This document shows, piece by piece, positions 1 to 64,000 of a stretch of DNA of 64,000 nt; position 1 is the first letter of the stretch, and each line of letters begins with the position of its first letter. The stretch spans positions 13,146,001 to 13,210,000 of the forward strand of contig OZ249436.1 of NCBI GenBank assembly GCA_965235115.1, given 5' to 3'. A program made the position numbers and the translations under genes. The stretch is from Laetmonice hystrix (Eukaryota). The notes under the pieces are model-generated. The model worked only from the letters and a program-made list of their open reading frames with translations. It did not search any database and was not told where the DNA came from.

Positions 1-785
1 CAAACGTGTTCCCTTTCATAATGCACATCAAATTCAGCTGTCTCAAATGTTGTAAAAAGGCGTCAGCGTACATGATGTGCGTTTCGTAGTTTATATGTAC
101 AATGACTGGCCACGTAGCTGTGGTATGGGGACATGGCTCAGTCGACGCTGTAGCCTGATGCCATTTGACATGTCTCGCGGTCATTATCAGCCGATCGCAC
201 CTGTCAGTCTCCGGCCTGCCCGGCTGCAGGTCGGGAAGGGGCCGCGGCATACTCAACTAATGGTCACTCGTTATATTACTGCTATCATAATACAAAACGT
301 TTTAATGGATTGTGTGCGTGCCACGAGCAGCTCGTAATGATTGGAACGCACCATTCAATGGTTAAATCGACCATTGTATAACGCTCGCCCTAGTCCACAG
401 AAAATTTCGATTCGTGTCTGGAATTCTGTTAAGACACAATAAGCCCGCTTTAGATCTTGCGTAATTAGACACGGTGGGTTTTGGTTAGAAAATATAATTA
501 ATCTTTAAATAGATTACTGAAAGCAAATGTAGCTAAACTTATAAAATTTTCAATGCGTTGTGTGTTAAGCACGTTTACCAGAAGTGCACCACAACCACAT
601 CAGGCAATGTGAAGCCGTTTCAATTTGAGTAATCTACCAATACCATTACATGTACTGCATACATGTATAGAACAGGCCCATGTTACACTGTGTGGCAAAG
701 TAACATCAACTATATTGCAACAGCTGTTTCGTTATCTGTGCAATTAACCAAGTATTGCTTGCTTTCCCTCCGTGGATACTGACTA

Positions 786-3700
786 ATGACAAATCTTATC
801 ATTGATTGTAAGTAAACTTCTGTATGAGTATAAGGGTGGTCGTTATTGAGTGCATTGGTTGGGTTTCACAAAATTCCATATATTACATAACTTATGAACG
901 TAATGAATGTGTTTAATATATCCCAAATTTAAATATGCAAGTTAAACGCGCCTCGACATTTTAAAATATTCCCCGTATTCCTGGCTGTTTATTAGCACTG
1001 CGAAGAGGTTCGACTGGATGCATTCAACAGGTAAAATGACGTGAACCGCCAACCTGTCTGTTCATTTTCACGATCTGAAATCGATTTTTTCATTTGAGGA
1101 ACTGACGGGGGACGTTATATACTCAACTCCGAATTACCTGTAGTAGTATCAAGGACCTGTAGCGGCGGCACAGAAGCGTTGATAGGGGTAGGCAGGGTGC
1201 CCATCACCTATAATATTTCTTATAAATTCCTATATTTTTCTTTCTATCCTATCAAGTTCTATTCTTCGAGAACATTCTCATAAATTCCTATTTTTAAAAA
1301 TTTCTTTACGCATATACGTGCTGATATGAGACTTTTCTTTGTGGAAACATAGATTCAATTCCTGATAAAAGTACTTAATAAATATATTATTACTCAAGAC
1401 TGATTATCCATTTAATGTACATGTATATGTTAAATTAAACCACATTTTGGCTGTTTGTATCTTATACTTGTTTATCAACTTTATATTAAACAGTGGCGGG
1501 GAAGGACGGTTGTAGAGGTGGTAGAGGCCTTCTTGAATGTATACAAATGTGTTTATTTGCCATCTTAGAAGCTACCATGTACCTTGATCTTGCTATAATC
1601 GCCTATAAGACAAGAAAGAATTCTCCTATTTTGGTTTGAAAATTCCTATAGACGTCTACATGTATTCATATATTATGTTGCGTGTAAACTGCTGGGTACC
1701 CTGTATACGTGACAGGGAAATTCCTGTGATATAAAATAGCGCACGATTCTGTTGTACTATGTTAACGCACCTATCAATACACTATCAAAGGCATGTGGTA
1801 GGGCGTTCAGTGCGGCCTTGGTGATAAAGGGTACCTCTGATAGTGTTCTGATTGGGCTATCAGAAGTTTGACTATCAACGCTTCTGTGCGGCCGCTGGGC
1901 AAGCCCTTTTCACCCATTCTTATTGGCGACATCACCTGTTTTGATGGTGTTAACTATACGTGGAGCCGTTAACGGGGCCCGCGCGGTTGGACCTGCCGAC
2001 CGTTCGAGGGTAATAATTCACCAATTAGGCCAAGGCCCAGCCCCCTGAGAGTCCCTATACATGATAGACAGTTCATTATAAACTCAATAAGCCAGGAATC
2101 CATGTGTACGTAGTATGGGCGTGATGCGTAATGCGTAGGCCTACTGCGTAATGCGTATTCCTCAAAATCAATGAAAACAAGTTGGAGTGATTCCATGTGT
2201 GCGTAATGTGTATTCCTATGCTCCCTCCAGTGAATGACGCGTTGGGTCACATGACCACTTACTGGTAAATTCAAATTGGCAAGCACACAGAGAACATAGA
2301 TTTTCTGTGACATATTTCAAAAAAGAGGGTTGGTTGATTTTCATGTCAAGTGTATATTGTTCCATGTATATCTTATTATTTTAATAGAACGGTTTTGAAC
2401 GGTTTTATTACAGAAATCTCCTTGCATTATTCTTTTTAAAACGTTTATCTGAAAGCGAATTCTAAAGTATCAAACAACTAAAAGCGCTACGCCCTAGCGA
2501 CAAATCATATGTAGTTCCAAGCGCATCGGAAGGAAACATTGATTAATAGATATTTACTAAACTCGATCTTGCGCACGAGTAAAGGCGATCTACCTATAGT
2601 CACTGAAGTCAGGATGAAACGTTGACAGAACTGCAAGTAAAAGGGGGGTGGGGTGGGGTACAAGTAAACAGGGCCAAGCCGCGGCCTTTTTTATTGCATA
2701 TAGATCTAAGCGTATCTATCTAAGTGCAAGAGGTTGAATGCTTAAAGGGGCATGCTATGGTACACGTTTTGGAGGATTTCCGGCAATTATCCAACATGAC
2801 CGTGTAGTAGGGATCCTATCACATCCTACCACAGCATTTTGTCCTCTGACGTGTTTTCGCTGCGTATGCAGCACAAGTACGACCAAACGCATAGATTTCT
2901 CCCGATAGCACATCTCCCGCCATAATTTGGCAGACAACCTCCCATCAACCCGTGTAATTGCATACTGCGTCACATCCTGCATCTGCACTCTCTGCAGGTG
3001 CTTAGTCACGTGCTTCGCTTAGTTGTAAACAATTAAACAGTTGCACTCGATCGACCGGCATCAGAATGCCACCCCAAAAATATTTTACGAAATCGGCAGA
3101 GAAGCGGGCAAGGGGCTTCATAAACTTCGATTTCTCACGCAAAATGAAACTGATAAGTCTGTCTTTGTTTACCAAGCAATTTTAATGAAGGATCTCTTTA
3201 TGAAAACAGCAAAAGTTCTTTGAAATACCGATTTTTCACGTTTCCTCATAATATGCCCCTTTAATAGTATCTGCCCAATGCGGCCGTTCTGGCCATTTGA
3301 AATCTCCTTCGGCCTGTGCAGGTTCCCAATCTTATCCCACCTGCCAAAGTATCATCTTATAACAAATATAGACATATGCAGCTAGACCTTGCTCAAGTGG
3401 TTATTTATTTCTGATATGGTGCAATGGAGTGACAAAAAAATCGAAATTGACATGTATAGTTATTGGTCTAAATTCCGGTCTGTATTATCGTCCGGTCACC
3501 GGATTACAGGCCGGTCCTGCTGGCAGACGGCAAAGACGCAGTCGAGAGACGTCATTACTTGAGATCGACGTTTTCTAGTCACCTTTTATCACGTGATCCT
3601 CTCTCTGACCACTTGCAATCATTATAGTTGCCCTAGCGACGAAGAGTATACCAACAAAAGCAGGAGATATACTTGTAGGCCCTATACCGCTGAATTGGAA

Positions 3701-6700
3701 CTTACACGTCGGTCGTAAAACCGACATGAAGCATTAGTTCGCACAAAAAGAGCTGAGAAATAGCAGAACAGAAGTCAGGGAAAAGGAAGAGGAATTAGAG
3801 AAGCTAGACTAAAAGCCGGTAAGGTATTTCTAAACAATTATAGCCGAATAATTTCAGGCTCAAAAAGTAGAAATCCATATCTAAAGTCCCGTTTTATTTT
3901 GTTTAACTGAATTTTAATTGTTTTGTTGTAAAAGGAATTCATGTAAAAGCAACGTTCTTACTTCTACTCAATATACAGGATGAAGGGCGCGGATTCAGAG
4001 GGGGGTTTTATGGGTAGTGACCCCCTGTTTTCTGCCACTTTCTTTTCAACAAACTTGTCAACACTAGGCCTAAGGCGAATACTCGTTCGGTCTAGTCTTT
4101 GGACACAGAACGATCTTTCTCTACTGCATGTGCGGCGCGCCTTCCGATGATGAAAATCATCAAAATCGGTACCGCGCAACAGGACGCAAGTGGATCACGC
4201 TCTCCGATCTCTTAGGCGGGATTCACAAAACGGGTCGCGATGCGGGGCGCAGCGAAGCAAAATTCTCGCCAGTTTTGGCTTTAAGTCATATTCTATTGAC
4301 CGTTCACAGACGGTAGCGGGACGAAGCGGTGCGAAGCGATGCCGCGCGGCCCTGACGCCGCGAAAAATCGGTTTGGCTGGCCGAGCGAAAAAATGAAGGC
4401 GCGCTCTCTTCGCCATCGGCGTCAGCCAAACAGATCTGGGCCAGCGGTGTGACTCGACCTACATTTGCATACACAGTGCAGGTATTATTGAAACTGATTA
4501 GCATTTTTTCGCGTGCGACGCATTGGCTGTGAATAAGCTCACGAAGCGAAGCGTTGTTGTGCGCGGACCGTCGCTTCGTTGCGCCCCGCTCTGTGAATCC
4601 CGCCTATAAATGGATCACACCTTCCGATTCTCCTTGCGCGGTGTTCCGCGCGTTGCGCGGCTTTACGTTACGTTAGGCGGGATTCACAAAACCGGGCAGA
4701 GCGGGGCGCAGCGAAGCGACGGTCCGCGCACAACAACGCTTCGCTTCGCCAAACTGGCGAGAATTTCGCTTCGCTGCGCCCCGCACCGCGACCCGTTTTG
4801 TGAATCCCGCCTATGCGCAGCGAAAATTCGGTTTGGCTGGCTGAGCGAAAAATGAAAGCGCGCTCTCTTCGTAATCTGTGAGAGTGCTTTTCCCGCACGA
4901 ACGAAGATTGCCGAAAGGACTCGAGTGTGAGAATGCTCTTCGCCGTCTGCGTCAGCCAATCAGATCTGGGCCAGCGGTATGACTCGGCCTACATTTGCAT
5001 ACATAGTGCAGGTATTATTGAAACTGATTAGCATTTTTTCGCGTGCGACGCATTGGCTGTGAATAAGCTCACGAAGCGAAGCGTTGATGTGCGCGGACCG
5101 TCTCTTCGCTGCACGGTTTTGTGAATCCCGCTGGCTACATTATTAACAAAAACGCACGCCGCATGCCGCACGCCGCACACCGTATGCATGTGAAAGCGGC
5201 TTCAAGCCGCTTTCACATGCATGTGCGGCGTGCGGCATGCGGCGTGCGTTTTTGTTTATAGCCAATGTAAATCCCCGCACACCGCAAACCGCGGGCATGT
5301 GAACGGTTATATCTATTTTCAGTTGTTTCATTTCTGCAAAAACGCACGCCGCACGCCGCAAACCGTGTGCATGTGAAAGCGGCTTAACGCGGCCTTGCGC
5401 GGCCTTATACGCCTGCTTTCGACTGCTTAGGCGCTCTTGCGCTTAAAGTCTGAATCGGAAGAGATCGGAACCATCGGATCGTAAGTGGATCACACGCAGG
5501 CCTAGGGGGACCATCAAAAGATGTCGCTATGGGCGAAGTCATCCAGCGATTTTTTGACGATATAAACCTAAAAACCTTCTGCGATCCTCATTATTAATTT
5601 GTCTACTCATACTTACGAAAGCCCAGAAGGCTCATTCGAAATTCGAAATTTGAAATTTCGAATTTGAAATTTTGAATTTCAAATTTTGAATGAGCCTTCT
5701 GGGCTTTCGAAAGTATGAGTAGACAAACTTTACTTTTTATAATGACAATTGCACATTGTACTTGTTGTTCTGCTAAAAATAATCGTTCTACTTTAATTTA
5801 GTTCTGTCGATAGGCGGTAATAAATTTTCGAAAATTTAAGTTTGGCTACGTGTCTTTGGGAGACTATACGGGAGACGTCTACAGCGTCAATCGCAGTAGC
5901 GGCGGCTTCTGTTCAACGGCGCCGGAAGCAAATTATTTGGAGGGGGCAAGAGATCCGAAGCGAATGGGATACATGTCAAGTAAGGGGGTGGGTAACGGGC
6001 GAACATGCATTTTTTCATTATTAAAGATCACAATTTTGGGGGGGATGCCCCCATTCAGATTATTGGGGGGTCGACCCCCCCCCCGCTTCCGGCGCCTATG
6101 CTTCTGTTGTCCCCCCTGCAAAAAATCCTGGATCCGCGCCTGGGATGACGTAGTCGTGGCGGATACAGAGAGGGATTACATTGTTTATACTTGAAAAAAA
6201 TTAAAACATAAGCAATTTGGGAAATGAAGGGGGTAGGGTGGGGTATAGCTACATATCTCAACCTGTAACTTTCTCTGATTCCTTTATCCAGCGCATTTGA
6301 TAAAAAACAAGATGTTCTTTGGGCCGTTGACGTTTGGTGAGTGCACACTTAGCTACATAATTACATATTACATAATAATATATCTTCACTGAACCTAATA
6401 CTGACTAAAATTTGGCCATAGGGCCAAATCAACTGCAATGGGAAATTTCACGAATGGCAAAACAATTTTTAAGTAGGCTCTCATATCATTGGTTGACTTC
6501 GTTCACTGATATTGAGCAGCGTAGATAAGACCACATTATAACATAATATTAATGTCTTGTGCTTAATAAAAATTGGTACACAATCATTGTTATTAAATTT
6601 TTGTCTTTTTTACGTTATTTATCATTAAGCAAAAGCTGTAATTTTGACGACGTTTGTGAGCCTTTCTATGGGCACCACAGTCAACCCAACCACAACTATG

Positions 6701-9700
6701 GAAACATCGACCGTTCCTGAAACGTCCACTTTAGAGGAAACTTCTGAGAAAACAACAATACCCGAAACTGGTGAGGACACGACCACTGCGTCAGGAAGCA
6801 CCGACACAGGTTTGCCGCACATTTCCTATAGTTTAGGTCTCAATGAGAAAAAAAGGCGTGAGTGATTGAAAGTATGTGGGGAGGCGGGGGCAACAGTAAG
6901 AAAGAAGTCCCTGATTACATAGGGTAGCAAAAGAGTGATAATTCATAGGAAGACCGAATCGTAGGGGTCCATGGTATTATGTATGTCCATAACAACGCGA
7001 ATATAACCTCCACAATATAGAGCATAACGTTTTAAAACTAAATCTATAGGTCCTGCATACTATTATGTGTTTTACAGCTTGGACGGGAACAACCTCGGAT
7101 CCATCTGGGGTGAGATATAGATTTGAACTATATTGAGTTTGCCTGCTTTGTAATTGTTTCCTGCACACTCCAGACTTGAGACACAGCATAAGATAGTATT
7201 ATTACAGTACATTACTGTATTTCTATAGTTACACTACTGCATACTGTTCGTCAATGCATTTTGGAAAAAGTGTAAAAGCGAAAAGATTACGGCCATTTCA
7301 TTATTTTACGTGAATAAACTTATAACATTTCCACAGTATTCCAAAGTTTTGACCATCATCAACCGTCACTAAAGAAATAAACCACAATCGTTATTTTGAT
7401 GTGGATTGGTGTTATGATTTAATTCAGTTCATATATTTAAAAGACAATAAGACATAGAATTCATCACTCAATAAAAGTCTGCGTGCTTGTAGTTGATACA
7501 CAGACGTTAGTTCCACTAGGTGCAGTGGTTTAATCCGCGATAGTACAACGCGATAGAACGAATACTTTAACCATTAGATACACTTTATAGTAACGCTCGT
7601 GTTAGTATTAAATTACAGAAAACCGCAGAAACTTTATAATTTACAAAATGTACAGTGTGCCTCAGCCCTAGTTAGCTGTTATGTGTTTCTGTAAAATTAC
7701 GGTAATGAACTGGCAACACACGCTATAGATTCATGCAGTTGAAATATATATATAGAAAGCACTTTGGAGTTCTAAATATTACACGTGTACATTTATTTAA
7801 GTGTTTTGTAAGCCTTTTGTATACTGCCTTATACTATTGTCACACAGCACTCAAGAGATCATCCACGATCGCCATTCTTCGTTTGATTGGTATTGGGCTG
7901 CATGTCTCGTACACAGGTGCACCCTTGTTTTCCATGACCGTTTTCTGTTCACTGACTGTTTTCTATATATAAGACCATGAGTGCTAGCACCGCTGACTCG
8001 TCTACCTCTGGTCAGGACTTAACAACCACCGGTTACTCTAGTACTGATGGGCCAACATCCACTGCTGACTCGACTACCTCTGGTGAGGACTTGAGAACCA
8101 CCGGTTACTCTAGTACTGATGGGCCAACATCCACTGCTGACTCGACTATCCCTGGTCAGGACTTAACAACCACCGGTTACTCTAGTACTGATGGGCCAAC
8201 ATCCACTGCTGACTCGACTATCCCTGGTCAGGACTTAACAACCACCGGTTACTCTAGTACTGATGGGCCAACATCCACTGCTGACTCGACTACCCCTGGT
8301 CAGGACTTAACAACCACCGGTTACTCTAGTACTGATGGGCCAACATCCACTGCTGACTCTAATACCTCTGGTCAGGACTTAACAACCACCGGTTACTCTA
8401 ATACTGATGGGCCAACATCCAATGCTGACTCGACTATCCCTGGTCAGGACTTAACAACCACCGGTTACTCTAGTACTGATGGGCCAACATCCACCGCTGA
8501 CTCGACTACCTCTGGTCAGGACTTAACAACCACCGGTTACTCTAGTACTGATAGGCCAACATCCACTACTGACTCGACTAGTCAGGACTTAACAACCACT
8601 GGTTACTCTAGTACTGATGGGCCAACATCCACTGCTGACTCTAATACCTCTGGTCAGGACGTCAACGTGACATCAGCAGTGAGCACCTATTCCGTTACCT
8701 GTTCCCGGCCGTCTAAACCATATTTATTAAACAGTGGATCCATGAAAGGAGAGAACAGGGAAACCAATTTATTGAAAATTCTTACAAAATGAAACCGGTA
8801 GATCTATATGGTAAATCATTTTTTTAAACGTTTTGCCAGGACCTGTTTTACTTTTTAAAAACGATTGCCTTCTTTTTTGACTATAGTGCATGTACTATAA
8901 TCCTCTAATGATGCATAGATCTGTATATAGTTTAGATTTAGAGCTTTTTGTATTATAGTGAACACCTGCATTGGCTGCAATGCGAAGCACGCATGGTTGT
9001 GAGTCATGCATGTACTTTTTTTTATGTTGAACTTGGAGCTATAGGGTCACCATTAAATAGAGTATTTTCTAGTTAAAGAATTTATAGAATTATCATATTT
9101 GCCATTAATGATTGCCAATGGCTTTGGCTATCTGTTAGGGTTAGTCGGGATAGTTAGTAGGGATGTCGACCAGAAGTAGAATCATCCTAGGTCACACTTT
9201 ACAACCATGCATATATACCGTACGCATGATCACTTTTTATGTCAAAATGCGTTGTTATCGAGATTATGTAAAAGTCGATGGGCCGATGGAGGATAAAACA
9301 TTGATATTATGATAACCGTTAGGTTGTGACCACCACGGCCGGTGAATCTGGAACCGGCACCGATACGTCGTCAGGCCTGTCAACATCCACCACCCTGGCT
9401 ACACCAACCACAGATACACTGGCGGTGAGTCTTCATTCAATATACCAGGTTTAGGGGAGGCAGCCAACATGTAATCATCTTCTCCAGGTTTTATCATGAC
9501 TGCTATATTAATCTATTCCTTTTTGCATTCAGTCGTTTTGTTAATAATATTATTAAAGACATCAAGGACCTAGATATATACATGTAGGCCTATGCATAAA
9601 CCTCTTTTGATATAAAAATCAGTATGCTCTATAGTAAACGTTTTTGCTTTCCATCTCCACAGAAAAATAAGATAAAAATGGTAGTATAGGGGGAGGGGGT

Positions 9701-10436
9701 GCTTGGGGTGCTCAAGCACCCCCTCAATTTGCCCAATTGTTTTTTGTGCGCTTGTTGACCACAACCCCCTCTTAATTTGAGGCGCCTACGACCTTGGTTA
9801 TTTCCAGCATCCCCCTGGGTCCAGTTTCTGGGTACGCCACTGGTATAGGCCTATAAGTTAGTATATGTACACGTGTATTCGATTTCTGTATGGTTGTTTG
9901 ATCATTCTGAAGTATTCCTTTCTTATGTATCTATTTTCAAGAATTCGACTCTTTGCTACTTCTGCAACGTTTCGAACTGCCAGACAGTGACGGGTCAAAC
10001 ACAAAAATGTCAAACGACCAAGGACATCTGCATGGTAAGTCGGGGGTGGGTGCATGCATGGTTACTGAATGACTGAATAAATTCAAAACTTAGAGACATC
10101 TATATATGCTTATTTATCGGTCAAGATCATCGTTTTGGCTTATAAAGTCGTCATTCTAACGATGTTTGCTAGATGTACTACTATTTCGACAAATCGGAGA
10201 AGTACGGCCGAGGTTGCCGACGAGACGACATGCCGTGTAAGGCAGACACCGACTACGTGTGGGCGGGCTCCACGTGTGGCATGTGTTGTACTGGTGACCT
10301 GTGTAATCATGACGACATCGAGACACATGTGACCAATTGTAACAATTTCCGCGGGGGTTTCACAAGTCTACACACGGCCGCGCTCCGCCCACTGCTGCTC
10401 GTGGCTGCCTGGATCCTGCCGGGTCTGACGATATAG
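786..10436 (+). CDS. Mucin-like Ser/Thr-repeat protein with C-terminal Ly6/uPAR (LU) domain and putative GPI-anchor signal (~465 aa, 7 exons)
   Basis: Phase-compatible GT-AG exons: 786-807 (tentative first exon, MTNLIID), 6630-6809, 7078-7109, 7974-8678, 9323-9424, 9942-10034, 10173-10436. The N-terminus is weakly hydrophobic (KAVILTTFVSLSMG) and is followed by a long T/S-rich region. Then comes LCYFCNVSNC...KC...DICM|MYY...RGC...PC...CGMCCTGDLCN, the CCxxxxCN LU signature, and a hydrophobic tail (AALRPLLLVAAWILPGLTI*). AATAAA at ~10741. The first exon is the least certain part. Confidence 0.8.
1161..1896. mobile_element. MITE-like element with ~25-bp terminal inverted repeats and a nested CAGGG-ended element (1193-1703)
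   Basis: agcggcggcacagaagcgttgatag at 1161 and ctatcaacgcttctgtgcggccgct ending 1896 (1 mismatch). Inner pair cagggtgcccatca / tgctgggtaccctg. Confidence 0.6.
2746..3260. mobile_element. Non-autonomous DNA transposon with TTAA target duplication (Kolobok-like)
   Basis: ttaa|AGGGGCAT...ATGCCCCT|ttaa; no internal ORF. Confidence 0.6.
4186..5496. mobile_element. Cluster of nested or duplicated GC-rich palindromic MITEs
   Basis: TIR pair aggcgggattcacaaaac / gttttgtgaatcccgcct (e.g. ~4676-4812). Direct duplication of ~4364-4590 at ~4820-5131. Second TIR family aagccgctttcacatgc / gcatgtgaaagcggctt (~5205-5386). Confidence 0.75.
5598..5727. repeat. Near-perfect ~130-bp hairpin or foldback
   Basis: tttgtctactcatacttacgaaagcccagaaggctcattc... 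pairs with ...gaatgagccttctgggctttcgaaagtatgagtagacaaa around a core of gaaatt repeats. Confidence 0.85.
7986..8660 (+). repeat. Coding minisatellite, 72-bp unit (24 aa, GQDLTTTGYSSTDGPTSTADSTxx), ~9 copies
   Basis: The unit recurs every 72 nt (ggtcaggac at 8010, ggtgaggac at 8082, and so on), in frame within the large exon of the mucin-LU gene. Confidence 0.95.
9688..9842. mobile_element. Dispersed short repeat (cagtggcg...cgccactg family); partial copy, second copy at 51592-51757
   Basis: gtgcttggggtgctcaagcaccc...caatttgccca...gcgcctacgac...ttggttatttccagca...cagtttctgggt.cgccactg is shared with the 51.6-kb copy. Confidence 0.7.
9942..10436 (+). other. LU/three-finger domain plus GPI-signal exons of the mucin-LU gene
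   Basis: Exons 9942-10034 and 10173-10436 together encode 12 Cys, including CxxC at the start and CxxCCxxxxCN, followed by a hydrophobic C-terminus. Confidence 0.85.
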
Positions 10437-13408
10437 GGATCCACCAGGTGAAAACAGGAGAAATATTGGCGCAGCTACCGCCTGACAACGTTCAAGATTG
10501 TATCGATGCTGATCCTAGTTCATCATTGAGCATGGAGAATGCCTTTTTATAGGCGCTATAATGCCCTACTGTGATAGCCATATATGTTCTGATTTTGACA
10601 AATAGATTTTGTTCAAAGGCCCATAAAACACCGGGCATAAAACACTTTAACAGTTGGACCTGCTCCTGGCATGCGACCAGTGTCTAGCTATTCATAAAGG
10701 GCCAAATTTGTTTTCATACAAGATTTGTGTTTTACTTCAAAATAAAGATCCGTCCATTATTAGGGTAAGGTCATTGGAGGCGCATTTTCTTCTTTCGAAT
10801 TTACATTTGATCGAATGTTAAGTATTTGTTTCAACAATTTAAGTGTTCCCAGATCTTATCTTTGTTCCGAATTTGAATCAGGAATGAAACTTCTTCAGGG
10901 GACAAAATGCGTTGTAACACTAGCTTCGGATTGTTTCATGGAGAATTTAGGTGGGAAACAACCATGACCACCTCATCATTGCTTGTCAGTGAAGTCTAGC
11001 AAGAAAGTTACACATTTCGTTTAATTACAAAATGCCTCACTAAGAACCAACTCTAATTGCAGCATAAGTGCAAAATAACTTTATATATATGTGGATAGCA
11101 AAAATATATATTGTTTTATGTAATTGTTTAACGTTGTACTATATGGCACGGAGCAACTGGCCATTGTATTTTGGCATCTTATTGAAACCTCACACTATTA
11201 GTCGGTATATTCTTTATCATAATGGTATATCCCAAACTGTTACAACACGTGTATCCCACTGTTATCATAATGGTATATCTATAGCTGTTACAACACGTGT
11301 ATCCCACTGTTATCAGGAGGTAACAAGACATGAAATCTGGAAAAGAGCAAGGAAGCTGTGATATTTTCTACGTAAGCTATTTTTCTATATAAGGCGTTGC
11401 TTTATAATTCAAAAATAGGCAAGTCTGGTTAGGATGATGAACTGCGCTTTATCGTGTTTGCGTGTGTTTAAGGGAAAAGCCAAGTTGAGTATGTGCGATT
11501 TTTTTGGGTATAAAGGCAACATTAATATCCTCGTTATCATTGAGTGTACAACCCTCAATCAAGTTTAGAGCTGTCCAGTCCGTAACATTATGTTTTTAGT
11601 CTTTCAATTTCGATTTCGACTGAAATGTCCACAGATTTGGGTCCCTCTACATTATTGCTCCTAAAAGCGGGTGTGTGCGGTTAAAAAGTATAGCCATGAG
11701 ACTACAATATAATGATGTCCCCGCTGGATGATAACAGACATATGCCTCAGCTGTATACCTGTGGTTCTCAGCCCAGCAGATAGTATAGAGTTGTATGTGA
11801 CAGTTTATCTCTCTGTTACACACCGATTGTTTTCATGTGTTTACATGCAGGATGACATTGTTTTTCCAAGCTGCAGCAGTAGGCTATTTTATCTAGATTA
11901 CGACTATTGGCCGACAATATATTTGTTATAACCTTCAGAGCAGAAAGTGTAGACAGGCTGCAAATGAAACAGTCAAGCTTGAAAAGTCTAGGTAGGGTTA
12001 AATCTCAGAAGATGAGACCAGACTGCTCAGGTTTAAAATCTTGACTGGGTCTAGTTTTTCTATGCATGGCTCATTTGGAAGATTCTTTCATTTCGATACT
12101 AGGCTAGTACCACATTAAATGCCATACTGGCAACTTTGGATTTAAAATACCTAATTTCCTCTGCGGATGTGCGCAAATTTACAATAAATAAATGGAAAAA
12201 AGTAGATGAATAAAATGCAGACATTATTTGAATTGGCCTCCATTTAACAGAAGATTCTCATGGTTGGAAAACGCGAAGAGGCGTGGAAACCAGAGGGGAA
12301 GTAGACAGGGTTACGAATGAACTATCCAAACACAATCAACAGTGACCAGCATTGGCCTCCCTGACCAACAAAAACACTCGCTTCCGTCCAGTTGTGGCTG
12401 TCTGTGTGAAATAACGTACATACATCCATACATACGGGGAGGGATTGGAAACATATAACGACGGACCGAGCCTGGAGTCAACTCATCCGTCAATCATGCC
12501 GTATGACTATCACTATGACAGTCCTCCAAGGCAGACGTAGATCATGACCCCCCTTCATGACACCCAAGAGGATCAGAGAGGCAGACCCGAGCACAATGGG
12601 TGATTTTAAAGTTGGTGTTAACAGGTGGTGTTTACACTAACAGTAACACTAACAAGCTCTGGGACACCAGAAATAAATTGTCCAGTGTTAACATCAGGTG
12701 TCCGTGTGATCTACACTCCGTGGAAGACTGAGTGCAGGTGTTAACACACAACTGACACTTCAAGTTGGTTACCTTCTGAATACGGATTCCTAACACGGGT
12801 CTGACACTAACACCAGTATAACACTCACACCATACACCATGTTAGTGTTAACACCAACACCCGTAGTAGTAATCCACACTGCATGCCAGAAAGGACACCA
12901 TCATTGGGGAAAATGATCAAGATCTGGGGAAAATGATCAAGATCTCGTTAAAATCAGAGTTCGATTCCCAAATTATGACCGGTAATATTTCATGCTTTCA
13001 ACTACACATGAGCATCCATGCATAATCTGGGGCCTTCCCATAATGCGTCAGACCTTCTGTCAGAAGTGAACTGGTTCCTGTTGCAGTTTCAAAAATATTA
13101 AGTGTCTCAATTTCATATGTGCCACTCTCATAATAATCAGCAACATACAAATCAACTGAAAACAGACAAACGTAGGCCTACCACCAGGGGTGATTTTCAA
13201 GTTGGTGTATGCTAACAGTAACCAGAATCCCTGATACCTCACCCGATTCACAACTTAAAATGTGATTCAGACAAGAGAGAGAAACTAAATAAAGGAAGTA
13301 GGTGTAATTATAAACGAAATACTAATTAATAATTTCAAAAGCAGATGATAAAAACAGTTGTAGTCCGTCTCATATCTGTTGCAATATAAGGACAAATAAT
13401 TACATGAC

Positions 13409-13470
13409 ACACCGGGAATCGAACCATCAACCTTAGGATCAACACACAACATGCTAGACCATGCTAACAG
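13409..13470 (-). pseudogene. tRNA-derived fragment (SINE head or tRNA pseudogene)
   Basis: The minus strand reads gcatggtctagcatg...ggttgatGGTTCGATTCCcggt, with A-box-like and B-box motifs; I could not fold a complete cloverleaf. Confidence 0.4.
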
Positions 13471-13541
13471 CAACGGTCAGAGAATCCAGCAGACAGATGC
13501 CACTTGTGGTCCGAACATGACGCAACATGGCAGGGGCGGAT

Positions 13542-13823
13542 CCAGGGGTGGGTTGCACTAACGGTCCTACGGGTTAGGACTGAATTTAGGACCAGTCCTA
13601 CATTCAACAGGGGCAAATATCCACAATTTAAATGTAATTCGTCAACTTTTATATCTCAAGGGCTATTCAAACTCAGATAGATATGAAGTGCTTGGGGGGC
13701 ATGGATCTTTACTTTCCACCAAATTTCGTGGGGTTTAAGTTATCATGGGCGATATACCACTCAGTAGGACTGGTCCTAAATTCAGTCCTAACCCGTAGGA
13801 CCGTTAGTGCAACCCGCCCCTGG
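13542..13823. mobile_element. MITE with ~60-bp near-perfect TIRs nested in the hAT-like element
   Basis: gggttgcactaacggtcctacgggttaggactgaatttaggaccagtcctac / gtaggactggtcctaaattcagtcctaacccgtaggaccgttagtgcaaccc. Confidence 0.85.
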
Positions 13824-14416
13824 TCGGCGTCTGGGGTTGGGGTTTGGGGGTGGAGGTTTGGATTGAGGTTGGGACGCCAACGGGGGGTTGGGGGGTTATA
13901 TGGTTGCCTATTATCCTATATCCAATCTAAAGGCCTATAGATTATGTATTACCTGTATAGATCTACGTGCATTTATTATTTTTCCCCCTTTTTCCTGGTG
14001 CCATGACATTAGTCAGCGGCTGAAGGGGGGTTGCAACCCCAGTAACTCCCCCCCCCCCCCAGATCCGCCACTGCATGGCTATGCTTGATCCCTACCTTCA
14101 ACCCACCATTACACCCCCCCACCCCCACCCACACCGCACACACCCCCACACACACCAATTTATCATCTTTTTAAATAAACTAGGCGTACCATTGAATATT
14201 AGTTTTGTAACAGTTTAGGCCTATTTGAAATGGGTCATTTAGAACTCATGCATAGTTAACCTCAAAACACTGTCTTTCACTATATCCTAATATGTTTTGA
14301 ACCTTCGTGAAAACTAACCTACTTTGTTTCATATGTTTTGAGGAAAAAGTACTATATTTTATTTATTATGATTTGCCATGCTGCAAAACGTATTTTCTAT
14401 GGAATGCTGTTGGTAC

Positions 14417-14769
14417 TTTTATTCAGCATTTACAGATATCTTCAAATATTTGAAGGTCTCTTCAATTCAATTGAAGATATCTGAAATTCTTTTTAAGATA
14501 TCTTTAATAGAATTAAGGATAGGGGCGAACATCACTTTAAATGTATAGCTTCAATTGTTTTGCAGATATCTCTAAAAGAATTGAAGATATCTTCAAATCA
14601 TTTGAGGATATCTTCAAATCATTTGAGGATATCTTCAATTCATTTGAAGATATCTTTAAATATTTGCAGATATCTGTAAATATTTGCAGATATCTTTAAA
14701 TGAATTTAAGATACCTTCAATTGAATTGAAGATATCTTTAAATATTTGAAGATATCTGTAAATAAAAGT
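14417..14769. repeat. Foldback element built from ~20-bp GAAGATATCTTC palindromic units
   Basis: Repeated tttgaagatatcttcaaa units; the ends tttacagatatcttcaaatattt / aaatatttgaagatatctgtaaa are inverted. Confidence 0.8.
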
Positions 14770-17700
14770 CGATACCCCGGGTTGGGGTTATGCTTAGCGT
14801 GAAAAGACACAAACAGGGTGAAAAGACCCTTGAAAAGACACAAACAGCGTGGCTGGCCAGGCAACACCAGCTTTAAAATCACTTCGGTGTTAACGCCTAG
14901 ACGTTAGTGTTAGGGCTAATCGAAGAGCCATTACAAATTTCTTGGCCAGAACACCAGGTAGGAATTAACACCTAGGCTGAGTGTTCCAGGGAGTGTGGGT
15001 GCACCACTAACACCCAATAACACTACCTATAAACTCTGATCACACTAACACCTGTTGTTAACACCAGGGAGTTTATTTCTGGTGTCCCAGGGCTCCTTGG
15101 TGTTAGTGTAAACACCAGCTGTTAACACCAGGTTTCATATCATCCAGATTTTTCGTATATTCATGAAGTTGCTGCGACACTTACACCAGTGACATTAACA
15201 CCAGACACCAGTGTAAGTGTTACACTGCCACCAGTTGTTTAGAGTAGATATTAACACTGACGCTGACACTAACACTACACACTGGCAAATACACCAACTT
15301 TAAAATCACCCACTGTCCGAGCACCCTAAAATTGCCGGGGGAAAAAAAGAACTGTGACAACAATGTTTTCATATCTACTTTGATCTCAAATTCAACTTAT
15401 ATATGACATGCCAGCAGAGTTTCTAGTGTATTTGAACTTTATCTCAAACTATACAAGAGGATATTAGCAGGTCCGGGGTCAGAGGGTCGATAACTTCAGT
15501 TTATTTATACAAATATAAATTAAGAAAATGAAAATTGCTTTACACATGTATAGCCAGTGTAACCTGTTGCTTCATGAAAATAAATGAAAACTTGAGTGTC
15601 AGATGTACGAGTCGTCTTGTTGCCCCCCCCCCCCCACCCCCGCCCACCCATCCAACCCCCGCCCAACCGCCTTGACAGGTTCGAAACTCGCAGATCATGG
15701 CTCACTTCATTTTCAAAGCTTGTTTAAGCATTTAATTTACTGATATGATCAGTGCAAAGTCATACTTTTGAAAAAATGACAAAGACGTTGCTTTTTTGCT
15801 TGTCAACAATTTATTTATCAGATCTGCACAGATTGTATCGTGGACGGTCTGTTCGGTCACCTTGACTGGTCACAAGGATACGCCTATATACATAAGTATG
15901 AGGTAAGTATTAGCGAACCGAGCAGAATAACAAACACACTCAATGACACAGAGGAACAACTCGCCATTTATCACAGCTCTGTGTCAGCACTTATTTATTG
16001 ATGTGGTCCAGTGCAAAGTCGTTTAACAAAACATGAACGATCGGCCCGTGGGACAGCAAGTGTGAGAAAGGCGCATAGTCTGGAGTCATTGCGCCTCAAG
16101 TGCCCGACTTTGTGATAAAGGCATTGATAACCTTGACAAGTGACACCCTAACGATTCTGTAATCACTTTAATCGCTGCAACAACGACAATGAAAAATTCA
16201 AGTACACCCTCGCACGTGTGCCACATACAAAATTAGTCTAAATCATCTCAAGTTGAACTTGCACACACCGCTCCAGAACTGGTTCTTTCCAAAGCACGGA
16301 TGGTTGGGAGCCTATACTGTGGACATCGTATTGTGTAACGCGCGCCGAGTTCTACCGAACAGTAACAACTAAAAGATAACATACATCGATTTCACCCGTT
16401 TTTGTGGGGGTCATGGGGTCACGATAACCTGTCAAGCATCCCGATATATCTACGTTTATCATCTTTCCTAAGTACTCCAGGACGGACGGCCTATTTTGAT
16501 TGGGTCTAGTGGTCTTGTCAAAGCGACCATTCATACATGTCAGACTGAGAGTTCCTGGTTCAGACCCATTGCATGGTATACATCGAAATCAACCTTTCAG
16601 CTACTACATCATCCTATAATCATTGTATACATCGAAATCAACCTTTCAGCTACTACATCATCCTATAATCATTGTATTATATGTATTACATTGTATTGTG
16701 TGATGGGTAACCTAAAATACGAGCATTAGACGGTGTCAGCAAGTCACACTTACATACCGTTCGCCGCAAACACGTTTCATGTACAATCACATTTCAGAGT
16801 AGTGATAGACCAATATACACAGAATAATTTCTTTATGAAGAATTAAACGTTTCAAATAATAACATAACTGAGGTGAATAATTAATGATGAAATCACGACA
16901 CTACACACCAGCCCATGATCTCGTTAGTAACGTTCTGCCATGGTTATTGCTGTGATTTGTTCGCAGTACATTCGGTCACTGTGCCTTGTAAAACATAGAC
17001 TGCTCGAGTAGGCGGATTTAGTGCCCGCAATGATGCTGTCATGTACTAAGCACTCAAACACTTAGCACGAGAACTTGAATGCTGTTTCCATCGTTTATGG
17101 TATGTATAAAAAAAAAGAAGTGTGATAAGGTTCTTTAATGACTTTCGCCGTACTTCAAGAACTTTCACAAACAACTGAGATTTACTGCCATATTTTACAG
17201 ATAGGGAATCCCTCATATAAGATACTCCCAACGTGCAGTATGTTGTAACTGACTGAGGAAAACACGCGTGTATTCGGGAGAAAAAAATCTACACGTCTAT
17301 AAATACTTACACATCTTGCACAATAAGGAATCATTCATCACATAATATGTCAAGCTCTAAATTAAATACTTTATCCTGTACAAACTATGAAACATCCTCA
17401 TCAGTCATTTTCTCCCGTGTACACGTTGAGACCTGAGATTCTCAACAACAAAAACAAACATATGAAACACTCAAAAAAAAAACACGTTTATTCCGGGTAT
17501 TACGATGAATAAATCTACTAATATTTTAATGGAGAATACTGGTGTATCATATACGTGTAATATAACCAAATTCCCATTTTCCATTAAACCTGATGGCACA
17601 TAGTTTCCTCCTCAGTAAAGGCGGTGGAATGATAATAAGTAAGGAAGAAAATTCGCCAAATGCGACTTTACATGACTCACAGCCATTTATATTAGATACA

Positions 17701-17913
17701 TTACCAACCACATGTCAAAAAATAACCGCTCATTGTTCCCAATGCAATCCCACCTCCCTCGGGGACTGCTGCCACCTGGCGGTACTTGAAGACACTAAGT
17801 TCACTGTGTGTCTTGCCGGGATGATCTCCACAAACTCAAACTGTGTCAGCTTTAGTCATGAAATCCGCGAGAATTCCGTGTGATCCATGTCTTGGCTGAG
17901 GTGTTCCTTGCTA

Positions 17914-18804
17914 TCAGCACACCGAATCATCCCGATAATCATCTACAACATCTTCCTCCACCTCTTCCCCGTCCTCCTCCTCGCCTGAAGCCATCTGTAC
18001 TCCATTCACCGTGGTTCCCTTGGCCATCGGTACGTCCAGCGCGCGGTGGATCGATTCGATAGTTTTCATGTTGACGTAGTATGCTAGGTTCACTTTTGGA
18101 ATCCGAGCCCTCATTTCTTCCAGGCAGGCGTACGCCTGAATCAATTAACATCAATATGAATGACCATCCTACTAACACAATTCTAGGAGTTTCAGAAATG
18201 CCAATGACCTCTTGGAAATTAGTTACACCTTGTTTTTTGAGGAAAAAAGTCAGAGAAACAAAATATTCCGAATTTATGTTGCTGAGTAGTGGGAGGTACA
18301 CAAGTAGCATCCTATACTTACTGCCTTCCACTTTTCCCGCTTGGCAAAGTGCTCCACAATGAATCCATAAACATCTCCGATACGGACAGCATGGTCCAGG
18401 TTTGGCTCTTCGAGCAGGACCTGGCACTGCTTTATTGCCTCATCAGAATTTTCTTCATACGTTCTGTGAAAAATGATGCTTTGATTACTACTGGGGGTTA
18501 AGCATTTATCAAATTGAAAAACTGCTACTCAATGGGTATTCAGTGCAGACTGAGAAATGGAAGTAATAATTTAAGCATGTCGTCATTATCTACCTGCGTG
18601 CTGTAACAAATTTCTTGATGAGCGTCATTTTCTGCTTGAGTGCTCCCAGCTTTTCTTCTTGCAGTGACTGGTTCTTCATCTTGGCCTTGGCCATACATTT
18701 GTAAGCCTCGTTTAGAGCCCCAAGTGCCTTGTCATAGTTTTGGTATTCATCTATTTCCACCTGTTAAGTTTTCATCAAATTTCAGTCAGTGCTGATTTTT
18801 CTAT

Positions 18805-18874
<70 letters not shown>

Positions 18875-18904
18875 GTAATAGTAATAATAGTAATAATAGT
18901 AATA

Positions 18905-18958
<54 letters not shown>

Positions 18959-21900
18959 TGATTTATTGTAAAGTATCAGGACATACCTGAACGCTATTTC
19001 TAATGTGTTTTTATTTAATTAATAATAATCACAATAAAATCCCATACCTGACCACAAGCATCATAGAATCCTGCCAGAAGCTCAAGAGCTCGTCCCTTGG
19101 TATAGAAGCTGATAATATTCTTCATGATCTCGGGATCTTTACGCCAGTCTAATGACTGTAAGTAGTTCGCTGCCATCACATAGATCTCCTTCTGCCTTGA
19201 GACTCCAGCGAAGAACACGATCTTCTCTGTGTCTCCAGACTTCAACAGGGCCTTCATGGCCTGTAAATGTACATCAGTCACCAGCTTAAAACATTGCCAA
19301 CCACCTGCCCCTTGAGGCAGCTAACCCAGCCAAGCCTTTTTAACATGACCGATGCGAACACTTCTAGACTCACCTTGACTTTGTTCCCAGCCTGTGTGTA
19401 TTTCTTGGTGGCCAGATGGTACTGTCTCTGCTGCATACACACCTCAGCGATACCCTCAAGGATCTTGTTACGTTCTTCAGCTTCATTCTCATTCATTTCC
19501 TTTGGTGGTGTTAGCTTCTCAACTAACTCTTCGGTCATGGGCACGTGTTGCTCCATACACAACTTGAGAGCCTCCCAATACTGGTGGAGAGGAGCAGAGA
19601 GTTCACACAATCTATCCCTACAAATACCTACTAGTTTTTGCAATTTTCATGAAACTAATTATAATATTGGGTAAAACACGCATCATCTCCACAGGTGTAG
19701 TCCATGAGGAAGCAGATGATGCTTTATGTCCAAAAATTACACTGAACAAACCTTCTTGGCTGCAGCCAGGAGATCAACAGCCCTATCAAACTGACTGTTC
19801 TCAATGAAGAAGTCTGCACAGCGCTGCAGTAAATGAGGATCAGCTTTCTCATCAAGATCCTCTGAGATCATCTGGAGTGCCCCAAACTGTTTGGATCTGA
19901 AGGCCAAGTCCAGTGCCTTCGAGAAATTGCCTGCCTGTAGATTAAATATTACAATTACTAACACTAAACCACCTTAAATAAGGTAAGGAATTTCGACCAG
20001 TTGTTGTTCCAATTCACAACCATCATATCACACCAAGTTTTAAATTTAGAGCTGAGGTATTCCTAGGTCTGACCTTGTGGTAGAGCATGACAGCTTTGTC
20101 CTGAGAGCCAGGCCTGAACTCGTAGTACCGAGCTGCCTCCATCATACTTTCTGGACGAGCCAGTAGTGCCAGGTTCATCAGCTGGTCCTCGTTACCATGT
20201 TCCTACAACAATAGCCACAACAAATTCAAACAATAAAAATGTGTATCACTGCATGCCTCTGGCTAATCTGCCTGGGTCATCCAGTCCAATATTAGTGGCA
20301 ACTTGTAAAGGAGGAAAAAAGGCAATATCGATGATACTAGATAAAAAAAAGTCTCAGCATACAGTTTCATTTGTCACACTGTAATAGTATTCAGAAGGGA
20401 GGGGGATGACTTACCCTACAAAGTCTGATGGCATTGCCATAAGCCTGGGCTCGTGTAAAGAAATGGATTGCTTCCTTGATCATGTCACTGTTCTCATACT
20501 GTCGTGCCAAATGATAACATGCTGCCCGGTCTCCTGTCTCATTACAGATATCTGCTGCCTACATAACACACGAGACAATACAGCATTTTAAATACTCCAA
20601 TTCTAGCCACACTCCAGGGGGAATTTAATCTAATATGACTCCTACCAGAATGCTGCAGAAAAACATATATCAATGTTACTCCCCCTTGTAGATGCCATGT
20701 TAGTATACAAGAAGGATTTAAAAAAATACCTTTTCAAAGTTTCCACAGTAGCAGTATACCCTGACCAGTGACAGGTAGTCTTGTGAGAGCTCATAATTAA
20801 CCAGTGCCGTGTCCATCTCTCCTGTACTTTCCATGTATTGAGCCCACCACTTTAGTAAAGCCCTGAAACCAAAAATGAAACCCTTTGTAACATTTCACTA
20901 TCTGGAAAATAAAAATAAAGGAAAAGCAACTATACTGTGTTAACATGAAAAGAATATTTGGTTCTGAACACTTACATGTCCTTTTTCTTTGTTATGTAGC
21001 CCTCAAGTGCCTGAGGCTCATCAAACAACATTCTGGGAACCTCAAATCTGTACGTCTCTGATTTCTCATAGCTAGGGGAAAACAAAATAAACAATTTTTA
21101 GTAAACATTCATCGATGGCAGAGGGAATCAAAATTGAAAAAATTGGCACTTAAATACAGGTGCTTAACTAAGAGAGTTACGGTGTCACTTACTTGGGAAT
21201 AGCTCCATTGATATCTCCCTTGGCCTCAAGGTGCTTGCCATAATTATAATAAGTAGTACGTAGATGGACCCTATCAAACATCTCTGCAGTCTCCATTGCC
21301 TGGTAAATGACCATAGTGAACAACTGCATTAAGGTACACAATTATTATGTCTTTTATTCATCTGGTTTACCCCAACAAAAATAACATTCAATTGAATTTA
21401 TAAAGTAAAATTTGTTGCATACCTAGTTACCAACATGTCTTCAATTTAGGATTCCTTTAATGTAGACAAAAAACAATGGCCAATCGCTGGTGATTTGTTA
21501 GTGAAGGGAGGAGCAGGGTTAGAAACTGACCTTCCCCCATTGACCGCTCGTTTGATAATAGTCGTTTAGCAAGTCATAACGTTTGCAGTTCTTCAGCAAT
21601 CTTTCAGCATCATCCTGTAACATTAGCAGCAAGTGTCATACTTCTGTCATACTCTATCTGTACTGACTTATATCACTGCCCAGTTCTCATCCAATAGCAG
21701 ATACCATGTCATTATGCAGTTATGGTTTTTCTTTATGACTACATACCAGGTTTCTGGGTAAGTTGTGTTGTTGAAGCATCCACCCTACCTTAAGCCCAAG
21801 GTGAATGGCCAGCACAGCCACCCGAGCATCCAGTTCTGGTTCCTTCATGGCCTCACGTAAGGCCTTCGCTCCACGGGCATGCCCCATGTTACCCAGGCAT

Positions 21901-24900
21901 ACCATGGCGACATCAAGTCGGCGAGTCTTCACACACATCTTTGCCATGTTCTCCCATACTGTCTCACTAGAACAGATTTTAAAGGGATAACAGGAATTAT
22001 AACGAAAATCAAATAATTTAATTGTCTTGACTTTTTGCCCTGCTGAAGTGGGCAATAATTTCGGAAAAAATGCATGCCATACCTCATTCATTCTCTGACC
22101 AATATCATATGGTGCTGTAGCTCAACAATGACATTATATCTTTTACATTAAAAAATAAAATACATTGTACCTTTTGATTAGTTTAATAGCTTTGAAAGCT
22201 TCATCTAGGTTGCCAATAGTAAGGTAGTAGCTAAAGCTCATCATGGCATCCCGTGCATTCTTGTCAGCATTCTCCAGCCCAATGAAGTCTCGCATGGTGC
22301 GGCGGTTCACGAAGCCAGTCTCAACCGGAGTGTTCTGCCCTTTATTCTCTCCCTCCTGAGACTGCTGCGGAACCTCCTCCTTGGTCTCCTCGGACTGAGA
22401 CAAGACAGCACCTCATGTAGCAAACAGCCTAATATTTAATAACCTTAGATCATGGCCATTGATGCAAGTAAGTCTTTATAGATTTTTATGAAAACGAAGT
22501 TTGACTTTTATGAAGAACTTAGAAGCATAGAGCATGTGCCCGATCAAATTTATAATTATGGTTGCTTGATGTGATTAGCTCTGTCTGACCTTTCTCATGA
22601 AGTAGTAGTATGGCACTTGGAGTCCGATGAGACGGTTGTGGACCTGAGCCATGGGGAAGCTGTCCTGAATGAGGATACCATTTTCTGGGGTCACAAACAG
22701 GGACACGATCATCAGCTCCACCTGTAATGACATACACATGTTAAATACTGTCTGGCAGCACAAACTCTGCATGCATATCATCCCAGTTCCAGATTTTAAC
22801 ATTCCTACAGATTACTTACTGAGTTACTCTTTGTACAGACTGACTTTGAACAATGGGTACCCAGAAACCAATCCACTTGATTTAGACAGCTCATGTTACA
22901 GCATACCTGATCATCTATAGAGCCCTTTGTAGCATTTTTGTAGCTAAGTGTACTTGAAGACTTGGTTTGGTCCGTTGGCATGAGGCGGGCCTCACATATG
23001 AGGAGTTTACTCTCAGTCGTGTCCCACTGGTGTGAGATGGGGTGACGTCCGGCTATATCCTTGGCTGCCTGGTTCTTTCCTCTGAATAAAACAAACCATG
23101 TTTGCTGCAATAGCGGTTCTATCTCACATGGCCAGTTGGCTTCTTGGGGACTTGAGCCAGAAAGAGACAAGCCCTCTAGTTAATATCAAACGATTTTTTT
23201 CTGAATAATTGTAAAAAAGTATACTATCTTCAAAATATAAATTGTCTATGGGAGATCCTTAAAATGCAAAAGAAAAATATTGAATATTGGTTTATACTAA
23301 CTTATCTAGGTCAGATGCATCATTTTCTAGCTCGGTTCCTTGCACCATGTACTCATCCTGTTCACCTCGGCCAGTCTCAAAGTTGAAGAACTGCACTGTG
23401 TCCAGCTCCACATCCCATAGGTAGAGCTTGGGATCAGGGGCTCCACTTGGCTGACAGGGGTCGACAATTATCATGATGATTATCATTACGGATATAGCTC
23501 TCAATCATATACAACAATGTACAGTGCAAACAACCATCCTCAACAGTTACCACACACCTTAAAAGATGATCAGTACATGATCAACTTCAAAGTGCTTCTG
23601 AGACTATCATAACTGGAAAGACTAATTAAGTGCATGCATTAAACACCACAATAAATAACCCCAATATATTGTTTGGATTTTCTCACCTTGTTGACAATGA
23701 TACTGACTTTGCTACCACTGCAATTACAGCGAGCAGACACCAAAACTCCAAAATCTGGAAGCACATCTGCTATGTTCTTAGGTGAACTGTGCTGTTTGGC
23801 TTCTCTATAAATTATAAAAAGAGTTGAATAAATGAATGGATGATAAATCAGAATGTACCAACCCCAGGTGTACTGTTATGCAAATACAGTCGAACATGGA
23901 TATAACGATTTTCTTAGGATCCCGATTACAAACTAACCCTAAAAATTGCTGTATTTTCTTTTACTCTATACATGTATGCCAGAACATATCAATTAGCTTT
24001 TTCTAATTAATCATGTTGGGAATTCCACAAAAAATACAGTAATAAGACTTGTAAAATGGAAAGTGTAGACACTGAACACTTGATGTCGGGAGATATCATT
24101 ATATATTATTAACGAAAATGCATGGAAAATGTGACTTTGGGAATGTGAAATTTCTCATGATTTAAGTGGAATTTCGTTATAAGCATTTGGCTATAAGCAT
24201 GATTTATTAAAGGCAAATATAATGTCGCAGAAAAAGGGAATCAGACAAGCTTGCATTACAAGTGGGTTTTCATTATAAGCTGAACTGTTACAGCTGGGTT
24301 CAACTGTATACAATTTCCATTTTAGTACACTGAAATGCCTTGGTACAAATAGATGAAAAAATATTAAGACAGTTCAATGAAAGCACCTAAGAATTTTTAA
24401 TGAGTGAGACTATTTCAGTAATTCAGTATACATCGTCTTACCTCCTGGACAGATCATACATCTTGATAACACCTATGGAGGATCCAATCACCATCAAGTG
24501 GCCACATATCTCCATGAAAGAAGGATCTCCTTCATTCTCTGAGAAATTCAGCAGCTGCTTGACAGTTCCCTGGGCAATCAAACAAATCATACTTTGTCAT
24601 TATGATAAAAACGTCAGCCGTCTGGTCAACTGAAAGGTTAGACCTACCCTTCTGTACAGATCATTTTGTATGTCGTTCCCTAATTAATCAACAGCTTCTT
24701 TAAGTTGTCAGTCAAAGTAATTGGGGCATTGCTGCAAGCCATTTATCTGATATGCCTTTTCAGTTAAGTGAATGAAAATTATGGCTTGGTAATTTACCTG
24801 GAAGGTTCTGACCTGAACCTTGCCTGGTTCCAGAGTGTAGACGTTCTGCTCATAAATACAAATCTGACCAGATTCTGTACTAAATGAACCTGGAGAAGAA

Positions 24901-27900
24901 GTTTGACAAAACAAGGTTGTAGGCCACAGCTTAACTTCAAATGTAAAGCCATGTTAGTGTTAGTTGTTACATCATGTCAAATGGAGGTAACAGTTTTATA
25001 TGTAAAAATTGTTTAAACAGACTATTCAGGGCTCGAAAAAACCTATGTCTGATCGTCCTAGACGACTAGAAGTAAAATTTAAGGTTTGTGTAGTATGTCT
25101 TAGTTACTACTTGCCTGAAGGGCAAGTTCGGGCAAGTAAAACTGGTAGATCTTTTTCGAGCCCTGCTAGGACTCTTTATGATCTGCACTGTTCTTTTATA
25201 ACAACATCATCAACAAGTTTGGTAATACATGTTCATTCGCCTTGTAGCACCTTGTGGTAAACCACAGTAAAGGGTTCCTCACCTGCCACTCGGATAGATA
25301 TGCCATCCTGTACGATCTCATATACAATGGCTTTCTTCCCATCCATGACAGCTATTGCATCCTGCCAGAGTGCATATATCACAATATCACAATATCACAA
25401 TATCACAAAAAAAGTGGACCAATTCCAGAAACCTCCATCCATGCCAATAATATTTTCTAAACTATAATGCAAACAGCCTTTATCATACATTGATTTGACT
25501 AATAATATCTTATTATTTATTTTTTGAATGCATTTTGGTGTGGTAAAATGCAAATTCCATGAATAAATTTAAACTGCAAAAACAATGTGTTTTTCAGTTT
25601 CCTACTGAAGTTACCATTATTTCAGATAATACCTGGCGATGAATTACACAATTTCAAAATACAAATGTAGTTTAACTTACCTTTGTGTTATAGATGTTTT
25701 TAATTTGAATGTCTGTCTTGACATCATGATGTTTTGATGTCGCAAACAGATCAACAGACAACTGTGTGGGGCTGGTTTGCACAACTGCCACCTGGTGTCA
25801 AAAGGTGTAATTGTTACATTCCAAGATCCTCCAAAACAGAGAAACTATGCAAATTATCAAATATTCAAGCAAGGGAAAAATCACAACATTCTAAGTTGGA
25901 GTTTATTTTGGCCTGTCTCCTACTCATCTACTCTGGTTCAGGGACCACTCACCTGTTCTTTGTAACTGGCACTCATGACTTGTTCATCAAGTATGTACAC
26001 ATTGTCCACTGTATTTACTGCCAGTAAATTTTTTGTGGAACCCCACTGCAAGTGACAAAAAAAGTAACAAAAACATTTTATCTCAAACCATACCGAAATT
26101 TAATAAACCTTGCAGTAATAGTAACATATTTCAAAATTTCAGGGAGATTTCAATTTCAACGTGCAATCACTGATAGAGTGACCTGACTGTCATTGTAAAG
26201 CAGAACCCCTGCAGTAGGTTTTTAATCCTGCTGAGCATAGGAGACAAATAGTCACTCACGGTGAGGTCAGAGATAGGCCCTTCCACTGTGGATGGTGGCT
26301 GAAGTTTCCATCTGTCTTCTGGCTCCACTTTGTTAGATGGCGATGCTGATACCAATGGTGAGAACTGCCACATGGCCACATGACCCTGACCGGTACCCCC
26401 AGCAAGGACTCCTGCAATAAATTAGTCTTAATTAGAGACAAGCAACAAAATTCCAAGCCCCAGCATGTTGGCCTGGCCTGCTCTACACAGGCTATTTATA
26501 AAGCATGATCTACCACATATTCCCTCTCACACGTTGGCACCTATGTATACATTTTTAAATTAAACTTACCTTTGTTGGCACAATATGATATACAAGTGAT
26601 GAACTCGTTTACATCATATCCTGGCTGACCATCCAGATTCAACACATAGTTCTCTTCCTGCTCAAGATCCCACATTCTAAAGAGATATCAGGAACACTTA
26701 CTAGTATACAATCACATTCTAATTCAATCAATCAAAATAATCTTACTGTAAATCATTATGCTACAAACTATCGAAAACTGATAACAGATATCATGAACAC
26801 TTACTGGTATACAATCTCATTCTAATTCAATCAATCAAAATATCTTACTGTAAATCATTATGCTACAAACTATCGAAAACTGATAACAGATATCATAAAC
26901 ACTTACTGGTATACAATTACATTCTAATTCAATCAATCAAAATATCTTACTGTAAATCATTATGCTACAAACTATCAAAAATTGAGTAGATTTAGCTTTG
27001 TAACTACTATGAGAAGAAAATTCAAGATGATGTTATAAATAGCAAATGATGTCTTCTAATATTGTACATGTACTTGGCCTTACATCCTACAGTCTGAACT
27101 TGACATGAACAATATCGTTGAAACTGAATCTTCAGTTATAATAAATAACAACATGTGCTCATAATAATTCCTTTCAAAATAGAGCTCACGTAAACGTCAT
27201 AGTAAGAGAAATTATCCATAAATACATTACACTGTTATTTCCCTAGTTACATAGAATATACTTCCTTGAGAACATACCTTACAATACTTTCACCTGTTGC
27301 TGTTGCCAGAACACCTTTACTAGCCCAAACCATGCAAGGATTCTGAGATTTCCCGCTCAACTTGACCTGAGATATGAGGAAGTAGGCTATATGGTCTTAG
27401 GTTGGCACCACAGAGCAAAAGTAGTAAAAATGATAAACTTTGATGAGTTTCAGTTGCCATCAGTTACACTACAATCAACAATTCTTGTACCAAAATACAT
27501 AATGTTATAATGTTACCGTAAGTACTTTTAACAATCCTGCATGGTTATCTCATATGACAGGTAACTATCTTCACAGTTGTTCATTCAATCATTCTTACTA
27601 CTTACCTTCAGCATCTCCCTAGTGTCACCTTCTGGACCAACTATATGTTGACTTAGCATCATTGTGGTTGTTACCGTAACAAGAACATTGCGCTCATCAT
27701 AGTACAACAAGGTACGAACAGGGCCATCAGCAATGAACACCTGAACCAACTTCATGTTCTCATTCAGATAGTACACTCCACCTTCAAATAGAAAACATTT
27801 TTACATTTACAAGGATACGTTCAAACCCTTCAACAATATAATAACCGATTTACTGCTACCACCATAATCCAGCAGTCTAAATGACACAATTATCAAAAAT

Positions 27901-29481
27901 TACAATTACCAGTGACATTAGTATGTACACAGTGATTAGTATAGGCTTCATGTGGTCGTCTATTTTTATCTTCCCAAGATCTTGACTTTTTCCCTGAAAA
28001 CATTACCATTAAATTATGGCATACATTTTGTCAAAGCTCATAGCTTTGACCAAATTCAATTCTCACCATTCTTTCCTCCAAGGAAAAAACATGTAGCTTC
28101 TGCTGGACCCAGAGATGGCATGGACATGTTGCCCTTTCCTTTCCTCCAGCTGAACATGTCAAGGGCACTTTCATCACCACTGACTGCAGCTCGAGCCAAA
28201 CTTGCAATATCACTGAGGTAAAAAACCACAGTGAAACTCAGTGAGAAGCTTGAGTATATGACACTTGTATCAATGATCAATACCATACTTGTGTCTGAAA
28301 ACAGAACTTACACACAACTCTTATGCTGCTCTTTCTACTTTTGATTCAGTACCCTTTAGAGGACTTACTGAGCTGGATCCATAGGCGCTGGAGGTCTTAG
28401 GACAAGTGTACTAAGGGGTTCGTTTAAATGGTGTTGGCACAGGGCACTTTGCTGCAACCGCCCCCTTGAATCTGCCTTCCACATCGCGATGACACCAGTC
28501 TATGTAAACACAATATAAATCACATATGGCTCTAACCATAATGTCATTTTGTTGAGGCAGTCAAAATAAATTGCTGGATAAGGTTCAAAGACTACAATAT
28601 AATCCCTAATAAAACCTTGATTTTAAGTTTACTGATCGCAATTTGATGTAGAGTTCCCCATAGTGGAGAATTATTATAGATCCTTCCTCAGACAAGCTGG
28701 GAAAGTTTTTACTCACTGAATCTCCTGTGAATAGTCGTGTGCCATTAGATGTCCAGTGCAGAACCTTGATATCAGCTTTGTGCAAGTGGCCACACTCATA
28801 CATTTCATGATCATGTTCATTCCAGACAGTCACTTCACCACTCTCCCAACCTACAGCTACTATCTTTTTGACTGGATGCCACTGGATAACCATGGGGGGA
28901 GTGGACCGCTGAATTTTACAGTCCTGTACTTGTTCTCCCTGAAACAGTTATTAAAGTAATGCTAATATGTCATATTCTTACTTCTAGATTTGACTTCAAT
29001 AGCTTTTTTTTTAACATGCATTATGCAGACTCTAGATGATATTTAAAGTGTCTCGTACCATTCTCTGCAAATATCCATACAGACTCTATACAGAATCAGC
29101 AATATGAGTGGGTTGAACCTAAATTGAAAGCTATATCAGGGCTTTCAAAATAAGCCAGCAGCCAGCGGGATCCTCATCTACAAGGGTATCCTGTGCCAGC
29201 TACTTTAAGCGAAATTCCAGACATGGATTGCAGTTGAGGATGACCACAAAAAATTGATAGTGCATGCTACTTCAGCCTAATCCTTGCCTACTCAAACACA
29301 ATATACTGAACACATGGTTTTACAATTGACAACTAACCTCATCCATGTATAGATTGACATTTCCTCCAGCATGATCACTGAATGAGCCAACAGCTAACAA
29401 CTTGTGAATTTTGTGCCACTGCAAACGTGTGTTGGCACCTCCTGACGGACCTTGGATTTTGTGGTCAAAATACACAGCCAT
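17914..29481 (-). CDS. IFT140: Intraflagellar transport protein 140 (IFT-A core; WD40 + TPR), ~1490 aa, 31 coding exons
   Basis: Start [12 protein letters not shown]...[13 protein letters not shown] (ATG at 29481). Recognisable IFT140 segments: [107 protein letters not shown], and an acidic C-terminus. Exons (minus): 29481-29338, 28938-28717, 28499-28369, 28212-28067, 27781-27606, 27366-27278, 26676-26570, 26411-26260, 26045-25953, 25791-25681, 25361-25283, 24889-24798, 24569-24442, 23804-23687, 23450-23302, 23081-22907, 22721-22590, 22394-22171, 21966-21789, 21614-21531, 21299-21193, 21071-20976, 20862-20730, 20558-20415, 20202-20074, 19934-19752, 19580-19374, 19260-19048, 18760-18594, 18463-18322, 18135-17914. 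Total 4473 nt, a multiple of 3. Confidence 0.96.
18805..18955. repeat. (AAT)n microsatellite in an IFT140 intron
   Basis: Long aat run with interspersed agt triplets. Confidence 0.95.
23887..24306. mobile_element. Degenerate Tc1/mariner(pogo)-like MITE in an IFT140 intron
   Basis: ta|CAGTCGAAC...GTTCAACTG|ta termini with TA flanks. Confidence 0.55.
25027..25165. mobile_element. Short MITE with 14-bp TIR in an IFT140 intron
   Basis: cagggctcgaaaaa / tttttcgagccctg. Confidence 0.65.
26683..26985. repeat. Tandem repeat, ~102-bp unit, ~3 copies, intronic
   Basis: Units agatatca..aacacttact.gtatacaat...ctacaaactatc start at 26683, 26786 and 26888. Confidence 0.9.
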
Positions 29482-29832
29482 TTTCTACCTAAAATGGTAA
29501 AATATAATAATCTGGTCATAAACATAAAACAAGGTTCAAAGTTGGTCAAAGTATAATGTCAGTTGGCAACTGTAATCTTAAAGACATGAAGAGACCTTGT
29601 TGAATGATTCACAAAGCTTAAAAAAAGACATCACTGGAAATGAATGTGAATGTATTTAATTTTATTATGGATGCCTAACCTACCATATAGGCTCTAATCT
29701 AGCCGAATAGATTATAAACTGTGGTAGTAATAAACTAGTCTGAACTAAAGATAGTAGACTCTAGTAAAGTGAGAAATACCCCAGCCAAAGCCACAAAGGC
29801 AAATGCAACATTGATTTACATTAGTCTAGACT

Positions 29833-30473
29833 AAAGGTCGGTTTATAGTCCGTCGACCGACCATCGCCCGACCATCGGTCAAAGTTCACGTAGACTTAAA
29901 GCCCAGTTTATAGTCCCTCAACTGACCATCGCTGAAGGTTTATAGTTGCAGTGATCCGGCCGTTGGCCGACTGATCGCTGAGAGTTAAGTCTACGTGAAC
30001 TTTGACTGATGGTCGGCCGACGGACTATAAACCGGCCTTAAAGCGAGGGTCTCGTCCTTCAGCATTGTGTGATAAGCGGTCCACCCTAACGGTCGATGTG
30101 CTATTTATAGATGTCAGTTCCTATGGCTATGCTACAGCATAGGATGGACGTGAAATAGGTCACTAGGCCGAGGTGGTTGCGAGCATGGTCTAACAGACGA
30201 GACTGCTGCTTTAACTCTGACTCAGCGATCGGTCGGCCGACGGCCGGATCGCTGCAACAATAATTAAGGCTGGTTTATAGTCCGTCGGCCGACCATCAGC
30301 CGACCATCGCTCGACGTTAGGTCAAAGTTCACATAGGTTTAACTCTCAGCGATCGGTCGGCCGATGGCGCTGAACTATAAACGTCGAGCGATGGTCGGCC
30401 GATGGACTATAAGTATAAACCGGCTTTTAAACGTTCAGCGATGGTCGGCCGACAGACTATAAACTGGGCTTAA
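29833..30473. mobile_element. Stack of nested palindromic MITEs, including a TTAA-flanked insert (30042-30210)
   Basis: Multiple copies of ggtttatagtccgtcggccgaccatc and its reverse complement; inner ttaa|agcgagggtctcgtc...gacgagactgctgct|ttaa. Confidence 0.75.
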
Positions 30474-30844
30474 GTCTTACTCTTAGCATGGCCCATCCTA
30501 TTCCTAGGCCGGGTAGGCCCATCCCCAGCCCAGGCCATACCCATGCATGGCCATGCCCATGCCATGGGCCATGGCATGGATGGAGGGTGGGGCTTCAGCG
30601 ATTCTTCAAAGAAAACCATTCCAATTAAGTTTACCTAGGTGTTTACCTAATCCAGTGAACGTTCTACTACTGAGGGTTGTCGAGTCTTGACTTTATCTTT
30701 ATGCCTACTACTGCCACTGACAGTGACACAGTGACAGACAGGGTCCAGCTCCCAGGTCAGTGCCAGTCAGTCAGTGACTGATCGAGTGCAGTGCCGCCAG
30801 CCAACTTGTTGTTTTGAGTCCTAGGATACCGTCGAGCTCAAATA

Positions 30845-30858
30845 GTTTCCGTGACAAT
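30845..30858 (-). promoter_or_regulatory. Candidate RFX X-box for IFT140
   Basis: The minus strand reads ATTGTCACGGAAAC, one mismatch from the RTHNYYWTRRNRAC X-box consensus; it lies in the 5' region of a ciliary gene. Confidence 0.5.
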
Positions 30859-30998
30859 TTCGACAAGACGGTGTATTGTCTTTTCTCCAATAGTAAAGTA
30901 TATACTACACAAGTACAATACACTTTTCCGAAGACCTATAGGCTATATCCGTAGTAAATCACATGTTTAGAGGAAAAACAGCAACGGGCCGGGTAGAC

Positions 30999-31006
30999 GT
31001 AAACAA
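30999..31006 (+). promoter_or_regulatory. Candidate forkhead (FoxJ1-type) site in the IFT140/DECR2 divergent promoter
   Basis: GTAAACAA; a short motif that could occur by chance. Confidence 0.3.
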
Positions 31007-31258
31007 CACTCCACCATCTTGTGTGCAGTCAGGAATTCCGAAGTACCCGGATGCACTTCTACACTTGGCCAATGATGTCGTTAAGTTGTCATGCTGAAAT
31101 TACAGAGTAAATAAGAAGCTGAATAGCCTAAATGATGAATCTTTAGATCTTTGTGCAGAACCCTAGACTCTATAGTCTTTTTCTTTCGGTTACTAGGCCT
31201 AGTAGAATAACGTAAAGTGATATCCTGTGGATGTCACATGACCTGAACTTTGTCCAAA

Positions 31259-31726
31259 ATGGCGGCGTCGGCCTTGCATCGGGAGGAGTGTATTCCAAAC
31301 TTCAAATATATTTTTCAGGCAGATTTATTCAGGTGAAAATGAAAATGGCATTTTAAGTAAACTGAATGCTATAGTCTTGTTTCAACCATGCATTAAAGGT
31401 AGCATGACGATATACCGTTAACTTCTGTAGCCACGTCAAATCTTGTGCATTATCACTCGGGGTTCAAAATCAAAGCGGCCGACGAGAACGTCGCGTCGGG
31501 AACCCTGGCCACACAGCCGCAGGCCGACGGGCTGACGGGCCTCCCGCTGTGCACTGCCGACGGGATCGACATATCCGCCCACCGGATGACACGAACCAGG
31601 GGCAGATTCAGGATTTTGGAAAGGGGGTGGGGTGGAAAGAGGGTGTGGGGTCTGAATGGTGAACTGTGCGATGCGCAAAGTATCATTACATTAGTATGGG
31701 TGAAAGCCATTTTTTTCAATGGGTGT

Positions 31727-31757
<31 letters not shown>

Positions 31758-34235
31758 GATAGTATGTAATCTATTTTAGACCTGAGATAGGGGGGTTTAA
31801 TTCCAACCATAATATTAGTCATTCATTTATCCTCTTTTTTTGAGGAGAGGGGGGTCTGGAAACCCCTGGCTACACCGGTGGGGGGCCCCCTCCCTGGATC
31901 TTCCCCTGCAGACGGCTTGGCCAGCCATGTGCTGCGTATGCTGGTTGGTCTGTATAGACCTTTATTATATATGTACTAGGCCAGTATAACTTCATGCACC
32001 TAAGCCTCTAAGAAGTTTTATTGTGCAAGAGTAGCGGTTATAATTTTAAAAAAATGAAATAAACATATTGCTATTAGGTAAGTTGCCTAATAATAATGCT
32101 GAAAATAATTATTTTTGTTCCTACCAGGGGCAAGGTTGCTTTCATCACAGGAGGTGGTTCAGGCATTGGTTTTACTATTGCTGAAGTGTTCCTGAGGTAA
32201 GAAAATTACCCAACTTAAACATGGGATCAAGTTAATCTTGTGACCAGTCTGTTCACTTCTGTATGATAAACTATTGCAGATAATCTAGCTAGTATGGTAC
32301 ACTCTTTATATGTGTACAATTGAAAATGATCACAAAGCTATCCCTTTTTATTGTTTTACACTTCTTTACAAGTAAAGAGAAGAAATAGATCTTTTATCCA
32401 AATTTATATTCTTGGATCACAGAGTAGCTAACAGGTAGCTAAGGGCCTTTTTTTACTCTGGAGTATTTTACTTTTTTAGACATGGTTGTTCAGTTGCCAT
32501 TGCCAGTCGTAATGTGGATAGACTAGAGGCAGCAGCTGCTACACTTGAACAGGTCACAGGAGGGAAATGTTTACCAGTCAAAATGGATGTGAGAAAGGTA
32601 TGACTTTTAACAGTATGAGGTAGAGTTTAGTTTTTCCCAGTAGAGTGCAAACATGACTAAAAAGTTCTATTACACTGTTTACACCACAAATAATGAATTG
32701 CCTCATAGTACAATGTTAAAAAAGTAAAATCTGTTAAGGGCACAACATTGTCCATATTCCATTATGCTAAAACAGCTGCTAAAAACTGCTTGCCCCGTTG
32801 ATTATGGAACCCATGAGAGTTGGCATGATCACCATGCAGGAATGATGCTTTTATCTGTCCCAGCCAGAAGAAATCATGAGAGCTGTACAGACAGTGTTAG
32901 CCCACTATAAGAAAGTCGACATATTGGTGAACGGTAAGTATTAATCAGTATACACAGCTGTTTCTATTAGAATGCATATTTACAAGACAGTGATTTCTAG
33001 TTAATGCTAGTTGTGAATTGATGTGGTTGAGCGAGCCTTCATTGTTACTATTTACATCCAGGTGCTGCTGGAAATTTCCTCTGCCCTGTTGACAGTCTAT
33101 CCTTCAATGCCTTTAGAACTGTGATTGAAATTGATGCAATGGGAACATTTAACACAAGCAAAATCATCTTTGAAAAATGTTTCAAGGTGAGTATGATTTG
33201 TATTGAATTATTTGTTAAAAAATAATAGAAATTAAATTGTTTTTGTACTCCTTTTTTATATAAACAATTAGCGTGGTCGAAAGTTGCTTTTCGTCTTTCA
33301 TCTGATGTTGTGTTTATTGCCTGGCTCTCCAAGGACTGTGGTGGAGTTATTCTCAATATCACAGCTACCTTGCATTACCGAGGCACAGCACTGCAAGCAC
33401 ATGCTGGATCTGCAAAAGCAGCCATAGGTAACTTTGTATAAGAAAAAAAGTTTTCATAACTTTGCTTTACATAACTTTACACATCGTAAATGCAAATTTC
33501 ATCTTTACTTTAATATGCATCACAGAAGACAATACCAGCTAGTCTCGGTGCTCAGCCTGGTTTTGTGGTTTTTGTATACATATATTCTTTTTCCTAAATA
33601 TGTTGATTTTTTTTTCGATGGTTCTTCTGTTCCCATGCCCATATGTATTTCTTTCAGATGCACTGACGAAGCACATGGCTGTAGAATGGGGATCAAAAGG
33701 AGTTCGTGTGGTAGGAATAGCCCCTGGCCCCATTGCTGACACAGAAGGAATTCGAAGACTAGGTAGGTCATGGCACCAAGTAGACATGAGTGATTGACAA
33801 AAGGGTTCAATAACTGTGAAGGGGATGTATGGTAGATTTGATTCCCATCTCGTGATGCAACTAGATTTATAAATAGAAAAAGGTCATATATTTATTGTAG
33901 CATCCCATAATAAACTCTTACATGTTGTACGGCAGGCTCATTGTATTGTGACTAGACAATGAATATCCAAGTCCATAACCCGGAATCACAATGGATGATG
34001 ACCTGTTTCAGCTGGGGACCTGCTTCCTCTGGCCTTGCCCTTCATCCCCGTAGGCCGACTGGGTACGAGGGGGGACATCGCCAGCATTGCTCTCTTTGTG
34101 TGCAGTGATGGTGCTGGCTTCATATCGGGGGAGACGATTGTCGCAGACGGCGGAGCCTGGCTCTCCAGCCCAAACACTGCCGACCTTCGCAAACACAAGC
34201 TACATGGAAGCACCACGCCAACGAGCAAAATGTGA
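31259..34235 (+). CDS. DECR2: Peroxisomal 2,4-dienoyl-CoA reductase (SDR family), 292 aa, 8 exons
   Basis: Exons 31259-31332, 32128-32196, 32480-32597, 32864-32933, 33062-33186, 33334-33427, 33658-33762, 34012-34235 (879 nt). Motifs: [102 protein letters not shown]-terminal SKM is a PTS1 variant. Confidence 0.95.
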
Positions 34236-36534
34236 AGAATGGTGGCAAATGAGACTTTGGAACCATAATTCTTTTGTAGCTTTGGCAAATACGAAAGATG
34301 GAAAGACACCATCTCACCTTTGTAGAATATGACTGTTTTAAGAGAGGTTTTTGAGAAGAAGTCCCTGTTCTATAACCGACAGCTAGATGTTGGTGGGAAA
34401 CTGGGATGTGTGCTACGGTAATGTAATATGTGCGCGAATGAAACAGATTATAATGTCGTTAAACTGTCTCCCAAATAATTGATAAGAATGAAGTGACTTC
34501 GAGATGAGTTGATTGATGTACCCGGGTAGGTTTGTAAGTATTTGATGGTGCTATATAATTGTAGAATGAACCGATGTGAGTTTCTCAACCTTGGAGTTAA
34601 CCTTACTATAGGTTTCTAATTCGTGTGGCTTCATTCTTCGATCGGTACATCGCTTATAATAACTTAAGAATTTGGTCGAAAGTAAAGATCCATAGCCCTG
34701 ACACTACAATAGCCTACACTTTCATGATGCATGTGACACTGCCCCGTCTGTGTTGCAGTCTGGTACTGCCCTGATGGTCTCAAAAGGTTTCACCGGTAGT
34801 GGTCCTCGTGGTCTGTGCAGAGAGTGTGCATATGCATATAGGTAATGTTACGTAAGATCTATTGTTCTGCGTACAATTTAAGTGCAGAGCTTCATTAAAA
34901 AATCGCTTTCCTACATGAATATATTCTGATTTCTTTTTTTACTGACTTTAAAAATTATTTTTCCTGTATTTTATTTTATATATTTGATCTGACATTCAAT
35001 TGCTCAGAGACCTCGCGCTGTTACCTCCACGCAAAACTATTAATTCAAAATATAAAGGTTTTCCAACTGAGGTAAGAATTCCGGAGGTTGATCTCGGTGA
35101 CCACCCCATGGGGACACAAGAAAAGTCAACTCACTGGGGTACGTGTTCGTCTCTGCCTGTTTGTCCCGTGACTGGTTCGCTTTACATGATACCCTGGGCT
35201 AACCTTCCGAATTCTACCTCTACAGGAATGGAGTCTCATTCGCCAAGCCATTTCTGGCATATATTACAAGCTACGGTGTGCTACATACATGAAATATTCT
35301 AAGCGCCACTTGGCAGTCACGGTAGCACGTAAGCACAAGGAAATGATTCCTGAATGTGCATTGGGGATTCCAAGAGGCAAGCATAGAAACACAGCAATGA
35401 CTTTACTCTATACCGAATTTTGGGGCTGACAGAGGGAAAGGGTAGCTGTAAATTCATTTATTAAGCACAATCGTAAAGCACGTATATTATTATATTATTA
35501 TGGTAGGCACCAATTGGAATCGATGGCTACGATTCCGTTACGCCTCAATCGACTTTATTTCGACATTTGTCGGCTGCACGATTGCCTTGTTACAGAGAGC
35601 GCTTTCCATATTTACAGGAGATTGCATAGTTTACAGTCTCGCATACATACACGAGTAGAACGTCTAAATCCTATAAACTGACCTGTAGCGATTATTCATT
35701 CTTTGTGACATTCGATAAGCACAGAAGGCTGGGTACGCAAGTACCGATACTATCTAGAGTGTACGGACACTTTTAAACAAATTTAGCAACGCAAAAGAAC
35801 AAGTAAAAGTATTTAGAAACCACGAGTATCAGCAAACGGCTGACATTCATGTGTAACGTCATCTTGAGCTGTTCTTCCTTATGGCCATAATGTAGGAAGA
35901 ACCTCAGATCGTGTGTTTGCATAGGCCCACGATGCGAAGTAGTGAATCGTCCTGTCATATTTCTAAAATCGAGGGTCGGTGAGTGGACAAAGGCTAAGAC
36001 GACTTTTGGCTTTAAATCTGATCGGGAGTCGTACATCTAGAGGAAAAGTGAATAAAGACACAAATCCCCGACCCGCATCAATCTAGCTTGTCATTCAATA
36101 ATTCGAGAAAGGCGCATTCGGTTCGGTCTAAAGGAGAAACGGCTGATTTGTTCTGTGACTGTAAAAAAAACCATTCAACCCTACAGTGATTTTTTGGTGG
36201 GGGGGGGGGGGGGGGGGGGCAGCTAAGACCTGTTCCAAGAGCATTCCAAAGTTGTGAACGGGAAGTGAGGCCTCCCCACCATATCAAGGGTCCTGACCAT
36301 TTGTGAACTCCGAGGGGGGGGGGCGCCCCTATCAAAACACCCATTGCCTTCCTATCGCAAACCCCCCTGTCCCCAGCCTGTCCGCAGCCTGTCCGCACAT
36401 GATCAACGCCCTTCCCGCCTCCCTCCAACACCAATTTCATTGATCATTGCCCTCGGACTAGGTCCGATGCCCCTCGCCTATTACAAGCTCATACCGAAGC
36501 AGAAGGCCTGATAGTAGCAGATGGGAAGAATTAA

Positions 36535-37140
36535 TTAAGGCCAAGGGTATGCAGAATATAGTGAGAGAAACAACAATACAATATTTCCCAGAATGGTGTC
36601 CGTGAGCTTAAGGCTACCACTTTTACAGACTTGTTTCTCCTCCGCCAGGAGACTTCGTGCCTGCTCCCTGCGATGTTGCTGAAACTGGTGGCCATTGCAG
36701 GCATGTTTGGCACAGCACTGGACACAGTGGCGCCGTCTGTTTTCTCTGGTTGTGCATGACTCCTCAAACGTGGCGCACTGCGACTTCCCGCGGCAACCAC
36801 GCATGTATCTGAACTCCCCCCACGAATCCTCCGTCGCTGATATCTAAAGGAGACAAAATGAAGACGGATATAAATATACGCATTTGTCTGAGGTACGGTT
36901 GTTTTGCATTGGATTTCATCTTAATCAAACACGAATTCACCAAAAGGCATTAAAATACGTGATTAGGTAGAAATTGTGACATGCTATTGGTCCCCTGGAT
37001 AGAGGCATGGTCACGGCTTATTACGCCGTGATTATACTTACAAAACAGACTTGTGACGACAAACAAGGTTTGGTCTGAGAGTAGGTCAGTTGGCGTTGGT
37101 CACAGTCAGTCGTTCGTGTACAGGTGTAACATCTCAATAC
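36535..37140 (-). other. LU/three-finger domain plus GPI-signal exons of the cadherin-LU gene
   Basis: VLRCYTCTRTTDCDQRQLTYSQTKPCLSSQVCF|ISATEDSWGEFRYMRGCRGKSQCATFEESCTTRENRRRHCVQCCAKHACN...ILGNIVLLFLSLYSAYPWP*. Confidence 0.85.
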
Positions 37141-40100
37141 CTACAACAATTCGTTAGGAATGCGGTTAAAATTGACGGCGAGCGTGTTTCAAAAAGATTA
37201 ATAAGGAGAAAAACCTGTAGATTAAGCCTTTTCGGACCATTGTTCTCGTTCGTCAAATCGTTCTGATGCATTACGATTTGGCGCTCTATGTAGGCCTATA
37301 TTGTTTGCCTCTACCCCTAATTCACAATGATAATTTACAAGAATCGTCATTTGTCTTATTGTATATAGGGAACTGTGATTCAGATATGTCGGGAGTCGAG
37401 GTCCATTTGATGAAATTGATGTCTCGTTAAGAACAGGTGTTTGTGGAGGCGATACGTAGTCATCCATGAACTCCATCATATTCCGCATGGCTGGGTGGTC
37501 GATAGCTTCTCTTTGTAAATACGAAACGCAGCAGCATTGATATGCTAGTGAGTGCAGTCTGATATCCTTTAGCACCTTTCTTTATGGGGAGAAATACCTT
37601 GACAGTGACATAGTAGTAATCTATAAGGTGTTAAAAGCTTTCTCTGAACCATTCAATGAGAATGAAGCTTTAGGTTGTGACGAATAAAGCCATGATTGCA
37701 GGTTTTATGACGAATCTATTTGTTAGGAAAAAAGGACATATATTAGTTCGAGTTCCTGTCGGAATTTATGAAGAAAAGCTATGCGCTCCAAAGTTTACAG
37801 TGAAACCGTACGAACACAATTCATATACAAAGAATGCATGGTTGGGTGTTCTGCCCGAGCTGACACTATCAAAAACATATCTATAGTAGCCTACACGTAT
37901 CTGCAGACAATCTGGCGGACCCACCAACGGCATAGCCATGTTTCTGGTCTAGTATCTGCATCCATGTTAGAGCCTTGCCCTAAGGTATAGTTTGGAGCAT
38001 TATGTCATTGTGAGCCGTCCTAAAATACAGTACGACATGTATACTACATGGGTTTATAAATGTCAAAGTCCTGGAGGAGTTTCAGGTCATGCTATTTCCA
38101 CTCTATAACGGAAACTAACGACTGTTTTTAATGCCAGCCTATCAGCAGGGTAATGGAACCTTCTCCTATCTTTTTCATGGCTAGGAATAATTGTCATCAT
38201 TGCATGTTTGTAAAAGAGAACTTCGTCTGCCATAGGGAAACAGAGATGGCCTTCAAGCTGTCTACTATATTCAGTGTCACCAAAGTTGGAGTGTGGAAAG
38301 TAACGTTGGCTAAAACTCTGAAATGATAGTCTATTGTTGCGTGTTAGAGACCAAGGCCGGATTTATCATGCTTCTAAAAATGGGGATATTTATCTATCAT
38401 GGGTATATACATTCCACGTGGGAACAGGAGATTTGACATAAATACTGAGATAAAACGGCAAAATATAAAAAAACCCGATGACCTTTGATTATGCATTCAA
38501 CTTCTTTTTTAAAAATTTTGAATCTGACATGGCCTTCCCTGCAGGTGCTCGCCTACCTTCGACCCGTTGATGGACGGAGATTCCATTACGTCAATTGATA
38601 TCGACACTGAGCTCGACAATCCACCACCGTCCTGTAAATATAATTATAGTTGTATAAAAGATATACGGAAATCAAGTATAATTAGAGTTGTATAAAAGAT
38701 ATATGGAAATCAAATATAATTATAGTTGTATAAAAGATATACGGAAATCAAATATAATTATAGTTGTATAAAAGATATATGGAAATCAAATATGTATAAA
38801 AGATATACGGAAATCGTATTCACCCTCTGGTAGGGTCAAAATTGTTCCGGACCCAAAAGAAAAATTTCGCTAGGAAAACAATTTCAACAAATCGAATTTA
38901 AATAGGAATGGCATATAATGTAAGCTATACACTATTCCTTACCGTTGCTATCAACTCCAAGGTGAAAGCCCGTCTCACATTGTAATTAAGATTGTCCGTC
39001 AATATTAGACTACCTTGTACTGGGTCAATCATAAAAAAGGACGATTGTTTCTGCAAGAAGATATAATATGTCTGTAATATTACACGCAGAGAGGGTGGAG
39101 AATTTTTACATGTGCATGTCAATATAGGCCTATATTACATCGGGGCGGATCGGCGGGGAGGGGGGGGGGTCGACCCTTTTTCCAGAAACCGTTCGAAGGT
39201 TTAGCCCCCCCCCCCAAACAACAACAATATTTTTACACAAGTATATATAATTATAGTACATTTCCAGACTTTATTTTCAGTCTGATTTTCGGTCAATTCC
39301 TTGCCTAAAACGTAATAAATCACTCAAATTTTTCAATTTTTCTTTCTGGGGGAACATGCCCCGGACCCCCTAGCATATTGGAGACAAGTAAAGAAACAGC
39401 TCTGGATCCGCCCCTGTACATGTACATGCTGTCTAAGAAAGTTGATTCGTGAATCTCTTTTGTAATTATACTGTATAGATGGATACAATAATGTGTATTG
39501 TTGTGTACAAAGATTGTTTTATTTCTCCCAATCGCAAGGAGATATGCAGGAGTCGTAAGTAAATTGGAAGCAATGAATCTGTGTGTGAAAAATAAGGACG
39601 TACGCGCAATGAAAAGGTGACGAGGCTCCAAACACCCGTGTCGGGGTCGCCGGCAGTTACCTGGTATACCTTCGTCCCTATCGACGCCGCCTGTCAACAG
39701 TCAATCAACAGTAATTATGTTATTTATACTGTCCCCATCGTGTTGGCAATGAAAGGTGTCAAATGATATACACTGATATCAAGGTAGGAGACGTTTCAAC
39801 ACCCCACATGGTCCTATACGGCCTACATACAAGCGTTCGATACTTTCAGAGCCCCTCTATACTGAAAATCTTCCCACAGAATTCATTCAATAGGAGACAA
39901 AACGTGACAAGGTGAACCACTGTAATAGTCACGCAGATTTCACTTGGATCTCCTGATTGGATTCCAGGTTGACATGAAAAAGAACATGGAGGCCAGTCCT
40001 CCAGTCAGTATAATATGTGGCACGCACGCACGCACCCCCGCCAGCCCCAGTACATACATGTACAATGTACATAAAAAAAAGTATTAGGGGTATTTTTGTT

Positions 40101-43100
40101 GTTTTTTTTACGTTTCATTTCTCCTCAAGGAGTACCACACCAAACCATATCAAATGCGTTTTGTTATAAAAGTACCCTCTCTCTATACTTGAAATGGTAT
40201 ATGTTCAGTCCATGGTTTAAAACTTGTGACAAAATGCCTAATTTTGGAAAAAGTAAGAAAATGTCTATGGAGAGGGAGCAATCTTAATGTGTTATTTTTA
40301 ATGTATTGGCAGGGTTTCCGCCAGAGAGTAAAATGGGTAAAATTCCGTACCCTGACATTTTTCCAGGGTACGGATCCGTACCCTCAAAATCGTTGGGTAA
40401 CCATTTTTCCATGAAGTGATAAAAACAGGCATGAGAATGGAAAATTGGAAAAAAAATCGGAAAATCTAAATCCCCCTTGAGGAAGCCCAGTACAGGTACA
40501 GTAGTCTGGAGTAGGATAGCGCCCCCCCCCCCCCCCCCCATATACACTGAAATTTTTCTCAACGGATTTGCATCGATCTCATGCAAGAATGACCAAAATC
40601 GCTTGAAAAAAATCGGAATTCCGCCGATCGGCGGAAGATTCTGATGCATGTAAAAACCTTCTGATGATGCCTTGAGCAACTTGAAGGAATCAAATAATGT
40701 TGCACAGTATGCAGTGTTTATTTGATTAATTCAGATATACCCCTCCTCTGGTCCGTACCCTAAATCTTCTTCTGGCGGAAACCCTGATTGGGTAATACAT
40801 TGTACACCCTTAAAGTGTGAAAGGGGCATGGTACCTATCCGCTCCACCACTTAGGCCTACACCTAGATAAAGGAAGAGTTAGTTGAAGTGACAAAGGGCT
40901 TACCTCTGAGACACGGGTGTAATATGACGTTTCACTGAACCGTGGCCTGTTGTCGTTAACATCTAATACAAAGAGCGTGCACCAGCGTTGAACCTGCGGA
41001 TAAAGACATGCATGACCGCAACATCAAGTTTTTGTTTTAAAAAATGTTGCTAGGAAATTGTATTATTCCCTCTCATTAAAACGATGTATTCTTGAGGGTA
41101 TAAGCCTATATCAGCAACATGTTTGACCGAGTAGAGGGATAGGCCTACGGTGGCCCATATAGGACATGCGATTAATTTAATACTATTTATAATTATTTTT
41201 CTTAATATAATATGATTTTTTTCCTGTAAAGCTATTTACTTTTCTCCCGAATTCCCACCGCAGTGGTAATAATGCCCACTGCGGTGGTAATAATTACCAC
41301 CGCGGTGGTAATAATTACCATCGCGGTGGGAATTATTACCACCGCGGTGGTAATTATTACCACCGCGGTGGTAATTCGGGAGAAAAGTAGTAAAAAAATC
41401 ATAAATAGTATGAAATTGATCGCATGTTCTATAGGTATAATTACGAAAATGGTGGTTCTCTCTCTAGAGAGTCCACATTGGCTACTTTAGCTGTGATTAA
41501 GAGACCCGTTTCCATGCGTAGGTCGACGGTTCGGGTATTCGTTCCGGTTCAGAAATCTAGGGTTCCGTTTCGGTCTGTCGTCCCGTCCAGACACTGGACG
41601 AGAACAGTGATACAAGCCTGACTATCGAAAACGAAACCTACAGTACACACAGAAATGGGTGTTGCGGGACAGGTTTCCTCAATTTGTCTGAAGTAGAGGT
41701 AGCTTGGTTACTTACCACATTAACACCATCCGTTGCAACGAACAGCAGACTGTATTCTTCTGCTGCCTTATAAAATTAAAAGGATATGCGGATATGTCAA
41801 TCTCAAAGACGTATTATGCCTAATGAATACATTGAAAGCCCGTCGCATACCCTCTGTAGTTCCCAACACACGCATAGAAAAAAAGAGAGTAAACATATTT
41901 GTTCCAAAAATAGAAATGCTTTACGATAACCCCACAAGTAGGCCTTTAAGTAACCGACTCTATACTACATTATAGTCACTGAATGCTATTCTATACCTTG
42001 TTGTATATTCTACCCTGTATAGCAGTGCATCAAGGCGTGTGACGGAGCACATGTCTTATATCACGTTTGTAACCAAAGACAAGTGTATATACAAAAATTG
42101 TTATTGGACCATGTCATTTGTTAGCAGCAGAAAACAACTGTGATATTACAGGTGACGAGAACAGTATTCTAGAAATACCTTTCTCTCTTCTACGCACGGG
42201 AAAGCTTTGAGGTCGGTGCGTGGATAAATTGTGAATATTGTCTGTTGAGACAAATTTTCCTTAATATATTATCGCTTTGTTTTAAGGGTAAAAGTTTGTT
42301 CACGACTGATGTGACCTGTAGAAACATCAATTCGGTTAAAGGTCACACTTAGGAGTATTAGGTTATAGATTTATTTCTATATAAGAGAAGTTATATAGTA
42401 ACAAACGAACAAAATTCGACCACCTAAGCAAATTTGTCGTGTACAGTATAGCCTATAACTGCATGAAAGAGTCTTGCAGGTAAACGAATCTCTGGCCTGC
42501 GTTTCAATACCAAAAGATATCTATGCCAAAGGTATATTTGCCAAAGATGTCTTTTGGACTAGTGCAGTCTGGATAGGGAGAGAGTGAGTGTTTCAATAAA
42601 AACCTCGTACCTGGCTCCAGCGAGGTTTTCAAAGATATCTTTGGGCTTTATTGAAATGCGACTACGAATCCGAAGTAATATGAGGGCATAGACCTTATTA
42701 CGCCCTTTATTTGCAGCGGAAATAAAAAGGATCCGACGCCAGGAAGCCTCTCAATGCATATTGTACACGCAGACGCGGTACAGCGCTGTACAGCAAAATT
42801 ATCAATGAAGCGTGACGCTGGAAGACCATTGCACACAGACGCAGCACAACACGTGGGATGACCTAAGTGACACACCAAGAAGAAGAAGAAGAAGAAGAAG
42901 AAGAAGATGAAGAGAAGAATAAGAAGAAGAAGATGAAGAAGAAGAGGATGAAGAAGAAGATGAAGAAGATGAAGAAGAAGAGGATGAAGAAGAAGAAGAT
43001 GAAGAAAAGGAAAAGGAAAAGAAAAAGGAAGAAGAAGAAGAAGAAAAAGAAGAGGAAGAGGAAGAAGAGGAAGAAGAGGAAGAAGACCCCCACAAACGTA

Positions 43101-46100
43101 GTTGGACTATTCATTTCACATTACGTTAGAGCGATTAAAAGATGACGAGCTGCAACGCGCTGTCCCCCCGTTTCACAAAAAGTTCTTAGGCATAATCTTA
43201 TCGTAACTTTACGAAAAACCGCGTTTGCGTTGCACAAACCGAAAATCGTATCTTAGCGCCTCGCAAGTGGTCCATAAACAGCTACGATTATGGCCGATTT
43301 TAAGAGCCCGACGGGGCAGCTCTTAAGGCCTTCAGAAACTCTTAATGCAATAAAAAAATCATTTGTTTGCTTAAATTTAATTGCAAATTCGCGAAATAAT
43401 ATAAAGGTCGCAAAGTTTGTTGGGGGAGGGGTTATTTAAACCCCTTCCCCAACAAAAATCTGCTGGCTCACTAAACCAAGGACAGCTGGCCTCCAATATA
43501 AGATTAAAGAAATGTATTACCACGTACAGCTCAAAAGCATCGCCTATTCAGTTGGGTGTGTTCTGGGCATACAAATTACTCCAACCCCACCCATGACTGG
43601 GAGGACCGGGGAAGTCGCATTGGGCCTTTCACACCGCAGCCGATGCCGATGCCGATACTGATACCGAGACCGAGGGCGACACCGATGTCCACACCGACCT
43701 TGGCTGCAGTGTGAATGATGCACCGATGCCAGACACCGGTGCCGACATGTAGATCGCGACTGGTTCCCGACACCGGCCCGGCTGCCGGCCGTCCTCCGCG
43801 TCGGTGAGGGATTGCTCCGATCAAGATGCACGGGAACCTCCCGGTCTCCAGGAAAATCGGTGGCCGACGTTTGGAAAATAGAACATGTTCTATTTGACCG
43901 TCGGCGTCAGTATCGGTCTTGGTGTGAATGCTCCCACTGGAAATAATGTGTTGTGAAAAAATATCGGTGTCGCCGTCCGTATCGGTGCCAGTATCGGCTG
44001 CGGTGTGAATGGGCCATTATACATAACTCTCTGCCGACCCCGGCCAGAGCCGACCTCACAGTGGGCGGTCTGTGTATACAGAGACTGCAACCATCCTAGT
44101 GAAAAACATTATTGTGAAGACTATAGGCTATCCATGAAAACTTATGTGAAACTTTTGTGAAACGGGGGGTATAGATCTACCGGAGTCGTCAGATATGCTT
44201 TTTGGCTCGTTTCCTTTGGTATCAAGATTTTTTTTTGGGGGGGGGGGGATCTTCAACAGTGAAGGCGGAATGTCTGATAACGAGGTTAACAGCACTCTTC
44301 CAACCCCCTTCCAATATTATATCACCCGCAGGCTGAGCATTGTGCTGACCGGGGCAAAAGCAGGGCCGGATCCAGGATTTTTTCAAGGGGGCGGGGGTTG
44401 CAACAACTTGCCAGGTGAAAAAACACTTTATTATTACCAAGATATTACATTTATATTTTGCTCCTTAGCAAACTAACATAGCGCTGTGCACTGTGCATTG
44501 GGGCAATCTGGTGGAAATCTGGCTTTAGCATGTTGTTCTGACAGAATTTGTCTAGATTTCTAAGGGGGGTTGCACCCCCCCCTTCTGGATCCGGCCCTGA
44601 AAATACGTGTAGCCTATTTATCACTGAGTTGTGTAGCCTACATGGAAGCGGGTCCAGTGGATTACATAATATTATTTGTTTTGGTGGCTCCTTGCCTCAC
44701 GGGCGACGCGGCCATCCAGCCCCCCCCCCACCCCCACCCCCACCCCCACCCCCACCCCCCCACCCCCCCCCCCCCACCCCGACTACGTAGGTGGGTTACA
44801 GGTACGGGTAGGCAAGGAGAACATTAGGCGACAGCAGCAGTGGATATGGATGAAAACAATGGCCGTGGACCGTACTTGGGTGGGAGGGGGTGATTTACGA
44901 GATGAGTAGTGCCTGGCACGAACGAAATGGACCGTCATTTATAGTTAAAATAGCCCTAGATCTATAGAATCTATGTCAAAGCTATATGTACGGTACATTG
45001 TAGACAAAACCCAGTAATTTCAAAATCCCAATTCCCCTTTGGGGGATGGGATATATAGCTTTGACATATATTTTAACTTTGACGGTCCATTTCGGTCCCT
45101 GCCCTGGACCGAGGCTGTCCCACTGTGGGTCCATAAGGTATATCTCGGTCCCTTCTTTCTTTGTAGGGTTCGTTTCGGTAAATATCTGGTACCCTAGGGT
45201 CCGTTTCGGTAGGGTTCCGTAGTTTGACGGTCCGTTTCTGTCCCTGCCCTGGACCGAGGCGGTCCCATTGTGGGTCCATAAGGTTATCTCGGTCCCTTCT
45301 TTCTTAGTGGGGTTCGTTTCGGTCCATATCTGGTCCCCTAGGGTCCGTTTCCGTCCGTTTCCGTCCCTTTCGGTCGGTTGCGGTATTTAGTCATACCGGC
45401 CGAAAGTTGTAACTTTCCCGCCAGATTCAGGTCCCGCAGTACTAAATCCAAATCCCCGTAAACTTACGATACGATTCTTAAGGTTACGATGCGATTATGA
45501 AGTACGAGACTTTCAAATTTAAGATTTCGTTTGTGCAACACTTTTTACGATCATTCTTAGGAAAACTCTTATTCGTAAAATACACGATTTTTTTCGTATC
45601 GTAAAATACGATACTTTTGTGAAACGGGCCCTGTGTGGCGTCTGTGTGCGTATAGGCCTTAAACACCCCGGTGTCGCCTGACTACCTCGATATCACAGAT
45701 CGCCCTTCACATGCAAGGCCGGCGCGGACATTGCAGGGATCTTCGATCACGCCATACCAACTATACCACAGACCCGGTTATTGTGTTAATTGCGCTATAC
45801 TCTGTCCCCAATTAAGCTCACTTATGGTTGTTGTGAATAATATGTTTATAACAGATATAACGGCTTGGTCCCGCTATTCTGATGTAGATCACGGACGTTC
45901 TGGCACGTGAGCGAGGGGAACTAATAAAGAGGCAGTCACTATTTCGTCTGTCTGACTTTGCCCATGTAGATCCATGTAGGCATATCTTCGTGGGGCTATT
46001 GATTTTAAAGGGAATCTAGTTTTCTCCTATCACAATACTTTTAATTAATTAATTAATTAATTAATTAATTAATTAATTAATTTACTTATTTACTTATTTA

Positions 46101-49100
46101 CTTATACTTACCTACTTATTTACTTATTTACGTACTTACTTATTTATTATTCATTTATTCATTCATTCATTCATTCAATGAATGAATGAATGAATGAATG
46201 AATGAATGAAAAATTCGTACACACGACCTCATACACTTTCCCCCCAAAATAGGTTCCCTGTTGAAATGACATCATAATACCGTATTGTCAGTGTGATGGA
46301 CCGTCATAGCCACAACACCAATAAAAACGCATGAAATAGTCATGTGAGTTACATACACTGTTGTGATAAGATCTTGTAAGTAACAGGAAACCTTTTTTTT
46401 TGGAAAAATGACTTACGAGATTTTATCAGAACGCCGACGATGTCCTATCGATGATGTACGTGGTCCAGAGAAATGAAACCCTTTCATGTAATGTACTACA
46501 TCAGAGATGAAGAACTATTCTGTCCATGTCAACGCCACATCTCTTATCCCGTCTCGGTTGGGATGAGTGAGTGAATGGGGTCGTGACACGGCTGCTCACG
46601 TTTCTGATGACTGTACAGGTGTGGGGCAGACACACGGGGCCTACGCCCTTCTCTCTATGATCACGCAAGGCCATCGGCGCGGATCATGAAAGGAATAGGA
46701 TCTGTACCCAGATCGACAGGCGCTGAGCCAGATTCCCCACGTATTTGTTGACTTCAATATAATGTACGACGTCACGCTGTTATCTCGGTAACCATGTTTG
46801 TTAGGTTAAAGGTTCCCACTCCACTCGCCAAACTTCCTGGAGACTACTTCGCGATTATTGAACTTGCCAGATTGAGACTGCATGAGTCCCCAGGTAGTCT
46901 CGAGGTAAAGTGACCTATAGTGGCACTGGGGTTTGACGGCCTCAGGTGGGGTAGGTATGCCTCCTGAATGTTGGCATTCTCAATTCTTGAAAAAGGCCCT
47001 TGTCCTATGCATGCGCATGCGGAACCGGAAGCAATAATGGCCTATGTTTGGTAGCCCTTGGTACACTTTTGTGATTGATTTTCATCTTGGTTTTGAAGCA
47101 GCTGAAACTCCATGAAGCGCATCATTACTTTAGTACCTGGTGGTAGGATGACACGTGAGATATATACTAATATTCCATTGGTTCTGACGGCCTACACATC
47201 CTCCTAGGTCTACCAAACGGCCTTTTGTTGTTGCCCCTTAGCCCCTTTAGAACCGTATTTCTATTAAGAAATAATTTCCCTTGACAGATCAACGGGGTCA
47301 AACGTCATCAAGATTAAAAAGAGTTGGTGGTTGGTGGGTTTACGTCATGTCGGCAAATAATAGGTCAACAGAGAAAAAGAAAATGTCAAGCAAATTGAGT
47401 ATCGCTCTATGTCCTGAGCCAAAAGCCCGCTCTGGGCTAACCCTTGGCGACATCAATGAAATACAGTCTACATGCACGTTTATAGGGACTACATGCTACG
47501 ATGGGTGTCAAAGCGCCTTCACACCAGACGCGCGCGGTGCGCACGGCGCGACAGTTTTAAAATAAACACGTTAAAATCAGCAGGGGCTTTGAGTTTCAAA
47601 CCGGCCGCAGACGGCGCGCGCGACAATTCTGGAATTTAACATGGTTTTAGAAAAGTCGCGAGTGTCGCGCCCGCCCGGTGTGAAAGCCCCTTAATGGTAC
47701 CAATTAATCCACTTCTAATTGTGTTCGTCATCAACGCTTTCCACGTGCTCATCAATGCTGCCGTGTTTGAAAAACAAGTTTTAAAGAACTAGGCCTAATT
47801 TAGTGTAGGCTACCACGATAACTACGATTGGTGTAGGCCTAATTGAATTTAGGCGTACACCTAGGCCTACTAGTAGGCCTAAACCTATGCCCTATAGGCC
47901 TATGTAGGCCTAATAAGCCTACCTTCCCAACCTTCCCTTTCCTTCAAATGCACCAGGTTAGCCTAAATCAGATAGGCCAACATTGGGCCCCTATAACTTT
48001 GATGTCATGATGCCTCGCCCCGTCCCCCGAGTAAGTAGGCCTCTAGGCATAACTTATTAAAGGTCATCGCTACAACCGACTGCATCACGACTCGACTCCC
48101 CATCGCCCGTCGATATGAAAAGTCGGGTCGCGTCGCAGTCGGGTCGTCGGGCCTAGGTCTAGGCCTTTGATAAGTAGCCTATATCATTAAACTATACGGC
48201 GTATATGCCTACAAACCTACAGGATCTTGTTACCACCGATGTTGGCGCTCCACAAAATGTCCAGGACCTGCAATATTGTACTAACCTCTCGGTCGAGCTG
48301 CTTGGACAGGCGCACGACGGCCTCGGTGTGATTGAGTGACGTCACGCTGAGGATGTCGTTGGCAAGTTCGCCCTTGAGATCAAACTGAAGGGTCTCGTCG
48401 TCAGGGTCGGACGCGTTAAGGATGGCCACAACGGAACCTGCACAAGGCCAAGTGCTACTTCATTATACATGGTCAGGAGTGGACGACACAACACAGTCCA
48501 CATGGCTTGCTGCCTGGCACGGCCTTTGATTGACGAGCATTTGGCGGACGGTCAAAGAAACCTGCACATCGACTAACGTCGGGCTCAGCTACAGAGAACG
48601 ACGTAAACGTGCTGATTTTTAATGCCACATGTTTGTAAAACCTATAGCCTGTATAGGCCTGCGAACAAAGACAATTATCCAGCGAGTTTCTGTAGCTGAC
48701 ACAACAGGCCTATATATAGGGGGAGGGTGCGAGTGCGGGAGGGGGTGCGAAGGGTGTGTACGCACCCACCTCCCATGAGTCACCACTTCATGTCCACTTT
48801 TTGCAAGTCCTAAATGCACATAGCACAAGCCTATATATAGGCCTTGAAATCTATACATATATGAAATGACAAAGGCTTCCCTCCAAAATAAATAAATAAA
48901 TAAATAGGCCTAGTAAATAGGCCTCTATAGGCGAAATAAAAATATATCGGCCCCTCTCCCCAAGGCGTTAGGCTACACGTAGGCCTATAGGTGGCTTGTA
49001 GGCCTAGCCTATATTATCATGATCACTCGCAAAGGTCCATTTTCAGAAGACAGCAGAAAAATATATCCGTATAGATCTAAGGCCTAGCCTTAACTTTGAT

Positions 49101-51940
49101 TCAGTGGATAGAAAATCCAATCAGATTCTTAGAAAGGTCCACCCCAATTTCTATAAAGGACCAGATTGAACACCAAAGTATTATTTCTTTTGTTTCACTT
49201 TTGGCGTATAATATTATAGGTTGTAGGCTACACTATGGAACCCTGCTGGTGGAGTGTGATGCGCGTGATTTGAGGCCGGTGACCGCTGCTACACGTAATA
49301 GATCTTCACTCGGGGAGTCTTTGATGTACGAGGTGTATTACCATCTGCTATATGCATCAGAGCACGAAGATCGGTGCAGTAGGCTCCACATAAAGATACA
49401 CAGGCTTCCTGGATGATACATGTCGAGGCCAGGGATCTCTGGGATCCATGAGTAGAACTATATGACAGGGTTAGGTCGGCTGAACCTGGACAATGACAGG
49501 CTATAACGGTTCAGATATTGATCCATGCAGCTATGTCCATGAAGGGCACGTGTGCTAAAAGTCTAAAGACCACAAGGTACGGTATTCGTGCTCTGATCTC
49601 TTTGTTCTCGGCCCCCGGCTGACCTGTCCATTCTATACGTTGTTGATGAAACAGACGATAGCAGTAAAAGGAGATCGACAGTTCAGCCTCTTTCCGCTAG
49701 TGTCACAACCCCCCGACCATTGCCGTAACCATTATCAGTACCAGAATGGTACCGCCAGAATAACAACCGCTTGAGTACCTCACTCACCCTTCACCTGTCT
49801 CTCCGTCACAGATCGGAACCGATTCGGATTTCTGTTGGTGCTAAAGCCCAGAAACCCAGTTAGAAAATTTGGCAGATACAGCGGTTTTTAATAAGAGGAT
49901 TGTGCCGTCGCAATAATAAAATCTATTTATAATCTTATAATCTCATCGTATAGAATGTGAGTATTGGTAAAACTCGGAGATAAACAGATATTGAAGTAAA
50001 CCCTTCATGACGGTACTCGGTCCAAGGTCCCACGAGGCCTTGTAACGTGAATCCCCATGCACCTTAACAAGCAGAGCGTACGCACTCTAAAACAGATTGG
50101 TTAAAATGACCTTGATAATGGTTAGATTTAACTAATCTATAGATGGTAGATATGTGTCCGACCGAAATCTAGTTTTGGTAGTTTTTTTTTACCAATCCAT
50201 GGTTAGAAAATTAACCAAAATACGTTGATCAATTTAAACAAATTGTTGGTTAATGTTGTATACTTCGCTATTACTGCCAATCCAATTGGTTGGACACATT
50301 TCAATCAATATTGGTCGATTCAACCAATATCTTGGTTAATTTCAACCAATCTGTTTTTAAAGTGTAGTAATCCGACTTTTTCACTTTTCGTGTCGTAGCG
50401 CTGTCTGATCTCAAACGGGAGCCGTCATCGGCACTATGTGAACGCCGCATTATGCGGCGTTATGCAGCTCTTACGTCGGGGTATTGGCAAAGAAAGGGGC
50501 AGGTGTGATGGTTATCCAGTAACATCACATTGGTTGTGAATCACAACCAATGTGATTGGTGACCCAATGACCAACTTATGGGTTCCGAGTTAACCAAATT
50601 GTTGGTTAAAACAACCAATATAGGCTCAACCAATGAGACCAATCTGTTTTTAGAGTGGCCTATTATAGGCCTACCGGTACTGACATAAACTTACCTATTA
50701 TGGCATCTTCAGACACCAGTAAAGTTGACGGGAAATTAGTCCACTGGGGCGCCTGGTTCGCACCTATGGATTAAACATTCAGTCGTATATATATATACAA
50801 ATCCAGAAATAGACTCAGGCTTCTTATACACATTCTAATAATAATATCCAGTGGCGGATCCGGGGGGTGTTAATTACTGGCATTGCAACCCCCCGTTACG
50901 TTCGTTACATACATCTCCCCCTTGGCTCAAACATGGATATCATTTAAAAAATATATATATAGCCAATGGTGCGATGTAAAAAAAGAATATAAAAGAGTAT
51001 TTTGAATATCGGGTGTAAGCGGTATATGACTTAGATACCAACCAAAGAAGCACCTTTTTTTCGTGAAAGAGCCAGATTTTTTGCCGTAAGGTGTTACACT
51101 GAAATGTGCTTTTCATCTCGGAGGCCGAGCTTTGGCGCCTGAGAAGGCAAGATGAGTTGTAGTATTTCTATAGACTACATCAGGCAGCACCGTGCCAGAT
51201 AACGTGTACAAGAGGGCTGCCCTGGGCAGGGATATATGGTAAACCTTGAATCGTGTCCTCCATGTCTCCAGGCTAATGAAATAATATATCCAGGGAAGCG
51301 GAACAATTGCCTGTGTGGTGTGATTCGTGCACAGGTAGCAAATACATCTAAACATTATAGGAGTCTACATAATCTCCCCTGGCAGGAAATCTTTCCTTTT
51401 GTACTCGATGAAACACGTGCAATGCATCCTAAGCCAGGTACACTTTATACTTACGTGAATTTGTTTTCCAATAATTAACATGACTTGTGTCGGTCTTCAG
51501 CAATGAACGCTAACGACAACTTTCCCTGTAGAATCCCTCCGTTAAACCACACCTTTCCGACCGCTTTCATTATGTCCCATATACTTATTTTCAGTGGCGT
51601 ACCGGGGGGGGGGGGGGTGCTTGGGGTGCTCAAGCACCCTCTCAATTTGCCCATTTTTTTTAAAGTCAATGGGGGAACTGCCCACAGCCCCCTCCCAATT
51701 TGCAGCGCCTACGACGTTGGTTATTTCCAGCACCCACAGTTTCTGGGTCCGCCACTGCGGCAGCTAACATCACTTAAGACTGTTAAGTAAAACACATGAT
51801 CACTTTTCCGGATTAACAAGCATATTATAATAAAATGACACCCCCGTTACACTACTGACTCGGCCAAGGAAACGTTACCGACCTGATCGACTGGCGATGC
51901 TAATCCAGATAGAGATGACAACCAGGCTGTAGCGCTCCAT
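36535..51940 (-). CDS. Short cadherin-LU fusion protein: signal peptide, 2 cadherin repeats (CDH23/CDHR-like EC1-2), Ly6/uPAR domain and GPI-type tail (~365 aa, 10 exons)
   Basis: Phase-compatible exons (minus): 51940-51883 (MERYSLVVISIWISIASRS), 50763-50695 (NQAPQW...LLVSEDAIIG), 48437-48286 (ASDPD...LDRE), 41766-41716 (YSLLFVATDG), 40993-40904 (VLDVNDNRPRF...VSE), 39690-39604 (TAGDPDTG), 39050-38943 (FMIDPVQGSL...LNYN...LIAT), 38631-38557 (DGGGLSSSVSISIDV), 37140-37042 (LRCYTC...C...C...CF), 36843-36535 (RGC...C...C...CVQCCAKHACN...hydrophobic tail*). Total 1098 nt, open throughout. Confidence 0.8.
38636..38816. repeat. Tandem repeat, ~38-bp AT-rich unit, ~4.5 copies, intronic
   Basis: aaatataattatagttgtataaaagatatacggaaatc repeated immediately beside a splice acceptor. 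Confidence 0.9.
40310..40786. mobile_element. MITE with CAGGG termini
   Basis: cagggtttccgccaga / tctggcggaaaccctg, 16-bp TIR. Confidence 0.7.
41235..41392. repeat. Palindromic element with internal 21-bp tandem units
   Basis: tacttttctcccgaatt / aattcgggagaaaagta flank repeats of ttaccaccgcggtggtaataa. Confidence 0.8.
42876..43085. repeat. (GAA)n-rich polypurine microsatellite
   Basis: Run of gaa/gag/gat triplets inside an intron of the cadherin-LU gene. Confidence 0.95.
43164..44169. mobile_element. ~1-kb TIR element with a nested GC-rich MITE (~43621-44016)
   Basis: ccccccgtttcacaaaaagtt / aacttttgtgaaacgggggg; inner ttcacaccgcagccgat / atcggctgcggtgtgaa. A related end (tttgtgaaacggg) recurs near 45620. 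Confidence 0.7.
44915..45380. repeat. Inverted repeat plus ~144-bp tandem duplication (probable transposon remnant)
   Basis: cgaaatggaccgtca / tgacggtccatttcg; the block ~45079-45222 is repeated at ~45223-45360. Confidence 0.6.
46040..46210. repeat. Compound tetranucleotide microsatellite (TTAA)n, (TTAC/TTAT)n, (CATT)n followed by (AATG)n
   Basis: Read directly; the CATT and AATG runs are mutually inverted. Confidence 0.9.
50083..50657. mobile_element. CACT-ended MITE(s) with aacca/tggtt subrepeats
   Basis: cactctaaaacagattggt at 50083 pairs with accaatctgtttttaaagtg (~50364) and accaatctgtttttagagtg (~50657). Confidence 0.65.
51592..51757. mobile_element. Short dispersed repeat with cagtggcg / cgccactg ends
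   Basis: Terminal inverted 8-mer; the body is shared with 9688-9842. Confidence 0.7.
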
Positions 51941-54829
51941 GCTGGCCGGCCCACAGCCCAACATCATCTGACAGTCCCAAGGCTCACCATCAAACAACAC
52001 TCAGATCCATAACTTGACCACGTCAGGCAGGACCAAGGAGACACTGGCCAGGCGTTGTTTGGGGTGACCAGGGCATGGGTTCACACATTTACCTGGAGAC
52101 ATTGACCACGTCCCACACCACCTGTCCTCACGACTCACTCACGCCAACCACCCACGTCGTGTGGCAACGCTTAACGGCAACAAGCACGCGTACACCACAA
52201 TGTCCTGGCAACTATATCGTCATCGATCGATCAGTTAAGTAATCCACTTCCAGACGTAGGTCAATCCCTGCCTTGTTCACAGTAATGGTCATTCTTCATC
52301 ACTCACTGGTTATAATAAAGCTATGATAAGTTACACGTTATCTTTCGTATGTTTGGCATGCTGTCGCCCGCGTTGATCAGGGGTTTTTCGACATGAATGT
52401 TCCTTTAAGCACTATAATAACCGCTGACAATCCAAACCATATTCCGTATTAGAAAGTTTTTACACAGTGCGAAGTCATGAAACGGTTGTCAAGAAGGTGA
52501 AGCTCGAGCCGTCCCCATCATGGACACATCGTACGGTCGATCCTCGCCCTACAGTCTCCCATACCTGTATCTGCTGGTCATCACGCAGACAGAGCTATAA
52601 TATGACCAAAGAGAGCAGCGGACTGACTTATAGCAGCCTGCTGCGACACTTCAACAGACCTTTCTTATAACGTGCATATATACTCGTAAATCTGCTCTAA
52701 TACTCGGCAAAAACAATGTTTATATGGTTGATTAATCTCGCGAATTTTGATGAAATCCGTAAAGTATGAGCCCTCCCATTCTTATCTCAGACTGCTTAAA
52801 TTCGAGAGCACGTCATTCGGTTTGGGTAACCGAAGGGTGGGAAGGTTTTTGCCAAACAAGAACGGTCGAGAGGAGCCAAGCCCTGTGTCTGTAGCGTAAT
52901 TCAAGCAGACGGAGTTTGCAATACTTCACGTCGATACGGCCACGGTCGCCTGCACCGCCGCGCCCCGTCGATCACCCTTGTCGTATAGAACCGAGTTTCA
53001 CCACCGCCTGTCTCTGGTCATTTCTGCCCCTGTGGCCTGACATGAACGCTTTGGTCGCCGTGAACAGAATGAACGTCCTCTACGAGCCATCTAGAACGTG
53101 ACGACGTCACATGGACGCAGACGACCATACCGACCCCAAGCCGACCACGCCCGCCCTAGTCTATAATGTACAAATTGGTGGCAGCGATCAGGGGGATTTT
53201 GGCGGTAGTCGCTGATTATCCTAATGCTCTCATCTCTCCTGGTCCGCCAATGGGTGTTGCCAGTATGAACTGTGGAATTAGCGTTCCTTATTATGATCAG
53301 AGTACATGATGAAAAGCATGGTTACAGTCAGGGCGTTTAGAGGTCCCCTATATTGGCGACATTACTTGATCACACATTACATGTACTTGCGGGCCAATAA
53401 CAAGGTGAAGGGTGTCGAATGGCTTCGTGTCTATACCAGCCATTTGAGATCCTCAAAATTATACTATTATGCAGTTGTAGAATATTCAGATTTACGCGTT
53501 GCGTATTAAAAAAAACAGTTTACCAGATTTACCTTATTTTTTTAGTAGTCCTCTATACCGTTTATCGATTCACAATCGTGTACAGGCATACAATGTGCCC
53601 CATCCGCATATATTTGGGTAATTGTGATGTCATTACGTTGCAAGAACGTTTACACAAAAGAAATAATGATGTAGTACCGTATATATTTGATGCTTCTAGA
53701 CCCTACGCGTGCACCTGACTATCGACTGGATCCTTTGATCGATGCCAACATTGAGCCCTTTATCTCTATAAAGATTAGGCATGAACATCTGAAAAAAGGT
53801 TTATCTAGTATTGCTGTGCGGCAATAGATTGTTTATGTAAGGGATTCAAAGACCCGAATCTTGCGGTGGGTGTCGAATTTAGAGAGAAAATTTGGACATA
53901 GCCATATGTATTTAAAGCTACAACATTTTTAAAACCTGTAAAATCAGCTTAGTATCACTTGCAAAACTCAAATCAATTGAACTGAGACCAACCATAAAGT
54001 GAGAACGCTCAGCTGAACAGCTGATCTTCGAACAGCTTCGCCATTTTGGATAACCGGTCAACAGGGGAATTCCCTTATGCGCGCGCAGATGATCTACTTA
54101 CGCTATCCTTTTCAGCTTTTTAGCCGATTTTGTTGGATACATCGATCTTCGTCGCTTAAAGCCCTTTCCTCGGGGGCATATTTGCAAAGGAAGCATGCAT
54201 GGGATTCCCTGGAACTTGGGACTATTATGGGATGTTGTTCGACGTCATTTGCAGCGCCACTTTCGAAGAGAGGAGGCAAATTTAAACTTCTACTATTATC
54301 ATATTATAGCTTCGGCCCGAATCCTGGATAACAAAGATCATCATACTGCAGCAAGTGTATCTTCATGTATATATGTCAATAGGTTGCTATCGGTGGCCGG
54401 TAATTGTTATTTTCGACGTTACGTGCAGTGTGTTTTTAAGTAAAGCATATCGTATCATGGTGGCTTTAACAACGCGGTAACAGGAGAGTGACTTTACAGT
54501 GTAGGTGCATGTCATTACAGGGTACCAGAATTTAAACACATTTTGGGTACATTTGTTGGGTTGAGGAGAGCACCGACTTCCATGTACCCCAGGGCCATAC
54601 TTTAGATTTCCTTTCATGTTTTCATCTCTTATTTCAATTCCCTATTATATAAATTATACCTGCACACATTAGTTTCCAGTTCTGACTTTGTCAGAAAGCA
54701 AACGTGATGGGATATTTTTGGCCCCAAAGTTTTCATCACTGCAATGCCACCTGGTGGTTTTGGAAGCTGGTCATTGTAAGGAAGAAATAAGAATCAGGGA
54801 CGAATATATGAAAGGAAATCTTGCATTAA

Positions 54830-55166
54830 AGGTGCTATTCGTCTCGCACAGAATGGCATTTCTCCTATCATACATTGTGCACATTGTACTAGAAAAAATT
54901 CCTACCGATACCATTGGCCTGATAAACGTATTAGTTTGTGTGCAGCATTTGAAACCTATCTCGGTGCGCACCGAGATCGAGCCATTTCCTATGGTGGGGC
55001 GTGTCAGGGTCTCCATAGGCCTTCTGAGAGAGCCCCATTTGTGCAGTTATCCATGAAAAATTTTGATTTCCTTTGTTGTGAATCTATTTCCATGATAGGT
55101 GGGATCACATAAACGTCAACAAAATTAAAAATAAAAAAATTGAATTTTTGTTCACGAATAGCACCT
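54830..55166. mobile_element. TTAA-flanked MITE (Kolobok-like)
   Basis: ttaa|AGGTGCTATTCGT...ACGAATAGCACCT|ttaa. Confidence 0.7.
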
Positions 55167-55270
55167 TTAACTCCAAAAAGCTCAACCCAGGTACGCATAA
55201 TGAGGGCGTGAAGAGAGTTCTAGGGACCATTAGGGCTGCCGAATTATGTAGTTGATTTTTTTTTAACTTT

Positions 55271-55673
55271 TAAAATTCTTGCTAAAACAAGCTGTGGAGA
55301 AAAATCAATTAATTTGTTATTACCAACCAGACAAAAGCACAATGAGAACAGCTGAAATGATGGTTTTACAGGAGATCATTTATTCAATAACTCCACTACC
55401 GAGCCAGAAACTATTGTTTAAAGCAATAATACACCGAATCCATTACAACCCAGGTGTCACCATGCACATTTGGTGAAATTGACTCAGGAATGAATTGCAT
55501 GTGTTCAGTGTATTGCTGGTGCTCATGGCAGCTAGACACAAACAAGTGAATCGCGTTATGGTAAAACGGCGCCAAACAACTTGATTTCAGCTTTCCTCAA
55601 TGTGCTTATGTCTTGTTGGTAAAAAGATTAATTTAATGATTTTCTCCACAGCCGTTTTAGCAAGAATTTTGAA
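55271..55673. repeat. Long imperfect inverted repeat (MITE-like)
   Basis: aaaattcttgctaaaacaagctgtggagaaaaatca / tgattttctccacagccgttttagcaagaatttt. Confidence 0.65.
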
Positions 55674-56125
55674 AATCTGACCTTCATCTTTCTGCAGCTC
55701 ATGTTCAATGATTTCTTACCGTATACTGGATTGTTTAGTGTCATTTATTCCACAATTTCATGTTCTTTACCTTAGTATAGATCTAGTTGTACCATCAAAC
55801 AGAAATAATTGAGAAATAAGTGAAATAAACGAACTTTTAAAGAGGTATAGTTATAGCTTGTTAAGTCGTTAAATTTATTCTACAAAGAACAAGTACTTCC
55901 ATTAGGCCTACATTTCGGGATTAAGGCTTAATAATTTTGCGATATTGGGGCTTCATTGTGATAAACCCAAAATGCAAAGTAACTAACACAAATTCCACGT
56001 TTCTGTAACTTCAGGGACCGAATCCGTTTATTCTTGAACAGATTGTTCTACATGAGGCGATACAACGAATCGCGATGTTTTCAGTCACAACGGAATGCAT
56101 TGTAATGTCATTTCGTATCATGGCC

Positions 56126-58904
56126 TCATGTCTTCTTCGCCATGATCGCCTGACCCAAACTCGGGCGCTTCAGGCCCGTATCCGCCGGGCGCTTCAGGCC
56201 CGTATCCGCCGGGGCTTCAGGCCCGTATCCGCCAAACATGGGTCCTTCAGGCCCGTATCCGCCAAACATGGGCCCTTTAGGCCCGTATCCGCCAAACCCG
56301 GAACCTTCAGGCCAGTACCCGGAACCTTTAGGCCTGCGAGGATCCTCGGAAACTCCTCGCAACATTTCTACAAGCATGCGCACCACGGCAGTGGGTGCAC
56401 GCTTCACCTCTTCCTCGAACTCAGCCCCTGATCCAAACTCGGGACGTTCTGCAGGCCGACCGCCTGATCCAAACTCGGGACGTTCTGGCCGACCGCCTGA
56501 TCCAAACTCGGGACGTTCTGGCCGACCGCCTGATCCAAACTCGGGACGTTCTGGCCGACCGTGACGTCCATGTCTGCCGTGACGTTCATGTCTGCCGTGA
56601 CGTCCATGTTTGCCCCGACGCCCACCTGGCCTGCGTGAACCTCCCTCAGCGGCGTCTTTGAACAGGCGTCGGAGCATGCGTACCGCCGTCTCCTCCTCAT
56701 CAAATATGGGAACTCCCGATCCAAACTCGGGCCGACCCGATCCAAACTCGGGCCGACCCGAACCAAACTCGGGCCGACCCGAACCAAACTCGGGCCGACC
56801 CGATCCAAACTCGGGCCGACCCGATCCAAACTCAGGCCGACCCGATCCAAACTCAGGCCGGTGCGGGTGCCTCCCTCGTCCACGCCGCCCTCCATGTTTG
56901 CCACGCCGCCCTCCGCGTTTGCCACCTCGGCCGAGAGGCCGACGATTTCGTTCACCTGGAATTATTAGAGTGAAGAGTTAACAGAAAAGGGGATGCTGTT
57001 TTCTGAACCAGGGGCCATGAAACCACAAGGTTCGCATATGGATATGCCCACATACAGGTTAAGATAACCAGCAATGGTTCTGCGTAATTCGTCTTAAAAA
57101 ATAGCCGTGTAGTTCCACCCGTCCAGTTATGCAAAGCGGGAAATTAGATGGACGTCGATATACACGATAAAGGTAATTAAATCAGACCTACCTTCAAAAC
57201 GTCTCTTCAGTTTTTCTCCCGAGTCAGTCCTGGCGTTCTTGATAGCCTCTGGAAACATACGATTAGTATACAATTAGGCTTACCATCAAACCGGCAAGAT
57301 TTATACGTGAAGGCAAAAAAATTCCGGTTTCTGATATGCGCGCGAGTCACTTCAGAAGTAGCGCACCAGTGTTTTTCTTCTTGCCCTCAATCCCGGTTTT
57401 TAGGAGTGAGTTAGTAGAGTTTAATCCCCAGTCAGCAAGCGAGAAAAAGGTCACTCAGTCAGTGAAATTCATTGGGTGATAATGATATGAAGAAACTCGT
57501 GCACCGGGGCGAACCCCTACTCTTATCGATAGATGCCAAGGGATCTTTAACGTGCCCCTCCATATAGACATATCGTGACACGGCTGGCCTTTGATAAAGA
57601 AGTCGGCAGCACCAGATTGTTAGAACATAACGTCTTACCGACTAAGTCCGGCAGCTTGTTTTTGCCTCCATTCTCGACATCCCGAATCAATCCCTTGATT
57701 TTCTTCCGAGTCTCCTCTGGCAAGGATTTAAATTTCTCCTTCACATCGGCCAGGACTGGCGCTGAATGAAAATCAGAAATTTCCTTCAAAGATTATGCCG
57801 ACAAACCATGCAAGTCTGCAGTATATAATTGTCCTTCACGTCTCATTGAGAACACTTACCAGGGAGTTTGTTGACCATAGCAGCTCCTGCCTTCTCGGTG
57901 GCTTCCTTGAGTGTTCCTAAATAATGCCATGTTGCCTATTAATGTATAGGTTCACCAGTGCTTTAACATTTTGTTTTATTATAGTTCATGAAGTTCGACC
58001 AGTATAGAAAAGTTTTTATGTTTAGATTTAGTGGAATGCATTCTTCGTTGAAATAACGCTTGTTATTACCGCTTGCTATAATTCCAAGAAGACATTTTAA
58101 CAGAATGAATAAACCTGCGCTTACCGATAAGTACTGCAATCTTTCCGTCGTTTCCAGCCTTGATCTCTGCAATCAGGTCATTTATTCTGTTCCGTACGTC
58201 GGCAGGCAACTTGTCCAATTTGGCTTTCAGTTTGCCCGCTGGGATTGCACCTGTGGAAAATAAAAGTCGTCCAGTAATTCAAAGAAAGTCGTACAAATCG
58301 ATACAAAACTCCTGATAACTAAAATCAAAAGATACTACATGTACAACTATACATAATTTTTTTTATATAGCTCCCATTTAGTATCTTTACAAATGTGTTA
58401 CACTTAAAGGGAGTCGTAAAATTCATTTTTTTCGATTTATGGCAGTCTTAGAAACATATGATTCGCATACCTTGGACTCCCAGTAACATCATGTGAGACT
58501 GTTATGGCCCAGCGACTAGTATTTAGTAAGGAAAATATGCCAAATCTCTCGCAAATACGTAGCTCAGAATTAGCGAGCGGCCCACAGGATATTTGAGTTG
58601 GCCGCGGTCGGGCGATGATCACGCGTGATCACGTGACTTCCGGGTGTGGAAGGGAATCTCCCTCTAGTCTAGTGTTGACCTAAATACCACATGTACACCC
58701 GGAAGTCAGGTATGCGAATCATATGTTTCTAAGACTGCCATAAATCGAAAAAAATGAATTTTACGACTCCCTTTAACGAAAAGCGAGGGGAAGACATTTT
58801 CCACTGTTCTGACAACCCTCACATGCCAGTAATGCAAGTTGATACTGACCTGCAAGGGAGAAGAGGGCCAGGGCAGCCAGCCCTACCAACAGGAGCTGTC
58901 TCAT
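56126..58904 (-). CDS. Uncharacterised secreted protein (~415 aa): signal peptide, two Lys-rich helical modules and an Arg/Gly/His/Pro-rich repetitive C-terminal half
   Basis: Coding exons (minus), all introns phase 1: 58904-58850 (MRQLLLVGLAALALFSLA), 58250-58125, 57916-57860, 57761-57639, 57248-57192, 56955-56126; total 1248 nt, open. A probable non-coding first exon ends at 59514 (ag|gtaagc). Minus-strand AATAAA near 56027. Confidence 0.85.
56160..56860 (-). repeat. Coding tandem repeats: RPEFGSG (21 bp), RPERPEFGSGG (33 bp), GRH, GGYGPEGPMF (30 bp), PADTGLKR (24 bp)
   Basis: Direct repeats such as ccgatccaaactcgggccgac and ttcaggcccgtatccgcc within the last exon. Confidence 0.9.
58408..58772. 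mobile_element. TTAA-flanked MITE with ~65-bp perfect TIRs (Kolobok-like), intronic
   Basis: ttaa|agggagtcgtaaaattcatttttttcgatttatggcagtcttagaaacatatgattcgcatacct with its exact reverse complement ending ...gactccct|ttaa. Confidence 0.85.
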
Positions 58905-59240
58905 GATGAAAGATCACTGAAAACAAAAAGCATCGCGTCCTATACTTTCCCGCAGCGAAGGAACCGAATCCCGTTACGAGTTTATTATATGTACTTGGAT
59001 TATTTCTAATTTGAGTAAAAGGAGCCAACAGTAAACAAGAATTGACAAATAAGCTTTAAAATCTGCGGGACTAGGGACGGGGCGGTTTGGTGCCACCCTC
59101 CCCATATTTTTTCTACACAGTGCTCACAAAGTGGTAGCAAACTGAGGGGTGGGGTCTGCTGATGGAACAGCCGAGCGTAATTCATAATATGTTCCGGCGC
59201 ATCCATAGGACCCCATCGTGTACAATCAAACCAGTCCGTT

Positions 59241-59335
59241 CCATGCGTACAATAGGGACCCCCTCCCCACAATGACGTACCATACGGACCCCCTCCCCAC
59301 AATGACGTACCATACGGACCCCCTCCCCACAATGG
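59241..59335. repeat. 30-bp tandem repeat, ~3 copies
   Basis: ggaccccctccccacaatgacgtaccatac repeated. Confidence 0.85.
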
Positions 59336-59591
59336 CACTGGCAGATAGAATGCGCATAAAATAAACAAATGTCTGCAGTCTGAAACACGTGCTATAATTC
59401 TAGAAAGCCTTCGCCTGTATGCTTTGAACAACATTATAATTTCAGTCTTTAAATGAAAAACGGGGCCGACAACCGTGACACATTTGAAGATAGTTTGACG
59501 AGAAAGTGCTTACCTTGTCCGTCCTCTCGAAACGAGTCCCTCACTGTCAGATCCAGGGCCGACTACCAACCCGACAACCGGTGACACCTGA

Positions 59592-59598
59592 TTTTATA
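59592..59598 (-). promoter_or_regulatory. Candidate TATA box of the secreted-protein gene
   Basis: TATAAAA on the minus strand ~80 nt upstream of a strong donor at 59513, consistent with a short non-coding first exon. Confidence 0.5.
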
Positions 59599-61477
59599 CC
59601 TGACCACGAGACGCCTGGTCGACTTAGTGAGCATTTCGCCACAGTTGTTATGTAAGACTGCGTTTGTGGCAATCATTGGTCAGAACGACTCTTGTTGTTA
59701 TTTCACTCCAAATATGGAACGGTAGCCAGACACTTTCCTGGTCGCTGTCCACGGGTTGTCGAAATAATGGAAAATAACTTGGGGGGGGGGAGAGAGGTCG
59801 AGGACGAGATGTATAAACAACCCCATACCGTACCGTAGAATCAAAAACGGACGTAAAATTGTGTGCATTTGGAATTATGTGCATAGACCCCCAAAACCTG
59901 GCGTGCATCTTTCGGGTTGAATATGAAAGGCTGGGCAATACAAGTTAGAAGCATTCGTGAAATGTTTGAATGACGTTTTAAAATTGTTCATTCTGCCTGA
60001 TGTTTCTCCGACGATTAGATTATTTTGAGCAATCTCGATAGGTTGCAAATCAAAATAATTAACAGAATAATTTTGTTTTGAAAGGGAACCTCCGCTGTCT
60101 CCGTTCTTACAGAGTAACATTTGAGCAATTGACTGGATCAGATACAAAGTACATGCAAAGGGGCTTAAATCACGTTAAACTGCTGCTCAGTCATCCGTGA
60201 CCATGCCAACATAAGAACTGATGAAAACTCAAAGACAAAAATGAACCCAGATTCAGTTTTATTAACCCGCTACTCTGCGACTCGTCATGTGGACAGTCAA
60301 CTGGAACAATTCGAAGCTGTAACCGCGAGCTGGCCGCTAGTGGCAAGGGTTTTCATGGACGTAATATGTGCACTGCAATTTTCATCAATGCCAGTTGAAT
60401 CTACCGGCAAACGTCTACTTGTATCGAACTGGCGAAAGGGCACCCGAGCCATCGTAAACACAGGTGAAAGTAACACATGGAACTGTTCGTTCACAGAGAA
60501 TACATAATGATTGCCGTCATTGTATGGATAGTGTACAGTTCATGTATTACTCCAGCTACAGTCTACAAGGGAAGGGTTACAACTACGAAACCCTCTAAAA
60601 GGGCGGGGGTGGGGGATACTCTTTTTTTCACTATGAGGTGCAATTGTACAAATATATCGAAAACATCCCAATTTCATATTTTGCCTAAGATGCAATAATG
60701 CAATTTTTCAGGTGGTACTGAAAGGCGCGCACACATGTTTTATTATCTTTATTAAATAATCAATTATTGGTTTGCCACACCTGCCCAGGGTTTGTACAGC
60801 ATCTGAGAAACAGAAAATCATCGCTTTCATATTGTAGGATATACAGTCAGTTAACACCATTGAGGAGTTGTGTTTGTACCATCACTGAACATTTAGCCGT
60901 TACAAAGTAATGAACCTCAAACATAATATATGTTACCTGGCTTTTAGTAAAATCATCACTCAGATCGAAAAAAAACATGAAACAAATAAAGCATTGACGA
61001 AATTCGGAGACGAAAGAATGTTTTGCCGCCGTTTCCTGCCGACGAACGGGAGAATTGCACTTTGGCGCAAAGACAAAAAGTTCGGGTTTAGAAGGAACGG
61101 GTCAGATATAAACGGTTAGGGTTCAGTCACAGCTCATAAAATCTTTGACTTTTGACCTTTCTTGGGTTGGGGGAGGGGGGTCTTTACCTGATCGTTCCCT
61201 TTGCTTACTCAATCCGACTTCCTTCTGCGACTAACACTAAAAGGTTCTGTCGTGGAACGAAATATCACCTGTCCTTCTATTGGAGAGGGCACGACTGTCA
61301 CTAGTTGCTCTATAAAATGACATACTGAGCAAATTCTCAAACATATAGCTGTGAGCGTCCAAAACTTTATATCCCCGCCATTCTCATGGCGTCCGTCTGC
61401 TGTTATTTGTGTCCACAGATCAGCTCCCTGCTCTCCCCCGAGTCAAGCGATGTACGCGCCACCTAGTGACAAGTGTG

Positions 61478-63862
61478 TTAGAAGTCCGAGGTGCCGACGT
61501 CCTCTCCAGTCACGTTGCTTTCAAGGGCATGCATGGATGGCGACTGCTTGTAATGATCCATGTAGCCTTGGTACTGCATCTCCTGGCCCGGGTTGTGCTC
61601 CACGTAACGGGCCGACTGGTCGGCTCGCGGGGACGGCACACCTTCTTGTTCCTGTAACATCCGCAGTACCGCCGAGTGGCTCGGGTCGAACTGCTTCTTA
61701 CCGGGGGGTCCTCCGCCCGTCACCCTGCCGAACGGCAAATAAGGCATGTCAATTCGCTTCACTCTTACGGCTGAAGAAACTTTAATTCTTTCAGCAAAAC
61801 CTTGTTTGAACCAGTACGATGTAGGCCTATTGGCGTACTTAGGGAAAGCATGAAATCTGGCGGATAAAAAAACTTAACAAACTGACGCCGATTTGAATTG
61901 ACCATGATACTTGCTGGAGGAAGGAAAATGTAGGCCTATATAAGAGCCTTAGATCTAATCTGTTACATTAAGAAGAACAAAAGGTGTGTGTGTGCCCTAC
62001 CGTCGACCAGATGTAGAGAGACGCTCTGAGTGTACTTACTGCATAGTTCCCTCTCCAGGTTTGCCGGCCGTCTGACCGCAGAGGGCTTCCTCGACGTTCT
62101 GGCGGGAGTAGAGGCCAAGCGGGGTGTTGTACTGAAGGTGAGCCACGGTGGCCGTGCCGGAGTGATCCGCCGGCGAATGCTGCTGGTACTCCGGATCCTG
62201 GCCGGGGGCGTAGTGGACATTCTGGACGCGAGGTTGGTGGGGCTGGATGGGGGCCCCGGCCTCAGGGTGCGGGGGCCCCTGGCGCGGTTGTTGTGCTTGC
62301 TGCTGCTGCTGCTGCTGGTGCTGGGGGGATGGAGGATGCTGTGGCACAGGAGACCTCGGTCCGCGACGGATGGGGCGCCCAGCGTGGTCGTGGGTGGCGG
62401 CGGCGGCAGCGGCGACCTCCCAGGGTTTCACCCCACCGCCGGACCTCAGCGAGCCTGCCCAGGCCGGGACGGCAGGGACTTCGATCTGCGGCACCTGGTA
62501 CTGCTGCCTCGGGGGCTGGTAATGCTGCTGCTGGGGAGGAGGAGCACGGTGTTGGCGCTGAGGCTGGGCTTGTGGATGAGAGGGCCCCCATCCTAATCCT
62601 GGGTCCTTCTTGCTGGGAGACCATCCGAAGTCTTGCCTAGGACTGGCACCCAGGGTGTCAGCGTCGGGCATCTTCCAGGGCCGCACGGGCCGAGAATGAC
62701 TCCGAGCTGCAAAGGGGCATACCAGAGAGACAGTCTGTAGGAGAGGTTTCGTGAAAATACATGGCATAAACTCAGTAGGCCTACAAAGTACAAAAACCAT
62801 TAAGAAATAGGGATTTTGTCTTACTACTATGTTAAAAGTCTATCATAAAGACTGTTTGGTAGATTGTTATTTAACTCTATGGCTCCCACTTCGTCATTGC
62901 AAATATCGCCTCCACCACATCTTACAACAGCCTTTGACGGAATCAGACGTAAAGGGAATCATGACTACAAAAAAGGCAGGGCACACTGAAGAAAAAGTGA
63001 AATAGGAATATTGAATAGGTCCACACATAGAGACAGAGATGTTGCTTGGGTAATTGGGTAATGCATACATGTTAAATATACACAGTCTTTGGTTGTAAGA
63101 GGGGCCCACAACAACAAGCCACATCAGAGTAAGCCCCTGCTGTAAGTTCCATATCCGAACACGAATTTTACAGGTAGCATACTGTAGCAACATTTTTACG
63201 ATCTTAGCTTAATAATTAGAACAAAAAGTTAATTTTGGAACAGAATAATCATGATCACATCACAAAGGAAGTAATACAAATCTGCAAGTCACACGTTCAT
63301 ATTCTTGCAATAATGTTCCCGTGCTAAGAATGTGATGGCGGTTCTTTCAGCTGGTTCGTTGAGCTCACAACGCGTGCTGTAAGGGACACAATGGGAGCCG
63401 AGAAAAGAAGAAGAAATAGAACACAGACCGACAAAAAACAACAACACCCCATATCGTACAAACACACAACATGGTGGGCCAGATTGGGCAGCGACGAAAA
63501 AGAAAGTAGAAAGTAGAAGAAGAAGAAGAAGAAGAAGAAGAAGAAGAAGAAGAAGAAGAAGAAGAAGAAGAATGACAAGGACATTAGGATGGGGCTCCGT
63601 CCAGACAGAGCCACCAGCATGGTTCTGTCAGTGGGTCGGTCCGTCCAGATAGAGCCACCAGCATGGGTCCCCAGCGGTCGGTGGAGGTGGTGGTGGTGGT
63701 GGTGGGGGGGTTACTTACAGTCGTCCCCTTCGTCCGTTGGCAGGACGATCGGAGGAGGAGGAGGCTTATTGCTTTTCGGTCTTCGGCGGGCCGCCGTATC
63801 TTTATCTTGGACCCCAAAGACTTTCTTACGTTCTTTCACCGACTTGTAATCATACTCGTCCT
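61478..63862 (-). CDS. 3' part of a Zasp/PDLIM (ALP/Enigma-family) muscle Z-disc protein with ZM motif; 5' exons beyond the window
   Basis: Exons (minus): 63862-63719 (DEYDYKSVKERKKVFG...PPPPP), 62706-62040 (P/Q-rich, VAHLQYNTPLGLYSRQNVEEAL is the Zasp-like motif), 61724-61478 (FDPSHSAVLRMLQEQE...QSPSMHALE...SDF*). Intron phases are compatible. Confidence 0.8.
63514..63571. repeat. (GAA)n microsatellite
   Basis: Perfect gaa run in an intron. Confidence 0.95.
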
Positions 63863-64000
63863 CTGTGCAGCATAGAAGGGCATGCTGTCATGGCCAAAGT
63901 GGGCAATACGCACGCGCAGAGTAAAAGAAGTCACCGCCAAGGATATTACACCCCAACTCCTACGGTCAAGGTAAAAGTCTTACTAAGTTAGGGTGAAAGG

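Follow-up and report, generated by a model that had tools for sequence, protein, structure and literature searches.

A predicted cadherin-LU-GPI chimaera and a convergent mucin-LU-GPI gene in Laetmonice hystrix

Two convergent genes of Laetmonice hystrix end in the same kind of LU-GPI cassette beneath different ectodomains, raising the question of whether they are a locally duplicated pair and what their products might do. Both lie in the window analysed here, a stretch of 64,000 nucleotides of contig OZ249436.1, with gene A on the plus strand and gene B on the minus strand. As the initial annotation had it, they point toward each other and bracket two further genes: IFT140 (minus strand, 17917..29481, low end approximate, ATG at 29481), identified by its Pfam IFT140 domains, and a short-chain reductase (plus strand, 31259..34235), read by eye, which we take to be DECR2-like. 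The interval originally assigned to the pair, 9942..37140, covers the LU cassettes but missed the N-terminal modules, with gene A beginning at 6312 and gene B at 51940.

The exon models agree with the earlier description of a terminal two-exon cassette in both genes. All introns are GT-AG, and each cassette is entered through a phase-0 intron and split by another one residue after the fifth cysteine. RGC, CxxCCxxxxCN, one further cysteine and an uncharged hydrophobic tail were confirmed in both, the GPI signals being predicted by tail and omega heuristics only. Although these motifs and introns are common to the two genes, the cassettes differ in cysteine number (11 in A, 12 in B) and spacing, and the extra cysteine lies 11 residues after CN in A and 23 in B. 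Both have the LxCxxC start and CCxxxxCN end that, together with about ten cysteines, define the Ly6/uPAR family, and both carry LU on the last two exons with a GPI-type signal in the last; in this family it is normal for LU to span two exons, for the final exon to encode the GPI signal and for CCxxxxCN to be present (PMC4839075). Scanning the 64 kb in all six frames returned three CCxxxxCN matches, two of them these LU exons and the third in low-complexity DNA. Single LU exons had no Pfam match, and the AlphaFold model at this level was of low confidence (pLDDT 49). A stand-in with the same cysteine spacing, L079, gave a weak Pfam match to QVR (E 0.14) and a low-confidence model (pLDDT 46) whose top Foldseek rows were GPIHBP1 and LYPD6B at E 0.16-0.26; compared with VIA, this model scored Z 4.0 with an rmsd of 3.3 over 57 aligned positions.

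Gene A, modelled from splice signals, begins with an exon at 6312..6336 that encodes the start of the signal peptide and ends in a phase-1 donor. Mucin exons follow at 6630-6809, 7078-7109, 7974-8678 and 9323-9424, and the gene closes with LU exons at 9942..10034 (Cys1-Cys5, phase 0 at both ends) and 10173..10436 (six cysteines, extra cysteine, GPI-type tail and stop). The mucin part is acidic, with Ser and Thr making up 49% of its residues, and exon 7974-8678 contains a 72-bp tandem repeat in 9.4 copies. A Pfam GAGE match on a mucin exon was below the cut-off and composition-driven, and was discarded. Judging by name alone, the architecture is that of the starfish 'mucin-5B-like' LU-GPI protein XP_033630875.1 (338 aa, LU at 220-307, GPI; PMC11595613 Table S1). 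This gives gene A a likely precedent, and its product is predicted to be an ordinary mucin-LU-GPI coat protein. Compared with LYPD6, LYPD6B, LYPD1/Lynx2 and Lystar5, GPI-anchored Ly6/uPAR proteins that have additional disulfides, both genes have large N-terminal modules; gene A differs further in its 11 core cysteines and gene B in a conserved stalk (~25 residues after CN).

Gene B (51940-36535, minus strand) is modelled as ten exons, with splicing inferred from sequence, that join through GT-AG introns into an open frame of 365 aa encoding a signal peptide, two cadherin repeats, an LU domain, a stalk and a GPI signal. Exon 1 (51883..51940) carries the signal peptide, with an extra in-frame ATG 27 nt upstream. 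EC1 is encoded by exon 2 (50695..50763; first strand with the site-0 Asn), exon 3 (48286..48437; body with DxDxE and LDRE motifs) and, within 40904..41766, exons 4 (41766-41716) and 5 (40993-40904), which supply its end and a canonical DxNDN linker. The body of EC2 comes from exons 6 (39690-39604) and 7 (39050-38943), within 38943..39690, and its last strand from exon 8 (38557..38631, 75 nt), which ends in a phase-0 donor into the LU cassette. Exon 9 (37042..37140, 99 nt) encodes the first half of LU with Cys1-Cys5, and exon 10 (36535..36843) the second half with seven cysteines, the conserved stalk, the GPI-type tail and the stop.

Compared singly with PDB sequences, at weak E-values, the exons of gene B place its repeats in register with EC1-EC2 of CDH23. 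Exon 3 corresponds to CDH23 residues 29-73, with all three PDB matches being CDH23 (best E 0.2), and exon 7 to residues 152-185 (E 0.004), where the first nine of 14 matches are CDH23, followed by CDHR2. Exon 6 corresponds to residues 123-148, its best matches including unrelated designed repeats, and exon 5 matches many cadherins; neither of these two exons is discriminating, and exon 2 had no match when compared singly. Among solved cadherins, EC1-EC2 of gene B is closest to CDH23/CDHR2, on exons 3 and 7. Site-0 calcium motifs, recognized as motifs and not as structure, are present as Asn22, DxDxE from 53 and ATDG at 104. In Cr-2 cadherins, site 0 at the EC1 tip consists of an N-terminal Asn, DxDxD and xDx, and the Asn-to-DxD spacing of 31 in PCDH24 (PMC8691648) is equal to that in gene B. 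Using a single offset of 23 from three alignments, the donors of gene B match CDH23 c.145, c.288 and c.429 exactly in position and phase and c.336 within one codon, and their intervals equal those of CDHR1 c.297, c.438 and c.525 (141 + 87 nt). Gene B thus has site-0 motifs, a canonical EC1-2 linker, and intron positions and phases in common with the Cr-2 group (CDH23, CDHR1, CDHR2/PCDH24). The non-canonical base of EC2 was dropped as proof of truncation because full-length PCDH24 also has SYN there.

Human CDH23, CDHR1 and CDHR2 have many repeats plus a tail. In contrast, gene B has two repeats only, followed by LU and the GPI signal: many EC repeats, a transmembrane helix and a cytoplasmic tail are absent from its model, and no further cadherin exon was found within the 64-kb window. 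The predicted protein is derived from the Cr-2 family rather than a member of it. To our knowledge, GPI-anchored cadherins are familiar from vertebrates only. The vertebrate GPI-anchored cadherin, CDH13 (T-cadherin), likewise places cadherin repeats on a GPI anchor without a cytoplasmic tail, but its five repeats are of the classical type and it lacks LU, whereas gene B has two Cr-2-type repeats and LU before the GPI signal. Since gene B comes from the Cr-2 branch, its origin would be independent of that of CDH13.

The last six exons of gene B are found in the same order and phases on L042, a contig from another, distant animal. The L042 exons (90, 84, 117, 75, 99 and 372 nt) are all phase 0 and open, and their identities to exons 5-10 of gene B are 13/30, 10/28, 9/36, 11/24, 15/33 and 24/101 (24-46%), each above 1000 of 1000 shuffles. 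Exons 8 and 9, which flank the join, are of identical length in both. L042 ends before EC1, and EC1, site 0 and the count of two repeats are seen in this window only. The common exon chain indicates that the predicted cadherin-LU fusion is old and conserved. With gene models that are intact and multi-exon and the join present in L042, the proposal that different ectodomains, mucin and cadherin, sit on LU-GPI ends is borne out. Word-based protein searches, whose negative outcome is weak evidence, found no full-length homologue of gene B among 57 candidates for exon 10 against longer proteins, 4538 for alignment A1 and 44 for exon 3. HMMER over 1.84 billion representatives gave two matches, both last-exon-sized. 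When metagenome contigs were scanned for peptide patterns from A1, 171 stretches emerged, none confirmed, and A1 against PDB sequences gave one irrelevant match; a second alignment, A2, built from four cadherin exons, was of low quality and set aside. In the literature searched, most subscription papers being outside it, no report of a cadherin-LU protein or an invertebrate GPI cadherin was found, and no cadherin appears among the names given to the 48 starfish LU proteins (PMC11595613 Table S1). What would be new in gene B is the presence of cadherin and LU in one protein, each family being well studied separately.

Are A and B then sister genes? The model put forward initially was that one LU-GPI cassette was duplicated locally and its copies gained different ectodomains by phase-0 exon shuffling, which would fit their being neighbours with the same two intron positions. 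Compared directly, however, the LU domains are 24% identical, with half of the identities cysteines; this is not above controls under a cysteine-only null (p 0.08, 0.12 and 0.17), and no DNA similarity between the cassettes was found. The difference in cysteine number and the dissimilar stalks also count against the model. The extra cysteine was rejected as a common trait: in 12/12 B-type homologues the 27 residues that follow CN do not contain it, and it is non-homologous. As to whether the shared pattern is generic, two exons and CCxxxxCN are, and the phase-0 intron at Cys5+1 recurs in the multi-LU locus L006 but not in L046. The LU tree is saturated and unresolved, with one of seven inner branches supported. 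On the other side, A exceeds Cys-fixed shuffles against the B-type sequences P0001 and P0002 (p 0.002 and 0.007) and against L042 (p 0.005 and <0.001). The two highest Z values of A come from B-type rows, although Z is ~3 also against the non-B rows L079 and L006, and a His at CN+7, spotted after the fact, occurs in A and all four B-type rows and in 0/5 other LU rows. Distant kinship of A and B is possible on these comparisons, A's LU being about as likely as not to descend from an ancient duplication that also gave B's. We give the duplication model, with A and B as sisters, somewhat less than an even chance; the case for a local family, and with it for a locally duplicated pair, is weak. Exon shuffling at the phase-0 intron is compatible with the data, but these do not separate it from a fusion between adjacent genes.

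For gene B itself, we favor an old conserved chimaera of Cr-2 EC1-EC2 and LU-GPI that probably serves as a short calcium-dependent adhesion or recognition molecule. EC1-EC2 of a CDH23/CDHR1/CDHR2-type cadherin would have gained a 12-Cys LU, stalk and GPI signal at the phase-0 intron that follows EC2, giving a short, calcium-stiffened surface protein. CDH23 and CDHR2 use EC1-EC2 for trans binding of PCDH15 and CDHR5. Because it has this partner-binding unit, gene B would most likely bridge a narrow gap by binding a Cr-3-type cadherin or another copy of itself. LU and the stalk would hold the EC pair away from the membrane and might also engage a neighbour in cis; having no cytoplasmic tail, the protein could not tie to actin itself. 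The presence of a binding tip only, with a GPI-type tail, would also suit a decoy or sheddable competitor that blocks or trims the links of full-length Cr-2 and Cr-3 cadherins, and GPI proteins can generally be released by lipases, but we consider this role unlikely. Alternatively, LU could be the working part, a receptor or channel modulator like LYPD6 or Lynx, with the cadherin pair serving only to position it, on microvilli or cilia for instance. Against L042, exon 9 ranks with the best conserved exons; the named Atlas clusters that come closest, LYPD6B/LYPD1, score 0.86-0.87 and are leads only; and starfish Lystar5 modulates nicotinic receptors (PMC9410279). The Atlas scores are below 0.9, however, and cadherin exons 5 and 8 are equally conserved; we consider this arrangement improbable. 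Finally, the models derive from splice signals across introns that reach 6.5 kb and are repeat-filled, and what looks like a fusion could be two genes, a long cadherin gene reduced to its 5' end that lies, through chance or misassembly, upstream of an independent small LU gene. Against such an artefact, which we regard as very improbable, L042 keeps the exon chain, the phases and two identical lengths across the join. Exons 8 and 9 are also spanned by one contig of a separate read assembly (36994-38665), the reads being from one sample and possibly the source of the reference assembly itself. No strongly hydrophobic phase-0 first exon was found in intron 8, and the absence of a signal exon belonging to LU itself counts against a separate gene. 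No RNA run containing this stretch was listed, which speaks neither for nor against the fusion, and three read runs aligned to it covered introns evenly, without splice joints.

Cadherins of the CDH23 type form the tip links of hearing and the links between gut microvilli. Extending the adhesion reading, gene B might be a lipid-anchored 'tip-link tip', a minimal CDH23-type handshake module with a PCDH15/Cad99C-type cadherin as its trans partner and a receptor or channel drawn in by LU in cis. It would then represent a tail-less branch of an invertebrate microvillar/mechanosensory cadherin link system, with A as an ancient sister whose identical LU-GPI base bears an anti-adhesive mucin; we regard this fuller picture as speculative and rather doubtful. 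Gene B would be a clean, datable new adhesion gene from two ancient families with the donor introns still present. It is small enough for expression and crystallisation, and would test whether the EC1-EC2 handshake predates vertebrates and works without a cytoskeletal tail.

The initial annotation also envisaged a modular surface-display system. Nothing shows that A and B work as one system, but the part of the proposal concerning LU-GPI ends under various ectodomains stands: such ends lie beneath Cys-rich repeats in three other loci as well, which indicates that LU-GPI as a predicted display end is general.

Models of genes A and B were derived from splice signals, with GT-AG at all 15 introns. 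Gene A lies on the plus strand (window 6312–10436), and its 7 exons read through without an internal stop to give 466 aa. Its product begins with a signal peptide split between exons, continues with 324 residues of mucin type (49% Ser+Thr), encoded in part by a 72-bp tandem repeat in 9.4 copies, and ends in a Ly6/uPAR (LU) domain on exons 9942–10034 and 10173–10436. Gene B, on the minus strand (51940–36535), has 10 exons that are free of internal stops and code for 365 aa: a signal peptide, two cadherin repeats (exons 2–8) and an LU domain (exons 9–10). As described in the initial annotation, both LU cassettes are entered through a phase-0 intron and split by another one residue past the fifth Cys (Cys5+1), and the two genes flank IFT140 (Pfam) and a gene that we take, by eye, to be DECR2-like. 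The latter two are arranged divergently, with about 1.8 kb between them (29481–31259), and probably share a promoter. Read-contig depth over 46500–50100 was about 1.5 times that over 35100–38700 in all three runs; either homozygosity or a collapsed duplicate may cause this excess around exon 3 of gene B.

Judged from sequence, the N-terminal end of a Cr-2 cadherin gene (CDH23/CDHR1/CDHR2 type) is the source of gene B's repeats, as indicated by PDB register, site-0 motifs and splice donor positions. All three PDB matches of exon 3 were to CDH23 (residues 29–73, best E 0.2), and CDH23 EC1-2 chains topped the matches of exon 7 (9 of 14, residues 152–185, E 0.004), followed by CDHR2. Exon 6 mapped to residues 123–148 of the CDH23 EC1-2 chain without discriminating between proteins, exon 5 was equally indiscriminate, and exon 2 had no PDB match; the Pfam cadherin matches of exons 6 and 7 were both sub-threshold. 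Three independent exon alignments gave a single offset of 23 residues relative to CDH23. The site-0 calcium set of CDH23 and PCDH24, in the available text of PMC8691648, is 1N, 32DXDXD36 and 80XDX; by motif, EC1 of gene B has Asn22, DxDxE 31 residues on, and ATDG. The EC1-2 linker is canonical and the EC2 base is not (LNYN, DVMES). This base was rejected as proof of truncation because full-length PCDH24 likewise has SYN there. Among the human donors taken from splice-variant names in the accessible parts of the sources (CDH23 c.145, c.288, c.336 and c.429, PMC6826400; CDHR1 c.297, c.438 and c.783, PMC8182786, and c.525, PMC9140808), donors 2, 3 and 5 of gene B correspond exactly to CDH23 c.145 (phase 1), c.288 and c.429, and its donor intervals of 141 and 87 nt are those of CDHR1.

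The cadherin-LU fusion is conserved in another animal. A DNA pattern for the Cys spacing of gene B's LU end (B-type), run on metagenome contigs, returned 97 loci, 31 with a stop-free core, six of these being judged real LU domains. In tblastn, model B matched one of the 97 (L042, 5501 nt) and model A none. In L042, six exons line up in order with exons 5–10 of gene B; they measure 90, 84, 117, 75, 99 and 372 nt, are joined in phase 0 throughout and form an open frame of 278 aa. Their identities are 13/30, 10/28, 9/36, 11/24, 15/33 and 24/101, and every exon score exceeded 1000 of 1000 shuffles. The exons flanking the cadherin-LU join are equal in length in both, and the counterpart of exon 7 matched Pfam cadherin (E 0.0014) and ranked CDH23 first in PDB. 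The contig stops short of EC1, so conservation of the fusion covers exons 5–10. In this genome, exons 8 and 9 lie on a single read-assembly contig, the reads being from one sample that may itself have supplied the assembly. Neither a further cadherin motif exon in the 64-kb window nor a phase-0 first exon of strongly hydrophobic character in intron 8 was found, and no RNA run was listed as containing the stretch. HMMER with exon 10 over 1.84 billion representatives found two relatives (P0001 and P0002; 40% and 39% identity), both unnamed, last-exon-sized proteins known only over that stretch. They keep the stalk that follows CN, the end of the CCxxxxCN motif; L042 has an acidic insertion there, and a low-confidence structure model predicts the gene B stalk to be helical. 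Of seven coding differences listed between read contigs and gene B, with 183 other differences outside the listing, four change residues, three of them in the GPI-signal region (36592–36620); one replaces a candidate omega Ser with Asn, likewise an allowed omega residue.

The proposal that A and B are a locally duplicated LU-GPI pair fared less well. Their LU domains are 24% identical, with Cys making up 10 of 20 identities, and Cys-fixed shuffles reached the A–B score in 8% (whole LU), 12% (first exon) and 17% (second half) of trials. Their DNA shares no similarity except one 12-mer. The cores have 11 and 12 Cys, and the downstream Cys lies at CN+11 in A and CN+23 in B; none of 12 B-type homologues has one within the first 27 residues after CN. 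The odd number of core Cys in gene A leaves a spare one, which could pair with the Cys at CN+11 (10173–10320). A two-exon LU with the GPI signal in the last exon and a CCxxxxCN end is the family norm, according to the portion of PMC4839075 available. The Cys5+1 intron recurs in one of two non-B loci with visible introns: a multi-LU gene (L006) has this phase-0 donor, whereas in L046 the cassette is entered in phase 1 and its internal intron, in phase 2, sits at another position. The repeat unit of the multi-LU gene extends from one Cys5+1 to the next, a 300-nt exon (426–725), phase 0 at both ends, joining one LU's second half to the next one's first. Although the direct alignment thus falls within the null, gene A scores above it against the relatives of gene B (P0001, p 0.002; P0002, p 0.007; L042, p 0.005 and under 0.001). 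His at CN+7, a pattern noticed post hoc, occurs in A and 4/4 B-type rows versus 0/5 other LU rows; a 10-row LU tree was unresolved. We consider ancient kinship of the two LU domains about an even bet, while recent local duplication is not supported. The paired family is a weak claim; the cadherin-LU-GPI gene B is real, conserved and testable.

The broader idea of LU-GPI ends beneath differing ectodomains holds, but it is not peculiar to this locus. Three metagenome loci encode long Cys-rich repeat proteins ending in a 12-Cys LU-like domain and hydrophobic tail, one (L076) matching Pfam VSP; because the search pattern itself selected that Cys spacing, they show occurrence, not frequency. These Giardia-VSP-like proteins (L076 2–10204, L079 61–5430, L090 1–498) have predicted GPI-type tails, reach giant size (over 3400 aa and 1789 aa) and lie on intron-free contigs. 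The accessible part of a starfish survey lists a 338-aa 'mucin-5B-like' LU-GPI protein and, among 48 entries, no cadherin-named LU protein (PMC11595613). Gene A is ordinary.

Cadherin and LU domains are each known, as are GPI-anchored cadherins (CDH13); what would be new in gene B is their combination. A literature search, with thin coverage of subscription papers, found nothing relevant on a cadherin-LU protein or an invertebrate GPI-anchored cadherin, including in the visible text of PMC13409769 and PMC9410279; an automatic annotation of a cadherin-LU protein may exist. With the architecture, origin and conservation of gene B established, its activity can be weighed. CDH23 and PCDH24 bind partners through EC1-2, according to the available portions of PMC8691648 and PMC10089651, and gene B keeps exactly this unit with, by motif, its calcium sites. 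By this analogy, the predicted protein would bind in trans, calcium-dependently, to a Cr-3 cadherin (PCDH15/CDHR5 type) or to itself, which, given the architecture, we regard as the most likely activity, at slightly under an even chance. That it acts instead as a decoy is unlikely, and a role as an LU-centred modulator is about equally improbable.

Elsewhere in the window, a predicted multi-exon secreted-protein gene (58903–56129, minus) has a signal peptide and short helical exons, and closes with a long exon built of tandem repeats rich in Gly, Pro and Arg (21–33 bp units), for which Pfam gave no match. Minus-strand exons at 61480–62840 resemble, by eye, those of a PDZ-LIM/Zasp-type protein.

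Follow-up and report, generated by a model that had tools for sequence, protein, structure and literature searches.

Gene Model and Reading Frame

The question raised by this locus is whether one minus-strand gene of Laetmonice hystrix (contig OZ249436.1) encodes a protein in which a pair of cadherin repeats is joined to an LU domain, or whether two neighboring genes have been read as one. The window analyzed is the whole stretch of 64,000 nucleotides, and all positions below are window positions on the minus strand unless noted otherwise. A sequence-only reading had assembled ten phase-compatible exons into one open frame, and every element of that model was found in place, from the start ATG at 51940 to the end of the stop codon at 36535, with GT-AG sites throughout. 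Its frame length of 365 aa could not be reproduced by any combination of canonical sites: depending on the exon 1/2 junction, i.e., on the choice of exon 1 donor (51883 or 51879) and exon 2 acceptor (48648, 48641 or 48611), the frame comprises 367, 366 or 356 aa.

Exon 1 (51883..51940) opens with the ATG and a signal-peptide-like hydrophobic start and ends at a phase-1 donor, CAG/gtcggt; the alternative donor, 4 nt further, is in phase 2. Since another signal-peptide-like first-exon candidate is present at 55379, the 5′ end of the gene is provisional. Exon 2 (48574..48648; 75 nt, phase 1-1) encodes the first strand of cadherin repeat 1 (...FSVAEPDV). By splice phase alone its position is ambiguous, with 584 phase-compatible candidates keeping the frame open when GT or GC donors are counted, and it was placed by homology to the paralogue described below. 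A cadherin-like ORF at 49438-49370 was rejected as exon 2: its frame offers no usable donor, and splicing from the strong donor at 49342 to the acceptor at 48437 broke the frame.

Exons 3-10 are connected by canonical GT-AG joins into a single open frame. The middle of repeat 1 (DPDD ... LDRE) is carried by exon 3 (48286..48437), a further strand of the same repeat (EEYSLLFVATDG) by exon 4 (41716..41766), and the calcium-binding linker DVNDNRPRF together with the start of repeat 2 by exon 5 (40904..40993). Repeat 2 begins in earnest in exon 6 (39604..39690; GDPDTGVW), continues through its middle in exon 7 (38943..39050), where the DRE-type site is degenerate (LNYN), and ends in exon 8 (38557..38631; TDGGG ... 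DVMESPSINGSK), which has lost the inter-repeat linker motif and terminates at a phase-0 donor, AAG/gtaggc. The N-terminal half of the LU domain with five cysteines (LRCYTC ...) lies in exon 9 (37042..37140), whose acceptor is fixed in phase 0 by an in-frame TAG directly 5′ of it. Exon 10 (36535..36843) encodes the C-terminal half with seven cysteines and the CN end, followed by a conserved linker of ~27 aa, KSGS, a hydrophobic tail and the stop codon. Read in frame, the motifs follow one another as AEP, DPDD, LDRE and DVNDNRPRF from repeat 1 to the linker, then SEA, GDPD and TDGGG in repeat 2 and LRCYTC...RGC...CVQCCAKHACN in the LU domain, with the hydrophobic end running up to the stop. Exons 3-8 alone provide 187 stop-free codons, for which an arithmetic estimate gives a chance of ~1e-4.

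The Cadherin Half Resembles the Tip of Cadherin-23

Members of the cadherin superfamily have two or more consecutive extracellular repeats of ~110 aa; the predicted protein contains two consecutive cadherin repeats and is placed in this superfamily, and the inter-repeat linker calcium motifs (XEX, DXD, DRE, DXNDNXPXF and XDX) can be read from the frame. Degenerate versions (LNYN, DVMES) take over after repeat 2, which is what one would expect of a last repeat. A six-frame motif scan of the whole 64-kb window revealed no cadherin motifs outside this gene, in agreement with the earlier count of exactly two repeats. Domain tests of the spliced model were run against two cadherins. In a phmmer comparison with an oyster FAT4-like protein, the model scored 168.9 bits overall and 37-43 bits per consecutive repeat pair, with model residues ~42-225 aligning to such pairs. 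When exons were scanned singly with the Pfam Cadherin profile (PF00028; cut-off 28.8), the scores were 14.9 bits for exon 7 (E 0.036) and 13.1 bits for exon 6 (E 0.13), and exons 3, 5 and 8 gave no match. The two sub-threshold single-exon matches are collinear on the profile, at positions 41-74 for exon 7 and 9-35 for exon 6.

In exon-level phmmer searches of PDB sequences, both matches of exon 3 were to cadherin-23 EC1 (residues 29-73; E 0.2 and 0.45), and 10 of the 14 matches of exon 7 were to cadherin-23 EC2 (residues ~151-185; best E 0.004). Exons 3, 6 and 7 align to cadherin-23 residues 29-73, 122-148 and 151-185 in the same order. Exon 5 matched 104 cadherin chains, the best being protocadherin gamma A9 (1.7e-14), and the exon 2 ORF matched nothing in the PDB. 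The best PDB rows of exon 6, designed SAKe repeat proteins, were treated as spurious, no matched stretch passing the threshold. Among solved structures, the two-repeat module appears most like the cadherin-23 tip (EC1-EC2), at modest E-values of which 0.004 is the best.

Cadherin-23 has 27 repeats and pairs with protocadherin-15 via EC1-EC2. The gene resembles it in these EC1-EC2 matches, and its paralogue is a long multi-repeat cadherin with matching exon cuts; the gene differs in having only two repeats, no linker motif after the second and no transmembrane (TM) or cytoplasmic part. A cadherin-23 orthologue has a long ectodomain followed by TM and cytoplasmic parts, whereas here we found two repeats and no TM exon. 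The gene is a derivative of a cadherin-23 tip and not an orthologue.

The Cadherin Module Has a Paralogue on the Same Chromosome

A long cadherin located on the same chromosome at C1:40.97 Mb, with 13 or more linker motifs over 20 kb, is the paralogue of this gene. The cadherin exons of the gene are 31-58% identical to the paralogue's first two repeats, and the exon boundaries are common to both at every exon 2-8 junction, with no frame broken. The counterpart of exon 2 is a 72-nt, phase 1-1 exon separated by a short intron from the next one, matching exon 2 in position and phase. Identity to the corresponding paralogue exon is 36.5% for exon 3, 43% for exon 5 (both 30 aa) and 58% over 24 aa for exon 6; exon 8 is a shortened counterpart of a paralogue exon that continues via DVQDTAPYF into a third repeat. 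In the PDB, the paralogue's EC1 exon had no match at E <= 1, and its exon 2 ORF matched antibody light chains only (E ~0.5-1). T-cadherin chains appeared as weak matches, to a paralogue exon only.

The first two repeats of the long cadherin are the source of the cadherin module, which is an old and partial copy of them; neither this origin nor the likeness to the cadherin-23 tip appears in the sequence-only reading. As for the steps, we propose that the signal peptide, EC1 and EC2 at the 5′ end of a long cadherin-23-like gene were duplicated long ago, that a new phase-0 donor shortened the EC2-EC3 linker exon in the duplicate, and that the duplicate then came to be spliced into a phase-0 LU exon pair bearing its own GPI signal.

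One can ask whether the duplicate is still coding. That the cadherin exons are a non-coding, decaying partial duplicate, with the LU exons alone being functional, would fit a module that partially duplicates a longer gene, and the ORF at 49438-49370 mentioned above looks like a relic of an exon-2-type sequence without a usable donor. Against this, six exons retain the 187 stop-free codons despite the divergence from the paralogue at the protein level, and the preservation of all GT-AG sites and of the EC1-EC2 linker calcium motifs would be unexpected without selection; we consider decay very improbable. Exonic variants in the cadherin part, recovered from the DNA runs, comprise two synonymous changes and one Ser-to-Ala (n = 3, too few to test).

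The LU Half and the C-Terminal Tail

The LU half has twelve cysteines in 81 residues, at positions 3, 6, 12, 25, 31, 49, 55, 62, 72, 75, 76 and 81, with Asn after the last. They include the ten plesiotypic cysteines within the LxCxxC ... CCxxxxCN framework, the consensus and final Asn being as given in the available text of the 2019 LU review by Leth and colleagues (PMC6600238). In Lypd6/Lypd6b the cysteines are at 3, 6, 15, 24, 31, 50, 56, 61, 72, 75, 76 and 81 (PMC7582953); all 12 of our positions fall within 3 residues of these and 7 of the 12 are identical. By cysteine positions, the domain belongs to the Lypd6/Lypd6b subtype with six disulfides, the extra ones being in loops I and III, with the pairing itself predicted. 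The intron at 37041-36844 lies between cysteines 5 and 6, so that loop 2 is split and the tail is in exon 10. This corresponds to the canonical two-exon layout, in which the first exon ends at the loop 2 tip and the second carries the GPI signal, as the available review text describes it (PMC6600238).

By eye, the tail consists of the small residues KSGS, a 6-residue spacer and 19 mostly hydrophobic residues before the stop, and is a GPI-anchor-signal-like (putative) sequence. A full LU domain, a hydrophobic tail ending at the stop codon and the lack of a TM-plus-cytoplasmic region had all been proposed earlier. The first is borne out by the twelve-cysteine framework with its CN end, Lypd6/Lypd6b spacing and two-exon layout; the second is read in frame, and its hydrophobic end is kept in two relatives; as for the third, no TM or cytoplasmic exon was found at the locus. 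A TM-like ORF at 33986-34369 was rejected as an alternative last exon, because a short-chain dehydrogenase gene on the plus strand has its last exon there and the ORF is antisense to it. This ORF is single copy.

Pfam LU models (PF00021, PF00087 and PF16975) retrieved no family for exon 9, exon 10 or the two relatives when these half-domains were scanned singly. Plus-strand LU halves in the window, which are obvious LU sequences, also gave no Pfam family; thus, half-domains simply escape detection. As leads only, the language-model look-alikes of exon 9 were QVR and Toxin_TOLIP/UPAR_LY6 clusters (0.77), and the nearest named clusters of exon 10 were LYPD6B, LYPD1 and LYPD6-like (0.84-0.87). 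The sole PDB match of an exon 10 profile, DsbA at E 1.4, was irrelevant.

Exon 10 is single copy in its own genome and has two relatives among 1.84 billion protein representatives (E 5.6e-13 and 4.8e-6, ~40% identical). Both are unnamed ORF fragments of 95-100 aa, without context and from one source, and in both the LU half is kept along with the linker and the hydrophobic tail. They begin at the second half of the domain, which implies the same LU cut. Among longer proteins, exon 10 yielded 57 candidates, none at E <= 0.01, and exon 3 yielded 44, none at E <= 0.1; neither search found a relative bearing the cadherin and LU halves together. A metagenome scan returned 171 stretches matching the patterns, of which none was confirmed.

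One Gene or Two

The two halves meet at a single junction, from the exon 8 donor at 38557 to the exon 9 acceptor at 37140. The halves complement each other. A signal-peptide-like start is present in the cadherin half, which has no anchor and whose last repeat has lost the linker motif; the LU half has a GPI-like tail and neither signal peptide nor start, upstream extension of exon 9 being blocked by the in-frame TAG. In the 1416-bp gap between exons 8 and 9, no hydrophobic exon was found that starts with an ATG and has a phase-0 donor; the length of this gap falls inside the gene's intron range (136-6519 bp). Downstream, the locus is closed by the convergent plus-strand dehydrogenase gene, which ends at 34235 (adh_short_C2, 1.9e-8). 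Another LU exon pair of the window, on the plus strand, is likewise in phase 0 behind non-LU exons, a parallel that favors fusion; the phase-1 flanks typical of LU exon sets count against it. We consider that this is probably one fused gene encoding a signal peptide, two cadherin-23-tip-type repeats with one complete calcium-binding linker between them, a Lypd6-type six-disulfide LU domain and a GPI signal. The exon 8-9 splice, like GPI anchoring and the binding partner, is something that we infer, with the fusion resting on gene anatomy.

The main alternative is a pair of genes, the first a secreted two-repeat cadherin made by reading through the exon 8 donor, the second an LU gene of the usual GPI-anchored kind with a signal-peptide exon that escaped recognition. 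Past the exon 8 donor, the frame does meet a stop after 15 more codons, and an ATTAAA follows ~370 nt on, at 38132, so that a secreted two-repeat protein is possible. With phase 0 shared by all of introns 3-9, a frame match between exons 8 and 9 is a 1-in-3 event of little weight, and phase-0 compatibility there is a weak argument for fusion. An ordinary LU gene has three exons, one for the signal peptide and two for the LU domain, in the available text of PMC6600238, and a 2026 survey that includes 5 annelid genomes has, in its available text, stand-alone LU and receptor-kinase architectures only for annelids (PMC13719153). Two candidate first exons can be put forward. A weak phase-2 candidate starts at 38496 and could be joined to an alternative acceptor that lies a few bases into exon 9, but its hydrophobic run contains an Arg, its donors are weak, and its use would remove the two residues that precede the first cysteine. 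The other, a phase-0 hydrophobic ORF at 46343-46281, sits within intron 3 of the cadherin part, and its use would require the skipping of five cadherin exons. The 1416-bp gap itself lacks a phase-0 signal-peptide-like first exon, and 1.4 kb right behind another gene's last exon would have to accommodate a promoter and a 5′ UTR as well as a first exon and its intron. Taken with these points, two genes seem rather unlikely to us; were they real, the locus would be an ordinary one, with a small secreted cadherin adjoining a Ly6 gene.

The same read-through stop after exon 8 would also serve alternative splicing, by which one locus would yield a short or secreted cadherin form beside the cadherin-LU-GPI form, or transcripts with cadherin exons skipped. 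Exons 4-8 are all phase 0-0, so each could be dropped in frame, but the loss of a single exon would break a cadherin repeat, and we regard such an arrangement as decidedly unlikely. Contigs from three genomic DNA runs of one sample showed no joints at the exon borders of the model among the 15 joints listed of 48 in the region 36000-52400. Across this region, the contigs continue through the introns.

Proposed Function and Significance

If the fused gene is as predicted, the protein would sit in the outer membrane leaflet, with a calcium-stiffened EC1-EC2 tip held on an LU stalk. The tip might bind a partner cadherin, either a protocadherin-15-like protein or its own kind, and the protein would then form a short link for adhesion or recognition, or compete with the long cadherin; a second binding surface may be provided by the LU domain. 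An earlier suggestion is that such a protein could link adhesion to the modulation of a receptor or channel. Since its two repeats are those by which cadherin-23 meets its partner, the protein would be a natural minimal tip, which may bind in a calcium-dependent way. A fuller version of this scheme is a lineage-restricted mini cadherin-23, in which the EC1-EC2 tip of the tip-link-type cadherin, freed from its long stalk and cytoplasmic tail and set on a GPI-anchored Lypd6-type LU domain, would bind a protocadherin-15-type partner in trans or cis as a short raft-resident link or a competitor of the full-length protein, while the LU domain would bring an LRP5/6- or nicotinic-receptor-type receptor to the contact. 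We offer it as speculation that is unlikely to hold as a whole; if it did, the recruitment of an LU domain to serve as anchor module in an adhesion protein would be without precedent.

The cadherin-LU architecture had been thought undescribed, and our search agrees: among the papers searched, none pairs "LU domain" with "cadherin domain", and the word "cadherin" does not occur in the available texts of the 2026 LU survey (PMC13719153) and the 2019 LU review (PMC6600238). In the available text of the latter, Leth and colleagues regard LU as at most a "proto-module", because it almost never stands beside unrelated folded domains. A cadherin-LU protein, if real, would be a clear counter-example to that view, and a dated one, since the donor gene of the cadherin half still exists on this chromosome, with matching exon cuts. 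After T-cadherin, it would also be the second cadherin to have reached a GPI anchor, and by a route of its own.

Comparison with Known Proteins

T-cadherin (CDH13) is a classical-type cadherin with five repeats and a prodomain. Like the gene described here, it has a cadherin ectodomain without a TM segment and a GPI-type signal at its end, which is putative in our case. It differs in lacking an LU domain, whereas the gene's GPI-like signal belongs to an LU exon, and in place of five classical repeats and a prodomain the gene has two non-classical repeats. Calsyntenin has two cadherin repeats followed by an LNS domain, a transmembrane segment and a cytoplasmic tail; the gene shares exactly two cadherin repeats with it and has none of the rest.

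On the LU side, Lypd6, Lypd6b and Lynx2 likewise have twelve cysteines, an Asn after the last and a C-terminal extension before the GPI site. They are stand-alone proteins, whereas the LU domain is fused in our model, and Pfam and phmmer searches against the PDB gave no match to them at the sequence level. Lypd6 binds LRP6 or nicotinic receptors according to the available text of PMC8494132. GPIHBP1 and SP-10, as the available text of PMC6600238 presents them, resemble the gene in having an LU exon pair and a GPI signal C-terminal to an unrelated N-terminal part, which in those proteins is a disordered acidic segment from an extra non-LU exon and here consists of folded adhesion domains. Non-standard LU architectures of invertebrates, in the available text of the Acta Naturae 2026 survey (PMC13719153), combine LU with Ig, MAM, C1q, fibrinogen-like, Kunitz, GPCR and other domains in molluscs, arthropods and cnidarians, with annelids as given above. 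LU exon sets are typically flanked by phase-1 introns in the available review text (PMC6600238); we take this feature as usual but not as defining. The introns around this LU pair are in phase 0, and so are those of a second LU exon pair in the window, which lies on the plus strand after non-LU Ser/Thr-rich exons.

Exon Structure of the Proposed Cadherin-LU Gene

The window is animal DNA, its exons short and its introns long. On its minus strand, between 51940 and 36535, cadherin pieces and cysteine-rich pieces were recognised in stop-to-stop frames, and exon borders were set by inspecting the flanking sequence. Exons 3 to 10 (numbered from the 5′ end) have a canonical AG/GT pair at every border and, when joined, form a single open frame that closes with a TAA whose last base is 36535. 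Every intron from 3 to 9 is in phase 0. Exons 3-8 contribute 187 stop-free codons, an event with a chance of ~1e-4 by our own arithmetic.

The 5′ end is less constrained. The first exon, at the ATG at 51940, encodes a signal-peptide-like sequence and offers two donors separated by 4 nt; another exon of signal-peptide-like character, at 55379, is a possible alternative. Phase does not fix exon 2, as 584 candidates (GT or GC donors counted) leave the frame open. We placed it at 48648-48574 because this sequence is homologous to the matching exon of a paralogue, a long cadherin gene on the same chromosome (C1). The chosen exon is 75 nt long, phase 1-1, ends in ...FSVAEPDV and is followed by exon 3 136 bp downstream; its counterpart is 72 nt long, phase 1-1, with the next exon 215 bp downstream. 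The resulting model has 367 aa; with two other pairings of donor and acceptor it has 366 and 356 aa. Of the 365-aa ten-exon frame proposed in the sequence-only reading, the open frame and the cadherin and LU (Ly6/uPAR three-finger) domain content are real, but the length was not reproduced.

A minus-strand ORF at 49370-49438 (...VYLYVEPTAP) resembles the first strand of cadherin repeat 1, and its spacing to the motifs of the next exon is the same as in the paralogue. Its own frame lacks a GT donor, and it was rejected as exon 2, of which it may be a relic duplicate.

The Cadherin Half and Its Origin

Single exons of the cadherin half (exons 2-8) are too short for the Pfam threshold: exon 7 matched the Cadherin profile at E 0.036 (profile positions 41-74) and exon 6 at E 0.13 (positions 9-35), while exons 3, 5 and 8, scanned singly, gave no Cadherin match. 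The spliced model was therefore compared with two cadherins. Against one of them, an oyster FAT4-like protein, it scored 168.9 bits, and model residues ~42-225 aligned to consecutive repeat pairs of that protein with 37-43 bits. The cadherin half carries one complete set of calcium-binding linker motifs (AEP, DPDD, LDRE, DVNDNRPRF, GDPD and TDGGG); past the second repeat the motifs have degenerated (LNYN, DVMES), as they do in a last repeat. No further cadherin motifs were found outside the gene in any frame of the whole 64 kb.

When the 627-Mb assembly was searched with exon 3, the single further match was at C1:40976422-40976568 (39% identity, E 0.008). A long multi-repeat cadherin occupies C1:40976130-40996000; of the 30 kb examined there, 20 kb hold at least 13 linker motifs. 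The exon cuts within its first two repeats coincide with those of window exons 2-8. Identity between counterparts ranges from 31% to 58%, and exons 5, 6 and 7 are identical to theirs in length (30, 29 and 36 aa). The counterpart of exon 8 continues via a DVQDTAPYF linker into a third repeat, whereas window exon 8 ends earlier, at a new donor. Taken together, the shared exon cuts, the identity and the shortened exon 8 indicate that the two-repeat module arose long ago by a partial duplication, which copied the 5′ end of the C1 gene. That it is still open and spliceable argues for selection. In the paralogue locus, a ~121-bp tandem repeat lies in the intron behind the linker exon (positions 2300-3150 of L007, one of the two stretches that cover this locus).

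Among solved structures, both matches of exon 3 were to EC1 of cadherin-23 (residues 29-73; E 0.2 and 0.45), and 10 of the 14 rows of exon 7 were cadherin-23 EC2 (residues ~151-185; best E 0.004), the others being CELSR1 and CDHR2. Exon 6 matched cadherin-23 at 122-148 among true cadherins; its top rows were designed repeat proteins, which had no matched stretch above threshold and were discounted. The linker exon 5 was generic, with 104 cadherin chains. Exons 3, 6 and 7 map in order onto the cadherin-23 tip, at modest E-values. The EC2 exon of the paralogue gave a more generic result (47 matches, CELSR1 first, many to cadherin-23), and its EC1 exon matched nothing at E ≤ 1. On these likenesses, the earlier reading of the cadherin half can be sharpened to a putative duplicate of the cadherin-23 tip type, with the C1 gene as its probable, cadherin-23-like parent.

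The LU Half

Since an in-frame TAG lies directly upstream of exon 9, the acceptor of this exon and its phase 0 are fixed. Exons 9 and 10 together supply 12 cysteines in 81 residues that start with LRCYTC and end with CCAKHACN. The cysteines occupy positions 3, 6, 12, 25, 31, 49, 55, 62, 72, 75, 76 and 81; those of the Lypd6/Lypd6b disulfide map presented in PMC7582953 are 3, 6, 15, 24, 31, 50, 56, 61, 72, 75, 76 and 81. Cysteines 5 and 6 of the domain are separated by an intron, and the second LU exon encodes the tail. In both respects the gene is like the canonical LU genes outlined in PMC6600238; it differs in that introns flanking LU exons are usually phase 1 according to that account, and those of this LU pair are phase 0.

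Pfam called neither LU half. A second LU pair of the window, though obvious, was also missed (0 families for both halves), so half-domains escape this kind of scan. The language-model look-alikes for exon 10 were an unnamed cluster (0.88) followed by LYPD6B, LYPD1 and Ly6E clusters (0.83-0.87), and for exon 9 they were QVR and Toxin_TOLIP clusters (0.77); none reaches 0.9, and all serve as leads only.

In the tail, the small residues KSGS are followed by a 6-residue spacer and then by 19 residues, mostly hydrophobic, that reach the stop; by eye it looks GPI-signal-like. The LU half can thus be sharpened to a candidate Lypd6-type LU/GPI cassette, its GPI part being predicted by eye. Two of three genomic DNA read sets contain four variants within 29 bases of the tail (36592-36620), which belong to the other haplotype: Ser to Asn, Ser to Cys, Ile to Met and one synonymous. 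Both Ser changes leave small residues at the presumed attachment site.

The last exon (102 aa) has no second copy in its own genome. When 1.84 billion representatives were searched exhaustively with it, two unnamed proteins without genomic context were retrieved (100 and 95 aa; 5.6e-13 and 4.8e-6; 40% and 39% identical). Both start at the second LU half and retain all seven cysteines, the linker (H..QEA..LLA) and the hydrophobic end.

The second LU pair belongs to an apparent plus-strand gene at 7956-10436 with a foreign N-terminal part: a Ser/Thr-rich tandem-repeat ORF of 278 aa (7956-8792), a further Ser/Thr-rich exon of phase 0-0 (~9325-9426), and the LU exon pair with a hydrophobic tail (~9941-10033 and 10173-10436). 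All its introns are phase 0, like those of the minus-strand cadherin-LU gene.

One Gene or Two

The FAT4-like alignment, the motifs and the 12-cysteine framework bear out the domain reading of two cadherin repeats plus an LU domain. Whether the halves form one gene depends on the junction between the exon 8 donor (38557) and the exon 9 acceptor (37140). No anchor is encoded in the cadherin half and no start in the LU half. Intron 8 (1416 bp) is inside the intron range of the gene (136-6519 bp), and in this gap no hydrophobic exon starts at an ATG and ends at a phase-0 donor. On the other side, the phase match at the junction has a 1-in-3 chance, and read-through of the exon 8 donor reaches a stop after 15 codons, with an ATTAAA ~370 nt further. 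There are also a weak phase-2 candidate start exon at 38496 and a phase-0 candidate at 46343, and the last-exon search, with its two short fragments, gave no relative carrying both halves.

The only TM-like ORF downstream, at 33986-34369, was rejected: it is antisense to the last exon of a plus-strand short-chain dehydrogenase/reductase gene (32439-34235). This gene has adh_short and adh_short_C2 matches on three exons and ends in ...TSKM at 34235, its last exon matching adh_short_C2 at 1.9e-8 (profile positions 198-234 of 236). It runs convergently towards the cadherin-LU gene, and 2.3 kb separate its end from exon 10; on its far side lie minus-strand IFT140 exons (~19278-28947; IFT140 first beta-propeller, 1.3e-28; IF140/IFT172 TPR, 3.1e-28). 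With these neighbours just downstream, no other ending is available to the cadherin exons. Fusion is the most economical reading of the locus, though a putative one, and we regard a single fused gene as somewhat the likelier arrangement.

The combination had been put forward as undescribed, and the open-access literature agrees as far as it was covered: the terms "LU domain" and "cadherin domain" did not occur together in any paper, and broader searches gave none describing cadherin with LU. A 2026 invertebrate survey (PMC13719153) describes LU with GPCR, Ig, MAM, C1q, fibrinogen-like, Kunitz, thioredoxin and permease modules, and reports only LU and receptor-kinase forms from five annelid genomes. 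A 2019 review (PMC6600238) gives GPIHBP1, SP-10 and the TGF-beta receptors as the few examples in which LU occurs in foreign surroundings. The word "cadherin" does not occur in the searched text of either.

Upstream Neighbours and Repeats

Introns 1, 3 and 5 of the cadherin-LU gene carry high-copy repeats, since contig word depth in the DNA read sets climbs from ~40-60 to thousands at 39829-45845 and 51316-51862. A tandem repeat is located at 41230-41490 and a purine-rich simple repeat at 42800-43130. The upstream neighbours on the minus strand are a Gln/Pro-rich exon ending in a DUF4749 match (62036-62839; 7.9e-7) and a 283-aa low-complexity ORF with GRPEFGSG-type repeats (56126-56977).
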